A stretch of DNA of 64,000 nt. It comes from a virus. Its lineage: Duplodnaviria > Caudoviricetes. The number at the start of each line of letters is the position of its first letter. Positions within the stretch are counted from its first letter, which is position 1. Below are positions 1-64,000 of this stretch, piece after piece. Location of the stretch: positions 32,001 to 96,000 of IMG/VR virus record IMGVR_UViG_2690316366_000001. One strand, written 5' to 3'. Made by a program: the position numbers and the translations under genes. The notes below the pieces were generated by a model. The model saw only the letters and a list, made by a program, of their open reading frames with translations, had not been told where the DNA came from and searched no databases.

Positions 1-10
1 GGGTTCTCCG

Positions 11-322
11 TCATGACGGCAGGGCCCTTACTTCAGCGGCAGGCACCGGGAATTGCAGGATCTTCCCGCGCACCTTGGGCGTGGCCGCAGCGTGACGAGC
101 GGCCATCCGCGCGGCCGCACCAGCCTGAAGCGCGCCAAGCCCCTTGTGCGTGTCGACTGCGAGCCCGGCGATCGCCAGGCGCAATTCGTCGGCCGTAGCG
201 CCACCGCGCGCGGCAAGCGCTCTCAGCCGCTCAATGGTCTGAATGTGCGCCCGTTCGAGATACCCGGCCCGGAAAGCGAGATCGTCAATGATGGCGGTCG
301 GGTCGAGGGAGAGATCGGTCAT
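11..322 (-). CDS. hypothetical phage early protein
   Basis: 103-aa ORF, ATGA-coupled to its neighbours in the leftward operon. Confidence 0.65.
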   Translation of the reverse strand: MTDLSLDPTAIIDDLAFRAGYLERAHIQTIERLRALAARGGATADELRLAIAGLAVDTHKGLGALQAGAAARMAARHAAATPKVRGKILQFPVPAAEVRALPS

Positions 323-543
323 GCCGACGTCTCCTGGACCTTCTTCGCGATCCCAAAGGCCAAGGCGGCTTCCTCGGCGCGGCCGGCCGCCTTCAGCGCG
401 GACCCGGCATTGAACAGGGCGAGCAGAAGCTCACCGCGGTCGCGCATCGCATCCCAGTAGGCGCGAGTGAAGAAGGTCGCGCAGAGGAGGAAGCCGACCC
501 CCGTAAAGGCAATAGCGGTGGCGACGTAGCCAAGCTCCGTCAT
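319..543 (-). CDS. small membrane protein
   Basis: MTELGYVATAIAFTGVGFLL hydrophobic N-terminus; GGAG RBS; ATGA overlaps. Confidence 0.6.
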   Translation of the reverse strand: MTELGYVATAIAFTGVGFLLCATFFTRAYWDAMRDRGELLLALFNAGSALKAAGRAEEAALAFGIAKKVQETSA

Positions 544-719
544 GGCCGGCGCTCCTCGCCGCAGACGTCGCAAGCCAGATGAGCCTCCGTGCAGGCGGGG
601 CACGGCGGCGCGAAGTCGCCTTCGCGGACCAGCACGACTGTGTCGTCACAGCTCGCAATCGGGCAGCGCTGTCCCTCCTCGAGGGCAACCGGATCGGCGA
701 TTGGTGTCGTGATCTGCAA
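540..719 (-). CDS. 59-aa Cys-rich putative zinc-binding protein (below the ORF-track cutoff)
   Basis: TTG start after GGGAG; CPIASC...CPAC...CDVC; stop overlaps the next ATG. Confidence 0.55.
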   Translation of the reverse strand: MQITTPIADPVALEEGQRCPIASCDDTVVLVREGDFAPPCPACTEAHLACDVCGEERRP

Positions 720-738
720 AACAAGTCTCCCGTGGCAT

Positions 739-796
739 CTGGAATGTAATTCCAGGCGCGGAAACCTGTCAATAAAAAACTGGAAATAAATTCCAG
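739..796 (-). promoter_or_regulatory. PL-like sigma70 promoter flanked by two repressor operators
   Basis: TTGACA (772-767) N18 TACATT; palindromes CTGGAA-N5-TTCCAG at 739-755 and 780-796. Confidence 0.75.
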
Positions 797-857
797 ATGA
801 GATTATCAGTTCGGGCCGACCGCGGCTCAGCGTGGTCGCCGACTAGGAATCCCCCAA

Positions 858-1481
858 TTGGACGAACCACTGTTCACCAACATCCCCCGTGACCTGATCA
901 CCGCTCCGTTTTTCCGACGAGACGGCGAGTTCGGAGAGCGGGAGGCCTGGATTTGGTTGATAGCAGCAGCGGCTGTTCGATGCGGTACAGGCCCGTTCGG
1001 ACGGCCTGTTCAACGGAGCGAAATCGATCTCGATCGCCGGAAGTTGGCGGAGCAGTGGGGGTGGACGTCGCGGCATCTCGACAGTTTTTTGAGTCGTTTG
1101 GCCGGCGTTGGCTTCATGGAGCGAGATGCAGACGTCATCAGAATTGTCGATTTCGACGCGATGACGGTGCCGGAAAGCGACGAGCCCGCCGACACAAGCA
1201 TCGAGCTATCAAGTCCATCGGAATTGCGCGCGATGGGCGTTCGTATGCGTAGCCGCGAGAGCTCGCACATCCCCGCCGCCGTTCGGCGTGAGGTCGTACT
1301 CCGTGACGGGTGGATCTGCCAGTATTGCTACGCAACTGACGGCCCGTTCCATTTCGACCATGTGTTCCCGCGCTCGCGCGGCGGAACTGACACAGCGGCA
1401 AATATCAAAATCGCCTGCGAAACCTGCAATCTGCGTAAGGGCGCTCGTACTCCGGAGGAGTGGCGGGCGGCAACACCATGA
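858..1481 (+). CDS. HNH endonuclease with replication-initiator-like winged-helix N-terminus
   Basis: RDGWICQYC...HFDHVFPRSRGG...ACETCNLRKG; N-terminal EREAWIWLI...LAEQWGW. Confidence 0.8.
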   Translation: MDEPLFTNIPRDLITAPFFRRDGEFGEREAWIWLIAAAAVRCGTGPFGRPVQRSEIDLDRRKLAEQWGWTSRHLDSFLSRLAGVGFMERDADVIRIVDFDAMTVPESDEPADTSIELSSPSELRAMGVRMRSRESSHIPAAVRREVVLRDGWICQYCYATDGPFHFDHVFPRSRGGTDTAANIKIACETCNLRKGARTPEEWRAATP

Positions 1482-2371
1482 CCGAACCTCTGACTCCCAT
1501 CGACCTGGATCTCCGCGACTTCGGCTTCATGCCTCTGGAGGTCGTTCGGCTCCGCGATTCCGACCTTGCGGCGCTAGCGACAGGCGACGAATTCCGCGCC
1601 GCCGTGTTGCTGTGGTGCGCCGCGTGGCACCAAGTGCCTGCAGCTTCGCTTCCGGCCGACGACCGCCTTTTGGCCAAGTTGGCGGGCTTCGGCCGCGACC
1701 TGAAAGGGTGGAACGGCGTCAAGAAGGAAGCCTTGCGGGGCTTCTTGGAATGCTCGGATGGGCGCCTCTATCATCCTGTAATTGCTGACATTGCGATCGA
1801 AGCCGGCACAAAAAAGAAGAAGCAGTCGGGTAAGACGGCAAAGGCAACGGAGGCTCGGATACGGAAAGCCGAGGAGGCTCGTAACGCTAAACGTGGCGAT
1901 GATCGTGACGATGACCGTGACGGTCAACGTAACGATCACCAAGGGATAGGAAGAGAAAGGAATGGAGAGGAAGGGATAGACCCGCCCGGCCAAGCGGCCG
2001 AGCGCGATCAACAACTCCCTCTCGGTCAGGTCGCCCCTGCAAAGCGCCAAGCGACGAAGCGACGTCCCAATGCCAGAACGGCCATTGATCCCAACTGGCA
2101 TCTACCCGAGGAAGGCCGCGAATACGCGCGGAAGCGGGGCTGGCCGGAACGGCAGATCGATCTCCAGTTTGAGAAATTCAAGAATTTCCATGCGGCCAAG
2201 GGAAACTTGATGGCGGACTGGTTGGCCGCCTGGCGCACCTGGGTCGGTAACGATTACGACCGGCAACCGCCTCGAGGTGGTCCGCCGCAGGCACCGAGCC
2301 GTGCCGACACCGCGATCGAGGGCATGATGGCCGGTCTGACAGAGGGGGATTTCCATGCGCGATCTCGTTGA
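1478..2371 (+). CDS. DUF1376 (YdaU-like) phage replication initiator
   Basis: DLRDFGFMPLEVVRLRDS...LWCAAWHQVPAASLPADD; C-terminal FKNFH...DWLAAWRTW. Confidence 0.8.
   Translation: MTEPLTPIDLDLRDFGFMPLEVVRLRDSDLAALATGDEFRAAVLLWCAAWHQVPAASLPADDRLLAKLAGFGRDLKGWNGVKKEALRGFLECSDGRLYHPVIADIAIEAGTKKKKQSGKTAKATEARIRKAEEARNAKRGDDRDDDRDGQRNDHQGIGRERNGEEGIDPPGQAAERDQQLPLGQVAPAKRQATKRRPNARTAIDPNWHLPEEGREYARKRGWPERQIDLQFEKFKNFHAAKGNLMADWLAAWRTWVGNDYDRQPPRGGPPQAPSRADTAIEGMMAGLTEGDFHARSR
1880..1980 (+). repeat. iteron-like 5 x 12-bp repeats plus purine tract (candidate origin)
   Basis: cgtaacgctaaa/cgtggcgatgat/cgtgacgatgac/cgtgacggtcaa/cgtaacgatcac followed by about 40 nt of A/G inside the initiator gene. 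Confidence 0.55.
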
Positions 2372-2927
2372 GCGACCGCGCGGAACGCCGCCGGCGCCGC
2401 CGTCATTTTCGGGTCTCGAGCCAGCCCTGCGCGCAATAGCCGCAGCCCGAGAAGCCACGGCTTTGGCCGATGAGCCGAGCGCTGAACTCCTGGAACAGGT
2501 CGATCGAGCGATCGAGGTGCACCGGAAGAACCGGGCCGTCTTGGAGCAAGCGTTGGCGCCGATACCCGCGGCTGGCACAGTGGTCTATCTGGGCCTGCTG
2601 TTGAAGGCATACCCGAATGCCGGCAGCCAAGACGCAGGCGTGTTCGGCCAGTTCCTGCGCGACGACGTCATGTCGCTGGATCCGTCGTTCGGCGCCGTTG
2701 AGATGGCGTGCCGCAGGTGGCGCCAGAAGTCCAGGTTCCTGCCGGCGATCGCCGAGATGATGGTGGAGGTGAGGGCGGCCCGCGACGAGCTCGCAGGGGT
2801 CGCCGAGTTTGTTGACCGCCTTCCGGCAATCCGCAACGCGATCGCTGCGAAGCTAGACCGCGCTGGCACGCCCGCTCTCAGGGGCAAACCAGACATGCGA
2901 CCTAACGTCAGGGATATCGCCTTGTGA
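2355..2927 (+). CDS. putative helicase loader-like protein
   Basis: Follows the initiator; ACRRWRQKSRFLPAIAE motif. Confidence 0.55.
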   Translation: MRDLVERPRGTPPAPPSFSGLEPALRAIAAAREATALADEPSAELLEQVDRAIEVHRKNRAVLEQALAPIPAAGTVVYLGLLLKAYPNAGSQDAGVFGQFLRDDVMSLDPSFGAVEMACRRWRQKSRFLPAIAEMMVEVRAARDELAGVAEFVDRLPAIRNAIAAKLDRAGTPALRGKPDMRPNVRDIAL

Positions 2928-3172
2928 CCCAAGGCGGACCTCAACTCGGCGGGCATCTCTTCGGCCTTGCGGATCGCGTGCATAAGGCGCAGGGTGCATC
3001 CATAATAAGTGCTGCCACAGCGCTCCTCCTATCAAGCGGTCGCCTTTAGATTTTTTGCAGCCTTAGCTTCGCCGTTCGTCCACACCAGACGATCCGGGTG
3101 CTCTTTTTCCGTCAGTCGTGATAGCGCGAAATCCATCGCGCGAACGATGGTTGTCCTTTTTGGAGGCCAGCG

Positions 3173-4054
3173 ATGCGAACTTCATTTCGATCTATTGTGC
3201 TGTTATTTGCGATTTTGATGACAGGTGATGTTGCCTACGCGGCTGGGTTCAAATGCACAGGCGCGCTTCAGAAAGACGAGAAGGTCGTATGCTCGGACGA
3301 GGACTTATCTCGTCTTGATGACCAGTTAAACTCTGTATACCAGGAGGCCCTTACTGCGAACTTTGAAACAGCTGACAAGGTACGCAGTGACCAACGCGCA
3401 TTTTTAGTTAGCCGCCGCGCCTGCGCCATCAACGCAGGCTGCATGCGCTCGCTATACAGCGCTCGCATAGACGAATTGAGTAGACCGCAGATCTTTGAGC
3501 CTGAAAAGAAGGCTCAGGATTCAACCCTCGCGGCTCAGGCCCAAAAACTTCTTAGCCTTGCGCTGAAGTGCCCAGCCAAGCCCGTTCAAACGGGAGGAGC
3601 GGCTTACAAAAAACTTGAATACGAATCCGTTGGAGATAGTGCGGTCCTCCGCATTAAAGGGATTGTGCATGACTTCCAAGGGTTCAAATTCCCCGGTCAA
3701 AAGATGATGAAAACGGACATCCCGATACCGGGCGTCAACGCCGCTAGCGACGATATGGGTCAGGTGAACTATTCTGCTGGCCTGAAATCAATCGCAGCTA
3801 TTGAAGCCTACAGGTGGGGAGAACTCCGTATTGCTTGCGCGCGAGGAAATAAGTGCATCAAATTCGACAGTGCGTGGGGGCAGGGCAACTGCAAGTCGTT
3901 CGATGGAGCCTCTTGTGGCAACGGAAGAGAATCCAGCGCAAAGGATCAGCTTGAGGAGATGACCCTCGAGGGAATATGTCCATCGCAGGTCAAGAATGCT
4001 GGCGATGCATTAAGCATACTCGTGTCAGCGGCGAAATATGGCCAGACGAAATAG
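3173..4054 (+). CDS. secreted protein with LprI-like (lysozyme inhibitor family) N-terminal domain; moron
   Basis: Signal peptide; FKC...EKVVCSDEDLSRLDDQLNSVY...DQRAFLVSRRAC; lower GC. Confidence 0.75.
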   Translation: MRTSFRSIVLLFAILMTGDVAYAAGFKCTGALQKDEKVVCSDEDLSRLDDQLNSVYQEALTANFETADKVRSDQRAFLVSRRACAINAGCMRSLYSARIDELSRPQIFEPEKKAQDSTLAAQAQKLLSLALKCPAKPVQTGGAAYKKLEYESVGDSAVLRIKGIVHDFQGFKFPGQKMMKTDIPIPGVNAASDDMGQVNYSAGLKSIAAIEAYRWGELRIACARGNKCIKFDSAWGQGNCKSFDGASCGNGRESSAKDQLEEMTLEGICPSQVKNAGDALSILVSAAKYGQTK

Positions 4055-4071
4055 CGAATTGAGGACAGGCG

Positions 4072-4986
4072 ATGGTTAAGCAAACTTATATGCGTCTCGT
4101 TCGAGACGCGATGCCTCTCGTGGCAGCCATAGTGCTCATCTCAGCGGGACCCTCGGCGTACGCAGCGACGTTGAACTGTGTTCCATCGGTTGACGTTGAG
4201 ACGAAGTCGTGCGGCGTCGCCGACCATATCCAGACGTTCGCGCGCGTGACCAATAAGTGTTCCTGCGATGTAAACGTCTCTGTTCAACTACCCGGTGGCG
4301 GAGCGGCAGTGTTCACTGGCGTAAAACGCATGGGAGGTTCCCAACGTGAGATGATCGTGGCCTGCAGTCCCAAGAAAGGTGCGATTGGAGAGTACAAGTA
4401 CGATTTCGCTTGTCCTGAGGGCTCCACGGAATCGAAACCACGCGATCTTTCGAAGCAGCTGCAATCGGCTTCAACGGACGCTCAAGATGCGGCTGCAAAA
4501 AATCGGCAAGATCTCAGTCAACTTAACAAGCAGCACCAGCAAGCGGCCGACAGTGAAATTGCGCGGTACAAAGCAGGAGTGCGCAACTGGTGTGCTTCGC
4601 AGGCGCAGAACTGCGACGCAAAATGCGTCAGTAAGAGCCGCGGGTCACAGAATTACATGAGTGCCTGCGTAAATTTGTGCCGCACGCTTGTGGATGCTTG
4701 CGCATCGGATGATGGGAGCCAAAGCGCCCAGGCGGAAGCACGCATTCGCGCCGCAAATGATAACATGAAGGACGTAGTTGACCAATTGAACAGGCAATCG
4801 GCAGAACAGCGAGCCCGCGAGGAAATGGAGTCCTCCCTACAGGTACAGACCTTCGTCGGTGCGCTTTCGGGGATGGCGAGGGCCTATCAGCGGACCTCCG
4901 GGGGCAATTCTGGCGGCGGAGGGGCCGGAAGGGCCCCGCATGGCGGCGGCAGTGCTTGTGGGCCCGGCAGCGAAGCTTGTCGGTGA
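4072..4986 (+). CDS. secreted Cys-rich hypothetical protein; moron
   Basis: Signal peptide ending SAYA; many Cys; Gly-rich tail. Confidence 0.7.
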   Translation: MVKQTYMRLVRDAMPLVAAIVLISAGPSAYAATLNCVPSVDVETKSCGVADHIQTFARVTNKCSCDVNVSVQLPGGGAAVFTGVKRMGGSQREMIVACSPKKGAIGEYKYDFACPEGSTESKPRDLSKQLQSASTDAQDAAAKNRQDLSQLNKQHQQAADSEIARYKAGVRNWCASQAQNCDAKCVSKSRGSQNYMSACVNLCRTLVDACASDDGSQSAQAEARIRAANDNMKDVVDQLNRQSAEQRAREEMESSLQVQTFVGALSGMARAYQRTSGGNSGGGGAGRAPHGGGSACGPGSEACR

Positions 4987-5428
4987 TCATTCTTATCACG
5001 AAAGCAGTGATTGGGTACGCTCGTTCGGGTGCCTCAAAGAACTTGTTGGTAATCACGCACTCTAATATCGGAATATAGGCCGCCGCTGCTTTCCCAATCG
5101 CAGTCGACCCAAAGGAGGTCCGGCTCTGGCCCTTCTCGGAAGTGACGCGCTGGCTACTGAAGGTCCGGTGCCGGGAGTGAAGCGGACGTCGCGATCGCGC
5201 GTTCCGACTTCCGAGTTTGACCCGGAACGGACTTCGTCGCTGGAAAACTACCACTCGGTTTTCGGTCTGCCCCTGAAGCTGAAGTGCACGTAGCCCAGAC
5301 GCGTGCTACGCCGACAAATGGGAAGCGTTCAAGGGTGCACTCTGCAGCTGCCAAGTCACGGCCGCATACGCTGGTGTTTAACGCGCCTGCGGCCTAAGCT
5401 GGCTTGGTGTCGGGGAAGGGATATCAAC

Positions 5429-6109
5429 ATGCGTTTCATTGCGCTTCTAATCGGTGTGTTGCTTTTGAGCAGCAATGCCTGTGCCCAAGAAAAATGTTTT
5501 GATGGTCCAACTCGGAAGCAGGAAAATAACTCTTGGCAAACATGGAACGCAGTAAACAACTGTGGCACATCGGTTACCGTTTACTACACGGTGCAGTCCG
5601 GCAGTACAAAAACCAGTAGCAACTCGGTTGTGCCTGCCTGTGAGAGTGCGCAGGTTGTTCAGACATTCAAATCTGACACGGTCGAGTTCGGAAACATAAT
5701 TGTTCATCCTGGCCCTGGAAAAAAATGCCGCCCCGACGAAAAAGCGAGTGATCAAGTCCCTCAAAAAAGCCAGCCGCAAAAGCAGCACGCCACTCCATCG
5801 AAAACCAGCGCGCCCGCTCTGCGTCCGCCTTCGACACCAAGCGCCCCTGACGCGGGCTCACCAGGACCAAGCACAAGCAGGGCTAACGATGCCTCCGCGA
5901 TGAAGCAATGCTCTTCTCAGTGCGTCCCTGTGTTGGCTAGTGCTAATGACTTATGCCGGACAACAGTTGTTGCCGATTGGTGGAAAGCGAAAGACAAATA
6001 TGGCGATAATTCCCCTCAAGCGTTGGCCGCTCAACAGCTAATTGGCCCGTGCGGAGCCCGTTCAATGGCTTTGGGGAATCAGTGCCTGCAAAGCTGTTTG
6101 GCTCGCTGA
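5429..6109 (+). CDS. secreted Cys-rich hypothetical protein; moron
   Basis: MRFIALLIGVLLLSSNACA signal; Pro/Ser linker; Cys-rich C-terminal domain. Confidence 0.7.
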   Translation: MRFIALLIGVLLLSSNACAQEKCFDGPTRKQENNSWQTWNAVNNCGTSVTVYYTVQSGSTKTSSNSVVPACESAQVVQTFKSDTVEFGNIIVHPGPGKKCRPDEKASDQVPQKSQPQKQHATPSKTSAPALRPPSTPSAPDAGSPGPSTSRANDASAMKQCSSQCVPVLASANDLCRTTVVADWWKAKDKYGDNSPQALAAQQLIGPCGARSMALGNQCLQSCLAR

Positions 6110-6376
6110 ACGACATTTGCGATCGTACGCTTGGAAGACGGTGTCGGCTCATCCGTTGTACTTCTTCAAGGATTGGCGCGCATCGCGTTTGTTTGGACTG
6201 CGACTGCGGAAGCGCGATATGGCTGGAGTCTGTATCGCTAGTCATTCGAATGAACCCCAAAGCGAGGCACAGCACCTTCGGGCAACATATTGTTGGCGCG
6301 CCATGTCCGAGTTTGGTCCTTAGCCGACATGACCAAGCAGGGTGGTGCGGACGTCGTTCGGCGGCGGAAGAGCGCG

Positions 6377-6847
6377 CTAACGGTTTGAGGCTGCCTTCAA
6401 GGCATCGCCGACGGCCTGGCGCAGCTGCCGATCGACGGTCTCGACATAGGTTGAATCCGTCGACTGGCCGGTAGCGCGGAACGTTCGCTGGATATCGCCC
6501 AGCTCTTCCTGCTCAGCGATCAGCTTGTCGACGGTTCGCTTCCCGCCGAACTCGGTCTGGTATTTGAGGAACGCCGATTTGCAAGCTTGCCTCACCGCCT
6601 GGTTCAGCGATGTGCGGTCGGTGCATTCCGCGAAGTAATTCAGCAGCGATCGCAGTTCGGGCTCGCTCATGCGAGCAATCTCGGTGCGAGCGGCGCGGAT
6701 CGTCTCCTCGGACGGCTGCGCGGCTTCAACCCGCGCGGCGGCGCCAAGACTGATCAGGATAATCGCGGCGAGGGTGTATCTCGAGGTTGAACCCGCGGCC
6801 GCCCTGGCGACGGCACCGCGAGCAGAACAGGCGCTGGCCAAGCTCAT
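6377..6847 (-). CDS. putative exported helical protein (start uncertain)
   Basis: LAAIILISLGAAARVEA signal-like segment followed by a helical domain. Confidence 0.5.
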   Translation of the reverse strand: MSLASACSARGAVARAAAGSTSRYTLAAIILISLGAAARVEAAQPSEETIRAARTEIARMSEPELRSLLNYFAECTDRTSLNQAVRQACKSAFLKYQTEFGGKRTVDKLIAEQEELGDIQRTFRATGQSTDSTYVETVDRQLRQAVGDALKAASNR

Positions 6848-6983
6848 CGATTGTGGTCTCTGATGGGATCCGGAAGTGCTGGAGATCTTCGCACGTCCAG
6901 ACGACGGCGTGACCGCAGTCTGAACACAGGATTTGAAGGAAAGGCTCGGAAGTGACGGATTTTGCAGTGTTTTGACGCCGCAT
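6726..6983 (-). CDS. small CxxC...CxxC zinc-ribbon protein
   Basis: CSDCGH...LGQRLFCSRC; downstream of cI; overlaps the previous ORF. Confidence 0.5.
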   Translation of the reverse strand: MRRQNTAKSVTSEPFLQILCSDCGHAVVWTCEDLQHFRIPSETTIDELGQRLFCSRCRRQGGRGFNLEIHPRRDYPDQSWRRRAG

Positions 6984-7059
6984 CGCTCTCGCTCGTGACG
7001 ATGTATGACGGCATCATTGAATCTTTCCGAGCACGAGTCGAATCCACAAGATGTGGTGG

Positions 7060-7794
7060 TTAGTTGAACTCGACGCCTACAATGCGATGGATGCTTTCAA
7101 CCAGGTCCGCGGCAAAACGCATCTGCCTGGCAGGGTTCAACTGCTCAAGGACCAGTTCCTTCTTCGAGAACGACACGAACTTCTTCGCATAGCCATCGAA
7201 TTCGCCCTCAACTTCCGTACGGATCTGCACGACAACGAAATGTCCGCGCCGATACGGCAGCTTTGGATTGACGTACAGCTTGTAGCCATCCTCGATGGCA
7301 GGCGACATTGAATCTCCGCTCTGCTCCACGCAGTAAGCCTCGGCGACAGCCTCGAGGCTCGGCGGGCGGAGAATCTCCCCAACCTTTTCCCCGTTCAAAA
7401 CGAACTTCCCTTCGCGCCCCCCAGCGGCTCGCCCGTAGATTGGTAGAGGAGACCGTGGGTATTTTATTTCTGATTGTTCGCTCGTAACGTTTGCGGGCAC
7501 AGGGTTTTCGTCAAGACCTCCTAAGGTCGCGGAAACTTTATGGTTACCGCTAGTTGCGTCGCCATCGCGCAGCCACTGCACCGTCACGCCGAGCGCGTTG
7601 GCCAGTTGCGACATCGTCTGACCGCGGGGCTGTTCCACCGGCTTCTGCTTGGCTGAGATCTTCTCGTAGCTGTAGATGCGCTCACGCATCACGGCGATCG
7701 CATCGGCATCATCGCCCACGATCAATCGAGCAAGTTGCGGGACCGAATAGCCCTTCGCTCGGCGAGCCGATTTTAGCCTGTGGTTCCAGAGCAT
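7060..7794 (-). CDS. cI: CI-like repressor (XRE HTH + S24 peptidase)
   Basis: RLKSARRAKGYSVPQLA HTH; LANALGVTVQWL; GDSMSP catalytic Ser and AKKF Lys; divergent from cro. Confidence 0.88.
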   Translation of the reverse strand: MLWNHRLKSARRAKGYSVPQLARLIVGDDADAIAVMRERIYSYEKISAKQKPVEQPRGQTMSQLANALGVTVQWLRDGDATSGNHKVSATLGGLDENPVPANVTSEQSEIKYPRSPLPIYGRAAGGREGKFVLNGEKVGEILRPPSLEAVAEAYCVEQSGDSMSPAIEDGYKLYVNPKLPYRRGHFVVVQIRTEVEGEFDGYAKKFVSFSKKELVLEQLNPARQMRFAADLVESIHRIVGVEFN

Positions 7795-7855
7795 TGGGGT
7801 GGCGTTCAAGCTAACTCTCTCAGCCGAAGGGATTCTTTCCCCGCCAGCATAGGAA

Positions 7856-7921
7856 CTGGAATTATTTTCGGAATGGAATTCGGACGCCTTGTGTCCGGAA
7901 TTAAATTCCAGTAAATTCCAG
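7856..7921. promoter_or_regulatory. OR-like operator cluster between cI and cro
   Basis: CTGGAA-TTATT-TTCGGA (7856), TCGGAA-TGGAA-TTCGGA (7868), CCGGAA-TTAAA-TTCCAG (7895); same consensus as 739-796. Confidence 0.7.
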
Positions 7922-7926
7922 AAGCC

Positions 7927-8187
7927 ATGACAGATGCCTCCGCAGACACTCCGGCCGCCGATCGTCCCAAGACGGTTTCCGAAATCATCAAGTACGCCGG
8001 CGGCGCCGCGGAGCTCGCGAAGGCCTCCGATGGGGCCGTCACGATCGAGGCCGTCTACAAATGGCCCAAGATCGGCATTCCGGATCGACATTGGGGCGTG
8101 ATCCGCGGGCTTTGCAACGTCACCGCTGAGGAACTCTACGCCGCCAACGTCGCCGCGCGGACGCCCGCCGACGCCGCCAGTCGGTGA
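7927..8187 (+). CDS. cro: Cro-like HTH regulator
   Basis: IIKYAGGAAELAKA...TIEAVYKWPKIGIP; divergent from cI. Confidence 0.8.
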   Translation: MTDASADTPAADRPKTVSEIIKYAGGAAELAKASDGAVTIEAVYKWPKIGIPDRHWGVIRGLCNVTAEELYAANVAARTPADAASR

Positions 8188-8195
8188 GGGCGCCA

Positions 8196-8537
8196 TCATG
8201 ACACCCCGCCGATCACAGTCTTCAGCGTCGCGGCCATTCTCGACAACCTCGTTGCCTGGTCGATCAGTTCGGGTGTCCGGATCGCCCAGTGAGTTTCGGT
8301 CCTTCCCGAAGCGTGCAGCAACAATCGCTCCGATAGGCGGTCGAGCATGACCGCGGCACAGCTCCGGTGCACGAGCCCGGCATCGATCAGCATCTGCAGC
8401 ATCGCATCGAAGCATTCTTCCGCAATCAGCATTCGTGTTCCGGCCAGGGCGGCGCGCGCCCAGTCGTCATCTTTGTCAGGCGTCGGCAGCGCTGCCACGC
8501 TCAAATTTTGTTTGTGAAAGAAGGGAGCATTCATCAT
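8196..8537 (-). CDS. hypothetical protein antisense to the early operon
   Basis: 113-aa protein-like ORF filling the cro-cII gap. Confidence 0.45.
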   Translation of the reverse strand: MMNAPFFHKQNLSVAALPTPDKDDDWARAALAGTRMLIAEECFDAMLQMLIDAGLVHRSCAAVMLDRLSERLLLHASGRTETHWAIRTPELIDQATRLSRMAATLKTVIGGVS

Positions 8538-8985
8538 GGGAACAGCATCGCTTGCCGCTTCGATCAATGCAAACACCCACGCTGCACGTTCGGACAGTTC
8601 GAAATGCACAAACGTGCGGTCGATGAAAATGACCGCCGAAATCATTCGTATTTCGCAGAACGGCGCCAATCGCGGCAGTATGCGGAAGCTGCTCGCCGAG
8701 CTCGCGCACTGCTCGCTACGGACCATCGACAACTGGATCTCGAAGGATCGCTCGATCCAGTTCGAGCAGTTCTTCAATTTGCTGGACCGGACTGAGAGCG
8801 CTGAGGGCACCGCATACTTCGAAGCGATGTGGGAGCAGGTGCCGCAGCGTGTCCGCGATCGATTTTTCGAAGCCGAGGCGCTGCGCCGCACTCTCGCGGA
8901 TCGCCAGCGCCAGCGTGAGATCGAGGATCGTGACGCCCAGGCGCGTTTGCGCCAACTCAACATGGACCTCAACGCCTCGAAGTGA
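8536..8985 (+). CDS. CII-position HTH regulator
   Basis: KLLAELAHCSLRTIDNW HTH; position after cro. Confidence 0.65.
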   Translation: MGTASLAASINANTHAARSDSSKCTNVRSMKMTAEIIRISQNGANRGSMRKLLAELAHCSLRTIDNWISKDRSIQFEQFFNLLDRTESAEGTAYFEAMWEQVPQRVRDRFFEAEALRRTLADRQRQREIEDRDAQARLRQLNMDLNASK

Positions 8986-9230
8986 CGGTACGGGCCGCGC
9001 GGGACCGCGGCACCATCTCAAGCTTGGAATTCTTCGTGACCAACCTTCTATCCATCACGGCCGTCGCTATAGCTCGCGCGTGCATCAAGCTCTCCGACTT
9101 CCATCGCGTCCGTCGGGACGTTTGGATCGACCACGCCGAGTTCTGGTCTGACTTCAACAGGTGGCTGCGCCTCGGTGGAGCCAAGCCGTTCACCGATATC
9201 CGCGCTGACCGGAAGGCAAGGAACTCATGA
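8982..9230 (+). CDS. hypothetical protein
   Basis: GTGA/ATGA-coupled to both neighbours. Confidence 0.55.
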   Translation: MTVRAARDRGTISSLEFFVTNLLSITAVAIARACIKLSDFHRVRRDVWIDHAEFWSDFNRWLRLGGAKPFTDIRADRKARNS

Positions 9231-9838
9231 TCGGACGTGTTTACTTCGTGGAGTCCAACGGCCGCATCAAGATCGGGTATTCACGGAATGTCGAGGGGCG
9301 CGTCCGCGAGATGCAGGTGGGTTCTTCCGCCCGCCTGAACCTCCTGTGTGACGTATCCGGCAGTCGGTCGTTCGAGCGCGCTATCCATCTCGCGCTAGCA
9401 GCGCACAGGAAGAAGGGAGAGTGGTTCGACGATTGCAAGGAGGTTCGCGACACAATTGCGAACATCCAGCGGTCTGGTTACGCAGCAATCGGGTTTACCG
9501 ACGAGCCGGATGTCAACGAGACCTCACTGAGTCCGGCGAAGAAGGTCACTCGCGCCATCGTCAGGCAGGCTAAGGTATTCAGAACGAGAAAGGAGTTCGC
9601 TGACGCGGTTGGCTGTGCAAAGAGCACGGTAGACAATTGGAAGTCCGGGAAGCGCTCGATCGATATCGATGCCGTCATGCGGTTATTCGATACCGAGCAC
9701 GATGTCGAGTTTTTCGAGGCGCTCTGGAATTGCTTGCCTGAGCGGGTACGCGAGCGGTGGCTAGCTCGGCACCGTGCCAATCCAGTTTACGACGGCATCT
9801 ATGTCCGCCGCACCGAGCTTCAGGTGCCAGCGCGATGA
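9227..9838 (+). CDS. GIY-YIG (T5orf172-like) domain fused to HTH
   Basis: VYFVE...IKIGYS...R...E...H...GEWF; FADAVGCAKSTVDNWKSG. Confidence 0.8.
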   Translation: MIGRVYFVESNGRIKIGYSRNVEGRVREMQVGSSARLNLLCDVSGSRSFERAIHLALAAHRKKGEWFDDCKEVRDTIANIQRSGYAAIGFTDEPDVNETSLSPAKKVTRAIVRQAKVFRTRKEFADAVGCAKSTVDNWKSGKRSIDIDAVMRLFDTEHDVEFFEALWNCLPERVRERWLARHRANPVYDGIYVRRTELQVPAR

Positions 9839-10431
9839 CCGTACCTCCCACCTGGTCTGAAGATCGCGTTGAACGGCTCAAGAACCTTTGGGCGTCCGGC
9901 ATGTCATGCTCGCAGATCGCTGCCGAGCTCGGCAATGTCACCCGCAATGCAGTGATCGGAAAGGTCCATCGCCTTGGACTGCCTGGCAGGGCAGACGACC
10001 GAAGGGCGAAGGCCATCGAGGCGAAGCGCGCACCGCGATTGGGTTCGCCGATGCCCAAGCGCACTAAGGTTTTGCGGGCTGTTCTTTCCAATCCGAGCTC
10101 CGCGGAGGCGAAGCAGCCCGTGGAGGACCCCACCGCGGGCTACGCGAGCGCATTCGACGCCAGCGTTGCAGTGGAGCGCCGCAAGGGGCTGCTCGACCTT
10201 CGCGACGGCGATTGCAAATGGCCGATCGGCGATCCCACGACGCCTGACTTCTTCTTTTGCGGTGATGCGGCTGTGTCGGAACTGCCGTACTGCGGTCCCC
10301 ATTGTCGCGCGGCCTATCAGAGCGCTGGTCAGCGCGAGATCCGCATCACGTCCGAGGAGCGCGCCCGGCGTGTCGCATTGGGACAGCGTATGGCCGCGAT
10401 GAACCGCGCGAAGAGGGCGGCAGCATCATGA
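9835..10431 (+). CDS. gcrA: GcrA-family cell-cycle regulator
   Basis: WSEDRVERLKNLWASGMSCSQIAAELGNVTRNAVIGKVHRLGL; CKWPIGDP...FFFCG...PYCGPH. Confidence 0.92.
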   Translation: MTVPPTWSEDRVERLKNLWASGMSCSQIAAELGNVTRNAVIGKVHRLGLPGRADDRRAKAIEAKRAPRLGSPMPKRTKVLRAVLSNPSSAEAKQPVEDPTAGYASAFDASVAVERRKGLLDLRDGDCKWPIGDPTTPDFFFCGDAAVSELPYCGPHCRAAYQSAGQREIRITSEERARRVALGQRMAAMNRAKRAAAS

Positions 10432-10667
10432 AGCCAGCTGCCTCGACAATCATGAAAGACTACGCCCGCAAGGAATGCGTCGTGTCCTTGATGACGGTCG
10501 AGCATGCCGGCGGCAAAGACGTCGCCGCCATGGTGGTTGATGCACACCTTCAGGCCATCGCGGCCTATCTCATTAGGTCGATCGGCCGTCAGAAGGCCTA
10601 CAACGTCTTTGCCCGTTACGCCGATGAGGTGATCAAGCCGACCCTGCCGGCTGGAGGCTCAGAATGA
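10428..10667 (+). CDS. hypothetical protein
   Basis: ATGA-coupled ORF. Confidence 0.6.
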   Translation: MKPAASTIMKDYARKECVVSLMTVEHAGGKDVAAMVVDAHLQAIAAYLIRSIGRQKAYNVFARYADEVIKPTLPAGGSE

Positions 10668-11020
10668 TTGGGCTGACCAGCGTCCAGGCGCGGTGCGTCG
10701 AATTTGTGCGGCACCGGATCGATGCCTGCGGAGCCTCGCCCTCCTACCGTGAAATTGCAGACCATCTTGGCATTCGAGGCCGGGGCACGATCTCGCACTT
10801 GATCGACAGCATCGTGGAGCGCGGCGCGCTGCTACGGGAGCCCGGGAAGGCCCGCACGCTGAGCATCCCGGAACCGGGCATCGGTGATGGCTTCGTTGTC
10901 CGCCCGGTGCCGGAGGTTCGACGGGCAATCCGAGCCTACGCCAAAGAACATCGGATCTCGGAGCGCACGGCGGCCGAGGAAGCGTTGCGCGCATACTTCA
11001 TGGAGCCGACTGCACCATGA
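10664..11020 (+). CDS. LexA DNA-binding-domain protein (no peptidase domain)
   Basis: LTSVQ...SPSYREIADHLGI...IVERGALLREPGKARTL. Confidence 0.8.
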   Translation: MIGLTSVQARCVEFVRHRIDACGASPSYREIADHLGIRGRGTISHLIDSIVERGALLREPGKARTLSIPEPGIGDGFVVRPVPEVRRAIRAYAKEHRISERTAAEEALRAYFMEPTAP

Positions 11021-11640
11021 AGGACTTCTTCTTCGACCCGCTGCCGATGTTTGGCTTCGATATCTGCATCGTCGATCCGCCGACGGAATTCGAACTCTAT
11101 TCCTCAAAGGGGAACAAGAAGTCGGCGTCCGCTCAGTACGACATCTTGTCGTGGGACGAGCTTGGACAATTGCCGGTTGGTCACCTGGTTCGAAGCAATG
11201 GTGTCGTCGGTCTTTGGGCTTGTCCGCCGACCCTCGACAAGTCGATGTGGCTGCTGAAGCGCTGGGGCGCGCTCTACAAGACCGAGTTGGTTTGGCCGAA
11301 GGGGCGTGTCGGTACCGGGTACCGCGCCCGCGGGATGCACGAGTCCGTGTTGGTCGGGGTCTTCGGAAACGGAGAGCAGATCCATGATCCATTCTGGGGT
11401 GTGATCAAGGGCAAGGCTCGCGGCCATAGCCAGAAGCCTCGCGAATTCTACGAAATGATACGCGAGCGCACGCCTGGACTGGCGCGCTGCGACCTTTTCT
11501 CGCGCGAGACGCATGAGGGGTTTGTCCCCTGGGGCAACGAGGTCGGCAAATACGACGACGGCCGCCGGCCTGAGCGCCGGCAGAAGGAAAAGATAATCGC
11601 CCCGACGCCGCTGTTCGACTTGCTCGAGGTCGCGGCATGA
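11017..11640 (+). CDS. MT-A70 family adenine methyltransferase
   Basis: VDPPT motif (DPPW variant), GTGY, HSQKP, DLFSRE, WGNE. Confidence 0.85.
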   Translation: MKDFFFDPLPMFGFDICIVDPPTEFELYSSKGNKKSASAQYDILSWDELGQLPVGHLVRSNGVVGLWACPPTLDKSMWLLKRWGALYKTELVWPKGRVGTGYRARGMHESVLVGVFGNGEQIHDPFWGVIKGKARGHSQKPREFYEMIRERTPGLARCDLFSRETHEGFVPWGNEVGKYDDGRRPERRQKEKIIAPTPLFDLLEVAA

Positions 11641-12518
11641 GGGCGCGCACTATCGACCACGACCAGGTGAGGGCGCTGCACGCGGAGAACCTGACCGTTC
11701 CGCAGATCAAGGCACGCGTCGGCGGATCGCCAGCCTATCTCCGCCTCATCATCAAGGGGAAGGTCGGCATCAAACCGACGAACATTTCGCGGCAGTCCGC
11801 ACTGTCGCTGGCCGGTCGACCCGCGAAGATCCCGGCGTTTGACACTTCCGCGATCGTGGAGGGGCGGACGGTCTATCGTTCGACCGTGGTCGACCCGGGG
11901 TCATACGGTTTTGACGTCCTCAAGAGCGGCTTCAATAGCTCGAAGATCGGCAAGGCCGTCACCAAGGGCCGCTGGAAAGGCTTCCCGATCTACACCCTGA
12001 CGCTCGAGGAGCGCGCGACGTGCCCGCTATCCTGCCGGCATTGGCGTTCCTGCTACGGCAATTCAATGCAGCACGCGCACCGGCTCGCCCGCGGCGCCGC
12101 GCTGGAAGCCCGGCTGGAGCAGGAGGTCCGAGCGCTCGGCCGCAGGCATCGTCGCGGTTTCGTGGTGCGGCTTCACGTCCTGGGCGACTTCTATTCGGTT
12201 GCGTATGTCGCGCTTTGGCAGCGTCTCCTCGCCGAAGTGCCGCAGTTGCACGTCTTCGGTTTCTCTGCGCGCTGGGACGCCGAGCGCGATCCTATCGCCG
12301 CGGCGCTCGTACGCCTGGTGTTGGCGAAATGGAATCGCTTTGCCATCCGTTTCTCCGACGCCCCGATCGACGAATGCTCGACCGTATCGGTTGAGACGCC
12401 GCTGCAGGCACCAGCGGAAGCGATCGTGTGCCCTCAGCAGCTCGGCCGGACCGTGGCTTGCGCGACTTGCGGCCTCTGCTGGCAATCGAAAAGGCCCGTC
12501 GCCTTCATCACCCACTGA
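11637..12518 (+). CDS. Gp88-like phage protein with N-terminal HTH
   Basis: NSSKIGK...TCPLSC..W..CYG; RLHVLGDFYS; CATCGLCW. Confidence 0.6.
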   Translation: MRARTIDHDQVRALHAENLTVPQIKARVGGSPAYLRLIIKGKVGIKPTNISRQSALSLAGRPAKIPAFDTSAIVEGRTVYRSTVVDPGSYGFDVLKSGFNSSKIGKAVTKGRWKGFPIYTLTLEERATCPLSCRHWRSCYGNSMQHAHRLARGAALEARLEQEVRALGRRHRRGFVVRLHVLGDFYSVAYVALWQRLLAEVPQLHVFGFSARWDAERDPIAAALVRLVLAKWNRFAIRFSDAPIDECSTVSVETPLQAPAEAIVCPQQLGRTVACATCGLCWQSKRPVAFITH

Positions 12519-12535
12519 CAACAAGAGGAACCCCA

Positions 12536-13096
12536 ATGTCGAAGCCCAACGAACCTGCCCAAGCCGCCCTCGATTCCGCGAACCTTTCACGTATTCGCAA
12601 CGCGCAGGCAGAAGCTGCCGCGCAGAACGAGGTCAATAACACCGCGAAGAATAAGTTGCGCGGGACATACGCCCAGACCCAGGCGCAAGGCCTGCATAAC
12701 GAAGCTGCCAAGCTGGCGCTGGATCTCGTCGAGGGCGGTGACGAAGCCATCGACGAGTTTTGCGAGAAGGTCCGGAAGGCAGGCGTCTACGTCGGGTATC
12801 TCGGCAAGGTGCTTAGCCCGAGACAGTTCGAACTGTTCGGCATGGCCGGCGTCGGCCCGACGCCCGAGGACGAGAGGGCAAAGCTCGAGGGCCGCGCCGC
12901 CGGCTTCCGTCTCGATAGCGAGCCCGGCTCGAAAGAAACCGACAACCCATACGAAATCGGCTCGCTCAAGGGACAGGCGTGGCTTTCCGCATTCCGCGAT
13001 GCGCGCTCGGAGCGAGATCACGTCCTGTCGATGCCGGCGCCTGCGACCGAAGGCGAGAAGGGTGGAGCCAGCGATGCCGAAGAGGGCAAGGCCTGA
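12536..13096 (+). CDS. hypothetical protein with Rmf-like C-terminal motif
   Basis: AKLEGRAAG...NPYEIGSLKGQAWL; GAGG RBS. Confidence 0.6.
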   Translation: MSKPNEPAQAALDSANLSRIRNAQAEAAAQNEVNNTAKNKLRGTYAQTQAQGLHNEAAKLALDLVEGGDEAIDEFCEKVRKAGVYVGYLGKVLSPRQFELFGMAGVGPTPEDERAKLEGRAAGFRLDSEPGSKETDNPYEIGSLKGQAWLSAFRDARSERDHVLSMPAPATEGEKGGASDAEEGKA

Positions 13097-13148
13097 TTGA
13101 GGCGACCGGCAGCAATTCCGCAGCCGGTAAACGTCAAGGAGAGAGACC

Positions 13149-13337
13149 ATGAAGAGTAAGCCGTTCCTGTACGAGCTCAAATCGACCGTGAAGATGGTCG
13201 AGAGCAACGAGCAGGGCACTGTGATCGGCCGTGCCGAATATCTCAGCCATGCCAACAGCTATCTCGTCCGGTACCGGTCTGGCGACAACCGGCAGACCGA
13301 AGCGTGGTTCGACGAGTCCGCGATCGAGGCGGCGTGA
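13149..13337 (+). CDS. small SH3-like hypothetical protein
   Basis: GTVIGRAEY...YLVRY...EAWFDE; AGGAG RBS. Confidence 0.65.
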   Translation: MKSKPFLYELKSTVKMVESNEQGTVIGRAEYLSHANSYLVRYRSGDNRQTEAWFDESAIEAA

Positions 13338-13342
13338 CCACA

Positions 13343-13915
13343 ATGAAGATCCTGGGCTTAGATATCGCGACGACAACGGGCATCACGCTGCTCGACGGCG
13401 ATCGCTATGTCTTTGCCCGGGCATTCCATTGGGACGGCAAGAATTCAGGGCAGGTGTTCCGGCATTTCCGGAAGACGCTATACCAGATCATCCAGGACAA
13501 CGCGGTCAAGTACGTGGCTGCGGAGGAACCGCTTCGTACCGATATCGAGCTCAAGGGCAAGCCGACCGAGGAAAACCCGGAGCCGGAGCCAACCCGGCCT
13601 CCGATGAAGACGTTCCAGCGGATCTACGGTCTGTGCGCGATCGCCGAGGAAACCTGCGCCGCCCATGACGTCCCGTTCATTTACGTCAATCAAGGCACTT
13701 GGCGGAAGGCCTTCACCGGCAGCGGCCGCGCGACCAAAGACACGTCCCTCGGATTCGCGCAACTGATCGACAAAACCATCACCTCATACGACGCCGCCGA
13801 GAGCCTCGGCGTGGCCTGGTGGCTGCGCGGCCACCTCGATCCGCACTTCGCAGCGCCGCGCGGCGACCTCTTCGAACCGACACTCACCCCATCTCGAAAG
13901 GAGACCCCGTTTTGA
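13343..13915 (+). CDS. RuvC-like Holliday junction resolvase
   Basis: MKILGLDIATTTG; AAEEP; TWRKAFTGSGRATK; DAAESLG. Confidence 0.8.
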   Translation: MKILGLDIATTTGITLLDGDRYVFARAFHWDGKNSGQVFRHFRKTLYQIIQDNAVKYVAAEEPLRTDIELKGKPTEENPEPEPTRPPMKTFQRIYGLCAIAEETCAAHDVPFIYVNQGTWRKAFTGSGRATKDTSLGFAQLIDKTITSYDAAESLGVAWWLRGHLDPHFAAPRGDLFEPTLTPSRKETPF

Positions 13916-15024
13916 AAGCCGTCATGGAACAAGCCGCGCTCGCAAAGCTGCTCGGCCGCGTCGCGCGCGCCGTGGAGCAGCGCAACACCATTCCAATCTT
14001 GAGCAACGTCCTGATCGATATCAGTCAGGATAAGTTGAGCGTCAAGGCCACCGACCTTGACCTCGAGGTCATCGACTCGATCAGCGCCGAGGTGGCCGAG
14101 AAAGGCAGCACGACGGTGCCGGCCAGGCTCTTCCATGACATCGTCCGGAAGATGCCCGCCGGCTCGCAGGTGGTGCTGGAGCAGACCGGGGACTCTACTG
14201 CAATCGTCAAGTCGGGCCGCTCTCGGTTCACGCTCCAGACCTTGCCGGTGAGCGATTATCCGAACCTCTCGGCCGATGACCTCAATGTCAGTTTCACCGT
14301 CGCCGGGAAGGATCTGCGGCGGCTGGTCGATCGGGCGGCGTTCGCGATCTCGACGGAAGAGACCCGCTACTACCTCAACGGCATCTATCTGCATGCCGTG
14401 AAACAGGGGAATGTCGCGACCCTGCGAGCGGTCGCCACCGACGGGCATCGCCTCGCCCAGGTCGAGTATCCCTTGCCGGAGGGCGCAGAGGACCTAAAGG
14501 GGATCATCGTGCCCCGGAAAACGGTCGGCGAAATCACGCGTCTCTTTGACGCTGGCGAGAACGAAATCCTCGTCGAGGCCTCCAGCAGCAAGATCCGATT
14601 CTCGGGCAGCGACCTAGTGCTGACATCGAAGCTGATCGACGGCACTTTCCCGGACTACGGTCGTGTGATCCCGGTCAACAACGACAAAAAGATCGCGGTC
14701 GTCTGCAAGGACATGCTCGCCGCCACGGATCGCGTTGCCACGATCTCCAGTGAGAGAGGCCGCGCCGTGAAGATGACCCTTGGTGCCGGCAAGATAACCC
14801 TTAGCTGTCAAAACCCGGACGCTGGCACGGCCACCGACGAGTTGGAGGCCGAGTACGCTGGGGACGGAATGGATATCGGTTTCAACAGCCGGTACCTGCA
14901 CGACATTTTCACGCAGATCCAGGGCGATACCGTGAAGCTGGATCTCGGCGACCCGGGTTCGCCGGCGCTGCTGCGCGGCACCGACGAGTCGATCCTCTAC
15001 GTCCTCATGCCGATGAGGGTGTAG
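13912..15024 (+). CDS. dnaN: DNA polymerase III beta clamp
   Basis: RNTIPILSNV, ATDLD, EETRYYLNG, VATDGHRL, SKLIDGTFPDY, GFNSRY, YVLMPMRV. Confidence 0.97.
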   Translation: MKAVMEQAALAKLLGRVARAVEQRNTIPILSNVLIDISQDKLSVKATDLDLEVIDSISAEVAEKGSTTVPARLFHDIVRKMPAGSQVVLEQTGDSTAIVKSGRSRFTLQTLPVSDYPNLSADDLNVSFTVAGKDLRRLVDRAAFAISTEETRYYLNGIYLHAVKQGNVATLRAVATDGHRLAQVEYPLPEGAEDLKGIIVPRKTVGEITRLFDAGENEILVEASSSKIRFSGSDLVLTSKLIDGTFPDYGRVIPVNNDKKIAVVCKDMLAATDRVATISSERGRAVKMTLGAGKITLSCQNPDAGTATDELEAEYAGDGMDIGFNSRYLHDIFTQIQGDTVKLDLGDPGSPALLRGTDESILYVLMPMRV

Positions 15025-15027
15025 CCG

Positions 15028-15255
15028 ATGGCGATCATCAAGCACGATGAGCGCAAGCTGGAAGCCGAACTGCTGCGCATTTTCAGAAGTCACGGCGTGC
15101 CGGCGCTGAACATCGAGGGCCTTCAGCACATTGGTCTGATCTCCGTCCGACAGGTCGGAGACAAGGGCGGCCCATATGTGCCGGGCGCGCCCCCGAATTC
15201 GGCGGCGATCGCGGTACCGACGCTGGTGCGGGACATCTTGGAGGCGCTGAGTTGA
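15028..15255 (+). CDS. hypothetical protein
   Basis: Closely packed in-operon ORF. Confidence 0.55.
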   Translation: MAIIKHDERKLEAELLRIFRSHGVPALNIEGLQHIGLISVRQVGDKGGPYVPGAPPNSAAIAVPTLVRDILEALS

Positions 15256-17177
15256 GCCGCCGCAAGATCCTCGTTGCTGACCTTCTCTGCGGCGCCGGTG
15301 GTTCGTCCACCGGCTGCGCGCGGGCTCTCGCTGAGCTCGGGCTCGAGATGGAATTGGTCTGCGTCAATCATTGGGGCGTCGCGATCGAGACGCACAAGAA
15401 GAACCATCCGCTCGCCCGCCATTATTGCGAAGATATCGCCGCGGTGCGTCCGCACATTATCGTGCCGGAGGGATATCTCGACCTGCTGATGGCGTCGCCG
15501 ACGTGCACCCATCACTCCGTCGCGCGCGGCGGCAAGCCGACTTCGGACCAGCAGCGCTCCGACCCGTGGCACATCATCACCTGGCTGACCGAACTTCGCG
15601 TCAAGCGGCTGATTATCGAGAACGTCTGGGAATTCGTGGGGTGGGGCCCGGTCGATCCGCGCACCGGCAAGCCGATCAAATGCCGGAAGGGCGAGTATTT
15701 CGCGCTCTGGATCGACACCATCCGCCGGCTGGGTTTCGACCCCGAATGGCGAAAGTTGAACGCCGCCAATTACGGCGACGCGACCACCCGGCAGAGGTTC
15801 ATCCTGAAGGCGCGCATCGACCGCAAGATGGTCGCCTGGGCGCCGCTGACCCATGCCAAGAGGGCCGAAGATACGTTGCTGTTCCCGGGCATGAAGCCGT
15901 GGAAGCCGGCCCGCGAAATCATCGATTGGGACATCAAGGGCCGCTCGATCTTCGACCGGAAGAAACCCCTCGCGCCGAAGACGCTGGCCCGCATCTACGC
16001 CGGCGCCGTCAAGTTCAAGTGGCCTGAGCCGTTTCTCGTCGTCCTGCGCAATCACATGGGCGGCCGGAGCCTGGACCAGCCGCTGCCGACCGTCGCGGCC
16101 AACGGCACTCACATCGCGCTCGCCGAGCCGATCTTGCTGAAGCAGAATTTCAGGCGGGATGCGCAGTGCGTCAATGACCCGGCGCCGACCGTGATGACAC
16201 AGGCTCGAATTGGGCTCGCCGAGCCGCTCGTCCTGGCAACCGGTAGCGGCGCGGCCCGTCCGACGAACGATCCGTTACCCACGATTACCACCGGCGGCGC
16301 TGGATCTGATGACCCCGGCTGCGCGCGGCCGATGCTGGTCGAGCCGTTCATCCTCAACCGCCACGGCGACGGCTATGCCGAGTCTCGGGCGCATTCGCTG
16401 GGCGATCCGGCGCCGACCGCAAACTGTGACGGTGGCGGGTACCTGGTTGAGCCGTTCATGCTGTCTCGTCATGCCGGCGGAGCGCCGCGATCGGTCGACG
16501 ACCCGACGCCGACCCAGGTCGCGAAGCAGAGCCACGTCCTGATATCGCCGTACTACGGTTCGGGATCCGGAGAGACCTGCAAAAGCGCCGAGGAGCCTCT
16601 GGACACCGTCACGTCGAAGGGGCGCTTCGGCATGGTGGTGCCGGTCACCCATACCCAGGGCGGCAATGTGGCGCGCGATCTCGGAGAGCCGCTGCCGACG
16701 CTGACGACGGCGAAGGGCGGCGAGTTCGCCATGGTCATGCCGGTCACCCATCACGATAACAGCGACCGCGTCAGGGACCTGGCCGAGCCGATCCCGACCG
16801 TCACGACAGCCAACCGCGGCGAGCTCGCCTTCATCGCGGCCCAGTTTGGCGAACGGGCAGGGCAGGCACCACGGGTGCACGACATCGCCGGGCCGACCCC
16901 TGCGATCACTGCCACGGGCCACATCAACCTCGTCGAGGCGACCCCACAGTACGACATCCTCTTCCGAATGCTTGAGCCGCACGAGCTCGCCGCGGCAATG
17001 GGCTTCAACGAAGATGAAGCCGAGTACGAGTTCGCTGGTACCAAGACCCAGAAGATCAAGCAAATAGGGAATGCCGTTTCGGTTTCGCTGATGAAGGCCG
17101 AGGTCTCCGCGATCATGTCGGATGCCGCCGTCTTGTCCAAAGTTGAGTCGCCGGCGAAACGTCGCGCGAGTGCCTGA
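15252..17177 (+). CDS. C5 DNA cytosine methyltransferase with repetitive TRD region
   Basis: DLLCGAGG, ASPTC, IENV, RQRF, KQIGNAV; about 8 internal P(L/A)PT(V/I/L)T-type repeats. Confidence 0.92.
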   Translation: MSRRKILVADLLCGAGGSSTGCARALAELGLEMELVCVNHWGVAIETHKKNHPLARHYCEDIAAVRPHIIVPEGYLDLLMASPTCTHHSVARGGKPTSDQQRSDPWHIITWLTELRVKRLIIENVWEFVGWGPVDPRTGKPIKCRKGEYFALWIDTIRRLGFDPEWRKLNAANYGDATTRQRFILKARIDRKMVAWAPLTHAKRAEDTLLFPGMKPWKPAREIIDWDIKGRSIFDRKKPLAPKTLARIYAGAVKFKWPEPFLVVLRNHMGGRSLDQPLPTVAANGTHIALAEPILLKQNFRRDAQCVNDPAPTVMTQARIGLAEPLVLATGSGAARPTNDPLPTITTGGAGSDDPGCARPMLVEPFILNRHGDGYAESRAHSLGDPAPTANCDGGGYLVEPFMLSRHAGGAPRSVDDPTPTQVAKQSHVLISPYYGSGSGETCKSAEEPLDTVTSKGRFGMVVPVTHTQGGNVARDLGEPLPTLTTAKGGEFAMVMPVTHHDNSDRVRDLAEPIPTVTTANRGELAFIAAQFGERAGQAPRVHDIAGPTPAITATGHINLVEATPQYDILFRMLEPHELAAAMGFNEDEAEYEFAGTKTQKIKQIGNAVSVSLMKAEVSAIMSDAAVLSKVESPAKRRASA

Positions 17178-17987
17178 ATGGCAAAGCCGAAACCATTCGC
17201 CTCCGAAGTCGAACTGTGCAAGCGGTTCATCTCCTCGCTGCCCGAGGGATGGACCGCTTACGCCGAGTCCTGTGGCTGGGACATCCTGCTGGTGCGGGAT
17301 GCCGACGGCTTCCAGATTGGCGTCGAGGCAAAGCTCCGGCTCAATACCGAGGTGATCAGCCAGGCGCTCGAGGAGTATGGTGCTTACTCCGCTGATCGCG
17401 AGGGGCCGGATTGTCGCGGTGTGCTCGTCCCCGCGGACTCGCAAGGTGGGTTTGACCGCATCTGCGATTACATCGGTCTCACCATCATCTATGTTCGGTC
17501 GGAGGAGCAGGTCGAGGCCAAGAAGACTTACTACGGCTATAAGCCTAGGGTCTTCGAGCCGCCATTGCCCGGCGATCCGCACCGCGGCAGCAACAGTAAC
17601 TGGTACGAATGGGCTCCGGCCAAGCGTCACACCTTGCCGGATTATGTGCCGGACGTTGATGCCGGCGCGCCATCACCGGTGCAACTGACAAGCTGGAAGA
17701 TCGCGGCGATCAAGATCGCGATCATCCTGGAGAAGCGCGGCTTCCTCGTCCGTGCCGACTTCAAGCACATCAATATCGATCACCGCCGTTGGCTGCCTTC
17801 CGGCGCCGGCTGGCTGGTGCTCGACAATGGAGTGTACCGCGGGGCGCCAGGCTTCCCGGATTTCAAGGCGCAGCACCCGCGCGTATGGGACCAGATAGCC
17901 GCCGACTTCGAGCGCTGGAAACCCACCGATCCGCTGGCCCCGCGGCCGGCCGCTAAACCTGTGCCGAAGCAGGAGACCTTGCTGTGA
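17178..17987 (+). CDS. hypothetical protein, possible PD-(D/E)XK nuclease
   Basis: WDILLV...IGVEAKL motif. Confidence 0.55.
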   Translation: MAKPKPFASEVELCKRFISSLPEGWTAYAESCGWDILLVRDADGFQIGVEAKLRLNTEVISQALEEYGAYSADREGPDCRGVLVPADSQGGFDRICDYIGLTIIYVRSEEQVEAKKTYYGYKPRVFEPPLPGDPHRGSNSNWYEWAPAKRHTLPDYVPDVDAGAPSPVQLTSWKIAAIKIAIILEKRGFLVRADFKHINIDHRRWLPSGAGWLVLDNGVYRGAPGFPDFKAQHPRVWDQIAADFERWKPTDPLAPRPAAKPVPKQETLL

Positions 17988-18334
17988 AACGGATCGGCTG
18001 CTGCATTCCAGGTTGCGGGCGCACCTTCAAGCGCGAGGCCGGCGACGCCGAGGGTGTGATGATCATGTGCGGTCGTCACTGGCATATGGGCGACGTCGCC
18101 ATGCGGAATCGCCACAAGCAGTTGCGCGCGCGGGCGAGGTGGTTCCAGCGCCGCTATGACAAGCGCGGCAACGCAATCGAGCGGTCGCCGAAGCGCGCCA
18201 AGTTTTTCAACGCATGGAGGCGGACATGGACCGAATGCAATGCGCTCTTTGAGCGGATAAAGGACGACGTCGCGATCAAAGCGTCATTCGGCGCCGAGGA
18301 CGCGCCGCGCCGCCGGCCGAAGGTTGAGGCATGA
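17984..18334 (+). CDS. hypothetical Cys/His protein
   Basis: CCIPGCGRT...CGRHW; coupled to neighbours. Confidence 0.65.
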   Translation: MKRIGCCIPGCGRTFKREAGDAEGVMIMCGRHWHMGDVAMRNRHKQLRARARWFQRRYDKRGNAIERSPKRAKFFNAWRRTWTECNALFERIKDDVAIKASFGAEDAPRRRPKVEA

Positions 18335-19422
18335 CGCGCGAAGACACCGCCGAGATCAAGAAGCGGCTGAACGAGCAGTTGGAGCGCGTCCTTGACCATT
18401 TCTGGAAGGGGTACAAGACGCGCGGCAAGATCGCGTATCCCACTCCCGGCGTCAGAGGCGACCTCGGTTCGTTTCAGGTCTATCTGGGGACAGTCGGTAA
18501 ATACGCGCGCGGGTCTTGGGTGCGGAGCTCGGCCAGCATCGGAGGCGACGAGATCAATCTCTTCGCCTACGGCCTGACTGGAAGCCATCGCGCCGACGCT
18601 GAGGTGTTCGATCGCGCCCGTGAATTCGTCGGGCTCGATCGCGCCCGGGAGGAGACACCAGAGCAGCAGAGACGGCGAGAGGACAGAGCAGCCGAGGCCG
18701 CGGCGAAGCGGGCCGCAGACGACCAACGCGCCGCCGAGCACGTCCAGGCGCGCCAGCACACCGCCGCAGAGATATGGCAGCAGGCCGTCCCGATCGCCGG
18801 CACGCATGCAGAGGCCTATCTGCTGGCCCGTGGCATCCCTGTCCCGCCCTGCGGGTGGGATGAGTGTCTGCGCTTTCATGGCCGGGTGATATACGACCTC
18901 GATGACCGGCTATCCTTTCCCACGCTGGTTGCCCGCGTCGATGACGTCTTCGGCGACCTGACCGCGATCTGGAAAGTCCACCTCGATCCCGCAAAAGCGG
19001 CGAAGGCTCCCGTCAACAAAGCCAAGATTGGCGCTGGTGCGGCTGCCGGCGGCGCCGTGCGGATCGGCGGCGTAGCGGCTCATATAGGCCTCGGCGAGGG
19101 GCTGGAAACCTGTCTCGCCGCGCGCGCGCTGATCAAGTACCGACGCCCGGTATGGGCGGGCCTCAGCACCAGCGGCGTCGCCGGGCTCGAGCCGCCGATC
19201 GAGGTGGAGCGGATCACCTCGTTCCCGGACGGCGACAAGCCGTGGCGGCGCCAGGACGGTGAGCTCATCCTGGCCGAGCCCGCCGGTCGCGCCGCGGTGC
19301 GGAAGCTTCATGAACGCATGGTCGCAATCGGAAAACTGCACGACAGCCAGCCGGAGCCGCGCATGCGGACCGACTATCTCGACATCTGGAATGCGCGGCG
19401 ACGCGTGGAGGCCTCAGCTTGA
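18331..19422 (+). CDS. Toprim-domain primase-like protein
   Basis: AEAYLLARGI; GGAVRI; GEGLET; FPDGD. Confidence 0.85.
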   Translation: MTREDTAEIKKRLNEQLERVLDHFWKGYKTRGKIAYPTPGVRGDLGSFQVYLGTVGKYARGSWVRSSASIGGDEINLFAYGLTGSHRADAEVFDRAREFVGLDRAREETPEQQRRREDRAAEAAAKRAADDQRAAEHVQARQHTAAEIWQQAVPIAGTHAEAYLLARGIPVPPCGWDECLRFHGRVIYDLDDRLSFPTLVARVDDVFGDLTAIWKVHLDPAKAAKAPVNKAKIGAGAAAGGAVRIGGVAAHIGLGEGLETCLAARALIKYRRPVWAGLSTSGVAGLEPPIEVERITSFPDGDKPWRRQDGELILAEPAGRAAVRKLHERMVAIGKLHDSQPEPRMRTDYLDIWNARRRVEASA

Positions 19423-20741
19423 CGGTTCGAATTCTCAATGGTGATTGCCGGGCCGTCGTCCGGCTCCTGCCTTCCAACTCGGTGCACGCCTGCGTCTGCT
19501 CGCCGCCGTACTTCCGCCTCCGCGACTACAAGATGGCTGGCCAGATCGGGCTCGAGAACTCGCCGGAGGCCTATATCGCGGAGCTCGTCGACCTCTTCCG
19601 GGAGATCCGGCGCGTTCTGCGGGATGACGGCTCGCTCTGGATTAACATCGGCGACTGCTATGCAGGATCCGGCCGTGGCGGCAATCCGGCGGCGGCGTCA
19701 TCGACGCTTCTCGGCACTTTGCAGTCACAGGAAGCGTCGATGGTGGTCCGACAGAACTGGGAGATTGGTGCCAGCTCGAGGACCGCGGCGCAGACCGAGC
19801 GCGGCAGCCGCTTGCCGGCCGGCATCCAGGCGAAAGCCCAGGGTGACGGCGCGATCGGGCGAGCATGGGAGCCGCCGCCGGGCGGCTTGAAGCAGAAAGA
19901 CCTGATCGGCATCCCGTGGATGCTGGCGTTCGCGCTGCGCGCGGACGGCTGGTGGCTGCGCAAAGACAACATTTGGGCCAAGCCAAATGGCATGCCCGAA
20001 AGCACGCGGGATCGGTCGACCAGCGCGCACGAATACGTCTTCCATCTCACGAAGTCGGAGACATATTACCACGGCTATGAGGACGTCAGGCTGCCAGCGG
20101 CGCCGGAGTCGGTAACACGTCTTGCGCGCGCTATGCGCGACCGCCTCGGCGCAGAGGATGGCGGCCTTGTTGTCAGCGGCGGCGGCTACGCGCCTGATGG
20201 GCAGCCGCCGCACGCAGGCGCGCGCAAGCGCGATCGCCAGCGAGGGCACGGGCGGCGCCATGCCGGCTTCAACGATCGCTGGGACGGCATGTCGGTGGCC
20301 GAACAGCGCGCCAACGGCGCGGCTCTTCGGTCTGTCTGGTGGGTCGCGCCGGGCGGCTTCAATGACGAGTTCTGCACCGGTTGCCGGCGGTTTTACGCGA
20401 GCGCCGACGTCGGGAGGCTCCGAACTGAGAAGGTCGAGCGGGACGGTCGCAAGTTCACGCTCCGATATTGCGAATGTGGTTCGCATCAGGACTGGCTGAA
20501 CCATTTCGCGGTGATGCCGCCGGAGGTCGCAGCGGTTTGCATCCTGGCCGGCGTACCGCCTGGCGGTACCGTGCTTGATCCCTTCGCGGGCGCCGGCACC
20601 ACCGGACTGGTTGCGGATCGGCTGCAGCGCGACGCCATCCTGATCGAGTTGAACGCTGACTATGCCGAAATGGCGGCCAGGCGCATCAGTGCCAGCCACC
20701 CCATGCTGACCTCTGTTGAGCTCGAGGCGGTGTCCGCATGA
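19419..20741 (+). CDS. N4-C/N6-A DNA methyltransferase (beta class)
   Basis: CSPPY; WAKPNGMPES; HFAVMP; VLDPFAGAGTT. Confidence 0.92.
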   Translation: MTVRILNGDCRAVVRLLPSNSVHACVCSPPYFRLRDYKMAGQIGLENSPEAYIAELVDLFREIRRVLRDDGSLWINIGDCYAGSGRGGNPAAASSTLLGTLQSQEASMVVRQNWEIGASSRTAAQTERGSRLPAGIQAKAQGDGAIGRAWEPPPGGLKQKDLIGIPWMLAFALRADGWWLRKDNIWAKPNGMPESTRDRSTSAHEYVFHLTKSETYYHGYEDVRLPAAPESVTRLARAMRDRLGAEDGGLVVSGGGYAPDGQPPHAGARKRDRQRGHGRRHAGFNDRWDGMSVAEQRANGAALRSVWWVAPGGFNDEFCTGCRRFYASADVGRLRTEKVERDGRKFTLRYCECGSHQDWLNHFAVMPPEVAAVCILAGVPPGGTVLDPFAGAGTTGLVADRLQRDAILIELNADYAEMAARRISASHPMLTSVELEAVSA

Positions 20742-22168
20742 GCAAACGCCCCGCCGCCGCGCCCAATAGGCCGACCCAAAATGTCCGGGCTGAGGAAGCC
20801 ATCATCGGAAAAATTTTGGGGTCGGCCGAGACTTTCTGGGCCGTCTCGGATCGCGTGTCGGCGGACCAATTCACGCTGCACCACCACCGCCTGATCTTCT
20901 CCGCCGTGGAGGACTGCTGCGTCAACGGTGCCGGGCCCGCCCTGTCGCTGCTCGAGTCCAAGCTGCCGACCGAATTCGACGGCGTCGGCGATACCGAAGC
21001 TGTGCTCCAGATCCTGATCGAGAAAGCTGCCGACGTCAGCAGCGCGCTGGATTTCGTTGACGATATTGTGCTGGCATGGCGGGAACGCGCGCGGATCGAG
21101 CTCGGCAAGGTTGCGAGCGCTCCAAATAAGACCTTCGACCAAACCCGGCAGGACATCGACGACCTGCTCCGCGTCGTCGACGATCATGACCGGGTACGGC
21201 ATGCCGTCAGCCTGGCCGACGCCGCCGGGACTGCCATGATCAAGGCGGCCGAAGCCTACGAGCGCCGCGGCAGGCGCGCCGTCGGCGTGCTTACCAAGAT
21301 CCCGGAACTGGATGAAGTGCTCGGACCCATCGTCGGCGGCACAACCGTCACGCTGGCCGCGCCATCCGGCCACGGCAAATCGGCGTTAATGGCTCAGATC
21401 CTGCGGGACAACGCCGGGCCATCGCTGGATGATACGAGCATTTTCCCGGGGTTCTCGCTGAGCCTCGAAATGTCTGCGGAGCAGATTGCATATCGCGACA
21501 TTGCGTCGCTATCCGGCGTCGCGGTCAAGAAGCAGATCAGCGGCGACTTCAACCAGAAGGAATTCCTGGACATCCGCCGGGCGAAGGAGCAGCTCGAGTC
21601 GACCAAGGTCTGGGTCCAAGACCGTAGCCGGATGACGATCAAGCAAATCGGCAATGAATTCCGGAAGGCGAAGCGCCGGTACGGTGTGAAGCAGTTTTGC
21701 ATCGACCACCTGAAGCTGGTCGAGCCCGAGCAGGAGCATTGGAACGTCGTCCGTACGGTCGAATACGCCTCGGCCTACACCAAGGATCTCGCGAAGGAGC
21801 TCGACGGCGTTGTCTGGCAACTCGCGCAACTGACTCGTGAGGGACAGCGCGCACCCAGCTGGAAATTCGGAAGCGGCGACATCTACGGTGGCGGCCTCAT
21901 CGTTGAGAACAGCGACATCATCATCGGCCTGACAATTCCCAAGATTTGGCTCCGCGACAATGAGCCAGAGCCTGCCAGCGAGGAAAACCCGAAAGGACGA
22001 GAGCAGCGCGACCGTTGGCTTCGAGAATGGGAGATTTGGAAGGAGAAGGCGGCCTTTGCTGTCTTCAAGAACCGCAGCGGCACCGGCAGCAAGTGGAAGG
22101 AGGTCGACTTCAATGGACCGCGGATGCTGTTCGGGGGTATCGCAAATAGAGAGGAGATACCCTTTTGA
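20738..22168 (+). CDS. dnaB: DnaB-like replicative helicase
   Basis: AEEAIIG; APSGHGKS Walker A; SLEMS; IDHL; LAQLTR; KNRSG. Confidence 0.88.
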   Translation: MSKRPAAAPNRPTQNVRAEEAIIGKILGSAETFWAVSDRVSADQFTLHHHRLIFSAVEDCCVNGAGPALSLLESKLPTEFDGVGDTEAVLQILIEKAADVSSALDFVDDIVLAWRERARIELGKVASAPNKTFDQTRQDIDDLLRVVDDHDRVRHAVSLADAAGTAMIKAAEAYERRGRRAVGVLTKIPELDEVLGPIVGGTTVTLAAPSGHGKSALMAQILRDNAGPSLDDTSIFPGFSLSLEMSAEQIAYRDIASLSGVAVKKQISGDFNQKEFLDIRRAKEQLESTKVWVQDRSRMTIKQIGNEFRKAKRRYGVKQFCIDHLKLVEPEQEHWNVVRTVEYASAYTKDLAKELDGVVWQLAQLTREGQRAPSWKFGSGDIYGGGLIVENSDIIIGLTIPKIWLRDNEPEPASEENPKGREQRDRWLREWEIWKEKAAFAVFKNRSGTGSKWKEVDFNGPRMLFGGIANREEIPF

Positions 22169-22431
22169 CAAACGTCACTTAATCCCGGATCGGGTTTCGG
22201 CCGAGATTGGCACTCCGCAGAGGGCTCGCAGGGTGCAGCCAACGGGCTCGGCCAATAGGCCGGCCCCACTTCGATGTGCGCGATCGACAGAGACCACAGT
22301 CAGTTCGTGGGCAGCAGGATATAAGCTATTCAAGTTGGGTTCATGTCCGCTGGGTTATGAGCATTCAGCAACTTCCACCCGATTGAAAGTTGCGCTAGAG
22401 TTCCAGAATTACTCGCTTTAAAGGAGTAGTT

Positions 22432-22803
22432 ATGAAACGTCTCGGTATTGTTTTGTGCATTGCGAGCATCGTTGGACTGGCCAGCGCAGCGTCAGCGAAA
22501 GATCAATTCACTTACCTAGAAGGCAAGTGGACGCCAGTTACAGGCGATGACATTGGCGACTCCATCTGGTTTCACGAGAGTTTTGGTGGATGGGACGCAA
22601 ACATCGCCTGGTGGGGGCAGACGGACATAAGCCGCTCGAATGGATATCGCGGTTCGCACATCAAGGTTGAGGGTCGAGCCGGAGACCGATGCTATTACTA
22701 TGTAAGCCCGATAAACAAAAATAGGATGGCCTGGAATTTGAGATTTGCTGAGTCTGGCAACTGTCCTCGCTCGATTGTATTGGAACGTGACCCACTGCCG
22801 TAA
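22432..22803 (+). CDS. secreted hypothetical protein; moron
   Basis: Signal peptide; AAGGAG RBS; lower GC. Confidence 0.75.
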   Translation: MKRLGIVLCIASIVGLASAASAKDQFTYLEGKWTPVTGDDIGDSIWFHESFGGWDANIAWWGQTDISRSNGYRGSHIKVEGRAGDRCYYYVSPINKNRMAWNLRFAESGNCPRSIVLERDPLP

Positions 22804-22835
22804 AGACTTGCCAGTAGTTTCGATCAGGTACATCG

Positions 22836-24047
22836 ATGCGCTTGGTATTCTTTTTCCTTGCATATCTCTCTTCGATGAGTGCGTCGTTCGCTTCTAACGA
22901 CTTCGATTACCTAATCGGTAAGTGGACGCCGATTACCGGACCGAAGACCGGTGATCCATTTTGGTTTAGCAAGGCCTTCGCCGGTTACGATGCGAATATC
23001 CCATGGTGGGGGCAGGCTGCGATTGTGGAGTCAGAGGGAAAGTACGGTTCACATCTCAAAGTCGCAGCTGGCAAGGGCGGAGCCAACGCGGAGTGCTTCT
23101 ACTACGTTAGTAAGATTGGGGAGCGCAAAATGGCGTGGAACTTGCGATATCCTCCGAATGAGACATCGGAATGTCCTGGATCTCTGGTTTTCGAACGGGA
23201 AAACTCTGGTGAGTTGGATGCAAGCTTGAAGAGAGTGAGAGGGTTTTTGCAGTCAACTGATTATGACACCGCGCTCTCGGAGGCTAACGCGGCCGTTAAG
23301 ATTGATGGAAGCTCTCCAGCAGCCTTCGAAATTCGGGGAGAAGTTAACTGGACTAGAAAGAATTATTCCGCGGCTTTGTCCGATTTCAGCGATGCCATCA
23401 GATTGTGTCCGGAGTCGGATACGCTACGGCTATCCCGACTCTATCTCTGGAGGGGAGTGACACACGCCAATTTAAAAGAGATGGATCAGGCTGTCGGAGA
23501 TTACAGTTCAGTAATCAGGCTTAGTCCGGATGGCCCATACAGCAAGCGAGGCTTAAACAATCGGGGATGGATTTATTACGATCGGAACAATTTTTCTGCT
23601 GCGAAGCGCGACTTTGAAGCGGCGTTAGCGAAAGATCCAAACTATGAGAACGCTCGTAACGGATTGAACAATACCAAGGAGCGGCTGGCGACAGTCGATA
23701 TGAATTTCTGCAACGATACCAGCACTGTTCTCTGGGTGGCCGTTTCAGCTGGGCAGTGGCCGTCTACGGACGCTGTTGTCAGGGGATGGTATGAAGTTGA
23801 TCCGAAAAAATGCGAAACTGTGGGGCGAGTTTCCAAGTCGGTACCATTCTTATTCATCGCCGACGGCACAGATGGCAGGAAATGGCGCGGGGAGGGCGAG
23901 AACTCCAGAAGAATTTGCATAAATAATAAAACTTACAATCGAAAAGTGGTTCCTCAATATCGATGCAGTCCCGATGAAACGCTTCAAGTTTTCCACAGGA
24001 CATTCTTCGGTGAGAATGAGTACGAGCATACAGAACGCATTCAGTAG
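22836..24047 (+). CDS. secreted TPR + DUF1036-like protein; moron
   Basis: Signal peptide; about 4 TPRs; FCNDT...VAV...RGWYEVDPKKC. Confidence 0.8.
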   Translation: MRLVFFFLAYLSSMSASFASNDFDYLIGKWTPITGPKTGDPFWFSKAFAGYDANIPWWGQAAIVESEGKYGSHLKVAAGKGGANAECFYYVSKIGERKMAWNLRYPPNETSECPGSLVFERENSGELDASLKRVRGFLQSTDYDTALSEANAAVKIDGSSPAAFEIRGEVNWTRKNYSAALSDFSDAIRLCPESDTLRLSRLYLWRGVTHANLKEMDQAVGDYSSVIRLSPDGPYSKRGLNNRGWIYYDRNNFSAAKRDFEAALAKDPNYENARNGLNNTKERLATVDMNFCNDTSTVLWVAVSAGQWPSTDAVVRGWYEVDPKKCETVGRVSKSVPFLFIADGTDGRKWRGEGENSRRICINNKTYNRKVVPQYRCSPDETLQVFHRTFFGENEYEHTERIQ

Positions 24048-24445
24048 GTTGTCCTCGTCAGCTGCGTGGGCAACTCCTGAGCTTCCGACCAGGCGGCTTG
24101 CACTCGATGAACTGTAGCCCGAAACCCGGGAAGTGATGAGAAGCATCACTCTCGTTGTCGTCATCGGAGTCCACCACTCCGCACATCGAGTAACCTGTCG
24201 CGCGCGTTGTTCGGGTCGGTGTCCCGGTCGCCGGTAAGCGTTGATCCAAACCTTGAGCGGGCTTGGGAGCGAGGCTGAGGGCTGGCGGCAGAGTTGACGC
24301 ACACTGCCGGTCCATGCGCCTGCCGACGAGGTGGAGGATATCGGAGCAGTCACGGTGCCCTCCGATAAACACGGTGGATGACGATCCAACTTTCCGCTTG
24401 CAATCGTAGACAAATCACCTCAGCGAAATCTATTCGTGATTCTGC

Positions 24446-25360
24446 GTGGAGGATGGAATGTCTGAAGCACGGATCACGGATGTCTCGACGACGCACGTCG
24501 ACAAGGAGCGAGATCGCCGCGCTCGCGTTTTCCAGCGTGATATTCGGCGGGCCAAGCCGATGTGCTCGTACGCCGGTCTTTCGTACGACGCGCAGATCGT
24601 GCTTGAAGAAGAGCGCGCAAGGGCCCGCCGCATTGGCGAAGCCGGCATCGAATGGGCCATGGGCTACGACACCCCCGTCGCACGCCTGGTGACGGAGTAT
24701 TTCCGTTCGAACAAGCTGTTTCAGCAAGGCTACCAGCATGCTGCAGTTCGCGCTGCTGACTTGCTCAATATTCTGGGCAAGCCGCTGACGAAGAAGGAGC
24801 GGAAGGCGAAGGACGAGGAGGGCCGTCTTGCCAGCGGCAAGCGCAAGCACGTCATCCCGGATCCCCAAAACCCGTCGCTCAACGTGATGGTCGACACCGT
24901 GCGGGCATCGCACCTGAACCTGACGGAATCCAAAAAGCGGGGCGCGGCCGACCCGGAAGACAAGCTCCGTCAAAGTGCCGCGGACCGATTTCGCCGAGAC
25001 TTCGACTTGGCCATGTTCCACGGGTCGAGAGGGTTCGCGCTGCAGGACAAGGTCGATGGTGTGGGTGGCGGATCGCCATCTCATACCATCGCCCTCGAGG
25101 CTAGCGGCCGTCTGAAAGAAGTCGAGCGGCTCCTCGGCGAGCGTCAGTTCGACATCCTGTTCGCCAGGATCGGACTCGAGCACAGCAGCGAGGACGTCCG
25201 CCTGCAAGGCGGCGAAGAGCACAGAACAAACAACGCTGACTTCCGTGTCGCACTGAACGCGCTCGTCAAGCTCTACGACGGCATCGTGATCGTCGACCGG
25301 ACGTGGGATGCGGTGCGCCGGCTCAAGACCGCCTCCGGCATGGGCTTGCGGAAGAAGTAG
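24446..25360 (+). CDS. hypothetical protein in late-regulator (Q) position
   Basis: 304-aa ORF at the end of the middle operon; AADRFRRDF...LNALVKLY. Confidence 0.6.
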   Translation: MEDGMSEARITDVSTTHVDKERDRRARVFQRDIRRAKPMCSYAGLSYDAQIVLEEERARARRIGEAGIEWAMGYDTPVARLVTEYFRSNKLFQQGYQHAAVRAADLLNILGKPLTKKERKAKDEEGRLASGKRKHVIPDPQNPSLNVMVDTVRASHLNLTESKKRGAADPEDKLRQSAADRFRRDFDLAMFHGSRGFALQDKVDGVGGGSPSHTIALEASGRLKEVERLLGERQFDILFARIGLEHSSEDVRLQGGEEHRTNNADFRVALNALVKLYDGIVIVDRTWDAVRRLKTASGMGLRKK

Positions 25361-25371
25361 GGGCCGGATCG

Positions 25372-25566
25372 ATGTCGCTCGGACGGTTTGCTCCCAACGC
25401 CCGCGAAACCCCGCTGGAGACCAAGCAGCGGGTTTGGCGTGAATACGGTCTCCTTCTGGTTGACGTCGATAAGGACCAGATGACCTGGGACCAGCGCGAA
25501 ATGCTGCGCTCGATGGGCCGCAAAATGTTCGGTCCGAGGCGCAACGAGAAGGTGAGCGGTCGATGA
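25372..25566 (+). CDS. hypothetical protein
   Basis: In-operon ORF, coupled to the next gene. Confidence 0.55.
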   Translation: MSLGRFAPNARETPLETKQRVWREYGLLLVDVDKDQMTWDQREMLRSMGRKMFGPRRNEKVSGR

Positions 25567-25787
25567 GCCGAGAGAGCCGCAGAGAGCGGGCCATGAATCT
25601 GTTCGAGGAATGGAAGCGAGATCCGGACGCGTTCAACGAGCGCTATCGAATTCCGATGACGTTTCAGTGCGGACAGGACCCGAAGGTTGGAGCGCTCAAC
25701 TCGATCGCCAACCATGTGCTCGGCAGCGGTTATGTCGTCCACGAAGTCATCTGCGCCGATCCGGTCCTGTTCCTGGAGCCGGTATGA
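25563..25787 (+). CDS. hypothetical protein
   Basis: ATGA-coupled on both sides. Confidence 0.55.
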   Translation: MSRESRRERAMNLFEEWKRDPDAFNERYRIPMTFQCGQDPKVGALNSIANHVLGSGYVVHEVICADPVLFLEPV

Positions 25788-26128
25788 CCCGCGCCCGTAT
25801 CCCGACGCTCGGCCCACGCGTGCCGACGCTCGACACCCGCAAAGTGAAACCGCCACCCAAGCTGGCCGACCCGCATTACCAGACCGCTGAGCACAAGGAC
25901 TGGGCCCGGAAGGTTAAGGGCCGCGCCGGCTGGCGGTGTGAGCACGTCGAGGACGGTCGCCGATGCGAGCGGAGCCGGGCCAACGGCGACCAGGTCTATG
26001 CCGACCACGTCATCGAGATCCGGGACGATCGATCACGCGCGTTGGATCTAGACAATGGAGCCTGCAAATGCGCCGAGCACAACGTCCGGAAGGGACTGGA
26101 AGCTCGAGCAAACCGCATGAGATCGTAG
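25784..26128 (+). CDS. terminase-associated-type HNH endonuclease
   Basis: RAGWRCE...C...ADHVIEIRD...LDLDNGACKCAEHN. Confidence 0.82.
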   Translation: MTRARIPTLGPRVPTLDTRKVKPPPKLADPHYQTAEHKDWARKVKGRAGWRCEHVEDGRRCERSRANGDQVYADHVIEIRDDRSRALDLDNGACKCAEHNVRKGLEARANRMRS

Positions 26129-26137
26129 GAGGGAGCA

Positions 26138-26419
26138 ATGTCGAGAGAGCCGACATCGCGCGCTGACGCGCTCCGTGCCCAGCGGGAAGCTAACTGGGAG
26201 CGGAATCAGGCACTGAAGCGCGAACTCGACGCACGCGACGCCGTAGCAGCGGCGGCCGCTGCCAAGGATGAAACGCCGGCGCCGAAGCGGGCACCGACGA
26301 AGAGGGGCAGAAGCGCGGAAGGGTCCGAAGGAGATAGCCAGCGCACTAACTCTGGATCTCTCCGATCACTCGATAGTGCTTGCGGGGTAAAACGCCGACC
26401 TCGGAACGTCCGCGGATGA
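26138..26419 (+). CDS. hypothetical protein
   Basis: GGAGG RBS; 3' end overlaps a convergent gene. Confidence 0.45.
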   Translation: MSREPTSRADALRAQREANWERNQALKRELDARDAVAAAAAAKDETPAPKRAPTKRGRSAEGSEGDSQRTNSGSLRSLDSACGVKRRPRNVRG

Positions 26420-27332
26420 ACGGACGCCACCAGTATATCCCGCTCTTGCGGACCTTGAAGTGGCCCCGAACCTCATGCTCTCGTATCTCCGCATCGGATA
26501 GGTGCTGGGCCTCGGCACTTGCGGACTGTCGGGATGAGAGTTTGATCGTTACAATCGAATGACTGAGACGCTTTGGCTTGGTGCCGGTGCGCTTCCGATT
26601 GATCTTTGAAAGGTCGGCATCGACTATGTCGATGGCATTGCGGCTGTTCAAGAGCGCAATTGCTGCGATTACTCGCTTGCTCTCGCCGACCAAATTCTCA
26701 GCTGCTGAAGCCTCTAATTGCTTTAACTGCAACGGTGGAACAGTTTTGATTAATGCACCGTAGAAACGGCAGGGGGTGGCCGACTCTAGGCTGGTCAGTG
26801 CTTTGATTGCATCCCACTCACGTTCGTTGCCGCTAAACCTCTGGACGTATTCATCGGATATCTCCCATTTGGATCGAGGCACCCAATCGGGGAATTGCCC
26901 GCTGGGACAGATAAATGAACTCAAATATGAAAGGTTCAACCGGGCGGACTCGTCGTGCAAGCCTCTCGCGACCGCAGAGGCTCGGGAGTGCAGCCAAACG
27001 TAGCTAGCCAAAATCAGCCCTTCTTCGGGCGTTTCAAGGAGCACGCCGAACTTGTCGGGCATCGGCAAGCTTTCAGTTGCCTCGCTGCGGTGAAGTGACC
27101 TGCGCTCAGACCATTCGAGCCAAACCGTTGGGAAAGGCAGTCGAACCATCGGAACCGCTGACAGCAGGCTCGACGGCTTTGCGAAAGCAACTTGGCTCAT
27201 GGCCTCGGCGGAGGTATCGCTGAATAGAAACCGCTGGGCCGTCCTGAGTTGGGTGGCAAGTTGGGTGATGGCTCCGCGAAACTGGCGATCGGCTGCAGAT
27301 CCGACATTCTCGAGAACGATATCGGCTAACAT
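26346..27332 (-). CDS. hypothetical protein with C-terminal HxVRGH...WxxPxxRG motif
   Basis: 328-aa ORF, lower GC; HEVRGHFKVRKSGIYWWRPFIRG. Confidence 0.75.
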   Translation of the reverse strand: MLADIVLENVGSAADRQFRGAITQLATQLRTAQRFLFSDTSAEAMSQVAFAKPSSLLSAVPMVRLPFPTVWLEWSERRSLHRSEATESLPMPDKFGVLLETPEEGLILASYVWLHSRASAVARGLHDESARLNLSYLSSFICPSGQFPDWVPRSKWEISDEYVQRFSGNEREWDAIKALTSLESATPCRFYGALIKTVPPLQLKQLEASAAENLVGESKRVIAAIALLNSRNAIDIVDADLSKINRKRTGTKPKRLSHSIVTIKLSSRQSASAEAQHLSDAEIREHEVRGHFKVRKSGIYWWRPFIRGRSEVGVLPRKHYRVIGEIQS

Positions 27333-27338
27333 GCGGTC

Positions 27339-27668
27339 CTACTCGCCCTGTTCGATATCGGCGTCCGCCGGCATCTGCCTCAGCTTCTGATAGGGAAATT
27401 CACCGAGATCCGGATGCAGCCGGTCGTGCTGGATCATCGCAGCCGCAGCCATGCGAGCTGTCCCGTGCGCGTTCGGCAGCGTCATCATGGTCAGCGCTAT
27501 CGGCACCCAAGTCGGGATGTCGTTCCCCCCGTTGGCCCATTTCGTGACCGTGGTAAGGTTCTGGCACCAGATCCTGGCGAATGCGGGCACGGACATGCCT
27601 TGCTTGGCCAACTCGGCCTTGAAGTCCGCGGCCGAGATCTTGCGGTGAACAAATCGGGGTGGGGACAT
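27339..27668 (-). CDS. XRE-like HTH regulator near the distal end of the leftward array
   Basis: ISAADFKAELAKQGMSVPAFARIWCQNLTTVTKWANGGNDIP. Confidence 0.75.
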   Translation of the reverse strand: MSPPRFVHRKISAADFKAELAKQGMSVPAFARIWCQNLTTVTKWANGGNDIPTWVPIALTMMTLPNAHGTARMAAAAMIQHDRLHPDLGEFPYQKLRQMPADADIEQGE

Positions 27669-27761
27669 CTGGAGATTCCTTTCCGGTTGGGCACAATCGC
27701 CCGGAATCGGCCGTAGCCGAGGGGGTAGCACAAAATCGATCGTAGCCGGGAGTCCCGGCCG

Positions 27762-28133
27762 TCAGGTGTAGTCGAGCGGATTGACCATCTGCTTGCCGAC
27801 GGTCATCACCGGCGGGATGACGCCGCCGCGCTTAATCGCTGCCAGCCATTGCGCCTCCGTTCCCGTGAAGCCTGGTGCAGCCTCCACATGATGGTCGGCC
27901 AGCCATTTGGCGAGGGCCTCGGGCGAGGCGCACGGCGGCGAAACCGGTGTGCCGGCGCTGGTGGTCTCGTATAGCTGCCAATGCGTTCGCTCCGCGGCTG
28001 GCCAGGCCGGCATGCTGCGCGCGGGATCGGGCGAGGGCGCATCCGGGCCGGACTCGAGCAGCGGGACATATCGGCCGCCGGAGTTGCGGGGGTGCTGCCA
28101 GTCAGCGGGCACTTGCCTGACGGTTCTTGACAT
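27762..28133 (-). CDS. phage hypothetical protein
   Basis: VPADWQHP...WQLYETTSAGTPVSP...PEALAKWL; GAAAGGAG RBS. Confidence 0.75.
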   Translation of the reverse strand: MSRTVRQVPADWQHPRNSGGRYVPLLESGPDAPSPDPARSMPAWPAAERTHWQLYETTSAGTPVSPPCASPEALAKWLADHHVEAAPGFTGTEAQWLAAIKRGGVIPPVMTVGKQMVNPLDYT

Positions 28134-28169
28134 AGCAATCTCCTTTCAAAATCGATCGTATCCGGGGGA

Positions 28170-28442
28170 TCAGAACAGCGAGCCTTGCGCGGGCGCCGGC
28201 GGCTCAGGTTTAAGACGTCCGAGGTGCTCGACCGTCTCGCCTATGATCTGGTCGCGATCATCATCGATCAGCAGCCAACCATCATCGCCGCCCGCTGGAT
28301 CGTAAACCACGAAGTCACCGCCCCAACGCTTGAAGATGCGTTGGGCCACCAGGCGCACGGCCGCGGGAACGTCCGTTGCGGCGTCGAACCCGGCCCGCGT
28401 CACGATCTTGAAGCCGGCCGCCGTCAGTATCTGTTCGGTCAT
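28170..28442 (-). CDS. hypothetical protein
   Basis: 90-aa ORF coupled to the upstream gene. Confidence 0.65.
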   Translation of the reverse strand: MTEQILTAAGFKIVTRAGFDAATDVPAAVRLVAQRIFKRWGGDFVVYDPAGGDDGWLLIDDDRDQIIGETVEHLGRLKPEPPAPAQGSLF

Positions 28443-28633
28443 GTTCGCTGGCCCTTCGCTCGTTCAAGGGCCGCTTGCACCTCCCAAGCCTGATAGATCG
28501 CCCCTCGGGCTTCCGTAAGCTTCTCCCGAACCTCTGGCCGCAATCGCTGGTCATTCGAGTCCATGACGCGCGTGAGGCCGTCCAGGAGCCGGTTATAGGT
28601 GTCCCAGTGGAAAGGGTGCTTGCGTGCTGTCAC
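28439..28633 (-). CDS. hypothetical protein
   Basis: GTGA/ATGA coupling on both sides. Confidence 0.6.
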   Translation of the reverse strand: MTARKHPFHWDTYNRLLDGLTRVMDSNDQRLRPEVREKLTEARGAIYQAWEVQAALERAKGQRT

Positions 28634-28941
28634 CGCCGCGCCCTCGCGGCTGCATGAACCTTGCGGGCGAGCTCGTCGCGGATCGCGCGGCCAACGTCGG
28701 AGTCCTCCATAGCGGTCAGCCAAAGGCGTTCATCGTCCTTGACGACGGCCGCCGCGGCTTCCTCCAGCGTTTTGCCGGCCATGAAGTGCGGCGCCACGCG
28801 GGCAATGAAGGTCTTTTCGTCGTCCGTCAGCTGACGGCCCGGAGCCGGCGGCGCAGCGAAGGCACCTCCGAGCGCTTCGAGGACGCCGGCGCGCGCGCCT
28901 TCAACGGGACCGGAATAGATTTCAGTCTTCTTGGCCGTCAT
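28630..28941 (-). CDS. hypothetical protein
   Basis: GGAGG RBS; start MTAKKTE. Confidence 0.65.
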   Translation of the reverse strand: MTAKKTEIYSGPVEGARAGVLEALGGAFAAPPAPGRQLTDDEKTFIARVAPHFMAGKTLEEAAAAVVKDDERLWLTAMEDSDVGRAIRDELARKVHAAARARR

Positions 28942-29024
28942 GGGTGAACCTCCGTTCAAATCGGTCGTAGCCGAGGGGGTGATGGGAAATCGATCGTAGC
29001 CGGGGAGGTGGGCGCAGCCGGGGG

Positions 29025-31385
29025 CTATCCCGGCGGCGGCCCATCGATCACGACGAGCGCTGTGTTGACCATGGTACCGGCGGCCTTGAATGACCCCGCG
29101 GGCAGAGGGCGGTATTCCACCGCCATCGGTTCGAGCTTCGCCCGCTGGCGCGGACCGTCGGCGCAGATCGCGACGAGCCGGCCACGAGGCTTCAAGAACT
29201 TCCGGCCATGCGTGATGTGCTTGATGTCGGCGCCGTTCTCAAATGGCGGGTTCATCAAGACAATGTCGAAACGCTCGGCCGGCGGGTCGAAGTCCAGGAA
29301 GTCGCCGCAGTGGACGAACGTGCCGGGGAACGCTGCGCGCAGGTGCTCCGAAAGTTTTGCGTTGATCTCGACCGCCACCACCTGCAGACCATCGGCGCAG
29401 TTGCGCGCAGCTTCGATCAGTGCGCCCGTTCCGGCGCTCGGCTCCAAGATGCGCTGCCCGGGCCGGATGTCGGCCGCCTCTGCCACGTCCGCGGCGAGTT
29501 CGCCCGATGTCGGGAAGAGCTGAGGCGCAACGACGACTTGCACGCCGCCGCCTTTCAGCATCGCCCGCATGGCCTCGAAACTATCCGCCGCCGTCGGCGC
29601 GGGCAAATCGGCCGTATCCGGGACCGGGGCGAGAACGCGCGGCCGAAGGTCCGCCGGCACGGGCTCGGCCTCGAACGGCACGCCAGCCAGTCCGCAGAAT
29701 TGCCGCCAGGCGGTCGCCTCGTCGTCGCACCAATCTGTAACGTGCTGGCCGAGGCCAACACGGAATTTGCCGAGTCCGGTGATGATCTCGGCGCCCGCGC
29801 GCTGCGCCTCCGCCTTGGCATCGCCGAGGCGCCGCGGCTCTTCCGCGGGCGCAACCGGGACCAGCGCCGCCACGGCCTCGGGCTCGTCCTGGGCCTCCCT
29901 CTCGACCGGTGCGCCGATGATCGCGCCGACCGTTGCCAGCATGGCGTCAAGATCAACCGCGGGCGGCGCGACATACTCGGCGACGAATTCGGCCGGCTCG
30001 GTTGGCTCCGGTGCTGGCGCGATCTTGGGCGGATCGACCCGCTTTGCATCCGTGATGTAAACTTGGACCTTCTTCCAGTATTCACCGGGCTTCGGCATCT
30101 GGCGGACGCGGTGCGCGCTGTGGGTCTCGGTCTCCTTCACTTTGCCGATATAGGGGAAATCCGAGAACTGCGGGCGCGCCTTCCATTCGGCCTCCGTCAT
30201 CTCGCGGAATCCTTCGCCGGGATAGTTGCAGATCGGCGGGAGCTTGGCGGCGGACTTCGCCGCGGCGACGTTCTCCGCGCTCGGCGGCCGATAATCGCTG
30301 ATGCTCTCCACGCTCCATTGCGCGCGCTTGGAGCGCGAGCCAGTCGGCGCGGTCGTCGTCATGCTGGAAACCGAACCGTTGGCGCCCTTGTTGACCTTCA
30401 GCACGGTAAGCCACTCGTCGCAGCGGCTCGTCTGCACCTGACCGCCGACCGCGAAGGCGAAGCGGTCCGCAAGCGGGTTGGCGGTCGCCTCCGCTCCGAT
30501 CTGCTCGGCCAGCATCGCCCGTTCATAGGCCAGCCGGTTGTCATAGTGCGCAATCCAGCGGGCGCGCCGAGGCCCGGAGCGCTCCAGGCTCGGAATCGCA
30601 ATCGCGGCGGCCTGCGCGGCGGTGATGACGTTCCCATCAATCGCCGACCAAAGGCCCATTGGCCCCTCATACTGCGAGGCCGGCGGGTCGCGCGGATAAT
30701 CGGCCAACGGAAACGACATCGACCAATAACCGCCGACATTGGCCACGGCCAAGCCGGCCGCGCGCTGCTTCTCGGGGTCATTGATGCCGGCGACGATTTG
30801 CCAGGCCTTCAGCTGCCTTTCGGTCTCCGCCTGCTGGCGCTCCACCTTCCGCTTGTCGGACTCAATGCCCTTGATGCGGCGATGACGCACCGCCGGCAGT
30901 TCCTTGTATTTCGCATGAGCGATTGCGCCGGCCGCGCGCGCAGTCCAATAATTCGAGGTGTCCCAGAGCCTGACCGCCTTGCGCATGTTGCTGTGTATGC
31001 GCTCTTGATCCTTGCGGGCACGCTTCTCGCTGTGGTGCCCAACCAAAATAGGCTGCCCCCCATAGAAGCGCTCGGCGATCTCATCGGACACTTTCCGCGC
31101 GCTCTCGGCTTCCGCCAAGCGCTTTTCGCTATACCCCTCGAAGCGGTCGGCGCGCTGCTCGGCGCGGTCGGTCAGCGCGGTGTCTTCGTCGCCGATCTCG
31201 CCACACATCTCAATCAGCAAGTCTTCGGCGCCGGGGCTCCAGGTTGGTTTGACGAACAGTTCTTGACGCGGCGCCCACTTGAAGCCGGCGGCCTTCACGC
31301 GCGCGTAATCCTCGGCGTCGAGCCGGTGCGCCGGATAAAGGCGCAGCTTGTTGTCATCGGGCGAATAGGTGGCGGAATGCTGCAT
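29025..31385 (-). CDS. DUF3560-domain protein fused to a class I adenine methyltransferase
   Basis: ATYSPDDNKLRLY; GQPILVGHHSEKRARKD; QLFPT, ILEPSAGTG, MNPPF. Confidence 0.88.
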   Translation of the reverse strand: MQHSATYSPDDNKLRLYPAHRLDAEDYARVKAAGFKWAPRQELFVKPTWSPGAEDLLIEMCGEIGDEDTALTDRAEQRADRFEGYSEKRLAEAESARKVSDEIAERFYGGQPILVGHHSEKRARKDQERIHSNMRKAVRLWDTSNYWTARAAGAIAHAKYKELPAVRHRRIKGIESDKRKVERQQAETERQLKAWQIVAGINDPEKQRAAGLAVANVGGYWSMSFPLADYPRDPPASQYEGPMGLWSAIDGNVITAAQAAAIAIPSLERSGPRRARWIAHYDNRLAYERAMLAEQIGAEATANPLADRFAFAVGGQVQTSRCDEWLTVLKVNKGANGSVSSMTTTAPTGSRSKRAQWSVESISDYRPPSAENVAAAKSAAKLPPICNYPGEGFREMTEAEWKARPQFSDFPYIGKVKETETHSAHRVRQMPKPGEYWKKVQVYITDAKRVDPPKIAPAPEPTEPAEFVAEYVAPPAVDLDAMLATVGAIIGAPVEREAQDEPEAVAALVPVAPAEEPRRLGDAKAEAQRAGAEIITGLGKFRVGLGQHVTDWCDDEATAWRQFCGLAGVPFEAEPVPADLRPRVLAPVPDTADLPAPTAADSFEAMRAMLKGGGVQVVVAPQLFPTSGELAADVAEAADIRPGQRILEPSAGTGALIEAARNCADGLQVVAVEINAKLSEHLRAAFPGTFVHCGDFLDFDPPAERFDIVLMNPPFENGADIKHITHGRKFLKPRGRLVAICADGPRQRAKLEPMAVEYRPLPAGSFKAAGTMVNTALVVIDGPPPG

Positions 31386-31429
31386 GTGTTTTCATCCTTT
31401 CAACTTGCGCACAATCGCGCGGGGCTGCT

Positions 31430-31459
31430 TCTCTAATTTGTGTCGGCCGAATCTGTCAA
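31430..31459 (-). promoter_or_regulatory. putative sigma70 promoter for the DUF3560-methyltransferase sub-operon
   Basis: Perfect TTGACA (31459-31454) in a spacer, followed directly by GATTC; -10 box weak. Confidence 0.5.
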
Positions 31460-31514
31460 GCGTGTTTGCAAAATCGGCCGTAGCTCGGGGGTGGAAAATC
31501 GATCGTAGCCGGGA

Positions 31515-32417
31515 CTACTGCGCAGTGCCGACGCGCAGGAGTGCCAAGGCGTGATACTCGCTGCCCTCGGCGGCCTTGGCCTTTACGAATGCCTCGGCCT
31601 CGTCGTCGCGGCTCACGCCGTCGCGGACAAATATTGAAGACTCGGCGTCCGCCTGAATCTCAAGCGTGCCGGTGTCGCTGTTCTCGAACAGGCCCCATCC
31701 TTCCGAGCAAGCGCGGTCATCCTGCCCGATGAATTGCGCCGCGGGCGCAGCCGGGAGGCCGGCGGCCGCTCGGCGATAGGCCTCGGCCGCCTCGTCAGCG
31801 TCGGAGACCGCTTCCGCAATCGTGCCGTCCTCGTCGCTGAACATGCCGCGCATCTGGTCAATCTGATGGGTGCAGGCGTCGAGCGCGCCGGCCAGGTCGC
31901 GGGCGATCTGGCGCCAGTCCTGCGCAGGCGCAACCGGGACTGTGCCGCCGACAATCTCCAATTCCTCGACCCGGAAGAAGTCGCCGCGCATTTCGCCGAC
32001 GCGCTCAAAATAGGCTTCCGCTAGCTCGTCAGGATCGGCCGGCTTGTCCTCGTCCATCCGTGCGGCCCAATTCTCGGCCGCGATCTCACGGCGCCAGGCG
32101 CGCGCCGTGTCGCTGTTAGGATAGAGGCGCGTTTCGTCGCCGTGCCGGGTTTCATGGGTAGCCACGGCGAGCGGTGGCAGCGTCACGGTCTGCTCTTCGA
32201 TGATGCAGGGGCCGTCAACGGCATCTTCCCATAGCTCGCTGATATTGTCCGCCGTCGCGGCCTCGACCGCGGCCAGGCGCTCGGGGGTCCGCTTGAGGAT
32301 GTCGCGCAGGCTCGTGCGGACATATTCCGCCGCCTCGGACTGCGTGGCGTGCACCGTGGTTTCGGTCCCGCAGTTGTCGCCCTCAGTGGTGCAAGTCCAA
32401 ATCGTGATTGTGCTCAT
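31515..32417 (-). CDS. acidic multi-segment hypothetical protein
   Basis: 300-aa ORF; GAAAGGAG RBS; Asp/Glu-rich. Confidence 0.75.
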   Translation of the reverse strand: MSTITIWTCTTEGDNCGTETTVHATQSEAAEYVRTSLRDILKRTPERLAAVEAATADNISELWEDAVDGPCIIEEQTVTLPPLAVATHETRHGDETRLYPNSDTARAWRREIAAENWAARMDEDKPADPDELAEAYFERVGEMRGDFFRVEELEIVGGTVPVAPAQDWRQIARDLAGALDACTHQIDQMRGMFSDEDGTIAEAVSDADEAAEAYRRAAAGLPAAPAAQFIGQDDRACSEGWGLFENSDTGTLEIQADAESSIFVRDGVSRDDEAEAFVKAKAAEGSEYHALALLRVGTAQ

Positions 32418-32461
32418 TGTGATGATCTCCTTTCAAAAACAACCGTAGCCAAGGGGCGGAA

Positions 32462-32812
32462 TCAGTCGCGGGCGGGGGGATTGGTGCGGGTTTCGAGGCA
32501 GCGCGCGTGGCGCTCGGCGCCCTCTACGGATTTCAGCGCGCGCGCCACGTAATCCGCTGCATTGTTGGCGTCGGCGATCCGCAGGTGATTGCGCGCGGTG
32601 CGGATCAACTGCGCGGCAAGCCGGACACGCTCCAGGCGGGAGGCCGGCGGCGTTTCCAACAGCGACAACTGCGCGTCACGCTTCTGCAGGCGCTCAATCT
32701 CGGCCAGCGCCAAGTCAGCTTGTGCGCTCGGGCTGTCGCTGTCCTCGTGCGGAACGTCAACATTCAGCGCGTCAAGAATCGAGTCGGTAAAGTCGGTGCA
32801 GGTGTAAGTCAT
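32462..32812 (-). CDS. hypothetical protein
   Basis: Motif A + GAAAGGA upstream. Confidence 0.7.
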   Translation of the reverse strand: MTYTCTDFTDSILDALNVDVPHEDSDSPSAQADLALAEIERLQKRDAQLSLLETPPASRLERVRLAAQLIRTARNHLRIADANNAADYVARALKSVEGAERHARCLETRTNPPARD

Positions 32813-32952
32813 TTGGCTTTCGTCCTTTCGTTTTACGCACTATCGCGCAGATGGTGGAGCGACCGCGGCCAGGTGCGCGCGTCATCCACCGCGCAAAATC
32901 AGCCGTAGTCGGGAGGTGCGCCGCCGGCCGGGAAATCAGCCGGCCCCGGGGG

Positions 32953-33344
32953 TTACTCGGCGAGCTCCTCCAGGGTGACGCCGTCTTCGGCCGCATACTC
33001 GGAAATCAGAGTCAGCGCCCAATCTTCCGCCGCGCCGATCATTTCGCCGTCGCCGCCGCCGTGTTTCGAGTTGACCCGGGCGCATGCGTCCGCGGTCCAT
33101 CGTTCAAGGCCGGGAACGTCGCCGAAAAAGTCGCGCGCGCGTTCCAAAACGGATTCCTCCGACAAGCACGCGAGGCCGTAAATCCCGGCGATGTGCTCGT
33201 CAATCCGTCATCGCGGGTTGAGCGCTGGCGCGCGTAGCGCCAGGCTACGCCGTAGCGTTGCAGCGCGGAGCGGACGCGCCATCGATACTTTGAAGCCTCG
33301 TTAACGAGCGTGGCGAGCGGCGAGCGGGGCAAGGTGAGATGCAT
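32953..33344 (-). pseudogene. frameshifted hypothetical gene (apparent 1-nt deletion near 33207)
   Basis: MHLTLPR...RSTRDD continues as IDEHIAGIYGLACLSEESV in another frame; span 392 nt. Confidence 0.55.
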
Positions 33345-33391
33345 AACGGTTCCTTTGTTCTGTGATGGGAGATCGGCCGGCGACGGGACTG

Positions 33392-33670
33392 TTAGCAATT
33401 CACTTCGTGAAAGCCGCGCGCACCGTTCAAGACCTTGAAGCCCGGCGGGGAACGATCGCCCTTGCCAATCCGCATAGTGGCAACCGCCGGCTTTCCCGTT
33501 GCCGCCAGGTCCGCGCAGTAGTCCGCGAATGCCTTTTCTGCATCGGCCGCGCGCTTGATCTCGACTTCGCGCCGTGGGAGCGGGCTTTTGTCCTCTCCGA
33601 TGCAAAGCGCCACGCTAACGAATGCGCCGTTACGTTCCGCCGCGTAGCTATTCAAGATCAGTTTTGCCAT
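33392..33670 (-). CDS. hypothetical protein
   Basis: Motif A + GAAAGGAG; start MAKLILNS. Confidence 0.7.
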   Translation of the reverse strand: MAKLILNSYAAERNGAFVSVALCIGEDKSPLPRREVEIKRAADAEKAFADYCADLAATGKPAVATMRIGKGDRSPPGFKVLNGARGFHEVNC

Positions 33671-33756
33671 GTCGTTTAACTCCTTTCGAATTGCGCACCA
33701 TTGCGCCGAAAAAATCGGCCTAGCCGACGGATTGGGGAAATCGGCCGCAACCGGGA

Positions 33757-34170
33757 CTAGGCCGCGGCGACTTGCTCGGCCGGCTTTTCGTCGGTCTGCG
33801 AAACGTCGAAAACCGGGACCAGGATAAACCGCACCGACTCCGCCACGGCCTCGGCTGCGGCGCCGTCCGCGCTCGGAGCCGCTGAGGCCTCGGCCGTTGC
33901 GCGCCGGCCGGACGGCGCAAAGATGTAGATTGCGGACTCGCCTTTGCGGACCGCGCGGCCGGCGGCAAGCCATTGATTGAAGCCGCCCAGCATGGTTGCG
34001 CCTTCGCATTGCATCGCCGCCAGCATGTGATTTTTGCCGGATATCGGCCGCGCGTCCGCGGTGAGGATCGGCGCGCGCTGCAGCCAAAGCGCCTTCTGCT
34101 CTTCCGTCATGTTGGCAATCTGGCGCGCCAGCTGCGCGGCCTTTTCTTTGTTGGGATTCGGTTTCCGCAT
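33757..34170 (-). CDS. ArdC-like N-terminal ssDNA-binding domain protein
   Basis: GFNQWLAAGRAVRKGESAIYIFAP...FILVPVFDVSQT. Confidence 0.82.
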   Translation of the reverse strand: MRKPNPNKEKAAQLARQIANMTEEQKALWLQRAPILTADARPISGKNHMLAAMQCEGATMLGGFNQWLAAGRAVRKGESAIYIFAPSGRRATAEASAAPSADGAAAEAVAESVRFILVPVFDVSQTDEKPAEQVAAA

Positions 34171-34240
34171 GGTCTGTTTTCCTTTCCGGTTGCGCACAAT
34201 CGCGCGTGTTGCATTCCGTGAGGCCGAGGCGCGCCGCTTC

Positions 34241-34438
34241 TTAGTGCAGTTCCCAGGCGCGCAATTCGACGCCTGAACGCTTGCCGCGCTTGAATTCGTC
34301 GCAGCGGCGCGCGTATTCCTCGGCCTCGGCGGCAATATCAAACCGCCGCGATAGTTCGCCCCAATTGTTGAATTCGCAGCGATCAACCAGGCGAAACTTT
34401 GCGCCATCGGGCAAGATATCGAATCCATAGGCTCGCAT
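34241..34438 (-). CDS. hypothetical protein
   Basis: 65-aa ORF with GGAG RBS. Confidence 0.55.
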   Translation of the reverse strand: MRAYGFDILPDGAKFRLVDRCEFNNWGELSRRFDIAAEAEEYARRCDEFKRGKRSGVELRAWELH

Positions 34439-34453
34439 TGCTGGCGACTCCGA

Positions 34454-35551
34454 CTAGCTGGCGCGGATCGCGCAGAGAGGCGCAACCGGGAGGGATGGCC
34501 GAGGCGCGCCGAGCGATGACGAGGCCAGGAAGCGCGCGGCGCGGGAAGGCGCAACCGGGATAGGGGCCGCGGAGTTGGGCGCGGGCGCAACCGGGAGGGA
34601 ATCGGCCGTATCCGGGAGGGAGGCCGCCGCGGTTTCGACGCCGGCGGAATTGTCTGCGACAAGCCGCAACCGCGGCGCCTCGGCCTCGGCCTTGGCTGCA
34701 GCTGCGCGCGCCTCGGCCTCTTGCTCGGCGCGCCGGCCGGCCTCGGCCTCGGCCTTTGCCGCGGCTTTGGCCTCGGCCTCGGCCGCGCGAACGATGGCGC
34801 GGCGCCGCGCTTCAATTTCCAGCCATGCCATACCGCCGAGGCGCGACCGATAGTCTGCAATCTGCGCGCCGAGCTCGGCCGCGCGTTCCTCGTCGGCGCC
34901 GGCCAAAATCTCGGCCTCGGCCGAGGCAATGAGGTAGTGCCCGCGGTAGAAGTCGGCGCGCGTCAACCCGCCGGCCTCGGCGGTTTCCGGCAAGGCCGAG
35001 GCCTCGGCGGAAAGTGCGACATGATCGAAACGGCCGCGGCGATATTCGGCCGTCCGCGCGTTGCATTCCTCGGCCGGATATTCGGCGCCGGTAGCGTCAC
35101 AGATGGCGGAAATGATGGACGGGACCGCGACACAATCGGAACCGATGGCCGAGGCTTTCCCGAATTCCCGCGCGATCCGCGCGCGGTAGAAGGCAAAGGC
35201 AACACGCAAGCCGCGGCCGATATTGACCGGCTTGCCAGGCAGTGAAACCGCTGGCGCGCGTACCACGGCGCCGCATGCGAACGTCACAACGATGATAGGT
35301 GACTTGCCTAGCTTTTTCGTCGCGCTTGCAGGAATGACGTAGTCCGCCCATGGATCCGCCGCGCCGTCCGGGATCTTGGCCGCGCCGGATCCAGCTTTCT
35401 GCGCCGGCAATGCGAGGCGCAGCAAATCGGCAATGCCGCGCCAGTTCGCGCCGTCGGGATTCGCGGTCGCGTTGTCATAGGCGAGGATCGCCAGCGCGCG
35501 CCGTTCCGTTGCCTTTGCGGCCTTGGCCGCGATCAAATCAACTTGTTGCAT
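34454..35551 (-). CDS. Ala-rich hypothetical protein with AEAEA helix and PVAP tail
   Basis: Motif A + GAAAGGA; start MQQVDL; 365 aa. Confidence 0.7.
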   Translation of the reverse strand: MQQVDLIAAKAAKATERRALAILAYDNATANPDGANWRGIADLLRLALPAQKAGSGAAKIPDGAADPWADYVIPASATKKLGKSPIIVVTFACGAVVRAPAVSLPGKPVNIGRGLRVAFAFYRARIAREFGKASAIGSDCVAVPSIISAICDATGAEYPAEECNARTAEYRRGRFDHVALSAEASALPETAEAGGLTRADFYRGHYLIASAEAEILAGADEERAAELGAQIADYRSRLGGMAWLEIEARRRAIVRAAEAEAKAAAKAEAEAGRRAEQEAEARAAAAKAEAEAPRLRLVADNSAGVETAAASLPDTADSLPVAPAPNSAAPIPVAPSRAARFLASSSLGAPRPSLPVAPLCAIRAS

Positions 35552-35615
35552 GGTCCATTGTCCTTTCTGATTTGCGCACGATTGCGCCGAGAATTGAGGG
35601 AAGGCCGAGGCCAGG

Positions 35616-35914
35616 TTAGGCCGTAGCTTTGGCGCGGCGCCGCGCGTCAATCGCGGCGCGTATCTCTTTCTTGAACCGGGGCGCATAACGGCCGTTGAAT
35701 GCGCGCAATTCAGAAAAGGCGATATCGGCCGCGGCCTTGGCAATCCGGTATCGCGGATCGAATTTAATTCGGTCCGGAGTCAGTCCCATCGGACCGCGCG
35801 CCGGAATCCCATTTCGGCCGCAAGGCCTTCTGTCACGGCGCCGAGGCGCGCGCCGGCCTCTTTCATCCGATTATCCAACTCGGCCGCGGCGGCTTGGAAT
35901 GCTGCAAAATCCAT
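35616..35914 (-). pseudogene. frameshifted small gene (apparent 1-nt deletion near 35808)
   Basis: MDFAAFQAAAAELDNRMKE...EMG joins IPARGPMGLTPDRIKFDPRYRIAK...FKKEIRAA in another frame; span 299 nt. Confidence 0.55.
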
Positions 35915-35922
35915 CGGTGCAC

Positions 35923-36111
35923 CTAGACGCTTTCGTCAAAGCGCGCGGCCTCAAAGTCGCGGCTTGCCTGTTCTGCCTCGGCGCCGGTAAGCATGCGGCG
36001 GCTTGTCGGATAATAGAACGCGCGCGTTCCGACCGGGATGAAATGCCCGTTGCGGTCATTGGCCGGATATTTGGTAATGATCCATCGCGGATCGCCGCCA
36101 TAGCGTGCCAT
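35923..36111 (-). CDS. hypothetical protein
   Basis: Motif A + GGAAAGGA; start MARYGGDPRW. Confidence 0.7.
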   Translation of the reverse strand: MARYGGDPRWIITKYPANDRNGHFIPVGTRAFYYPTSRRMLTGAEAEQASRDFEAARFDESV

Positions 36112-36169
36112 TGTAGTCTGTCCTTTCCAGTTTGCGCACAATCGCGCGAATGAATTCGACGGCGCCGGC

Positions 36170-36508
36170 CTAGTAACCTGCGGCCTCGGCGGAATAGTCG
36201 CGCTGGCCAGTCTCGGCGATTTGCCAGTCCGGAAAGCGCGCGCCGTTTTCGGTATCGTTGTACCCCGCCGAGAGCCTATCGGCCGCGCAGCTGCAAACGC
36301 CATCGCGGGTTATGCGTCCATCGCAGTCCGCGCCATCGTTGCACCATTCGTTAGTCACGGTTTGCCCGTCGAAAGAAAAGATATTTGACTCGCGCGTCCA
36401 TCCTTCGTCCGTTCTGGCGCCGTGCGAATGGTGCAACGTTTGGCCAGTCCGCAACGCGATACGGACAAGGCCGGATTTGTGATAGTGCCAAAAGCGCGCT
36501 GTTTTCAT
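36170..36508 (-). CDS. hypothetical protein
   Basis: TDEGW...DGADCDGR...QRDYSAEAAGY. Confidence 0.7.
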   Translation of the reverse strand: MKTARFWHYHKSGLVRIALRTGQTLHHSHGARTDEGWTRESNIFSFDGQTVTNEWCNDGADCDGRITRDGVCSCAADRLSAGYNDTENGARFPDWQIAETGQRDYSAEAAGY

Positions 36509-36521
36509 GGTGCGGTATCCC

Positions 36522-36851
36522 TTACGGAAGGCGGTTGAAAACGGAATGATAGGCCGAGGCCTCGGCGATGCATTCCCGCGCGGCCTCCAGATTGCGAGCG
36601 CGGCTCATGGGCGAGAGTTTCGCCGCGCGCCGATAGTAAGCCGCCCAGTGCAAAGCCTCGGCCGCAAGCGCGCGGCGCGGCCGGCAAGATAGGCGAGAGG
36701 TACGCAAGGCAACCGGACCGGCCGCGCGTTCTGCGCGCGCCGTGAATTCGATTCCGTTACAGACAATCCAGAACGTTGCCACGTTGTGGCGCCGGACGCG
36801 CGCCTCGGCGCGTAGCGCGGAAATGGTGCGGCGGTATGCATCGCGATTCAT
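36522..36851 (-). CDS. hypothetical protein
   Basis: ATGA-coupled to the upstream gene. Confidence 0.6.
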   Translation of the reverse strand: MNRDAYRRTISALRAEARVRRHNVATFWIVCNGIEFTARAERAAGPVALRTSRLSCRPRRALAAEALHWAAYYRRAAKLSPMSRARNLEAARECIAEASAYHSVFNRLP

Positions 36852-37252
36852 GCTGCGCGCTCCAGTTCGCAAGCCGCGGTCCATCCGGTTGCGCGATCAT
36901 AGGAGGCCGCGCGCGCGATCATTGGCGGCTTGCGCAATTCGTCATCCGGCGGAATCACGCCATAGCGTTCCGGCGCAGCGTCAAGTTTCGCCATGGCTGC
37001 AGCATGCTCGGCCGCGCGCCACACATTGAAGGCCGCGACGATATGCGCCGGTAGCGGTTCAGCGTATCGGACAAGCATGCCGATTCCGGTCCGCATGGCG
37101 CGGCGGACGTCATCGCCATTTGCTATCGATAGCTCATAGTCAGAAACGGAATGACGGATGGAAACTTCATAGCTGCCGGTTTCATCTGTCACGCGATAGT
37201 AAACGGTCCCCATGTAGGAACACGTCCAAGCGAATTGCGGTTTGCGGTTCAT
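36848..37252 (-). CDS. hypothetical protein
   Basis: Motif A + GAAAAAGG; start MNRKPQF. Confidence 0.7.
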   Translation of the reverse strand: MNRKPQFAWTCSYMGTVYYRVTDETGSYEVSIRHSVSDYELSIANGDDVRRAMRTGIGMLVRYAEPLPAHIVAAFNVWRAAEHAAAMAKLDAAPERYGVIPPDDELRKPPMIARAASYDRATGWTAACELERAA

Positions 37253-37290
37253 GGTCGAAAGCCTTTTTCGATTGCGCACAATCGCGCGGG

Positions 37291-37533
37291 TTAGTTGGCC
37301 AGGTTCCTAGCTTCACGGTTGAGCGCGGAAACCTCGCGACGAAACGCCGTGATTCCCTTTTCTCCGATATCCAACTTTCCGCCGGTCGGAGTCGGCAGAT
37401 ATCCGACATAACCGCGAATGTTGAAATACAGCTGGCCAGTCCGCGCGCCGTTCAAGAGAACGTCATAGCGCGGCGTCTTTTCCAGCGTTTGGCAACCGCG
37501 GCGGGTTTCCTGCAATTCCAATTTCCAAGGCAT
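37291..37533 (-). CDS. hypothetical protein
   Basis: Motif A + GAAAAGGA. Confidence 0.7.
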   Translation of the reverse strand: MPWKLELQETRRGCQTLEKTPRYDVLLNGARTGQLYFNIRGYVGYLPTPTGGKLDIGEKGITAFRREVSALNREARNLAN

Positions 37534-37626
37534 TGGCCGTTGTCCTTTTCGAGTTTGCGCACAATCGCGCTTTGGTCCGCTTTGGCGTTCCGTTGTACGG
37601 CGCGCGCGGCGCCGTACAGGGGAAAG

Positions 37627-37938
37627 TCAGAAGGCGGCTTGATTGGGCGGCTTAGGCAATCCGGAAAGCGCGCTTAACGTTTGCGCAACAGACTGCGCGG
37701 CCTCGGCCGTTGGGCAATCGGTAATTGCTTCGCAACCGCCGGCTTTGAGATGGGCGTAAACGGTCCAAAACTCGGCCTCGGAATCCGGGATTCCGCCATT
37801 GGTGAAAGTGAACCCGGTTTCGTCCGTTTCCGTGTTGCATCCGCCGACTTCAAGCCAATCAAATGGCGACCAATCCGGCGCCGTGTTACCAGTGCAGCAA
37901 TTGAAATAGACGGCGCCGTCAAGTGACACTGCAGGCAT
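37627..37938 (-). CDS. acidic hypothetical protein
   Basis: GAGGAG RBS; LEVGGC...AEFWTVYAH. Confidence 0.7.
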   Translation of the reverse strand: MPAVSLDGAVYFNCCTGNTAPDWSPFDWLEVGGCNTETDETGFTFTNGGIPDSEAEFWTVYAHLKAGGCEAITDCPTAEAAQSVAQTLSALSGLPKPPNQAAF

Positions 37939-37950
37939 TGCCCTAACTCC

Positions 37951-38055
37951 TCAAAGGCAAGAATTCAGAAAAGCACGCTTGCCATTGCGGTCCGCGGCGC
38001 GCCGAGTCCGCTTGTCCATCGGCCGGCGCTCGGAATCATGCTTGCGATACTTCAT
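37951..38055 (-). CDS. 34-aa basic peptide
   Basis: Motif A + GGAAAAGGA; MKYRKHDSERRPMDKRTRRAADRNGKRAFLNSCL. Confidence 0.55.
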   Translation of the reverse strand: MKYRKHDSERRPMDKRTRRAADRNGKRAFLNSCL

Positions 38056-38147
38056 AGCTCGTTTTCCTTTTCCAGTTTGCGCACAATTGCGCGGTTTCGG
38101 CGGTTTGTCGGTTATGCCGTGACGTGCACGGCATAGGCTGCAAACCG

Positions 38148-38456
38148 TTAGCGGCGATCCTGCAGCGCGCTGGCGATGGTATCGCCAAAGCCTAACAGGA
38201 TCGAAACGGAATCCGATTGGGCCAGGTCGGCGCCAGTTTCGCAACGAATGACGGCCGGCGCGGTCCCGCGCCATTCGCGGCGAATGATCGAATTTGCGAA
38301 ACGATGGTGCGCATAGTCGGGATTCGATAGGAGCACGGCGCAATGTGCTGCGCGCTGCATTGTCCGCCTATCAGCTGCAGCCATCCAAGCCATATCGAAT
38401 TCGTCGCGCAGTGCATGCCGCGCCGCGTCCAGTGCTACAGGGTTTCCGATTTGCAT
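38148..38456 (-). CDS. hypothetical protein
   Basis: GAGGAG RBS; start MQIGNP. Confidence 0.6.
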   Translation of the reverse strand: MQIGNPVALDAARHALRDEFDMAWMAAADRRTMQRAAHCAVLLSNPDYAHHRFANSIIRREWRGTAPAVIRCETGADLAQSDSVSILLGFGDTIASALQDRR

Positions 38457-38469
38457 TGTTGCGCGCTCC

Positions 38470-38655
38470 TCAATTCGCGATTGCGAGCGCAAGCCGCGCG
38501 GTGCGGATATGGCCGAGGCGGTCCGCTGGAATGGTGCGATCGGCCGAGGCCAGGGTTTCGGCATTGGACACAAGCCGCAATGCGAGTGTGAGGTTTCCGA
38601 GGCGGATCGCCGCGGCCGCATGATGCAACAGGCTTCTAACGGTTGAGTTTGTCAC
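38470..38655 (-). CDS. hypothetical protein
   Basis: Motif A + GAAGG; GTG start. Confidence 0.55.
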   Translation of the reverse strand: MTNSTVRSLLHHAAAAIRLGNLTLALRLVSNAETLASADRTIPADRLGHIRTARLALAIAN

Positions 38656-38706
38656 TGCTCTTGCCTTCAAGTTTGCGCACAATCGCGCGGGTTGAGCCGG
38701 ACCGGG

Positions 38707-38880
38707 CTAGCGGCGCGGCGGACTGGAACGGCGCGCGCGGCGCCGGATCATGAGGCGCCGAGGCTTTGCCGGCGCGTAAAGGAAGGGAGCTAGGCCAGCC
38801 CAGCAAAGGGTATAGATCGCCGCAACAATCAAACCGGCAACCGGTGGGTTAGCTGCGCAAAGGGAAAGGAAGGCGTGCAC
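38707..38880 (-). CDS. small membrane protein
   Basis: VAGLIVAAIYTLCWAGLAPFLY transmembrane segment plus basic tail. Confidence 0.45.
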   Translation of the reverse strand: MHAFLSLCAANPPVAGLIVAAIYTLCWAGLAPFLYAPAKPRRLMIRRRARRSSPPRR

Positions 38881-38890
38881 GGCGCGGCCC

Positions 38891-39127
38891 CTAAGCATTC
38901 GGCCGCGATTGGTCGGCGGACACTTCGCACGATATGACGCGAAAGCACGCAATGCCTTTGGCGTTCAATTCGCGATACTTGGCCAACGAAATACGCTCGG
39001 CAAAGCGCGCGCGGTCTTTGGCACGGTCGCAGGCATGATCAGCGGAATGGGAAAAGAGGCGGATATGATAATCGCAACCGGTTGCGATACGGCGGACAGT
39101 GACTTGATAGGCGAGGGTCTTTGCCAT
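38891..39127 (-). CDS. hypothetical protein, first gene after the array promoter
   Basis: Motif A + AAAAGG; start MAKTLAY. Confidence 0.65.
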   Translation of the reverse strand: MAKTLAYQVTVRRIATGCDYHIRLFSHSADHACDRAKDRARFAERISLAKYRELNAKGIACFRVISCEVSADQSRPNA

Positions 39128-39174
39128 GTCGGCGGCCTTTTGAGTTGCGCACAATCGCGCTTTCCGTTCGCCGC

Positions 39175-39203
39175 ACATGCCTATAAAGCGCGGCGCGTGT
39201 CAA
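39175..39203 (-). promoter_or_regulatory. putative leftward promoter of the gene array
   Basis: TTGACA (39203-39198) preceded by an AT-rich segment, about 40 nt before the first motif A. Confidence 0.55.
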
Positions 39204-39276
39204 TCCCTTAATTCGCTATTCTGTGAAAAAAGATAGCGGTTAGACCGGCCGGACTCACACTAGAGGGAATTCCGGC

Positions 39277-39510
39277 CTATTCCTGCAGAATGGCGTTTAT
39301 CCGCCCGAGGCGAAAGGCCTCTTGCATGGGTACCGCGGGCGAAAGGCCGGCCGCAACGGCGCGACACTTCAAGGCGAGTTCAGCGCTACCGCCTTCCGCG
39401 CGTACAGCCGTGACAGTGTTAGGCGAGATAAACAGCGCTGCAGCTGCGGCGCCATTGGATAGGCCTAGCTCCTCTTGCCAGGCCTTGAATTCGGCCGCGC
39501 TGATTCGCAT
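39277..39510 (-). CDS. HTH regulator at the proximal end of the array
   Basis: MRISAAEFKAWQEELGLSNGAAAAALFISPNTV. Confidence 0.7.
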   Translation of the reverse strand: MRISAAEFKAWQEELGLSNGAAAAALFISPNTVTAVRAEGGSAELALKCRAVAAGLSPAVPMQEAFRLGRINAILQE

Positions 39511-39763
39511 TGCGGCGCCGGCCGAGGCATAGGCGCGGCCTTTGCCAGCTTGCCTCGGCGCCGAGTTATCCGCCTTCGCTGCAGGCATGTGCTTTCCCTC
39601 TTGCGTGAGTCCGGAACGTTCATTGCCGGGTTACCTATCACAGAACAGGGAAAGGCCGAGGCCGCGCCGCGCCGTCATGCACCGCCGAGTAGCGGAACCG
39701 GATTTGACACTCCGACTCCGATTATGATTCAGAACAGGCATTCGGCGCATTGTCGCTGCAGCC

Positions 39764-39793
39764 AACCCGCCGCGGGAAACCTCGGCGGGTTTT
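39764..39793 (+). terminator. intrinsic terminator-like hairpin
   Basis: AACCCGCCG-cgggaaacct-CGGCGGGTT followed by T-rich sequence. Confidence 0.6.
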
Positions 39794-40051
39794 GCGTTTC
39801 TGGCCTCGGCGCCTCGGCCTCGGCGGATGGACGCAAGGCCGCAACGTCAACCGCAACACGCCACTAGGTCGAGCTAGTGAGAGGGAAGCGCGGGAGGTTA
39901 CCGCGCGCGGCGCGGGCGCCAGCGGCACCCATGCGTTAGGCCAGCGCGGCAAGGCCAGGTCGCTCCGATTGACGCGCAACGCGCCAGCGCCCGCCGCATG
40001 ACGCGCGCAGCACCACGCCAGCCATCCGGACCGGCCAGCGCCTCGAGGCCA

Positions 40052-40127
40052 AGGGGTATGGGGTCGGAAAGTCTAGGAATCGACGGGACCCCCTACCGCA
40101 CGGGGGCTCATTCGCACATTTTTTTTT
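40052..40127. other. candidate cos (packaging end) region
   Basis: GGGGTATGGGGTCGGAAAGTCT...ACCCCCTACCGCACGGGGG...T-run just upstream of terS. Confidence 0.5.
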
Positions 40128-40185
40128 GGTCGACCGGAAATTTCATCCAGTTCGCCCAAAACGGCAAAGAAATTGGAGTTTCGGC

Positions 40186-40641
40186 ATGGCCCGAGGTCGG
40201 CCGGCGTTCAAACCGACGAAAGCGCAGCGCACGAAGGTCGAGGAGTGGATCGCGTGCGGAATGTCCCAGGATGAATGCGCTCGAGTGCTCGGGATCTCGA
40301 CGCCGACGCTGGTGAAGTCCTTCCCCGAGGAGATCGCGACCGGTGTGGCCAAGAAGCGGGCCGAGGTTGTCGGGATGCTCTTCAAGCAGGCGAAGAAGGG
40401 CAATGCCACCTGCATCAAGAAACTCGAGGAGATGACCCGGGTATCGGCCGCTGCTCAGGCGATCGCCGATCTCGGCAACGCCGGTGTCGAGGTTCCGGCT
40501 GCACCACGTGCACCAGAGAAGGTTGGGAAAAAGGCGGAGCGAAAGGCCGCGGCCGAACGAGTTGCGGCATCGGGAGCGTTTCAGCCCCCTGAGCCGCCAA
40601 AGATTGGCCTTGTGATCGACAATACTGCGGTTAACGAGTAG
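40186..40641 (+). CDS. terS: terminase small subunit
   Basis: MARGRPAFKPT; HTH ARVLGISTPTL; precedes terL. Confidence 0.8.
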   Translation: MARGRPAFKPTKAQRTKVEEWIACGMSQDECARVLGISTPTLVKSFPEEIATGVAKKRAEVVGMLFKQAKKGNATCIKKLEEMTRVSAAAQAIADLGNAGVEVPAAPRAPEKVGKKAERKAAAERVAASGAFQPPEPPKIGLVIDNTAVNE

Positions 40642-40646
40642 CCGGC

Positions 40647-40844
40647 ATGCGCGGGCGGCAGTCCTATGAAGAGCGCCCGGGTCGCCGCATCATCACCATG
40701 CGGATCATGCGTCGCCTGCCGCACTGTCCCCTTGATCGGGCCGTCGGCATCCTATCGCGGTGTGGCAAGCGGCGCGCTGAGCCTCTCGTGACCGGCCGGC
40801 ACAAGGGGTTTCGCCTGCGTCATAGGTCCACGCGATCGCAATGA
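40647..40844 (+). CDS. small basic hypothetical protein
   Basis: Fills the terS-terL gap; ATGA-coupled to terL. Confidence 0.4.
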   Translation: MRGRQSYEERPGRRIITMRIMRRLPHCPLDRAVGILSRCGKRRAEPLVTGRHKGFRLRHRSTRSQ

Positions 40845-42526
40845 CCACTCCGGTTTGGTCAACCGCGTGCATCGATTGGGAACGGAGGATAGTTGCGGGT
40901 GAGGGGCTGATCGCGTTCGAGCCGCTGTTCCCGAGCGAGGCCGATGCCGCCCTCGAGGTGTTCAAGTCGCTCCGGATCTACGATCTGCCGCGGCAGCCCA
41001 CCTTCGGCGAGGTCTGCGAGCCATGGGTATTCGACTTTGTCCGCGCGATCTTCGGCGCCTATGACCACGGGCAGGCGAAGCGGCTGATCCGCGAGTTCTT
41101 GCTGCTGATCAGCAAGAAGAACACGAAGTCGACGATTGCCGCCGGCATCATGGTTACCGCGCTGGTGCGGAATTGGCGGCACGGCGCCGAACTGCTGATC
41201 CTGGCGCCGACGATCGAGATCGCCAACAACTCGTTCGTGCCTGCGGCAGCCATGGTCAGGCTGCACCCCAAGCTGAGGGAACTGCTGCACGTCCAGGACA
41301 ACTACCGGCAGATCACGCATCTGACCACGGATGCTGTTCTGAAGGTCGTCGCCGCCGATACCGATGTGGTCGGCGGCAAGAAAGCAGCCTTCGTCCTGGT
41401 CGACGAGCTCTGGATATTCGGCAAGCGTGCGAACGCCTCGGCGATGCTGCAGGAGGCGCTCGGCGGCCTAGTCTCGAGGCCGGAAGGTTTCGTCATTTTC
41501 CTGACGACCCAGTCAGATGCTCCCCCGACCGGCGTGTTCAAGGAGAAGCTGGACTACTTCCGCGATGTCCGGGACGGAAAGATCGTGGATCCGACCAGCC
41601 TCGGCGTGCTGTACGAATTCCCTGCGGCGATAATCGCAGCGAAGGCCTATCTCGATCCGTCAAATTGGCGGATCACCAACCCCAACCTCGACAAATCCGT
41701 CAGCACGGAATGGCTGCTGAGCGAATTGATCAAGGCCCAGCGCGGGAACGAGGACGCACTCCGGACCTTCCTCGCCAAGCATCTCAACGTCGAGATCGGC
41801 ATGAACCTCCGGGCCAATCGTTGGCCTGGCGCAACGCATTGGCAGAAGCGCGGCGATCAGAAGATCACGCTGCGCTACCTGTTCAAGGTCTGCGACGTCA
41901 TCGTGCCCGGTATAGACGGCGGCGGGCTCGACGACCTCTTTGGGCTCAGCTTGCTGGGCCGGCACAAGATCACGAAGGACTGGCTCCTCTGGGTGCATGC
42001 GTGGTGCCACCGCGGCGTGCTCGATCTGCGGCAGTCGATCGCACCGCGCCTGCTGCAATTCGAAAAGGAGGGCGATCTCACGATCGTCGATGACGAACTC
42101 GAGGACATCTCGAAGATCGTTCGCATCATCAAGTTGGTGAAGAAGAAGCGGCTCCTGGGCGGTGTTTCGGTCGACCCTGCCGGCCTCGGCGAATTCGTTG
42201 ACGCCTTGGCCGACAAGGAAATCGACATCACGGTCGAGAACAAGCTGCTCATCGGCGCCCCGCAGGGCTTCGGCATGATGAACAGCATCAAGACCTGCGA
42301 GCGCAAGCTGGTCAAAGGAACGCTGCGGCACGCGCCGAGTCCGATGATGGATTGGTGCGTCAGCAATCTGAAGATCGAGCCGACTGCCACGGCAATCAGG
42401 GCAACGAAGCAGACCGCGGGCGATGCCAAGATCGACCCCGCGATTGCGATGTTCAATTCAGCCTACCTGATGGCGACCAATCCAAAGGCTCATGGCCACG
42501 CGAAGCCGAGGGCCATGGTTCTTTGA
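40841..42526 (+). CDS. terL: terminase large subunit
   Basis: ISKKNTKS Walker A; VLVDELW; GIDGGGLDD; KIDP. Confidence 0.95.
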   Translation: MTTPVWSTACIDWERRIVAGEGLIAFEPLFPSEADAALEVFKSLRIYDLPRQPTFGEVCEPWVFDFVRAIFGAYDHGQAKRLIREFLLLISKKNTKSTIAAGIMVTALVRNWRHGAELLILAPTIEIANNSFVPAAAMVRLHPKLRELLHVQDNYRQITHLTTDAVLKVVAADTDVVGGKKAAFVLVDELWIFGKRANASAMLQEALGGLVSRPEGFVIFLTTQSDAPPTGVFKEKLDYFRDVRDGKIVDPTSLGVLYEFPAAIIAAKAYLDPSNWRITNPNLDKSVSTEWLLSELIKAQRGNEDALRTFLAKHLNVEIGMNLRANRWPGATHWQKRGDQKITLRYLFKVCDVIVPGIDGGGLDDLFGLSLLGRHKITKDWLLWVHAWCHRGVLDLRQSIAPRLLQFEKEGDLTIVDDELEDISKIVRIIKLVKKKRLLGGVSVDPAGLGEFVDALADKEIDITVENKLLIGAPQGFGMMNSIKTCERKLVKGTLRHAPSPMMDWCVSNLKIEPTATAIRATKQTAGDAKIDPAIAMFNSAYLMATNPKAHGHAKPRAMVL

Positions 42527-42534
42527 GGGTCTGA

Positions 42535-43827
42535 ATGGGCATCTTCGATATCTTCAGATCCCGTGGCGGCGTTCCGGTGGAGCAGCGGCGCGAGCCGCGG
42601 GTCATGGCCTCCGCCGAGGTTTCGTCGATCGCGGACCTCGATGATCCGCGTATCCAGGAATATCTGCGCGGCCGCGGTTTCGGCAGCGAGGCCGGCGCGC
42701 CGGTGAACCCGCACTCCGCGTTGAAGGTGGCCACCGCTTTTCGCTGCGCGGCCATCATCAATGGTGCCATCGCGACGCTGCCGATGGACATCAAGCGGCG
42801 GACCGGCAACACCCGCGTCGATGCCAACGATGCCATCATCTGGGACGTGCTGAAGACGAAGCCGAACCCCTGGCAGACGCCGAGCGAATTCAAGCGCCTC
42901 ATGCAGATGATGGTGCTGATGCGCGGCAATGGCTATGCGCTGATCGTGAGAGGAGCGTTTGGCAAGATCAAGTGGCTGATCCCGCTGGTCGGCGCGATGC
43001 AGGTCAAGCAGAACACCGACTTCACGCTGACCTATACGTACACTCGGCCGGATGGTGCACAGATCACGATTGCGCAAGAGGACATCCTTCACCTCCGCGG
43101 CATGTCGTTGGACGGCATCAACGGGCTTTCGGTTCTCGGTTTCGCTCGCGAGACGATCGGCATCTCGATCCAGTCGGAGAAGCACCTGGCCAAGGTGTTC
43201 AAGAACGGCACTTCCGTGGGGACCGTTCTCTCAACCGCCGGCGAGGTTGACGACAGGGAAAGGTTGAAGGCTGATCTTGAGGAGTACCGTGGTGCGGAGA
43301 ACGCGCACAAGACCCTCATCCTCGAGGGTGGTCTGAAATGGGAAAAGGTCGACCTCAGCAACCTTGATCTCCAGTTCATCCAGAACCGTGAGATCACGGC
43401 GACCGAGATCTGCATGTTCTTCGGAGTGCCGCCGTTCATGGTCGGTCTGACCACGAAGCAAACGTCGTGGGGCTCCGGCGTTGAACAGATGGGTATCGGG
43501 TTCGTGGCCTATACGCTTCAGGACTGGTTCACGATGTGGCAGGACGCGATCAAGCGCGATCTGCAGCCGCCGGATGACCCAACCCTTTACGTGCGGATCA
43601 ATCCGTCGGGATTGTTGCGGGCCGACATCAAGACGCGAGTGCTGTCGTATGCCGTCGGTCGCCAATGGGGCTGGTGGTCTGCCGACGACGTACGCGAGAT
43701 GGAAGACGAGAACCCGCTGCCCGACGGCATCGGCCAGACATACCTGCAGGCGGTCAACATGCAGGACGCCAGCAAGGCGACGGCCGATCTGGCCGCGCAC
43801 GATCCAAACGCTCCGACATCCAAGTAA
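42535..43827 (+). CDS. HK97-family portal protein
   Basis: KPNPWQT; RGNGYA; DILHLRG; ILEGGL; FGVPP; LLRAD. Confidence 0.95.
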   Translation: MGIFDIFRSRGGVPVEQRREPRVMASAEVSSIADLDDPRIQEYLRGRGFGSEAGAPVNPHSALKVATAFRCAAIINGAIATLPMDIKRRTGNTRVDANDAIIWDVLKTKPNPWQTPSEFKRLMQMMVLMRGNGYALIVRGAFGKIKWLIPLVGAMQVKQNTDFTLTYTYTRPDGAQITIAQEDILHLRGMSLDGINGLSVLGFARETIGISIQSEKHLAKVFKNGTSVGTVLSTAGEVDDRERLKADLEEYRGAENAHKTLILEGGLKWEKVDLSNLDLQFIQNREITATEICMFFGVPPFMVGLTTKQTSWGSGVEQMGIGFVAYTLQDWFTMWQDAIKRDLQPPDDPTLYVRINPSGLLRADIKTRVLSYAVGRQWGWWSADDVREMEDENPLPDGIGQTYLQAVNMQDASKATADLAAHDPNAPTSK

Positions 43828-43842
43828 TTGACGAGAGGGCAC

Positions 43843-45246
43843 ATGGCTGATCTCAATCGCGCCGGCCGCGCGTTCGCGCGCGACCTTATCGCCGGTGACA
43901 ACATCGATCGGGACTCGGCGTGGTCGTTCACTGCCGATGATGGCAATACGCTGCTCGGCGACGCTGGCTCCGACTGGGCGAATTACGGCAAGCATCATCT
44001 CGGTATCGACACGACCGAGAACTTCGACACCAAGGACCATTGGAAGTACCCGTTCGCTAAAGACGGCAAGATCTATCGGAGCGCCCTGGTCGCGATCCGG
44101 CAGCGGTCGAGCTCGCAAAAGGACAAGGTAGTCTATGATGCAGCCGGCGCGCTCCTCGACGAGATCGACGGCGACACTGACTCGAGCCAGGCTGATGCCG
44201 GCAAGGGCCCGAACGCCGGTGGTGGGGTGATCACCGTAGCGAACCGGCCCCCGCGCATTGAGGTGCAGCCGCGCTCGGACCTTGCATCGTCAGCGCCGGC
44301 GAGTCCTGATTGCTTCTCGCGCTGGAATCCCGGCATCCGCGCCGCGACCGCAGACGAACCGAACGTCATCGAGATGTTCGACGTGATTGGATACGACTTC
44401 TGGAGCGGCGGCGGGATCACCGCGGAGTCAGTTTCCAGCCAGTTGAAGAGCTTCAGCGGCCAGCCGGTCGAGGTGCAGATCAATTCGCCCGGCGGCGATA
44501 TGTTCGAGGGCATCGCGATCTACAACCTGCTGAATCAGTATCCCGGCAAGGTCACGGTCAAAGTGATGGCGCTCGCGGCAAGTGCGGCCTCGGTGATCGC
44601 CATGGCCGGCGATGACGTCCAGATCGGGCAGGGCGCCTTCATCATGATCCACAACTGCTGGGTCATGGCGATCGGCAACCGCAACGATATGCGTGAAGTC
44701 GCGGACTATCTCGAACCGTTTGACCAGGCGCTGTGCGACATCTACGTCGCCCGGACCAGCATGAAGGCGAACGACGTCGCCACCTATATGGACGACGAGA
44801 CGTTCATCGGCGCGCAGCAGGCGATCGACGAGGGCTTTGCAGACACCCTCCTGTCGCAGGAGAAGATCAAGGAAGACAAGAAGGCCGCCGCAAGCTCGAA
44901 GTCCAAGATTGCTGCCCTTCACATTGAAGCTGCCCTGGTTCGCCGCGGGCACGTCCCCGCGGCACAGGCGCGCAGCATGATTGTGAATGCGGCCGGTGCC
45001 GGCGCCGACGGTACGCCGGCAGTCCGTGAGATCGAGAAGATCCTGACCCGGAACGATGGCGAGCATGAAGGCATGTCTCGCGGCACGTTCCGTGCGCTCA
45101 TCCGAGATTTGAAGAGCGGCACGCCTGCGGCGGCCGCCAATCAAAGTGACGTCATGCCTGGCGCTGATGTCGGGTCCAAGCCTGGCGCTGGACAAGCCGA
45201 ACTGCTGACGGCGATCGCCGCCTTCAGGCAGGTCGCGAAGTCGTAA
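43843..45246 (+). CDS. ClpP-type head maturation protease with extra N-terminal domain
   Basis: INSPGGDMFEG; LAASAASVIAMAG; MIHN. Confidence 0.9.
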   Translation: MADLNRAGRAFARDLIAGDNIDRDSAWSFTADDGNTLLGDAGSDWANYGKHHLGIDTTENFDTKDHWKYPFAKDGKIYRSALVAIRQRSSSQKDKVVYDAAGALLDEIDGDTDSSQADAGKGPNAGGGVITVANRPPRIEVQPRSDLASSAPASPDCFSRWNPGIRAATADEPNVIEMFDVIGYDFWSGGGITAESVSSQLKSFSGQPVEVQINSPGGDMFEGIAIYNLLNQYPGKVTVKVMALAASAASVIAMAGDDVQIGQGAFIMIHNCWVMAIGNRNDMREVADYLEPFDQALCDIYVARTSMKANDVATYMDDETFIGAQQAIDEGFADTLLSQEKIKEDKKAAASSKSKIAALHIEAALVRRGHVPAAQARSMIVNAAGAGADGTPAVREIEKILTRNDGEHEGMSRGTFRALIRDLKSGTPAAAANQSDVMPGADVGSKPGAGQAELLTAIAAFRQVAKS

Positions 45247-45282
45247 CGCTCAACGCAATCCATCCAATCGGAGAATTTGGCC

Positions 45283-46695
45283 ATGACGCGCCATTTCGCG
45301 CCGCGCAGCCTGCTGTCTGCTGCGCCTCGTGCACTCATGCTCCCGGGAGTCCGCGCCGACGTAAGTCCGGCCGAGCTCGTCCAGGGGCTCACCAAGGATC
45401 TGGGCGACTTCAAGTCGGCTCAAGTCGAAGCCATGAAGCAGCTCGAGAAGGTCGTGAACGACTTCCGTGCTGCCAACGACACGTCGTTGAAGGCGAAGGT
45501 CGACGATGCCGTGATGACCGAGCAGGTCAACCGCATCAACGCCGCGATCGACGAGGGCGTGAAGCAGCAGAAGGATATCGGCGCCAAGATCGACAAGATC
45601 ACCGCTGAGATCGAGAAGCTGACCGAGAAGCAGGCGTCCCTGACCGTTCTGGGCAATGGCACCAAGGCGAGCAAGGATCCGCGCACGTCGAACCCGAACT
45701 TGCCGGAGTACGCGAAGGCGTTCAACCGGTACTTCCGCCGCGGCGAGAATGCCGTGGAAGGTGGCGCCTCGGCGCTGCGCGACCTCGAGGTGAAGGCCGC
45801 GATGTCCGTCGGCTCCGATCCGGATGGTGGCTACACCGTCCTGCCGGAGATCGAGCAGACCATCGACGAGGTCGTCCAGCAGATCTCGCCGATGCGCGAT
45901 CTCGCGACCGTCATGACGATCGGCACCTCGGAGTACCGCAAGCTGGTCAACCAGCACGGCACCGCCTCGGGCTGGGTCGGTGAGGTGGACTCGCGTCCGC
46001 AGACGGCCGGCTCGAACCTGAGCGAGCTGAAGTTCCCGATCATGGAGATGTATGCCATGCCGGCAGCGTCCCAGAGCCTGCTCGACGACTCGTTCGTCGA
46101 CATCGGCGCCTGGATCGCCGGTGAGGTGCAGCTCGAGTTCGCCCGCCAGGAAGGCAACGCCTTCGTGGTCGGCGACGGCCAGAACAAGCCGAATGGCATC
46201 GTCGGTGGCTACCAGACCGTGGCCAACAACGCCTATGCCTGGGGCAAGATCGGCTTCGTGACCACCGGCGCCGCCGGCGCCTTCGCGAACGCCAACCCGG
46301 CCGACTGCTTGGTCGACCTCCTGCACTCGGTGAAGAGCCCGTACCGCATCAATTCGACCTTCGTGGCGAACCGCGGCACGCTCGGCGCGATCCGGAAGCT
46401 GAAGGACGGCCAGGGCAACTACCTCCTGAACATGGTCCTTCGTCAGGAGGGCTTCATCGAGGAGATCCTCGGTCGTCCCGCGGTCGAGATGCCTGACATG
46501 CCGGACATGGGCGCGAACTCGCTCTCGGTCGCTTACGGCGATTTCAAGCGCGCCTATCTGATCATCGACCGGATCGGCATCCGCGTCCTGCGCGACCCGT
46601 ACACCGCCAAGCCCTACGTGCTGTTCTACACGACCAAGCGCGTCGGCGGTGGCGTGCAGAACTTCGAGGCGTTCAAGCTCCTGAAGTTCGCGTAA
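45283..46695 (+). CDS. HK97-fold major capsid protein
   Basis: Coiled-coil delta domain; DGGYTV; GDGQNKPNGI; LKDGQGNY; YGDFK. Confidence 0.95.
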   Translation: MTRHFAPRSLLSAAPRALMLPGVRADVSPAELVQGLTKDLGDFKSAQVEAMKQLEKVVNDFRAANDTSLKAKVDDAVMTEQVNRINAAIDEGVKQQKDIGAKIDKITAEIEKLTEKQASLTVLGNGTKASKDPRTSNPNLPEYAKAFNRYFRRGENAVEGGASALRDLEVKAAMSVGSDPDGGYTVLPEIEQTIDEVVQQISPMRDLATVMTIGTSEYRKLVNQHGTASGWVGEVDSRPQTAGSNLSELKFPIMEMYAMPAASQSLLDDSFVDIGAWIAGEVQLEFARQEGNAFVVGDGQNKPNGIVGGYQTVANNAYAWGKIGFVTTGAAGAFANANPADCLVDLLHSVKSPYRINSTFVANRGTLGAIRKLKDGQGNYLLNMVLRQEGFIEEILGRPAVEMPDMPDMGANSLSVAYGDFKRAYLIIDRIGIRVLRDPYTAKPYVLFYTTKRVGGGVQNFEAFKLLKFA

Positions 46696-46791
46696 GCGCG
46701 CTCCGAGCCACGTTCGCAAGCGCGGCTCGGCCAACGCCGGGCCGCGGCACCTTCCCCCCAATTTCCTCAACCTTCAGAAGGGACCTGCGCT

Positions 46792-47187
46792 ATGAAGCGT
46801 GATCTCCGGAGCAACGTTGACGTTGCTCAGACTCTTGCGCCGGCGGCCCGTGTGAACGGCACCGCAAACGGCGTAACCGTCGACCTCCAGGGCTACGAGA
46901 GCGCGATGTTTGCGTTCGAGGCCGGTGCATGGACCGACGGCTCGCACACCCCGTCGATCCAGCACAGTGATGACGGCACGACCTTCGTTGCCGCCGCAGC
47001 CCCGGACATCCAGGGCGCATTCGCTCCGGTTACCAGCGGCACCGGCCAGAATGCCGTGCAGCGCGTCGGCTATGTCGGCAGCAAGCGCTACGTCCGCGGA
47101 TCGGTCCTCACGTCCGGCGCGACCACCGGCCTGGTGCAGTCGATGGCCGTCGTCCGCTCGCGGGCCCGTGTGTCGCCGCTTCCGTAA
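46792..47187 (+). CDS. putative head decoration protein
   Basis: Follows the capsid gene; VDLQGYES...GYVGSKRYVR. Confidence 0.7.
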   Translation: MKRDLRSNVDVAQTLAPAARVNGTANGVTVDLQGYESAMFAFEAGAWTDGSHTPSIQHSDDGTTFVAAAAPDIQGAFAPVTSGTGQNAVQRVGYVGSKRYVRGSVLTSGATTGLVQSMAVVRSRARVSPLP

Positions 47188-47274
47188 CCGAATGCAGAGT
47201 GATCAGGTGCGGCCCCGTATCCATGACGGCGCCGCAGCCTGTGAGCCGGTGTTCAACATTTAGGGAGACCTGCC

Positions 47275-47778
47275 ATGAGCGCGGTAGTCGTGACGCCGTT
47301 TCCTGGCGTCAAGGATGGCGAGACCAATCCAACCCATTTCGTCGAGGGAGACGTGATTGATGGGGACCTCGCTGAGACCGCCTTGAGGTATGGCCTAGCG
47401 GTCCAGGAGGGGAGCGAAGGGGCCGATACCGCCGGTGCTGGCGATGGCGGCGGAAAGGTGATCGTCGTCGATGGCCAGGTCGAGATCCCGGAGAACTGGC
47501 CGAAACTGAAATGGTTTGCCCTGAAGGCCTTGGCCGAGAAGATCCTCGGCAAGCCCGTGGCAGGAACCGATGAGGCCCGCAACGTCGTGCAGGCGGAGGT
47601 CGACCGGCGCGCGAATCCCGAGACGTCGGAAGCGGGCGCGGCTGGTGCTGGCGGCGATGTGGCGCCCGTCGGTCAAGAGGAAGGTGGTGAAAGCCAGGCT
47701 GGTGCCGGAAGCGCGCAGGCCGATGCCGGTGGCAAGCCTGTCGCCGGCACGGATGCCGGCGCTGCCACGGCCGGCTGA
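47275..47778 (+). CDS. hypothetical structural-region protein
   Basis: GGGAG RBS; in operon. Confidence 0.65.
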   Translation: MSAVVVTPFPGVKDGETNPTHFVEGDVIDGDLAETALRYGLAVQEGSEGADTAGAGDGGGKVIVVDGQVEIPENWPKLKWFALKALAEKILGKPVAGTDEARNVVQAEVDRRANPETSEAGAAGAGGDVAPVGQEEGGESQAGAGSAQADAGGKPVAGTDAGAATAG

Positions 47779-47809
47779 TATCTGGATCGGCTGCGACGGC
47801 GAGGCGTAG

Positions 47810-48469
47810 ATGCTCAGCACCATCGTTCGCGCCGTCGCGGCGACCACAACAAGCTTGACCACGCGAGACCGCGTCAAGAGCGACCTCAAAATCACTGGAA
47901 CAGCCGAGGACGCATATATTGACGAGGCGATCGCGCGCGTTTCGGCGCTGATCTGCTCGTACCTCAAGGTGCCGATGGCCGATGACGGATCCCGTACCCT
48001 AGCGTCCGAGGATCTCGTCCAGACCTTTCGGTTTCGCCACCACGACCATCATCGGGAGAGCTTGGTCCTGGCCCGCAAGCCGGTCACCGCGGTGGCGTAC
48101 GTCAAGATCAACGATGTCGAGATCGACCAGGACGACTATGAACTGATCGGCCGAAGCGGCATCCTTTATCGGCTTCGCTTCGGACATCCAAGTCATTGGC
48201 CGTGCCGCGGCAAGGTCGAGGTACGCAGCACCGCCGGTTGGCTCCTGCCCAACGACACCGGACAGTCGACATTGCCGTCGGATATCGAGGGCGTCGCTGT
48301 GGACCTGATCAAGGCCGCGCGCGAGGCGCGGACACGGGATCCGATGGTCAAGTCGGTTGCGGTGGTCGATGTCGACCAAGTCGACTACTGGGTCGGCAAT
48401 ATCGGGCAGGGGCCATTCCCGCCGGATATCGAAGCCAAGCTCGAAGCCTACAGGTATCGATCGCTGTGA
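47810..48469 (+). CDS. head-tail connector (gp6-like)
   Basis: VKSDLKI...D..I; AGW...LPSDIE; position. Confidence 0.75.
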   Translation: MLSTIVRAVAATTTSLTTRDRVKSDLKITGTAEDAYIDEAIARVSALICSYLKVPMADDGSRTLASEDLVQTFRFRHHDHHRESLVLARKPVTAVAYVKINDVEIDQDDYELIGRSGILYRLRFGHPSHWPCRGKVEVRSTAGWLLPNDTGQSTLPSDIEGVAVDLIKAAREARTRDPMVKSVAVVDVDQVDYWVGNIGQGPFPPDIEAKLEAYRYRSL

Positions 48470-48846
48470 GCGAATACACCGATCGGCAGGATGCCTCCCT
48501 CGCGGCTCGAGGCGAAAACATCCTTTTGCGCCGAACCATCGGCGCGAGTAGGGATGAGGTCGGGATTCCAGCGCACGTCCGCAGCTATCGGATGAATGCC
48601 GACGAACTCGCCAGGGGAATCTACAAGCAGCCGTACGTCGTCATCATCACGCTGACGCAGATCACGGCAGCGGGGTGGCCGGAGCATGCATCGGCGGCTG
48701 CTGCGGCGCCATTCGATGTCGACCCACGCATTCCAGTGATCGGCGACGTCACCATCATCAAGGGCAGCGCCAAAACAGTGAAGGCAGTCGATCCGGTTGC
48801 GGTCGACGACGAAGTCGTCCGCGTCAAGATGATCGTCGATGGTTAG
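48466..48846 (+). CDS. head closure/stopper-like protein
   Basis: Position; GTGA coupling. Confidence 0.6.
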   Translation: MSEYTDRQDASLAARGENILLRRTIGASRDEVGIPAHVRSYRMNADELARGIYKQPYVVIITLTQITAAGWPEHASAAAAAPFDVDPRIPVIGDVTIIKGSAKTVKAVDPVAVDDEVVRVKMIVDG

Positions 48847-48848
48847 AG

Positions 48849-49502
48849 ATGGCCCGCATCTCGACCTTCGAGCGCGATCTGAAACTCGCCACGGCGGGGA
48901 TGGCGCCAGAGAACATCGCAAAGGAGTTGGCCGCATTCGCGAGGCAGGAACTGGCGGCCGTCATTCAATCCGGAGAGGGATCTGAGCGCTACGATCGCTA
49001 CGTGAACGGAAATCTCGGCGCCGCGGAGGAAACAGTCGTTCCGCCGGGCCCGATCCTCTACGTCTTCCATTGGTGGCGTGAGATCGTCGAGTTCGCGCTG
49101 CAAACCGCAGTCGAGCGGTCGCCTGAGAAGTCGGGCCGTTACAAGCGGGCTTGGTTCATCATGACGCCAGGTGGCGTCGTGAAGAGCTTCGACGAGATCC
49201 CGATCAACTCGACGGTCATCCTGACCAACAACCAGCCCTACAGCCGGAAAATCGACGTCGGTCACATGCTGATGTCGGTGCCGCCCGGTGTTGTTGAAGA
49301 TGTCCGCAAGGCGGTTATGGCGAGATTTGGCAACTTCGTCACGGCGAAGCGCACGATGATCACGTTGCCAGGTGGCTACATCCTCAAAGGGCACTTTCGC
49401 CGCGGCTATCGACCGTTCGCGCGGACAAAGCTGCGGAAAGACACTATGGCGGGAGCGCAGATGACGTATCCGGCGCTCGTTCTGACGATGAAGGTCTCCT
49501 GA
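48849..49502 (+). CDS. neck/tail completion protein (HK97 gp10-like)
   Basis: SPEKSGRYKRAW; NNQPYSRKI. Confidence 0.65.
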   Translation: MARISTFERDLKLATAGMAPENIAKELAAFARQELAAVIQSGEGSERYDRYVNGNLGAAEETVVPPGPILYVFHWWREIVEFALQTAVERSPEKSGRYKRAWFIMTPGGVVKSFDEIPINSTVILTNNQPYSRKIDVGHMLMSVPPGVVEDVRKAVMARFGNFVTAKRTMITLPGGYILKGHFRRGYRPFARTKLRKDTMAGAQMTYPALVLTMKVS

Positions 49503-49975
49503 TGGATCTGCCGTACGACGAGGTATTCGACGCCATTCGTGACTATCTCGGCTACTTCGATGTCCATACCAACGCTCCGATCATTGGCAACTGGGATTTC
49601 AGCGTTGCGCCGCTGGTCTATGAAAACGAAGGGGACGGCTCTCCCAGCGGAGAGATCAAGAGCTGGGTCCTCGTCATCCTGAACAGCCAACTTTACGGCC
49701 AGCAGTCGATAGGCGGCGGCATCGACGCCGGCGACAACCGCTGGGATGAAGACGGCACCATCTGGTTTCACGTCTTCACGCCTCGCGGCATCGGCTCGCG
49801 TGAGGCGCGGCGCATCGCGAAGGGCCTTGCCAATATGTTCCGCGGCAAGACGATGCTCAATGACCGGCTCGAGTTCTTGGATGCCGACATGGGCGCGGGC
49901 GATCCCGGTGCGGAGAACGCGAACTATTACCTGATGTCCGTCAGCATCGAATGGCGCCTGATCGAGGCGGAATAG
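49502..49975 (+). CDS. tail terminator-like protein
   Basis: GTIWFHVFTPRGIG; position before the tail tube gene. Confidence 0.7.
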   Translation: MDLPYDEVFDAIRDYLGYFDVHTNAPIIGNWDFSVAPLVYENEGDGSPSGEIKSWVLVILNSQLYGQQSIGGGIDAGDNRWDEDGTIWFHVFTPRGIGSREARRIAKGLANMFRGKTMLNDRLEFLDADMGAGDPGAENANYYLMSVSIEWRLIEAE

Positions 49976-49984
49976 GAGACTCCA

Positions 49985-50233
49985 ATGGACGAGCACGACG
50001 TTCTCAAGCCCTTCAACACCGTGAACCGGCGCTTCAGGCCCGATGACGAGCGCTGCAACGTGGTGCGCTCGGATGATCATCTCGAGCCGCACTCGATCGA
50101 GACACTGAAGGCCCGCGGCTTCATCAAGGAGCGCGGCGAGGCTGTAGCGCTGCCGACGTCCGTGGCGGCGGAGGTGCCCCCGAACAAGCTTGAGGTGAGC
50201 CGGCCGGCCACCCCAGCGACCTCCGAGAAGTAA
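49985..50233 (+). CDS. hypothetical protein
   Basis: AGGAG RBS. Confidence 0.6.
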   Translation: MDEHDVLKPFNTVNRRFRPDDERCNVVRSDDHLEPHSIETLKARGFIKERGEAVALPTSVAAEVPPNKLEVSRPATPATSEK

Positions 50234-50261
50234 CTCACCCCATCCATCGCTGACCTCACGC

Positions 50262-50286
50262 AAGGCGCCCCAACGGGCGCCTTTTT
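50262..50286 (+). terminator. intrinsic terminator-like hairpin
   Basis: AAGGCGCCC-caac-GGGCGCCTT followed by TTT. Confidence 0.65.
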
Positions 50287-50301
50287 CATTGGGAGAACGC
50301 C

Positions 50302-51783
50302 GTGACCTCATCCAACCGCACGCAACTTGCTCTCGTTCGGGAGACCACGCCCGGCGTCACCCCGACGACGCCGCGCATGCGCAAGGTCAGGATGACCGGG
50401 GAGTCCTTGCAGTTCGGTCCGACCTATGTGGACTCGGAAGAGATCCGCGACGACCGTATGCTTGGTGACCCGATCAAGACGAACCAGGCGTCGTCCGGCG
50501 GAATCAACGGCGAAATCTCGTATCCCGATGACGGCTCGCCGCTGTCCGAGATCCTGATGTCGGCGTTTGAGAACGTCTGGGCGAACACGCCGCAGTTCTT
50601 CAACGACGGTACCGCGGATAGCGTCATCACGGATGCCGGCACGGTCGCGAGCACCTATGCGGTGGCTTCCGGCGGTGCAGCGGTGAAGCTCGGCCATCTC
50701 GTCCGTGCCAGCGGCTTCGCCCAGGGCCCCAACAACCAGGTCTTCAGAGCCTCGGCCTCGACGGGAACCACGGTTGTCGGCGCCGCCGGACTGGTCGCCG
50801 AGGTCGCTCCTCCCGGCACGGCCAAGCTCAAGGTGGTGGGCTTCGCCGGCGCCGCCGGCGACATCACGGCCTTGGTCGACGGCCTCGGCTCGACCGCGCT
50901 GGATTTCACGACGCTTGGCTTGGTCGTTGGGCAGTGGATCAAGGTCGGCGGCGCCGCGGATATCACCCAGTTCGCCTTCCTCGTCACTGCCGGTGCCAAG
51001 GCGCGAGCGGCCGCATACGCTCGCGTCACCGCGATCGCGGCGCAGAAGCTCACGCTGGACAACCTGCCGTCCGGATGGGCGGCCGATCCCGGTACCGGCA
51101 AGACGATCTGGGCTTTCTTCGGCGACCAGATCAAGAACGGTGTCGCTCCGAACTCCATGACGATCGAGCGCGGCTTCCTCGGCCAGCCGGTGCCGTCCTA
51201 CATCGTGAACATCGGCATGCAGGCGAACACCTTCAACGTCGACATGCAGAGCGGCGACAAGCTGAAGTGGCAGGCGACGTTCACTGGCCTCGGCGGCAGC
51301 ATCGGGACGGTGACCTTGGACGCGAGCCCGGATCCGGTGACGACCGGCGTCGTCATGGCCGCGAACGCTAACGTCGGACGCCTCGGCGTCAACCAGGTGC
51401 AGTTGGGCTCGCCGAACTGGGCGAAGGGCTTTTCGATCCAGATCAACAACAACCTCCGGACGCTCGACGCTGTCGACTCCGACGCGCCGGTGGCGATCAA
51501 TGACGGCGAGTGCACAGTCACCGGCAAGGTGACGACGTATTTCGGCAGCGCGACCGAGGTGCAGGCCTTCTACAATGGTACGCCGCGGCCGATCAACTCG
51601 CGCATCGCGAAGAACGGCCAGGCGCTGATCTTCCAGGTGCCGCGCGCCGTCTACCGTGGTGGCGGCAACCCGCAGGCCACGGCCAAGAACACCGACGTCA
51701 TGGCCGATTTCGACTACCAGGCCTCGCAGGACGTCGTGACCAACGCGCACGTCCTTCTCGATCGGCTCGAATACGTGGAGTAG
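50302..51783 (+). CDS. major tail tube protein
   Basis: ETTPGVTP; SEEIRDDR; SMTIERGF; VTGKVTTYF. Confidence 0.85.
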   Translation: MTSSNRTQLALVRETTPGVTPTTPRMRKVRMTGESLQFGPTYVDSEEIRDDRMLGDPIKTNQASSGGINGEISYPDDGSPLSEILMSAFENVWANTPQFFNDGTADSVITDAGTVASTYAVASGGAAVKLGHLVRASGFAQGPNNQVFRASASTGTTVVGAAGLVAEVAPPGTAKLKVVGFAGAAGDITALVDGLGSTALDFTTLGLVVGQWIKVGGAADITQFAFLVTAGAKARAAAYARVTAIAAQKLTLDNLPSGWAADPGTGKTIWAFFGDQIKNGVAPNSMTIERGFLGQPVPSYIVNIGMQANTFNVDMQSGDKLKWQATFTGLGGSIGTVTLDASPDPVTTGVVMAANANVGRLGVNQVQLGSPNWAKGFSIQINNNLRTLDAVDSDAPVAINDGECTVTGKVTTYFGSATEVQAFYNGTPRPINSRIAKNGQALIFQVPRAVYRGGGNPQATAKNTDVMADFDYQASQDVVTNAHVLLDRLEYVE

Positions 51784-51830
51784 GCCGGCCGCCAAACTCT
51801 GGTCCCATCGCTAAAGACGAGGCTGACGAC

Positions 51831-52202
51831 ATGAAGTGGTTCGTGGCGCTGATCGCTGCTGCCGGTGTGTTGGGTGCCACCCAGGCGCTCGCCGCGAAGG
51901 CACATATTGCCGAGTTCACTGATGTCGGAGTGACCGCGACGAACATTCGGGCGCAGATTGCGGCCATGCCGCCGGCGGTCGAGCAACCGATTGTCGACTT
52001 CACGTCCGGTCATGCTGAGTCTGCGGCGTTCACGACCGGTACGACGTACATCCGCGTAAATTGCGACACGAGGTGTGCGGTGAAGATCGGTCCAGCCGGA
52101 TCGACCACGGCGACAACGGTGAACACGCCGCTCGGACCGGATGCCCCGGAATATTTCGGGGTCAAAGCCGGCCAGATCATCTCGATCGTGGCCAACCCAT
52201 GA
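51831..52202 (+). CDS. hypothetical protein with signal peptide
   Basis: MKWFVALIAAAGVLGATQALA; beta-rich; PEYFGV. Confidence 0.7.
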   Translation: MKWFVALIAAAGVLGATQALAAKAHIAEFTDVGVTATNIRAQIAAMPPAVEQPIVDFTSGHAESAAFTTGTTYIRVNCDTRCAVKIGPAGSTTATTVNTPLGPDAPEYFGVKAGQIISIVANP

Positions 52203-52429
52203 AGCGCGCTATCGCAGCGCTGACGGTCGCCGCTCTGCTGGCCTCCGCGCTTTGGGGGACGGACGTGCAAGCCCTCGGCCTCGGCAAGCTGGGCGTTGGC
52301 TTCGGGAAGATGGGCCGCGTCGTCATGAAGAAGCAGTCCGGTGGCACTCAGCCGGCAGGCTGCACCGGCCCTGGCCAGTTGGATTTCTCCGACACCTGCC
52401 AAACCGCAATCATTTCAGCTCTGCTCTGA
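52199..52429 (+). CDS. small protein with signal peptide
   Basis: MKRAIAALTVAALLASALWGTDVQA; ATGA-coupled. Confidence 0.6.
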   Translation: MKRAIAALTVAALLASALWGTDVQALGLGKLGVGFGKMGRVVMKKQSGGTQPAGCTGPGQLDFSDTCQTAIISALL

Positions 52430-52438
52430 GGTCATATT

Positions 52439-53491
52439 ATGCGCAAGATTTTACTTGCTCTTGCTCTGGCCGCTGGTCTGATCAGTTCGGCTAAGGCCGA
52501 CTTCACCAGCAAGAACCAAGCCGGCGCAACGATCACGTTCAAGAGCAGCGGCGACTGTACCAGCATTGTTTGCGTCGTCCCGCATTATTTGACCGACAGC
52601 ACCGGCGCCGCGGTCGGTACGGCGGCCAATCCGCTTTCGTTTCAGTTCGGCACCGGTGTTTTGCTTCCCGCTTTTGCGGCGACGCCGACCTTCAATCTCG
52701 GCACGCTGAACGGAGCCGCAACCGCCGCGGCCCAAGCGACCGGCAATACGTCGGTGGGCAACATCGATACCTCCATCGGCGCCCAGGGCAATACGACGTG
52801 GGATGGCTCGAGCGCGGCCACGTTGATGGCGATCAATCGCTATCAGGGTGTCAAGCTCGAGGCGATCCGCGCGCTGCTGGCCAGCACGCTTACCGTCAAT
52901 TTGCCGTCCGGTGCCGCTACCGCAGCGAACCAGACCAATGGCAGCCAAAAGAGCCAGAACGTCGATGCCTCGGGCAATACGATCGGAGCGGGTTTCGCGG
53001 CGTACGCGACGGCCTCGATCACTCGCCCGGCCAACACGACGACCTATACCGTCAACACCGGCTGGAACAACGCAACGTCGGGCGCTACCAATTTCTTTTC
53101 GCTGACTGGCGTGTGCCGCGTGAATGGCGGTCAGGTGCTGATCACGCGGGTGGATGTCTGGTCGAGCGCAAATCCGACGTTGAAACTGAGCGGCGTGTTT
53201 TGGCCGTTCTCGGCGATCCCCGGCACCAACGTCAACGATAACGCCGCCTTCAACATCGCGTCGGCTGACTTCGCTAACCTGACGGGCAGCTTCAATGGCA
53301 TCCCGTTTACGCTCGGCAGCAATCAGTCGTCGGGCTCGAACAGCGGCGTCTCGCTGTCCGGCACCTCGTATCAGGCGCAGTGTGCATCGGGCACGACGAC
53401 GATCACCGGCATGGTCGAGGTCACCAACGCCTACGTTCCGGTGAGCGGCGAGGTGCTGCGCGTCGGAATCGCGACGGTGGGGCTCAACTGA
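52439..53491 (+). CDS. Thr/Ala/Asn-rich fibre-like protein with signal peptide
   Basis: MRKILLALALAAGLISSAKA; ITRPANTTTY. Confidence 0.75.
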   Translation: MRKILLALALAAGLISSAKADFTSKNQAGATITFKSSGDCTSIVCVVPHYLTDSTGAAVGTAANPLSFQFGTGVLLPAFAATPTFNLGTLNGAATAAAQATGNTSVGNIDTSIGAQGNTTWDGSSAATLMAINRYQGVKLEAIRALLASTLTVNLPSGAATAANQTNGSQKSQNVDASGNTIGAGFAAYATASITRPANTTTYTVNTGWNNATSGATNFFSLTGVCRVNGGQVLITRVDVWSSANPTLKLSGVFWPFSAIPGTNVNDNAAFNIASADFANLTGSFNGIPFTLGSNQSSGSNSGVSLSGTSYQAQCASGTTTITGMVEVTNAYVPVSGEVLRVGIATVGLN

Positions 53492-54720
53492 TGTATGATC
53501 GTCCCAGATGGGCAGGATGGATTGTTCCGATCCTTGCGCTGGTCGCCTTCGTCGCGATCTTCATCAACTTCCTGCAGCATGTCACTGAAGCGCACGCTCT
53601 TGAACAGCGCACGCGCGCGTCGCTGCTGGCCAAGCCACAGCCGTTCGCGCAATACCTGGCGTATGACGATTACACGGGCGCAACCAAGTCGCTGAATGGC
53701 CGCATCCCGCCGAAGGGGCCGGCGTATCAGGCCAGCGGCACTGGCGCGGCGAACGGCATCGCAGGCGGCGGCCGGATGACGCTGCCGGTCGCGAGTCAGG
53801 CTCTCTACGCCTTCCAGCAATTCAATCAGGTGCCGCGCCGCATCTCGTGCCTGTGGAATTATCCGTCCGGCACGGTGAACACTCCGCCGACCTACGCGTT
53901 CACCAACGACACCACCGGGACGCTGCCCTATCTGCACGGCGAGAGTGACGCCTCGTTCTTCCTCCTGCGTCTCGGCGTGAACGGTGCCAACTTTACCCAG
54001 CCCGCATGGTGGGTGTCCGCCAGCTACTCGCTGACATCAGGTGTCGAGTACCAGTCCGAACTCAACTACGACGGTGGCACCAACGCGTCCATGGTGATGC
54101 GGAACGCCTCGACCGGGGCCGTGCTGGGCAGCGAGACCGTTCATGATCCGCAGCTGGCGACCTACGCCGGAAAGTTGACGTTCTCGGAGTTTCTCGACAA
54201 TCTCCTGCAGATCAATCGCTGCACGGTCGAGGCGACCACCAGCTATCCGTTCCCGACGCTGAGTCCCTACGTCGAGACGACCTTTCCGACCAGCGCGTCT
54301 CCGTTCGTCTCCGATCCGGGCTTCGGCGGCTCGGTTGTCTTCAACGCCGCCGGGTCCGTCACGATCTCCGGGTCGGCCTTCCCGGCTGGTGGCGGCATGA
54401 CGCTCGGCGCTCTCAATAGTGGCGACACTCTCTGGGCGTCGCTGGACGTCACGTCCTGGACCGGGTGCACGTCAGGCAATCCGTGCGCGTTCAGCATCGT
54501 CGCCAATTCTGGCACCACGATCACAGCTATTCAGCCCATCCCGACCGCGGCGGGACGATATCAATTCAACTTTCCGATCAATACCTCGGACTCGAACGCT
54601 CGCTTCATCGTGACCGGCCCGCTGAACCCCGGCGGCGTCGCATACTCTGTGACGATCTCGGCCGCAAACCTCTATCGCAACACTCCGTCGGCGCCTCCGA
54701 CGCCTCCGCAGCTTCAATAA
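53491..54720 (+). CDS. beta-rich carbohydrate-binding-like protein with N-terminal hydrophobic segment
   Basis: WIVPILALVAFVAIFINF...AHA; S/T/G/aromatic-rich. Confidence 0.7.
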   Translation: MYDRPRWAGWIVPILALVAFVAIFINFLQHVTEAHALEQRTRASLLAKPQPFAQYLAYDDYTGATKSLNGRIPPKGPAYQASGTGAANGIAGGGRMTLPVASQALYAFQQFNQVPRRISCLWNYPSGTVNTPPTYAFTNDTTGTLPYLHGESDASFFLLRLGVNGANFTQPAWWVSASYSLTSGVEYQSELNYDGGTNASMVMRNASTGAVLGSETVHDPQLATYAGKLTFSEFLDNLLQINRCTVEATTSYPFPTLSPYVETTFPTSASPFVSDPGFGGSVVFNAAGSVTISGSAFPAGGGMTLGALNSGDTLWASLDVTSWTGCTSGNPCAFSIVANSGTTITAIQPIPTAAGRYQFNFPINTSDSNARFIVTGPLNPGGVAYSVTISAANLYRNTPSAPPTPPQLQ

Positions 54721-54813
54721 CGAGGCGTTGCTGCTACGCCCATCGCGGACGGCAGGTCACTCACCCTAGCTCCATCTTCCCCGCCTTCAGGACCGGTTGG
54801 TGCCGGTAGAGGA

Positions 54814-54887
54814 TTGGTGTCCTCGTGAAGTGCGGTTTCACCCCCTGGCGCCAGCCAGGCTCCCTTGTTTCTCCAAGGTGACACCAA
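54814..54887. ncRNA. putative four-way-junction structured RNA
   Basis: 8-bp closing stem TTGGTGTC/GACACCAA enclosing three hairpins. Confidence 0.4.
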
Positions 54888-54890
54888 ACC

Positions 54891-55325
54891 ATGACTGAAA
54901 CCCCCAAAAAGAAGCTGAAACTGTCGTCGATGAAGGTCGACCTCGACAAGGAGCGCGAAGGAAGCTGGGAGCCAGCCCTGGATATCGATCCAGATATCAG
55001 TTGGTTCGTGCGGTCGACAAACTACGGTCCGTTCAAGACTGCGCGCGACGCCGTCCAGATCCGGTTGTCACGCAAGCACGGCAACAACGTGCCGGATGAC
55101 GTTCTCGCGGAAGAATACGGCAAGTTGGCCGTCCAGCACCTGCTGCTCGGATGGGAAGGTCTGGCCGAGGACGACGAGATCACCGACATCCCGTATTCGC
55201 CAGAGAAAGCCCGCGATATCCTGACCGATCCGGCATACCGCCTCATCCGAGGTTCGATCTACATGGCTGCCTCGCGCGTCGGTATCGGCGAAGCCGAGTT
55301 CGTCGGAGCCGGCGCAAAAAACTGA
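54891..55325 (+). CDS. tail assembly chaperone (gpG-like)
   Basis: LLLGWEGL...PYSPEKA; upstream of the tape measure gene. Confidence 0.85.
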   Translation: MTETPKKKLKLSSMKVDLDKEREGSWEPALDIDPDISWFVRSTNYGPFKTARDAVQIRLSRKHGNNVPDDVLAEEYGKLAVQHLLLGWEGLAEDDEITDIPYSPEKARDILTDPAYRLIRGSIYMAASRVGIGEAEFVGAGAKN

Positions 55326-55759
55326 GAGCGGCCCTTCGCTACGAGCTCGAGCAGAAGGGCACGGACGATTGGCTTACCGAGCTCGCTGAAGAAGATCCTG
55401 ACGCCGCAGAGTTTGCGGCGCAGGCGGAACGGCCAGAGGAAGCCACGCTTCCGATCTGGGCTGAAACGTATTGGCGCGCCTGGCATGCCCTTCGGTTCGA
55501 TCGGCAATACGGCGCCATGGGTGGCCAGTCACCCATCAGCTTCCTTTCCATCGATACCTACGCGCGGCGCTACGACATTCGTGGCGTCGAGTTCGAGACC
55601 TTCTTGGCGTTCGTGAGCGCCATGGATGAGGAATATCTCGAGCATGTTCAGCGTGAGGCCGATCGGGAGAAGAAAGCCGAAGAAAACCGCAGGGCATTGA
55701 GAGAGGGAGGGCAGGCAAATGGCGGGAGTAGCGCTGTCGTCCCTGCGAGTCACGTCTGA
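55316..55759 (+). CDS. tail assembly chaperone extension (gpT-like), reached by -1 frameshift
   Basis: Slippery A AAA AAC at 55316-55322; open -1 frame YWRAWHALRFDRQYG...PISF...MDEEYL. Confidence 0.8.
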   Translation, partial: KKLRAALRYELEQKGTDDWLTELAEEDPDAAEFAAQAERPEEATLPIWAETYWRAWHALRFDRQYGAMGGQSPISFLSIDTYARRYDIRGVEFETFLAFVSAMDEEYLEHVQREADREKKAEENRRALREGGQANGGSSAVVPASHV

Positions 55760-58700
55760 TTTCGACGCCGCGGGCTATGTCCGGGGCGCCGCTCAGAAGG
55801 TGGACGCCGACAACAAGATGATTGCGAGCGACAAGGCTCGCAATGCGGCACTGGCGCAGTCGGATGCCGCCCTGGCCAAGATCCCGGGTGGGATGACGTC
55901 GGTCAGCAAGGCGCTGCTCGACGGCTACGGCGCCGGCGCTCAGTTCGAGGCGATCATCCGTCGTATCGGCAACGCCGCCGACCGAGGGATGGGGCTGGAT
56001 CGCGTCAATCTGCTCCTCGACGCGGCCTACCAGAAGTTTGGGCTCACCGCGGATGCGGCTTCGTTGGCCGAGAAGGGCTTCGTCTCGATTTCCGGGGCCG
56101 TTACCCAGCTCAATGAGCAATATTCCGTCCACGCCGAGGTCGCGACGCGCGCGGCGGCTGCAATTGAGCAACTCGCCGCAGCACAGAAGAGCCAAGCCGC
56201 GATCAACTCGACACTTGGCATCGGTGGCGACACAACGAAGTCGGCACAGGAGAGCGCAGACGCCTTCATGGCGCAGTATGGCGGCTTGGCTGGTGTCGCG
56301 CGCGCGCAGGCCGAAGAGGCTGGCAAGGCGTTCTCGCAGGATCTGGATCAACTGATGATCGCCGGCGCCGCGAAGTCCGCCAAGGATTCCGCCAGCGTCT
56401 TCGATCAGAACCTGCGGCAGCTGGACGAAATTGCTACCCAACGGGCGCAGCAGGCAGGTGCCAACTTCCAACGCAGCCTAACCGAGGCGCTGGGCGGCGG
56501 TGGCGCGGCGGCGACGTCGCTCGGCGCGACCTATGAGGCGCTGGCGGCGGAGATGCAGCGGCTCGACCAGATTGACCAGGCGAGGGCGGCGCATGTCGCG
56601 CAAAGCACTCAGCAGGCGATCGCGCAGGCCTACGGGTTCGACCAGGTCACGAAGTCGGCGAGGGTGTCGGCTGCAGCATTCATGGAGATCGACGCCGCCG
56701 GCGCCGCGTTGGCCGCCGAATTCGACGAGGCCGCCGCTGCGGAACAGAAGGCAGTCGCGGCCGCGGAGCAGTTGCGCGCCCAGTTGAACCCTCTCCAGGC
56801 CGAGATGATCAACCTCGGCAAGCAAACGGCGGCCAATCGGCAACTGTTGAATGACGGCGTAATCTCCACTGCCGAATACGAGCAGGCGCAGGTGTTGCTG
56901 GCGAAGCGGCTGACCGACGTCCAGATGCAGCTCAAGAATACCAGTTCGACCGGGCGCGTTGCATCCGGCGAGCTCGTCAACCTGTCCTACCAGTTGAACG
57001 ACGTCGTGACCGGCCTTGCGCTGGGGCAGTCGCCGTTCATGATCTTGGCGCAGCAGGGTGGCCAGGTATTCCAAATCTTCCAGTCCTCGAAAGCGAGCAT
57101 CACCGACTTCGCGGCGACGATCGGGTCGAAGTTCCTCGGCCTGCTGAGCGTGAGCCGGGTGGTCTGGGGCGGTATCGCGGCCGCGGTCGGCCTCGGCATC
57201 GCGGCCTTGATCTCGTATCAGAGCAAGCAGTCGGAGGTGCAGCGGTCGCTCCTTGGCGCCGGCCGGGCCAGCGGCGCTACCGTGGGCAGCATCAACTCCG
57301 TCGCGGATGCCGGTGCCTCGCGGACCGGTCTGTCGGTGAACGAAGCGCGCGAGCTCGCCACGGCTTTGGCGCAGACCGGCAAGGTCGCGAACGACAACAT
57401 CCTGCCCATCGTCAAAATGGGCAAGGATATCGCGACGGTCTACGGCACCGACGCCGCCGAAGCCGCCAAAATGCTGGCCGACGCCTTCGCCGATCCGGTC
57501 AAGGGTGCGGACGACCTCAATCAGCGGCTCGGCTTTCTCGACGGCGCCACCAAGCAGCTCATCACCAACCTTGTGGCGCAGAACAACGTCTATGCGGCGC
57601 AGGTGGTACTCGCAAACGCGGTCAAAACGGGCCTGCTGGACGTTTCCACGACGGTGTCGACAACGAAGTCCGCATGGACGGCGCTTGGCAATGCCGTCTC
57701 GAATGCGTGGGCTTCGATCGGCAAGAGCATCTACAACGTCCTGAATCCGCTGCAGGGCCTCGATGCTCAGTTGGATGCGGCAAAGCGCAAACTTGATCTC
57801 CTGCAGAAAACAGGAGGACGGACGGTCGACCCCGATACCGGCATGCTCGGGGCTATTGCTGACCCTGCTGCAATCGCCGCGGCCCAAGCGCAGATCGAGA
57901 AGCTCACCGCCGCGCTCCAGCGCCAGAAGACGGCGGCCGATGATGCCCGAAACGCGCAGCAATCGTTGGCTCAGCAGCAAGCGATCCGGACCGCGCTGCC
58001 GCAGATCGCGCAGACGCAGGATCTCCAAAATCAACTGAAGCTGTTGCAGGACCTCGCCGCGGCCCCTGACGTCGACCAGAAGCTCGCCAAGGTCGGACAG
58101 TCCATGGATCAGCTTCAGCGGTCGATCATCGCCACAAGCGCCGCGCTGGCGGCAATCCCAAAGAACGCGCTTGTCGACTTCCTGGGCAACGCGGCGAGCC
58201 CGGCTGAACGTCTAGCCGCGGGACTCGAGCAGATCCGCGCGAAATCTGCCCAGATCAACGCCTCGCCGGCCGACACCAGCCGCGCGACGTCGGCGCTCCA
58301 ACTCGATATTGCCTCCAGCGTCCAGTCGGCGCGGATGTCGGCTTTGGGCCAGTCGGCCGGCGTAGCGGACAGCGTCAAGCAGAAGTTCCTCGAGCTCCAG
58401 CGAGCTCAGGAGGCCGGGGCTGGCCTGACGGCGAAGCAGATCCAGGACCAGCTGGCGCTGGCGCGCGCGCAGGCCGACGGATCGCTGCAGATCAAGGCGC
58501 AGGTCGACGCCACCACGATCCAGGCAGCCACCATCGGCATGTCCGCCGGTGCCGCGGCTGAATACACCGCGAAGATGACGGCACTCGCCGATGCCGTCCG
58601 CAATCACAAGGAACTGACCGACCAGGACAAGGCAGCGATCGACGCGCAGGCCAAGGCCCTCGGCGCCGCGGCGCAGGCGAATGCACTCAAGCAGATCCAG

Positions 58701-59549
58701 AACGACATCCGGTTCGGCCGGCAGACCGCGCTGTTGTCGCCGGATGATGTCCAGATCGCGCAGCAGTTGAAGTCGGTCTATCCGGACGTCGCCGCCGCGC
58801 TGGCATCGGTCGAGGCGCAGGCGCTGCGCACCAACGCCGCGATCGGTCAAGCCTCGTCGACCATATCGAGCGATCTCGTGACCGGCATCACGGACGCGCT
58901 CGATGGGACCAAGAGCTTCGGGCAGGCCTTCACCGACACCTCGAAGCTTGTGATCCGAGCGATCGAGGAAATGATCATCAAGCTGCTCGTTGTCGGCCCG
59001 CTGATGCGCAGCCTGCAGAGCTCGTTCAGTGGCCTGGGCGGCGGCGCCGACCTCGGTTCGCTCCTCGGTTCCGCCGGCGTCTCCTTCGGCTCCCCTGGCA
59101 CCGCCGGCAGCAACCTGTTCGGCCCGGTCGCGCCGAGCGCGCTGGGCAACGTCTTCGCCCGCGGCAACATCATCCCGTTCGCCCGCGGCGGTGTCGTGAC
59201 GCGGCCAACGCTGTTTCCGATGGCCAATGGCGGTACCGGCCTCATGGGTGAGGCTGGAGAGGAGGCGGTGATGCCCCTGCGCCGCGGTCCTGACGGTCGC
59301 CTCGGCGTCTCGGCCGGCGGACTCGGTGGCGCCGCCAATGACAACTCGGCATCGGGAAATGTCGTCGTGAACATCTACAACGCGCCCTCGGGTTCGGATC
59401 CGCAGACCAGCGTCAGTCGGACGAACAACGGCAGCCAGGTGGACATCGTGTTCAAGAATGCGGTCACCGGTCTGATGGTGGACGACGCTGCGAAGAATGG
59501 CCCGATCTCTCAGGCCATCTCATCCCGTCAGCGTGGTTTCGGGAGTTAA
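55719..59549 (+). CDS. tail tape measure protein
   Basis: 1276 aa, Ala/Gln-rich; GQSPFMILAQQGGQ; FARGGVV...MGEAGEEAVMPL. Confidence 0.95.
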   Translation: MAGVALSSLRVTSDFDAAGYVRGAAQKVDADNKMIASDKARNAALAQSDAALAKIPGGMTSVSKALLDGYGAGAQFEAIIRRIGNAADRGMGLDRVNLLLDAAYQKFGLTADAASLAEKGFVSISGAVTQLNEQYSVHAEVATRAAAAIEQLAAAQKSQAAINSTLGIGGDTTKSAQESADAFMAQYGGLAGVARAQAEEAGKAFSQDLDQLMIAGAAKSAKDSASVFDQNLRQLDEIATQRAQQAGANFQRSLTEALGGGGAAATSLGATYEALAAEMQRLDQIDQARAAHVAQSTQQAIAQAYGFDQVTKSARVSAAAFMEIDAAGAALAAEFDEAAAAEQKAVAAAEQLRAQLNPLQAEMINLGKQTAANRQLLNDGVISTAEYEQAQVLLAKRLTDVQMQLKNTSSTGRVASGELVNLSYQLNDVVTGLALGQSPFMILAQQGGQVFQIFQSSKASITDFAATIGSKFLGLLSVSRVVWGGIAAAVGLGIAALISYQSKQSEVQRSLLGAGRASGATVGSINSVADAGASRTGLSVNEARELATALAQTGKVANDNILPIVKMGKDIATVYGTDAAEAAKMLADAFADPVKGADDLNQRLGFLDGATKQLITNLVAQNNVYAAQVVLANAVKTGLLDVSTTVSTTKSAWTALGNAVSNAWASIGKSIYNVLNPLQGLDAQLDAAKRKLDLLQKTGGRTVDPDTGMLGAIADPAAIAAAQAQIEKLTAALQRQKTAADDARNAQQSLAQQQAIRTALPQIAQTQDLQNQLKLLQDLAAAPDVDQKLAKVGQSMDQLQRSIIATSAALAAIPKNALVDFLGNAASPAERLAAGLEQIRAKSAQINASPADTSRATSALQLDIASSVQSARMSALGQSAGVADSVKQKFLELQRAQEAGAGLTAKQIQDQLALARAQADGSLQIKAQVDATTIQAATIGMSAGAAAEYTAKMTALADAVRNHKELTDQDKAAIDAQAKALGAAAQANALKQIQNDIRFGRQTALLSPDDVQIAQQLKSVYPDVAAALASVEAQALRTNAAIGQASSTISSDLVTGITDALDGTKSFGQAFTDTSKLVIRAIEEMIIKLLVVGPLMRSLQSSFSGLGGGADLGSLLGSAGVSFGSPGTAGSNLFGPVAPSALGNVFARGNIIPFARGGVVTRPTLFPMANGGTGLMGEAGEEAVMPLRRGPDGRLGVSAGGLGGAANDNSASGNVVVNIYNAPSGSDPQTSVSRTNNGSQVDIVFKNAVTGLMVDDAAKNGPISQAISSRQRGFGS

Positions 59550-59552
59550 ACG

Positions 59553-59924
59553 ATGGCTATCCCAACCTGGCCCGCGGTCAATTATCGGCCGCAGAAGAGT
59601 GGCTTCCAGATCACGAAGCGGTTTCTTGATCCGATCGCGACCGACATGGAGGGCGGCAATACCCGCGAGCGGCCGCGCCCTGGCGATAATGTCGGAACCG
59701 TTGTGCAGACGATCAACCTGACACTTGCTGAGCATGACGCCTTCGTGGCTTGGGTCCGGGACACGATTGGCAACGGGAGCGGGCGGTTCACGGCGAGCAT
59801 CTGGCTCGGATCGGCCTACGTCTCGAAGACGTGCAAGTTCGCCAAGGGTGGCAAGCCGTCCTACGTCCCGGTCGGGACAAGGTATGTCGCAGTATCCATG
59901 ACGCTGATGGTGTTTGACCTCTGA
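59553..59924 (+). CDS. distal tail protein (gpM-like)
   Basis: TDMEGGNTRERP; follows the tape measure gene. Confidence 0.7.
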   Translation: MAIPTWPAVNYRPQKSGFQITKRFLDPIATDMEGGNTRERPRPGDNVGTVVQTINLTLAEHDAFVAWVRDTIGNGSGRFTASIWLGSAYVSKTCKFAKGGKPSYVPVGTRYVAVSMTLMVFDL

Positions 59925-60448
59925 TGGCGAGTCACAGCGAAGCCCTGCTCGAGGCATATGCGTCGTGCCCGCCGAGCGCGCGCGTCTATCACACGCTCGA
60001 GATCTGGCAGTCGTCATTCGATGTTCCGGCGCGCGTCGTCGCAAATGTCGGCGACGACATGACTTTCGGGATCGAATTGTCCGGTCCGCGCAATCCCGGC
60101 GAGACAGCGACGTTCATCGCTTGCCCGTTCGAGTCGACATATCCGGAGCAGCGGCAAGGCCAACCGCCGCAGACCAACATCAAGATCGACAACGTCAACC
60201 GCCAATTGCTGCCGAAGATCCGTGCGGCGCTGGGCTACCGCGAATACATCTCGGTCCTGTACCGAGAATATCTCGCGACGGATCTTACCCAACCGTCATA
60301 CGGCGCCGTCGAGTTTGAGCTCCGCAACGTGAAGGTGGTTGGCACCTCGATTACCGGCACCGTGATGGTGAAGAACCTGCAGAACAAGCGGTTTCCGCGG
60401 CTGACCAGGAATTACGATTATGTGCAATTTCCGTCGTTGCTGCCCTAG
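59924..60448 (+). CDS. DUF1833-like minor tail protein
   Basis: EAYAS...HTLEI...FIACPF...IDNV...YREY...FPSL. Confidence 0.8.
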   Translation: MASHSEALLEAYASCPPSARVYHTLEIWQSSFDVPARVVANVGDDMTFGIELSGPRNPGETATFIACPFESTYPEQRQGQPPQTNIKIDNVNRQLLPKIRAALGYREYISVLYREYLATDLTQPSYGAVEFELRNVKVVGTSITGTVMVKNLQNKRFPRLTRNYDYVQFPSLLP

Positions 60449-60560
60449 TGGCCGGATGTCGGGCAAGAAGGTCGGCTCCTCGTCGCCTCAAATGGAAGCC
60501 GGAATACTTGCGGTGAGTAAATCGGGTCGCCGCTGCTCCGACAGGAGACCTCAGCAAGAC

Positions 60561-60950
60561 CTACAACGCTTGCCGCGATGAACCAGTTTCGGACTCTCCA
60601 TTCAGCAGGAAAGCATCGATTGTGTGCTTGAGCGTATCCAGCGTACATGGTTTGAGTATGACCGGCGTTCCTTCGAATCCGTCGGGCGCGGCGTTGCTAA
60701 CGTATCCACTCAAGAAAAAGAAGGGCAGCCCTCGGCGCTTTACTGCCTCGGCAACTGGCCGCACGTTGGCGCCTTGCAAATTGATGTCGAGGATCGCGAG
60801 ATCGTAGCCCTCAATCTCTGCAAGAGATCGCGCATCATCTACACAACCCGCTTCAGCGATGACTCTATGTCCGAGTTCCTCGACCATCTCGGCAAGCATC
60901 ATTCGAATAAGCGCCTCATCTTCCACGAGGAGTATCGATGCCTGCGTCAT
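60561..60950 (-). CDS. single-domain response regulator; moron
   Basis: ILLVEDE...DLAILDINL...SGY...KP. Confidence 0.88.
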   Translation of the reverse strand: MTQASILLVEDEALIRMMLAEMVEELGHRVIAEAGCVDDARSLAEIEGYDLAILDINLQGANVRPVAEAVKRRGLPFFFLSGYVSNAAPDGFEGTPVILKPCTLDTLKHTIDAFLLNGESETGSSRQAL

Positions 60951-60958
60951 GTCTCGCC

Positions 60959-61351
60959 TCAAGCCTTGCCTAAATCGGCTGCTGAGCGCTCGTTAAGGAG
61001 CTGAGAGACCGCTGTTGTAAGCTGGGCGGGGGCAAACGGTTTCTGAAGAATTGTGCTGTTGGGAACGCCTCGCGCCGGCCATTCGTGGGCTGCTGCGCCC
61101 GATATGTAGACGACGGGAAAATTTGGATCGACCTCGCGCGCCGCCCGCGCGACCTCCCAGCCGTTGAACCTTCCTAACAGATTGATGTCAGTCACAAGAG
61201 CGCAGTATGCAACGAGCCGACTCTTGAGCAGCGTCACCGCCTCCTCGCCGGACCTGGCGATGGCGGCCTTGAAGCCCCCCTCCGTCAGCGCATCCTCGAC
61301 AATGCCTTGGATCGCATCATCGTCTTCTACGAGCAGAACTGTCGGCAGCAT
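60959..61351 (-). CDS. single-domain response regulator; moron
   Basis: VLLVEDD...LVTDINL...ISG...QKPF. Confidence 0.88.
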   Translation of the reverse strand: MLPTVLLVEDDDAIQGIVEDALTEGGFKAAIARSGEEAVTLLKSRLVAYCALVTDINLLGRFNGWEVARAAREVDPNFPVVYISGAAAHEWPARGVPNSTILQKPFAPAQLTTAVSQLLNERSAADLGKA

Positions 61352-61455
61352 TTCCGGCAAAGTTTCCCCCCGGGGCACACGTGAACTGGACGTTACAAAG
61401 TGCACGCAACAAAAGTTCCTAGGATCGGGAAAATTTGGCAGTCTTGGAACCCGGT

Positions 61456-61761
61456 TTAGCTCGTGTCGGAGGATTTCTTCGCCTTAGCCTTTTGGCGAAT
61501 GAAGCTGACCTGCAACTCTTCGCCGTTTACTCGTTCGAGCTGACAGCGACGATAGGCAAGTCCTGTGGACGAAAGCAGAAGAAAGAACTCCTTCAGGATC
61601 AACCCCTCAATTGAGGTCTCAACTTGAAGTTTCGCCCCGAGATCTGAGATATCCTTAAGCACGCATGAGCGACACCACGTGCCATCGATGGCCATCATCA
61701 GCGCGGGCAACGGATGCTCAAAGGTGACCCGTCGGCCTTCTTGCTCTTTTTTTGCGGGCAT
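61456..61761 (-). CDS. PilZ-domain protein; moron
   Basis: GRRV...DISDLGAKL...EFFLLLSSTGLAYRRC. Confidence 0.8.
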   Translation of the reverse strand: MPAKKEQEGRRVTFEHPLPALMMAIDGTWCRSCVLKDISDLGAKLQVETSIEGLILKEFFLLLSSTGLAYRRCQLERVNGEELQVSFIRQKAKAKKSSDTS

Positions 61762-61872
61762 TGCGTAAACAGAAGTGATCCCGCCGTTGTATGTCCAACC
61801 AACTAACAGGACGTAACCAGGCTCGGGAAAACTTGGCAAGTTAGCCCGGGCCCACTCTGATAATTGGCGCAG

Positions 61873-62052
61873 CTAGACCTCTGGGCGAGACTGCTTCATC
61901 GCGCGCTCCACCTCATCAGCCAGATTGCGGTGATGGGCAGCGAGCTTGGCGAATAGCTCTTTCTTAATTGCATTGGTCGCGAGCTTGCTGATCAGTTCGC
62001 ACTCTTCCGCCTCGGTACGAAGCTTCTCTAGGTGCGCCGCCATGTCCTTCAT
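61873..62052 (-). CDS. small helical hypothetical protein
   Basis: MKDMAAHLEKLRTEAEECELISKLAT...KKELFAKLA. Confidence 0.7.
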   Translation of the reverse strand: MKDMAAHLEKLRTEAEECELISKLATNAIKKELFAKLAAHHRNLADEVERAMKQSRPEV

Positions 62053-62149
62053 TTCGGTCTTCCCCCGCGACGTTAGGGAGCGTTCCGCAGAGGGAACTGA
62101 AACGCAATAACCTATGATAACCCTCTCCAAGGCGGGAGCGCGAAACCGC

Positions 62150-62359
62150 TCAGTTGGGTGCCAGCAATTGCCCTCGTAGCCATCTGTTCGTTCTCGGGGA
62201 TTTCATTGGATCAACCAGATCGGCGACGGTTTGGGCGACGTCATTGCATTCGGGGCACTCAAAGGTGAGGATTTTGAAGCCCGAGGGGCTCGGTGTGATC
62301 CGTGCCAGCGTGGCTGCTGTTCGACACGTAGAGCATAGCGTTCGCGGATAGGGGAACAT
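62150..62359 (-). CDS. small zinc-ribbon protein
   Basis: CSTC...TFECPEC...DPMKS. Confidence 0.7.
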   Translation of the reverse strand: MFPYPRTLCSTCRTAATLARITPSPSGFKILTFECPECNDVAQTVADLVDPMKSPRTNRWLRGQLLAPN

Positions 62360-62780
62360 GTTGCGCGCCTCTATCAGGCGGGAGCGTTACAGAACTCTCA
62401 GTCGCCGGGTGGTTGCCAGAGGTGGGCCGGCGATGACGTAATATGGGAACTTCCGGTGTTCCGGCGCTGGTCAAAAAGGATCACACGCCAAAAGTAAATT
62501 AACGTGTCGTTAGCAAATCGGGACCTTTTCGGATTGAAATTAGAACAATTGCACTAAAACTACGCCCAAATTCGTTGTTTGTTCTCATCGGACTAAATCC
62601 CTTGATCTAGATCAACTGGTCGAGGGGCGAGAACGGACCTAGAACTCGCTTCACGAACTGCCGCCAAGCCCGGATCGGGTCAAAAAGCGGCCCATGGCGT
62701 CAAACCGACCGACGTCCGCCCTTTCTTCAATAAACCGCTGCCATCAAGGCACCCGCCAAGCCATCGGGAGGCAACGGCTC

Positions 62781-63197
62781 TTGCCCATTAACCGTTCGTC
62801 CTTCCTGTCGGCCCTGATCGGCGAGCCGTGGGCCTGGCAGTCCCGCAACTGCTGGGATTTCGCCTGCCATGTGCAGCGCGAGCTGTTCGGCCGCGAGCTG
62901 CCGCGCGTCCCGGTGCCAAACGACTTCTCGAAGCGCTGGGTGCTCGAGTCCTTTGAGGGACATCCAGAACGGGATTTCTGGCGCGAGGTGCCGGAGGGGC
63001 CCGGCGGTCTCGTCATTGCCGCGGATGGTGCGCTGGTCCTGATGGCGCATCTCCGCACACCGGCGCACATCGGCGTCTGGCTGAAATACGAGCAGCGGGT
63101 CATCCACTGCGACGAGAAGCAGGGTGTCGCCTGCGAAACTGTTCTGGCCCTGCGACAAATGGGTTGGAAGAAACTCCGGTTTTTCGAGCCGAACTGA
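62781..63197 (+). CDS. NlpC/P60-like tail assembly protein (gpK-like)
   Basis: LIGEPW...NCWDF...HIGVWL...VIHC. Confidence 0.8.
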   Translation: MPINRSSFLSALIGEPWAWQSRNCWDFACHVQRELFGRELPRVPVPNDFSKRWVLESFEGHPERDFWREVPEGPGGLVIAADGALVLMAHLRTPAHIGVWLKYEQRVIHCDEKQGVACETVLALRQMGWKKLRFFEPN

Positions 63198-63198
63198 C

Positions 63199-64000
63199 AT
63201 GCATGGATCGTTGAAACCAGCACGGGCGCCACGCACACCGGCGCCGCGGCCGCGTGACCGCCGCCGGCGCGAGCGTGTTGCCCCCCGCCATCCCGCCCTG
63301 CATCTCGTGATGCCGGGGCTCGAGGTCGCGCGCGCTGAGCCGCGCCCGCGCGAGACCGTGACGTCGTTTCTGCGCCGGACGAACTGGGCGTGGCGTGATC
63401 GCACCTATGGCTGGCAGTTCGCGAAGGGGCTGCCGACCATCCTCGAGATCAACGGCGAGGCGGTGCTGCGGAAGGAATGGCGCCGGCGCCGGATCGGTTC
63501 CGCGGACCAGGTCCGGTTTCTCAGCTTCCCGCGTGGGGGCGGGCAGGGCGGCAACGCCGTCAAGCAGGTCATCGGGATCGTCGCGCTGGTTGCTGTCTCG
63601 GCGTTCGCACTGTGGGCGCCCGTCGGTCTGTTCGGTCTCACCGCCGGCAGCTTTGGCGCAACAGCACTTGGTGCCGGTCTCGCGATCGGCGGCACGCTGC
63701 TCGTCAACGCGCTGATCCTGCCGAAGGCCGGAGCGACCAATTCGCCGAGCGCGACGCCGGACCAGATCTACTCGGTGACGGCACAGGGCAACGTCGCGAA
63801 GCTGGGACAGCCGCTGCCGGTTTGGTACGGCCGCCTGAAGGCCTTCCCGGACTTCGCTGCGACACCGTGGGCCGAATTCGTCGGCAACGATCAATACCTC
63901 AACCTGCTGCTGTCGGTCTCGATGGGCACCATGTCCTACGAAAAGATCTACGTCGAAGACACGGTCTTCTGGGATCCGGTCAACGGCGTCTCGGCGGCGT
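63199..64000 (+). CDS. tail tip/host specificity protein (TipJ-like), truncated by the window end
   Basis: Open frame from ATG 63199 to the window end; LGQPLPVWYGRLKAFPD. Confidence 0.8.
   Translation, partial: MHGSLKPARAPRTPAPRPRDRRRRERVAPRHPALHLVMPGLEVARAEPRPRETVTSFLRRTNWAWRDRTYGWQFAKGLPTILEINGEAVLRKEWRRRRIGSADQVRFLSFPRGGGQGGNAVKQVIGIVALVAVSAFALWAPVGLFGLTAGSFGATALGAGLAIGGTLLVNALILPKAGATNSPSATPDQIYSVTAQGNVAKLGQPLPVWYGRLKAFPDFAATPWAEFVGNDQYLNLLLSVSMGTMSYEKIYVEDTVFWDPVNGVSAA

Follow-up and report, generated by a model that had tools for sequence, protein, structure and literature searches.

Plasmid leading regions are, according to passages of PMC11541004, enriched in co-oriented orphan methyltransferases (MTases), SSBs and anti-defence genes. 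In Bcep176, the nearest characterised phage, 91 bp separate the start of terS from one end of the linear record, and an HNH gene lies 122 bp from the opposite end; this is the usual HNH/end/terS adjacency, and it agrees with an earlier note on the present DNA, which had taken HNH normally to abut cos/terS. The phage analysed here differs in that an array of genes separates HNH from the end. The repeated motifs A and B of this array find their nearest described analogue in the SAS/ESAS of Cluster K mycobacteriophages.

The window, a stretch of 64,000 nucleotides from a prophage whose host lineage is Bradyrhizobium, carries about 25-26 credible, mostly small genes at 26346-39588, all on the minus strand and opposite to the HNH gene and terS between which they lie. 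No convincing plus-strand gene is interspersed among them. The array of about 25 co-oriented leftward genes described in the earlier note is thus confirmed, and the layout is the same in nine of nine relatives. Several listed array ORFs were discarded as wrong-frame artefacts (pI about 12, in DNA of 63% GC). Only two contig-level DNA runs contain parts of the stretch. The setting comprises:

25784..26128, plus strand: HNH endonuclease gene, left flank (phrog_589, 4.5e-9; orthologue in 9/9 records)
39704..39794, plus strand: TTGACA (39704-39709), about 55 nt, terminator-like hairpin with TTTTG (39766-39794)
40053..40127, no strand assigned: cos candidate, G-rich conserved block and T9 run, directly upstream of terS
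40186..40641, plus strand: terS, right flank (phrog_12540, 3e-25; phrog_309 'terminase small subunit', 1.8e-7)
40841-42526: terL (phrog_9 at 9e-110)

The array genes, from left to right, with the number of arrays in which each occurs, are:

26346..27332, minus: F57, 328 aa, last gene of the run (phrog_20769, unknown function, 3.7e-14)
27339..27668, minus: F3, 109 aa, core (9/9), mean column identity 80%
27762..28133, minus: F5, 123 aa, core (8/9), motif B then SD directly upstream
28170..28442, minus: F7, 90 aa (7/9)
28630..28941, minus: F29, 103 aa (3/9)
29025..31385, minus: F2, 786 aa, DUF3560 and DNA-methyltransferase fusion, core (9/9)
31515..32417, minus: F6, 300 aa, very acidic (net charge -35, pI 4.3), modular (7/9)
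32462..32812, minus: F18, 116 aa (4/9)
32953..33147, minus: F38, 64 aa, acidic (2/9)
33392..33670, minus: F17, 92 aa (4/9; G012 too)
33757..34170, minus: F13, 137 aa, ArdC N-terminal domain only (5/9; G011 too)
34241..34438, minus: F28, 65 aa (3/9)
34454..35551, minus: F10, 365 aa, Ala/Glu-rich helix (6/9)
35616..35914, minus: F12, split by a frameshift into 44-aa and 57-aa ORFs (phrog_7560, 1.3e-6)
35923..36111, minus: F22, 62 aa (MARYGGDPRW...), frame set by orthologues
36170..36508, minus: F16, 112 aa (4/9)
36522..36851, minus: F27, 109 aa, basic (3/9)
36848..37252, minus: F15, 134 aa (4/9)
37291..37533, minus: F37, 80 aa (2/9)
37627..37938, minus: F9, 103 aa, acidic (6/9; phrog_23974, 4e-9)
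37951..38055, minus: F1, 34-aa Arg/Lys-rich micro-protein, in all 11 phages examined
38148..38456, minus: F53, 102-aa ORF, unique, uncertain as a gene
38470..38655, minus: F26, 61 aa, GTG start (3/9)
38707..38898, minus: F25, small hydrophobic protein (3/9)
38891..39127, minus: F24, 78 aa (3/9), first gene with motif A
39277..39588, minus: F0, 103 aa, first gene of the module (9/9; G011 too), no motif A

Pfam and PHROG scans of 20 array proteins left 16 without a match, and a PADLOC/NCBIfam scan of the array unknowns found no fitting family, PADLOC returning MTase models only. F57, unique to this phage (a cluster of one; the close relative in run X1 has no coverage of it), matches nothing in Pfam, NCBIfam, PADLOC or PDB, and F3 has no family or PDB match. 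Structure prediction, which the earlier note had proposed for each ORF, was run on F6 (pLDDT 57) and F10 (pLDDT 65); the models are of low or moderate confidence and gave no fold match for either, nor a PDB or Atlas match for F10; the C-terminus of F6 matches phrog_38215 (4.7e-5). F12 is 99 aa in relatives and is broken here by a 1-nt deletion in a G-run, as compared with G003, and the F1 peptide is conserved while its third positions vary synonymously. F0 is probably an HTH protein, judging from weak matches that are all to HTH families (HTH_17 in 5/9 members, Xre-like-HTH in 4/9, all below curated cut-offs) and from XRE regulators in the PDB (E 0.17).

Both members that the earlier note had recognised hold up. 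F2 matches DUF3560 (PF12083, 1.2e-32), its C-terminal part matches methyltransferase families, and it also matches PADLOC type II and orphan MTase models; F13 matches ArdC-N (PF08401, 2.3e-6, 28.2 bits against a cut-off of 22.6) and phrog_7245 'anti-restriction protein' (8.5e-7). By sequence comparison, two genes show real kinship with plasmid leading regions, the DUF3560-MTase and, in relatives, DUF932: F2 is 50-54% identical to conjugative-plasmid proteins over 80% of its length, and F20, a variable array gene (4/9 arrays), is 45-47% identical to the DUF932 protein of plasmid pALIDE201, where a co-oriented run reads ssb - DUF932 - ... - DUF3560 - kleA - radC. The likeness proposed in the earlier note stands for these pALIDE201 neighbours. 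The ArdC-like protein has only the N-terminal ssDNA-binding domain of ArdC and lacks the C-terminal protease domain. A link of any kind to anti-defence extends to only three of the ~25 genes here, or four counting DUF932 of relatives.

All nine related provirus records carry the array between HNH and terL in opposite orientation, with terL identity of 44-93% and the arrangement kept even at 44-45%. An HNH orthologue (65-87% identity) stands next to the array in each, terS orthologues are present in all nine regions, and the array is also found in G011 and G012; it occurs in 1 of 61 Bradyrhizobium genomes searched. Clustering of the nine arrays, the locus comparison across prophages that the earlier note had suggested, reveals a conserved backbone with variable small genes in between. 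Of 440 homology breakpoints, 26% fall no more than 20 nt from a motif; randomly placed positions do so in 7% of cases and, over 500 trials, in at most 12%. Breakpoints generally lie nearer gene boundaries (median 35 nt) than motifs (median 151 nt).

In the relative G011, a linear contig of 104,614 bp (CheckV 100% complete), 486 bp separate F0 from the left end and 640 bp separate terL from the right end. Separate alignment of each end to the window shows one running up to 40096 and the other beginning at 40108. This places the terminus, from the contig ends of a single relative aligned across diverged sequence, at about 40097-40114, inside a block conserved in seven phages, 70-90 bp upstream of terS. 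Since these ends map beside terS, the array would, by homology, sit at one physical genome end and read inward. The cos-like sequence that the earlier note had seen by the array corresponds to the G-rich block with T9, and because this cos candidate adjoins terS the block would form the HNH-side end, as had been anticipated for the genome after cos cleavage. Between F0 and cos, the 39704..39794 element is kept in seven aligned phages with a covarying stem, and may be a rightward (late?) promoter with a short terminated leader.

The earlier note did not mention the intergenic repeats, the array's most distinctive feature, which prove array-specific and fall both before and behind genes; the array-confined, strand-specific motifs A and B are new here. 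A search for intergenic repeats gave 11 matches against a shuffle mean of 1.99, with none of 100 shuffles reaching 11. Motif A, GCGCGATTGTGCGCAA, is a small predicted hairpin, a 5-bp stem with an AUNG tetraloop, 3-6 nt ahead of an extended SD (GAAAGGA) and ATG. The window holds 12 copies, every one on the minus strand and with a start codon about 20-27 nt downstream:

27687..27702, minus: variant GGGC..GCCC (compensatory pair), ahead of F3
31405..31420, minus: ahead of F2
32833..32848, minus: GCGC..GCGT, G.U-compatible
33691..33706, minus: motif A
34190..34205, minus: motif A
35572..35587, minus: motif A
36132..36147, minus: motif A
37272..37287, minus: motif A
37555..37570, minus: motif A
38077..38092, minus: stands after a hairpin with a stem that covaries from phage to phage
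38673..38688, minus: motif A
39145..39160, minus: first in the array

Across the nine arrays, with up to three mismatches, 91 copies lie on the coding strand and 3 on the other; in the 108-kb record all eight matches are inside the array, and in an 8.3-Mb Bradyrhizobium genome 10 of 11 are within one array. The motif also occurs in G011 and G012 (GC 54-55%). In the aligned copies 98.9% of stem cells are paired, against 97.1% in shuffles (0/500 reach 98.9%), two pairs are changed on both sides (1/500 shuffles), and the fifth pair switches between G.U (55) and A-U (32). The hairpin appears in the MFE fold of 7/8 leaders, with folding energies no better than those of shuffles (z about 0). The stem is nearly invariant, its main compensated variant is one orthologous site, that ahead of F3, and sliding the pairing partner by two columns still leaves 93% paired, owing to the GCGC repeats; support for the hairpin is accordingly thin.

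Motif B, GGCTACGNNCGATTT, follows stop codons, the majority of copies lying 4-50 nt past one, singly or as a tandem pair. It is likewise array-confined and strand-specific (108 copies on the coding strand, 1 on the other; 8/8 matches in the 108-kb record inside the array). Its copies here are:

27704..27750, minus: tandem pair (27704-27721, 27733-27750)
28149..28166, minus: single
28958..29004, minus: tandem pair (28958-28975, 28987-29004)
29605-29622, minus: in-frame within F2, inter-domain linker
31471..31513, minus: tandem pair (31471-31488, 31496-31513)
32896..32913, minus: single
33738..33755, minus: single
34599-34616, minus: in-frame within F10

As for initiation signals, an AAAGG-type SD precedes 13/25 array genes against 1/46 other window genes (Fisher p about 1e-6), and 23/25 array genes start with ATG. 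Two promoter candidates stand out:

39198..39203, minus: P1, array promoter candidate, TTGACA -35-like hexamer, T-rich stretch upstream
31454..31459, minus: internal candidate ahead of F2, TTGACA, N18, TAGAGA, 9 nt, motif A

The TTGACA that the earlier note had placed at 39203 is present on the minus strand, and TTGAC(A/G) with a T-rich upstream stretch recurs 38-43 nt upstream of the first motif A in 9/9 arrays; the promoter scan, which uses the E. coli consensus, did not call P1. A promoter-like arrangement similar to the internal one lies ahead of F2 in G002, G003, G004, G005, G006 and G008.

Taken together, the block is best read as an accessory module that is conserved in, and specific to, a lineage of ~100-kb temperate cos phages of Bradyrhizobium and its relatives, most likely an immediate-early establishment and counter-defence operon on first-entering DNA, an explanation that we hold as a whole, early role included, at somewhat better than an even chance. 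The array fills the gap between the packaging-associated HNH gene and cos, so cleavage at about 40.10 kb would make it the HNH-side virion DNA end, with all of the ~25 genes reading inward; by analogy with lambda, that end would enter first. F0 would open the module, and host-type promoters, TTGACA at 39203 and the internal one at 31459 before the methyltransferase, would drive it early in infection; if these are unrepressed, array expression would be expected in the lysogen as well. Every cassette would have its own expression signals, with motifs A and B acting in RNA: a stem-loop at the 5' end, attenuation or processing at motif B and a strong site of initiation would keep each cassette independently stable and strongly translated. 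The motifs may also provide short homologies for cassette swapping, with fast-turnover small genes interspersed in a backbone of F0, F1, the DUF3560-DNA methyltransferase, the ArdC-N ssDNA binder, F6, F9, F5, F7 and F3. The products would act against host defences.

Host-type promoters with an HTH gene of the module's own, variable cassettes with a 328-aa gene at the far end that is unique to the strain, and an orphan or self-protecting methyltransferase, which suits a resident prophage too, would also fit a lysogenic-conversion or moron-type region. Such a region would be expressed from the prophage to the lysogen's benefit (superinfection exclusion, defence or host physiology), cos adjacency reflecting lineage architecture only. 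We consider this unlikely: no PADLOC defence family appears except the MTase models, the identifiable genes are of types found in plasmid leading-region-type arrays, and inward orientation from the genome end is strict in all nine phages and in the end-mapped G011. Like the lambda nin or b regions or the Mu semi-essential region, the array might be an ordinary early or delayed-early accessory operon, with no special tie to entry order or defence and with functions in DNA metabolism, recombination or host takeover. The 16 unmatched proteins are compatible with such an operon, an ssDNA-binding domain and a methyltransferase also suit DNA metabolism, and the phage replication module carries two further methyltransferases. 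Yet the array lies apart from that module, on the opposite strand and near the genome end, has two adjacent genes in common with a plasmid leading-type array and has dedicated expression signals found nowhere else in the 108-kb record, which leaves this reading with little probability.

Motif A might instead work on DNA, as an oriented operator that silences the array by blocking elongation, resembling a Cluster A 'stoperator', or as a promoter for a dedicated polymerase or sigma factor. Its 16 bp are strongly conserved, strand-specific and set in short intergenic gaps, its GCGC-N6-GCGC dyad would suit a dimeric protein too, F0 is a probable HTH protein, and hairpin covariation is thin. This proposal is nevertheless doubtful, because the motif is found nowhere else in the record, hence neither at the immunity region nor upstream of F0, it keeps a fixed distance from the SD (3-6 nt) but from no promoter, and G.U/U.G variants and G.U to A-U alternation only make sense in RNA. 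No sigma-70-type gene was found in the record (control positive in 10/14 genomes); a single-subunit RNAP search gave no match there, nor did its positive control. Insertion of a separate mobile element (satellite, ICE fragment or integron-like cassette array) between HNH and terS, suggested by the plasmid-related genes, the somewhat lower G+C of the 36-40 kb portion and the repeats at cassette junctions, is very improbable: place and orientation are the same in 9/9 records (terL down to 44%) and in G011 and G012, no integrase, relaxase or recombinase family occurs among the 20 array proteins scanned (Pfam, PHROG), and no convincing direct repeats flank the array. The integrated element with att sites of its own that the earlier note had named as a refuting case is rejected on the lineage conservation and the lack of a recombinase, and the interpretation given there is, overall, partly supported.

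The probable first-entry end, the plasmid-type counter-defence genes and the repeated signal together suggest that this block may be to the phage what the leading region is to a plasmid. As an early counter-defence operon on first-entering DNA, the array would correspond, among dsDNA phages, to the leading regions of plasmids, and can be likened to the early regions of T7 and T5.

Gene calling by codon bias, together with translations and conservation in relatives, yields about 25-26 genes that can be considered credible in the interval 26346-39588, every one of them encoded on the minus strand; the raw ORF lists were crowded with wrong-frame ORFs because the window has a G+C content of 63%. 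An earlier note had read from the sequence an opposite-strand array of mostly small ORFs between HNH and terS, with an ArdC-like protein and a DUF3560-methyltransferase among them, and gene calling, Pfam and PHROGs confirm this layout:

Left flank, plus strand: replication module (sliding clamp, two DNA methyltransferases, primase, DnaB), whose last gene is HNH at 25784-26128
29025-31385, minus strand: DUF3560 + methyltransferase protein, 786 aa, family F2 (Pfam)
33757-34170, minus strand: ArdC-N protein, 137 aa, family F13 (PF08401, 28.2 bits against a cut-off of 22.6)
Right flank: terS at 40186-40641, terL at 40841-42526, then structural genes

These two proteins are the only ones matched by Pfam among the 20 array proteins scanned. 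PHROGs labels the ArdC-N protein 'anti-restriction protein' and finds the methyltransferase domain of the DUF3560 fusion similar to domains of giant phage proteins. The protein of family F0 (103 aa) has weak matches, all to HTH families and all under the curated cut-offs, and is probably an HTH protein. F1 is a basic, Arg-rich micro-protein of 34 aa, found in 11 of 11 phages and under clear protein-level constraint. F6 has a net charge of -35 and a pI of 4.3, which makes it very acidic, and F9 and F38 share this character; such acidity is compatible with DNA mimicry without proving it. Searches of the PDB by sequence gave no significant match for F6, F10, F57 or F3, nor for the F0 and F3 profiles; the ESM Atlas offered no usable lead for F6 or F10, whose AlphaFold models are weak (pLDDT 57 and 65) and returned no Foldseek match in the PDB at E <= 0.001; and NCBIfam and PADLOC provided no family for the array proteins of unknown type. 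A paralogous relationship between F0 and F3 is not claimed, the hhalign probability being only 22%, over 39 columns.

The 328-aa gene beside HNH (F57) was found in this phage alone when nine arrays were clustered. F12 (35616-35914, minus strand) is broken near ~35811 into ORFs of 44 and 57 aa by a G-run that is 1 nt shorter than in the related record G003, where the orthologue has 99 aa. The gene may be a pseudogene with a frameshift, the sequence may contain an error, or the site may be slippery. Outside the array, the two DNA methyltransferases of the replication module (15252-17177 and 19419-20741, both plus strand; phrog_116 and phrog_67) bring the number in the phage, with F2, to at least three. 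The ~2.2 kb between DnaB and the pre-HNH genes (22200-24400), with a G+C content of 0.50-0.52 and no confident gene call, may be a recently acquired segment.

Related arrays were recognized by motif A, a repeat that precedes start codons on the coding strand of the array. The exact repeat occurs in viral contigs at 40 loci on 30 contigs, nine of which carry at least two exact copies on one strand; terL and HNH were mapped in eight of these nine, which together with the window's own record, a 108,554-bp IMG/VR provirus in which the window spans bases 32001-96000, makes nine arrays for comparison. In 9/9 records the array lies between HNH and terL, on the strand opposite to both, in a gap of 11.3-14.8 kb; identity to the window is 65-87% for HNH and 44-93% for terL. 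One array was found in Bradyrhizobium embrapense SEMIA 6208, which names the host lineage. Protein clustering reveals a backbone of fixed order, F0 (9/9), F1 (9/9), F9 (6/9), F10 (6/9), ArdC-N (5/9), F6 (7/9), DUF3560-methyltransferase (9/9), F7 (7/9), F5 (8/9) and F3 (9/9), with variable small genes in between. Scanning 20 array proteins with Pfam and PHROGs detected no integrase, relaxase or recombinase family in the block. The alternative that the block is a separate integrated element thus fails on two counts, the conservation of the array in every record compared and the lack of these families. Two distant relatives, G011 (loci L170 and L171; 104.6 kb, linear) and G012 (locus L172; 94.1 kb, with terminal repeats in the assembly), have a terL 44% identical and a G+C content of 54-55%; they retain motif A, F1 and parts of the backbone, and the system is therefore older and wider than Bradyrhizobium prophages.

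The premise that HNH abuts cos and terS is correct where ordinary phages with this type of packaging are concerned: in the linear record of Bcep176, the nearest characterised phage (terL 55% identical), terS starts 91 bp from one end and an HNH gene is 122 bp from the other. In the phage studied here HNH, terS and terL are all present, but HNH lies 11-15 kb from the putative end. The 600-bp spacer between F0 and terS holds a block conserved in seven phages; a G-rich stretch opens it at 40053, and a T9 run at 40119-40127 closes it. G011, a metagenomic viral contig of 104,614 bp that is of linear class, has no end repeats and is rated 100% complete, carries an F0 homologue at the left end (487-717) and terL at a distance of 640 bp from the right end, so both ends fall inside the terS-F0 spacer. 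When the ends are aligned to the window separately, the left one reaches 40096 and the right one begins at 40108; in an alternative register, the break is near 40113. The contig ends of this one relative are good but indirect evidence for a cos at ~40.10 kb, 70-90 bp upstream of terS, because a circle of 104 kb broken at random would seldom be cut there and a circular assembly would show end repeats. A cos at this position would make the array the HNH-side end of the virion DNA, with all genes reading inward; homology to the G011 ends thereby supports the proposal of the earlier note that the array forms one genome end beside cos. The lineage is one of phages with ~100-kb genomes. In lambda, the genome end packaged last is ejected first, and by analogy we infer the same order for the array-bearing end.

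An F0-profile scan for further contig ends near F0 returned 10 loci (8 in records already analysed), none at a contig end. Public listings name no RNA run with the stretch; two public DNA runs, available as contigs, contain 0.33 and 0.13 of its sampled words. One of them, X1, is a close relative in ~100-nt pieces that leave 26068-27201 and most of 37.4-41.3 kb uncovered; over the array region, the contigs of X1 and of the other run, X2, display neither ends nor a terminus.

Between F0 and the putative cos, a plus-strand TTGACA is followed after ~55 nt by a terminator-like hairpin with TTTTG (39704-39794); the promoter-like site and the hairpin are kept in 7 aligned phages, and the stem covaries. 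This element resembles a promoter that fires rightward into a short, terminated leader before cos/terS, and may serve as a late promoter under antitermination control or encode a small RNA. The word CACAGAA(C/T)AG or TCAGAACAGG is present near the F0 start (39639-39646, plus strand), near the plus-strand promoter-like site (39729-39738, plus strand) and just upstream of the TTGACA at 39203 (~39225, minus strand), and more distant arrays have different words at the equivalent places. These words may be operators of the HTH protein F0.

Motif A, with the consensus cc-GCGC(G/A)AT(T)GTGCGC-AA, is present in 12 copies in the window, on the minus strand without exception. Each copy is followed by 3-6 nt, GAAAGGA, a further 6-10 nt and ATG, for a distance of about 20-27 nt to the start codon. 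All 8 matches with at most one mismatch in the 108-kb record are inside the array, and in the nine arrays, with up to three mismatches, 91 copies are on the coding strand versus 3 on the other. The geometry is unchanged in the 4 copies of G011 and the 9-10 copies of G012. In the 8.3-Mb genome of B. embrapense, 10 of the 11 matches are inside one 7-kb array; among the 61 Bradyrhizobium genomes searched, which include one unpublished genome (G029), the array is found in B. embrapense only and 1-4 scattered matches occur in 27 others. Given this concentration in the array, motif A is not a signal the host uses. Its spacing or sequence also misfits what we take to be the sites of sigma-54, CtrA, LexA and CcrM and the nod box. 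A genome-wide scan of species representatives yielded at least 120 loci, nearly all of them single chance matches; among the loci listed, an array is present at L147 only.

As RNA, motif A could fold into a 5-bp stem with an AUNG loop. Among 92 distinct copies (3 without a Shine-Dalgarno site, SD, were left out), 98.9% of stem cells are paired versus 97.1% in shuffles (0/500 as high), and two stem pairs are changed on both sides (1/500 shuffles). The fifth pair is G.U in 55 copies and A-U in 32. The chief compensated variant, GGGC..GCCC, is a single orthologous site ahead of F3; pairing is still 93% when the partner is slid by 2 columns; and the hairpin lies within the MFE fold of 7/8 leaders, total folding energies being equal to those of shuffles. 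The context upstream varies between a stop codon, motif B (a second repeat, found after stop codons), covarying hairpins and TTGAC(A/G) promoter-like sites, the sole fixed spacing being the distance to the SD. Ahead of the methyltransferase gene, TTGACA-N18-TAGAGA ends 9 nt before motif A, and the hairpin would thus stand at the extreme 5' end of the mRNA. Action of motif A on DNA, as an operator or promoter, is less likely than action on RNA. Outside the array there is no copy at the immunity region or elsewhere in the 108-kb record; the position of the motif is bound to the SD, a translation signal; variation of the G.U type occurs; and no sigma-70-type gene is present in the record. The search for RNA-polymerase families carries no weight here, since its control was itself without a match.

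A distinct hairpin of 9-10 bp (38093-38145, minus strand) lies upstream of the motif A that precedes F1, with equivalent sites at loci L041-L048, and one of the same type lies upstream of the motif A preceding a DUF932 gene in relatives. Its stem varies in sequence among phages with complementarity kept; it is flanked by the conserved gatttgcagcc and aaccggcaaaccgccgaaacc and is not followed by a U-run.

Motif B (consensus c(c/t)C(c/t)C-GGCTACG(G/A)(C/T)(C/T)GATTT) shares a CGATT core with motif A. The nine arrays contain 108 copies on the coding strand versus 1 on the other, and 8/8 matches in the 108-kb record are inside the array. Most copies are positioned 4-50 nt past a stop codon, many as tandem pairs 25-29 nt apart; next comes motif A in some cases and, in the others, TGAAAGGAG with a start immediately behind the copy. 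A hairpin interpretation was set aside: the 'CTC...GGCC' version allows a 5-bp stem with a UACG loop, the 'CCC...GATC' version does not, and variation is without covariation; motif B is therefore treated as a sequence signal. Two copies in the window are in frame, the first of them retained in the linker of the DUF3560-methyltransferase fusion in 9/9 arrays:

29605-29622, minus strand: in-frame motif B in the F2 linker before the methyltransferase domain, reading ..PDTAD..
34599-34616, minus strand: in-frame motif B in the C-terminal tail of F10, reading ..PDTAD..

Their presence suggests that adjacent cassettes became fused in the past through the junction between them. Homology breakpoints between arrays fall within 20 nt of a motif in 26% of 440 cases versus 7% for random positions; they track gene boundaries generally, and more tightly than motifs. 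An X2 joint from 27752 to 29021 beside motif-B copies, with a depth of 2.8 and 22 letters on the shorter side, is too weak to serve as evidence.

The array also stands apart in its start sites: an AAAGG-type extended SD precedes 13/25 array genes versus 1/46 other window genes (Fisher p about 1e-6), and 23/25 array genes start with ATG. Scans based on E. coli signals, uninformative for a Bradyrhizobium host, gave 1 promoter-like site versus 3.1 expected with the promoter consensus and 21 terminator-like sites versus 17.1 expected. An Rfam E-value scan of 25500-41000 produced two chance matches of snoRNA type only.

Host RNA polymerase probably switches the module on from promoters near the entering end, and F0 probably controls it. 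Together with the extended SD, motif A would give every cassette stability and strong translation as a unit; motif B would flag cistron ends via attenuation, processing or protein binding, and the common junction sequences would let related phages swap cassettes. Arginine-rich RNA-binding peptides of the lambda N type bind boxB. F1 may be speculated to be a motif-binding factor, because it is most faithfully linked to motif A and resembles such peptides. In a bolder version, which we regard as improbable, the array would be a true leading-region counterpart with its own RNA-based expression: F1 would bind the motif-A hairpin, motif B would be a mini-terminator or processing site, made in its stronger version of a C(UACG)G-type hairpin and a U-run, both would time, antiterminate or boost swappable cassettes on the first-entering DNA, and the unknown cassettes would be a reservoir of new counter-defence proteins.

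If the block enters first and counters the defences of the host, temperate cos phages would join conjugative plasmids under the 'leading region' principle, and the HNH - array - cos position together with motifs A and B would offer an inexpensive way to find new anti-defence genes in phages of rhizobia. A physical genome end would also be placed for a ~100-kb Bradyrhizobium phage lineage, in which 11-15 kb are lodged between HNH and cos with the packaging module unbroken. Going by the available texts, the motifs are a second, independent case of 'start-associated' signals; the only earlier example described there, that of Cluster K mycobacteriophages, has been without known function since 2011. 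Motif A can form a small hairpin, keeps a constant spacing to a ribosome-binding site of unusual strength and always occurs alongside one tiny basic protein, so the question of function is directly testable.

Among known systems, an integron cassette array differs in having an integrase gene and attC recombination sites at the cassette ends; the 20 array proteins scanned include no integrase family, and the repeats of the block are direct and short, unlike the imperfect inverted repeats of attC type. In the Cluster A stoperator system, the site is also the repressor's operator at the early promoter and is spread genome-wide, whereas motif A is confined to the array in the 108-kb record. In acr-aca operons, anti-CRISPR genes are accompanied by a conserved HTH repressor; the array similarly has variable small genes behind a strong promoter and a conserved HTH-type gene (F0, with sub-threshold HTH matches), but F0 precedes the promoter instead of closing the operon, and no known Acr or Aca family was detected in the array. 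ArdC is an anti-restriction protein of conjugative plasmids; its N-terminal ssDNA-binding domain (PF08401) is present in the 137-aa array protein, which is N-domain only, without the C-terminal metalloprotease domain. In T7, the region of gene 0.3/Ocr has early genes separated by RNase III sites, and T5 has its first-step-transfer region. The array would share with these early regions end-proximal genes read inward, host-polymerase transcription, anti-restriction functions and conserved intercistronic RNA signals; it differs in belonging to a temperate cos phage and in having intergenic signals much smaller than RNase III sites. We know of no stepwise or transcription-driven entry in temperate cos phages.

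Kinship to plasmid leading regions, as the earlier note proposed, holds for the DUF3560-methyltransferase and DUF932 and is limited to a minority of array genes. The DUF3560-methyltransferase has full-length homologues in conjugative plasmids of Betaproteobacteria (50-54% identity, 80% coverage), its methyltransferase part matches >5000 plasmid records, and pALIDE201 contains the co-oriented run ssb - small ORF - DUF932 - small ORFs - DUF3560 - kleA - ... - radC; F20, a variable family (4/9 arrays, absent from the window), is 45-47% identical to the DUF932 gene of this plasmid. As the main text of one study describes, plasmid leading regions are enriched in orphan methyltransferases, SSBs and anti-defence genes, all on one strand (Samuel et al. 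2024, PMC11541004). Because of these homologues and traits, the analogy in gene content and layout appears real for that minority. The words ArdC and DUF932 are absent from the main text of PMC11541004; the supplementary tables of PMC11541004 and PMC12699233 may list DUF3560, DUF932 or ArdC families. Judged by listing, none of the papers found to mention 'DUF3560' is a functional study.

Like a leading region, the array consists of co-oriented (~25), mostly small uncharacterised genes on DNA thought to enter first, with an orphan-type methyltransferase and an ssDNA-binding protein (ArdC-N), joined by DUF932 in relatives. The carrier, however, is a dsDNA cos phage rather than a conjugative element transferring ssDNA, and its entry order is an extrapolation; terminase, portal and tail genes are present in the element, a prophage, and no relaxase or transfer families were found among the 20 array proteins scanned. 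Lacking oriT and relaxase, and apparently also an Frpo-type ssDNA promoter, the array is not a member of the leading-region class. Its expression signals are the array-specific motifs A and B, and its intergenic gaps measure 25-130 nt, less than the 50-350 bp of the regions that were examined for ssDNA promoters according to the main text of PMC11541004. In its working, the array may resemble either a plasmid leading region or the T7/T5 early regions.

The closest likeness to motif A described in the available texts is the start-associated sequence (SAS) of Cluster K mycobacteriophages, a 13-bp consensus that contains the SD and lies 3-7 bp from the start codon (PMC3203893). Both are short asymmetric repeats in one orientation, just before the starts of non-structural genes with ATG preferred; they number about a dozen per phage genome, are almost missing from that of the host and are kept across subgroups before unrelated genes, and each has a second associated repeat (ESAS in Cluster K) upstream in a subset. 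The function of SAS/ESAS was still unverified in 2025 (PMC12699233), and the authors report little hairpin support for ESAS in these texts (PMC3203893; PMC12699233). By contrast, motif A is unrelated in sequence, is a 16-mer 3-6 nt upstream of a separate SD and could form a hairpin, for which there is some covariation. Motif B, which comes after stop codons, is repeated directly rather than inverted. The host here belongs to the proteobacteria, and the repeats do not extend beyond a single 12-kb module.

Follow-up and report, generated by a model that had tools for sequence, protein, structure and literature searches.

What does a short hairpin do that recurs directly in front of the ribosome-binding sites of a whole array of phage genes? 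The question is raised by the window, i.e. the complete 64,000-nt stretch analyzed here, which is a Bradyrhizobium prophage and belongs to a provirus record of 108,554 bp. Between the replication module (plus strand, 13.7–22.2 kb) and the terminase/portal/capsid module (plus strand, from 40841) lies a leftward accessory operon, which includes ArdC-N and DUF3560-methyltransferase genes and is probably an early, anti-restriction operon. Megablast of this block against a phage collection yielded no match.

A hairpin repeated before the ribosome-binding sites of the accessory operon

The operon, the regulator gene candidate at its head and the twelve units composed of hairpin and Shine-Dalgarno sequence (SD) are as follows.

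26346..39588, minus strand: leftward accessory operon, about 25 small genes (heuristic gene calls), holding all 12 hairpin-SD units
39277..39588, minus strand: 103-aa HTH-like gene at the head of the block, candidate regulator only
39128..39160, minus strand: unit 1, GCGCG-AUUG-UGCGC-AA, AAAAGG and ATG of a 78-aa gene (39127-38891); first copy of the operon
38656..38688, minus strand: unit 2, canonical stem, GAAGG and GTG of a 61-aa gene (38655-38470)
38056..38092, minus strand: unit 3, A-U closing pair; before the gene of a 34-aa Arg/Lys-rich peptide (38055-37951)
37534..37570, minus strand: unit 4, before an 80-aa gene (37533-37291)
37253..37287, minus strand: unit 5, before a 134-aa gene (37252-36848); the hairpin begins 3 nt past the upstream stop codon
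36112..36147, minus strand: unit 6, before a 62-aa gene (36111-35923)
35552..35587, minus strand: unit 7, A-U closing pair, loop AUCG; before a 365-aa gene (35551-34454)
34171..34205, minus strand: unit 8, before an ArdC-N-domain gene (34170-33757)
33671..33706, minus strand: unit 9, A-U closing pair, loop AUGG; before a 92-aa gene (33670-33392)
32813..32848, minus strand: unit 10, loop AUAG, outer pair G.U; before a 116-aa gene (32812-32462)
31386..31420, minus strand: unit 11, before a 786-aa DUF3560 + SAM-methyltransferase gene (31385-29025)
27669..27702, minus strand: unit 12, compensated stem GGGCG/UGCCC; before a 109-aa HTH-like gene (27668-27339)

When the window was searched with the 16-mer GCGCGATTGTGCGCAA allowing up to two mismatches, 12 matches were obtained, all on the minus strand between 27687 and 39160 and at exactly the twelve sites of the original prediction (copies are named here by their plus-strand start). 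Seven were free of mismatches, one carried a single mismatch and four carried two. The chance expectation is 2.59 matches (sd 1.68, largest 8), and none of 100 shuffles reached 12. Extending the search to the whole record added no further match of this quality, all others having three or four mismatches. A structure-weighted model (R2), run on the record with filters off, scored the 12 copies at 29.7–40 bits and the next match at 17.5 bits. The observation that copies are missing outside the block therefore holds for the complete record, by sequence search and by the R2 model.

Every copy is followed by an SD of the GAAAGG/AAAAGG/GAAGG type and then by a start codon (11 ATG, one GTG), the hairpin motif ending 17–21 nt before the latter in 12 of 12 cases. 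Placement directly before the SD of array genes was thereby borne out, and rather than being common genome-wide without a link to ribosome-binding sites, the copies are confined to the block and tied to the SD. The sequence variants also proved to be as described, i.e. GGGCG/TGCCC at 27687, A at position 5 in copies 33691, 35572 and 38077, a terminal T at 32833, and the loops AUUG, AUGG, AUCG and AUAG. Neither a U tract nor a T run follows the copies. With 21 terminator-like sites detected against 17.3 expected, the block shows no enrichment of such sites, and an arrangement of terminator plus hairpin was dropped for this reason. The promoter scan called one promoter-like site in 15 kb, which does not coincide with any hairpin copy, and nothing where the block begins. 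A presumed sigma-70 promoter preceding the first copy was likewise dropped, as the spacer to TATAGG measures 12 nt. By eye, a TTGAC(A/G) hexamer is conserved about 33 nt upstream of unit 11, where the scan called no promoter.

It had been argued that the G.U wobbles pair on the transcribed strand only and thus favor RNA or single-stranded DNA. According to ViennaRNA, the major form has a 4-bp GCGC stem and a 6-nt loop, lacks the G.U closing pair and folds with -5.3 kcal/mol on either strand. Hence, the wobbles provide little strand asymmetry, and this argument adds little except at copy 32833 (-5.7 vs. -3.0 kcal/mol between the strands). The hairpin by itself is marginally stable (-5.3 to -6.1 kcal/mol), within a context of 101 nt its pairs form with probabilities between 0.03 and 0.97, and in canonical copies a register shifted by two pairs forms almost equally well (94% on alignment A1).

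Conservation in the Bradyrhizobium clade and covariation in further lineages

Nine related proviruses carry 2–12 copies each, giving 91 counted copies in 10 proviruses. Thirteen of the 16 motif positions are nearly fixed; positions 3, 4, 6, 9, 11, 12 and 15 are invariant, and variation is limited to position 5 (G63/A28), position 7 (T83/C8) and position 8. This distribution points to sequence-specific reading of the loop region. The AAGG of the SD begins 5–7 nt after the motif in 85 of the 91 copies despite differing spacer sequences, and a C-rich tract precedes the hairpin (C at -1 in 69/91 and at -2 in 56/91). The double compensatory stem change emphasized in the original prediction is present, but within the clade it amounts to one orthologous event (7 copies, one site). 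No canonical copy was found at 76 loci of terminase relatives (TerL 50–68% identity), and repeated 11-mers in three of the loci inspected (L239, L241, L255) were rejected as hairpin analogues because they are iteron-like tandem repeats.

The fixed spacing to the SD would suit an initiation module that works autonomously or is read by the host and needs no phage regulator. Such a module might insulate the SD from upstream G+C-rich structure, protect a processed 5' end or dock on the 30S platform, providing each foreign cassette with a dependable ribosome site. A purely structural role, however, leaves the invariant loop bases and the AA tail across non-homologous genes unexplained, and complementarity to or mimicry of 16S rRNA does not exceed chance (at best 10 nt with G.U pairs counted, and the identical 7-mer GCGCAAC). 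We consider this explanation unlikely, and return to it with the chromosomal copies below.

Covariation became apparent when further proviruses were sought with the stem left free. In these, the asymmetric centre GAUUGU is kept, while the arms differ and yet pair: the stems GCGC, GGGC, GCCC, GCUC, UGCC and AGGC always occur with their pairing partner, and different stems are mixed within single arrays (G411 with 5 copies, G413 with 10 copies). An exact 14-mer scan for the GCCC variant returned 118 stretches, mostly chance singletons, of which only G411 and G412 were relevant. For an assessment free of pairing, only the core RAYNGY, an SD and a start were required, and it was scored whether all four outer pairs form. 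On the array strands this was the case for 10/14 sites in the window, 5/9 in G411 and 10/14 in G413, as compared to 0/3, 0/6 and 0/4 on the respective opposite strands and 19/781 at 76 unrelated loci. Evidence is thin for G412 (2/7, P 0.011) and G414 (2/17, P 0.06). In alignment A3, some rows of which came from a pairing-demanding scan, 99.5% of 195 cells are paired, pair 6-15 reads GC25/CG7/UA7, pair 5-16 reads CG34/GC5, and the covariation score was reached by none of 500 shuffles.

A centre that is fixed and asymmetric, flanked by arms varying in complementary pairs, fits a folded single strand and is the opposite of what would be seen in a duplex operator bound by a dimer. Indeed, preference for RNA or single-stranded DNA over a double-stranded operator, which had been proposed from the window copies, is strengthened by the lineages in which the loop is kept and the stem changed in matched pairs. 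The folded strand is most likely mRNA; the sequence fits the non-template DNA strand or other single-stranded DNA alike. As to the proposal of a shared post-transcriptional element, what is supported is a folded hairpin read on the transcribed strand that is tied to the SD throughout the array; post-transcriptional control as such keeps the tentative rank given to it below.

These data also bear on a role as duplex-DNA site, either as an operator or stoperator-like roadblock by which a prophage repressor would silence the block in the lysogen, or as promoter for a phage-specific polymerase or sigma factor. Cluster A stoperators (e.g. of L5) are short and asymmetric, occur in large numbers and in a single orientation within the small intergenic gaps of a temperate phage, and represent sequence-defined duplex sites bound by the immunity repressor, with copies at this repressor's own promoter. 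The stoperators of L5 are mentioned in one report (PMC3203893). High sequence conservation in the Bradyrhizobium clade, the single orientation shared with L5 stoperators and the HTH-like genes flanking the block would agree with such a function. Unlike stoperators, however, the present element is defined by pairing of variable arms and by its position at the SD, and different arms are mixed in one array around the fixed centre. Moreover, no copy lies near the S24 repressor-like gene (7060-8415) or elsewhere outside the block, it is the SD, rather than any promoter element, from which the copies keep a fixed distance, the promoter scan assigned no sigma-70-like promoter to them, and no RNA polymerase domain was detected among about 50 window ORFs scanned. 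A duplex site is therefore very improbable.

Cassette exchange at the hairpin and single copies on host chromosomes

Comparison with the relatives revealed gene cassettes swapped exactly at the hairpin. In the chimeric copy at L050:5236, the upstream flank corresponds to that of window copy 37555 and the downstream flank to that of copy 37272; in L051:5903, the upstream flank is that of copy 37272 and the downstream flank that of copy 36132. Correspondingly, the unit 4 cassette with the 80-aa gene is missing from L050, the junction being at the hairpin. Of the BLAST segment ends, 16–19% fall no more than 25 nt from a copy as compared to 5% for random positions, an enrichment that is partly built in because a conserved motif lengthens alignments ending nearby.

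Such junctions would be expected if the element were a recombination site in the first place, microhomology or a folded single-stranded site like integron attC serving gain, loss and swap of cassettes, with closeness to the SD being secondary. Replacement of the native leader of a chromosomal phd gene by the module in 3 of 26 orthologues read (see below) fits as well. Integron attC is a long folded single-strand site that has paired boxes and neighbors an integron integrase and attI; it is far longer than the 14-nt hairpin or the 14–16-nt element found here. Neither the 5–7-nt spacing to the SD nor the strict coding-strand polarity is explained by recombination, and we regard it as an improbable primary function.

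In two whole host genomes, strong matches occur only within prophage arrays; weak matches to model R1 (27–28 bits) were rejected as copies, since they represent another chromosomal repeat without a gene start. Among 401 Bradyrhizobium genomes, 34 contained a match (some of the 401-genome tallies include G027, which is marked as unpublished and of which no locus or sequence was used). The 30 loci fetched comprised 4 arrays, 4 singletons, 1 match without gene and 21 false positives, in which the matching sequence encodes the motif RAIVRNPK of ABC ATPases. The singletons have an intact motif, SD and start: L266 and L267 precede a phd-like antitoxin gene, L265 lies between a Gp49/HigB-like toxin gene and an HTH_3 antitoxin gene, and L264/L283 precedes a 59-aa ORF. 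Their genomes showed no array, and no array protein was found within 10 kb of the copy. In the orthologous pair L266/L267, 15 of 16 motif bases are kept although the flanks differ.

Intact singletons in array-free genomes, and retention of the motif in L266/L267, would again be in line with the initiation module outlined above. They also argue against a reader made only by the phage, as the singletons stand before toxin-antitoxin genes in genomes where the HTH-like protein and the 34-aa peptide were not found, unless they are spill-over of recombination. The latter may well apply: the chromosomal phd gene is widespread (241/401 genomes), the hairpin module is present in only 3 of 26 upstream regions read at this locus, and a phage-array contig carries a phd homologue of 69% identity, suggesting that the singletons may be recombination imports. 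We consequently withdrew them as proof of a host reader. According to the 401-genome survey, moreover, host genes do not use the element.

Candidate readers, comparison with known systems and proposed function

Which protein could read the hairpin? The 103-aa and 109-aa HTH-like proteins encoded at the head and the tail of the block are weakly related (41% over 41 aa, E 0.004). Their family, with the signature V..W..G..D[IV]P, is the only gene family found in all five hairpin-bearing lineages. Searches of Pfam, NCBIfam and PDB sequences gave no family match, and fold matches are weak (best Foldseek E 0.23), listing XRE-type HTH proteins with Aca2 at rank 42. By analogy to Aca1 and Aca2, this family is the first candidate reader; an HTH dimer would be less expected in this role, as it would read the arms, which are variable, and not the loop. 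The 34-aa Arg/Lys-rich peptide is kept in 9 of 10 arrays. Searches detected it neither in the G411–G414 arrays nor in five singleton genomes (best E 0.1), and it was therefore rejected as universal reader.

A reader could also act during transcription, on nascent RNA or the exposed non-template strand. The hairpin would then be a pause, antitermination or coupling signal of the boxB/N, put or ops/RfaH type, by which RNA polymerase waits for the ribosome and a long foreign operon is spared polarity. The strand-specific covarying signature fits this equally, as do the position just before the SD, the C-rich tract and the basic peptide in 9 of 10 arrays. BoxB hairpins measure about 15 nt and have a G+C stem; their loop is read by the arginine-rich motif of lambdoid N, a small basic peptide, on nascent early mRNA. 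They occur at one or two sites per operon and have a boxA partner and a GNRA-like loop. Here, in contrast, twelve sites per operon are unlike nut or put, the loop is not GNRA-like, PHROGs detected no N, Q or NusG-like protein among the 20 array proteins scanned, and the basic peptide is confined to one clade, no copy of it having been found in the G411–G414 arrays. Terminator-like sites, as noted, are not enriched. A signal acting at transcription thus appears distinctly unlikely.

Rfam 15 gave no match at gathering score in the 64-kb window on both strands, and no description of the element was found in the literature searched, in agreement with the original statement that it is not recognized as a described family. 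It would seem to be a control tag, as yet undescribed, that phage messages have in common. The closest parallel is provided by Aca1 and Aca2. According to PMC13551039, these proteins bind 5'-UTR hairpins ending about 20 nt before the start codon, and Aca-type motifs also occur between genes of anti-defence operons. The covarying hairpin 17–21 nt before the start, in what we take to be a 5'-UTR, resembles those motifs. Theirs are read by a small co-encoded regulator (HTH or RHH) limiting translation, and here HTH-like genes flank the array. The present element differs in having up to 12 copies per operon, a stem of only 4–5 bp and conservation of the loop instead of the stem. Neither a recognized Aca protein nor an acr gene was detected here, and the related DNA inverted repeat over the promoter of Aca-type operons has no recognized counterpart, the scan having called no promoter at the head of the block.

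Similarity also exists to the SAS of Cluster K mycobacteriophages, which occur at 11–19 copies per genome in one orientation and in the non-structural part only, precede starts of unrelated genes, are not in the host genome and had a function called unverified in 2025. Likewise, all 12 copies here share the coding strand of the accessory block, with strong host-genome matches only in arrays (two genomes). SAS, however, are a 13-bp asymmetric unpaired consensus that contains the SD (AGGAG core) and lies 3–7 bp before the start, whereas the hairpin of 14–16 nt has a separate SD 5–7 nt downstream and ends 17–21 nt before the start. For ESAS repeats, the authors found no support for RNA pairing, in contrast to the compensatory changes seen in this alphaproteobacterial prophage. 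The PeSLs of T4-type phages (PMC2839356, PMC4122927) are repeated motifs that flank small accessory genes and mark points of cassette insertion, deletion or replacement, as observed here. They are composite promoter-terminators (early promoter plus terminator stem-loop), while no promoter was called at the present copies, which lack a U tract and are tied to the SD.

Our preferred reading, held tentatively and just short of probable, is that a loop-specific factor reads the stem-loop on mRNA and jointly controls translation or stability of the accessory cassettes. The copies, their positions, the loop, the covarying stem and the exchange junctions are read directly from the DNA; that the element acts as RNA, that a factor binds it and what direction the effect takes is what we infer. 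The element would be a small RNA stem-loop of 4–5 G+C-rich pairs around the fixed asymmetric centre G/A-A-U-N-G-U, and would bound, on the 5' side, the ribosome-binding region of every cassette that is translated independently. By recognizing it on the mRNA, the factor would exert common control over translation, mRNA stability or both in a set of genes whose composition can change, and exchange of cassettes between relatives at the shared 16–30-nt module would be a by-product. A bolder version, which we deem unlikely, regards the hairpin as an address tag: a loop-specific RNA-binding regulator, possibly of the HTH-like family, would switch translation of the whole first-expressed anti-defence operon, and the same tag would serve as plug-in site by which captured genes come under the switch at once, an arrangement functionally akin to an integron and operating on mRNA.

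Since 2011, phage accessory regions have been known to contain repeated start-associated motifs for which no function is established, and small regulators (Aca) reading 5'-UTR hairpins were shown only recently. The element described here offers a tractable case, a 14-nt hairpin whose loop is fixed and whose stem covaries freely, which occurs in as many as 12 copies per operon, with natural variants of the stem in one array, before anti-restriction-type genes in a prophage of a symbiont genus that matters to agriculture. Should there be a reader protein, the array would constitute a translational regulon for phage counter-defence genes; if not, the module would represent a portable ribosome-site design for G+C-rich bacteria. 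Either way, the hairpin accounts for the cassette exchange points in these prophages and deserves an RNA family model.

Hairpin copies and their setting in the prophage

The hairpins lie in a minus-strand gene block of the Bradyrhizobium prophage, which is bordered by modules on the opposite strand.

Features of the window (position, strand, description)
13.7-22.2 kb, plus: replication module (DnaN, two DNA methylases, primase, DnaB)
between replication and terminase modules, minus: block of ~25 small genes, almost none with a family match
37951-38055, minus: gene for a 34-aa Arg/Lys-rich peptide with invariant DKRTRR and GKR..LNSC
from 40841, plus: terminase, portal, ClpP-type protease, HK97-type capsid and tape measure genes

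Two exceptions with family matches within the block encode proteins typical of anti-restriction regions, one with an ArdC-N domain and one of 786 aa that combines DUF3560 with a methyltransferase. According to heuristic gene calls, 12 genes of the block are hairpin-tagged, and about half of the untagged genes look translationally coupled, since they begin within 15 nt of the preceding stop. The hosts are Bradyrhizobium, and the same arrays occur in contigs of B. embrapense and Bradyrhizobium sp. C9.

Pattern search of the window with the 16-mer recovered all 12 copies of the original prediction, at the starts given there and in a single orientation, while 2.59 matches were expected by chance and none of 100 shuffles gave as many. 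On the minus strand the copies conform to GCGC[G/A]-A-U-N-G-UGCGC-AA, and each is followed by a 3-7-nt spacer, a GAAAGG-type Shine-Dalgarno (SD) sequence and a start codon (11 ATG, one GTG) located 17-21 nt from the motif. No copy had been noticed outside the block, and this holds for the whole 108,554-bp IMG/VR provirus record, of which the window covers bases 32001-96000: it contains no further match with fewer than three mismatches. In a filters-off search with a structure-weighted covariance model the 12 copies scored 29.7-40 bits versus 17.5 bits for the next match. The repeated hairpin preceding SD sequences is confirmed as an observation.

Several other repeats were encountered. Another motif of strict polarity, CGGCTACGRYCGATTT, has 12 copies at ≤3 mismatches on the minus strand (window 27704-34614); some copies are positioned just 5' of a hairpin copy or SD, and two reside within coding sequence (29605, methyltransferase gene; 34599, 365-aa gene). 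One form is foldable as UCGGC-UACG-GCCGA, other forms are not. A dispersed chromosomal repeat with GCGCGACCTGCGCAATCGGAAAAGAC (L258-L263; G010, G011) gave 27-28-bit matches to covariance model R1, but appears to be a separate repeat family because no gene start follows downstream. Canonical 16-mer matches at 21 loci (L269-L298) were rejected: here, the AUCG-loop form encodes RAIVRNPK, located between signature and Walker B motifs of ABC ATPases, which is a recurrent false positive in pattern searches for the hairpin. Five tandem AAAGGGTGCAA repeats, spaced at 22 nt, look like iterons; they occur in two terminase-related phage contigs (L239:2010-2113, L241:2947-3050).

Conservation and cassette exchange within the Bradyrhizobium clade

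Scanning viral contigs for exact matches identified nine additional multi-copy proviruses, carrying 6, 9, 11, 9, 11, 8, 9, 5 and 2 copies at ≤2 mismatches, clustered on one strand; opposite-strand matches at 2 mismatches were limited to one each in two of the nine records, far from the cluster. When ≤3 mismatches were allowed and an SD was required, 91 copies were obtained across 10 proviruses. Motif positions 3, 4, 6, 9, 11, 12 and 15 are invariant, positions 5 (G63/A28) and 7 (T83/C8) vary and position 8 is free. AAGG starts 5-7 nt past the motif in 85 of the 91 copies despite differing spacer sequences. A C-rich tract precedes the hairpin (positions -3 to -1; C at -1 in 69/91 and at -2 in 56/91 copies), and is also present in the proviruses G411 and G413 described below.

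Flanks of the copies are chimeric in two relatives. L050:5236 has the upstream sequence of window copy 37555 on one side and the downstream sequence of copy 37272 on the other; L051:5903 likewise combines an upstream flank from copy 37272 with a downstream flank from copy 36132, showing that cassette loss or gain took place precisely from hairpin to hairpin. Of the BLAST segment ends, 16-19% lie no more than 25 nt from a copy versus 5% at random, a figure inflated by the conserved motif itself.

Pairing is formed in 99.8% of 430 cells in 86 distinct clade rows, but a register shifted by 2 yields pairs in 94% of cells as well. The double compensatory change described at 27687 is present; however, it represents one event only, since the sole two-sided change in the clade (C-G to G-C at pair 2-13) is confined to a single orthologous site, that preceding the gene for the 109-aa HTH-like protein. 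Folding energies of the isolated hairpin range from -5.3 to -6.1 kcal/mol and do not differ between the strands in the major form (ViennaRNA), and pair probabilities in 101-nt context vary from 0.03 to 0.97. Therefore, a hairpin and a conserved duplex site could not be told apart from the clade data alone.

Stem covariation in further provirus lineages

The collection was scanned with loop side, tail and SD fixed and the stem positions left free, which recovered provirus G411 with GCCCG-AUUG-UGGGC. Records of this and three further lineages (G412-G414) were then read with scans blind to stem sequence. G411 has 5 copies (stems GCUC, GCCC x3, GCGC), G413 has 10 (GCGC x3, GCUC x5, GCCC, UGCC), G412 2-3 and G414 2. 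In G413 (L432 = G413:C1:44000-62000, minus strand) the conserved block GGAGUCCC replaces GAAAGGA downstream of each hairpin and lies 2-4 nt from the ATG; hence, the ribosome-site part of the module varies by lineage, while the loop is kept.

In an alignment of 39 rows, pair 6-15 is GC25/CG7/UA7, pair 5-16 is CG34/GC5 and 99.5% of 195 cells are paired. As some of these rows came from a scan requiring pairing, a pairing-independent test provides the fairer figure: only the core RAYNGY, an SD and a start were required, and all four outer pairs were then scored.

Sites with all four outer pairs formed (array strand; opposite strand)
Window block: 10/14; 0/3
G411: 5/9; 0/6
G413: 10/14; 0/4
G412: 2/7; 1/7
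G414: 2/17; 0/8
76 unrelated loci (background): 19/781; not applicable

Across lineages the asymmetric centre is fixed, the arms are variable and complementary, and different arms are mixed within single arrays. This pattern is the opposite of that of a dimer-bound duplex operator and marks the element as a folded single strand that would be read via its loop. The preference of the original prediction for a covarying RNA (or ssDNA) hairpin over a dsDNA operator is thus upheld by the wider lineages, which keep the loop and swap stems in matched pairs.

Related systems and candidate readers

Rfam search of the window returned no match and a literature search found no prior description of the element, in agreement with the view that it is not a described family. 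Geometry and logic are alike to the Aca1/Aca2 RNA motifs, which are 5'-UTR hairpins ending ~20 nt before the start, also between genes, and read by a small regulator (PMC13551039). An Aca family protein, an acr gene and a promoter repeat were not found in this prophage. Copy number, polarity and restriction to non-structural genes are features also of SAS/ESAS of Cluster K mycobacteriophages, but these elements enclose the SD and do not support pairing; their role was still termed unverified as of 2025 (PMC3203893, PMC12699233). PeSLs have the cassette-junction role in common with the hairpin but are promoter-terminator composites (PMC2839356, PMC4122927).

Single hairpin-SD-start modules also occur outside phages: before a phd-like antitoxin gene adjoining a Doc/Fic gene, between the genes for a Gp49/HigB-like toxin and an HTH_3 antitoxin, and before a 59-aa ORF. 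No array proteins were found within 10 kb of them. These singletons were dropped as evidence for a host reader, because the phd-like gene is widespread (241 of 401 genomes; Bradyrhizobium chromosomes, L434-L461, L267), the module replaces the stretch before the start codon in only 3 of 26 phd leaders read, and a phage-array contig carries a 69% phd homologue. Most leaders without the module have a GTTATACA-N2-TGTATAAC palindrome near the SD. Import by recombination may account for the singletons equally well. Beside one singleton, a gene for a 536-aa LRR plus NEL (novel E3 ligase) protein is encoded on the opposite strand (L264:7668-9278; G149).

Two array gene families were considered as readers. 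Among the small genes of the clade, that for the 34-aa peptide is the best conserved (9/10 arrays); it yielded no family match in Pfam, PHROGs or NCBIfam, and was not found in G411-G414. Its substitutions are conservative, and a 103-aa gene follows after a 12-nt gap. Only one family was found in all five lineages, HTH-like proteins bearing the signature V..W..G..D[IV]P; its window member is encoded by the 109-aa gene that follows the variant hairpin, and a weak 103-aa paralogue is located at the block head. Searches of Pfam, NCBIfam and PDB returned no sequence family match for it, and its model (pLDDT 65) gave only weak matches to XRE-type HTH proteins. We infer that the element has a function and a reader; the hairpin is real and most likely acts at the mRNA level, in the ribosome-binding region.
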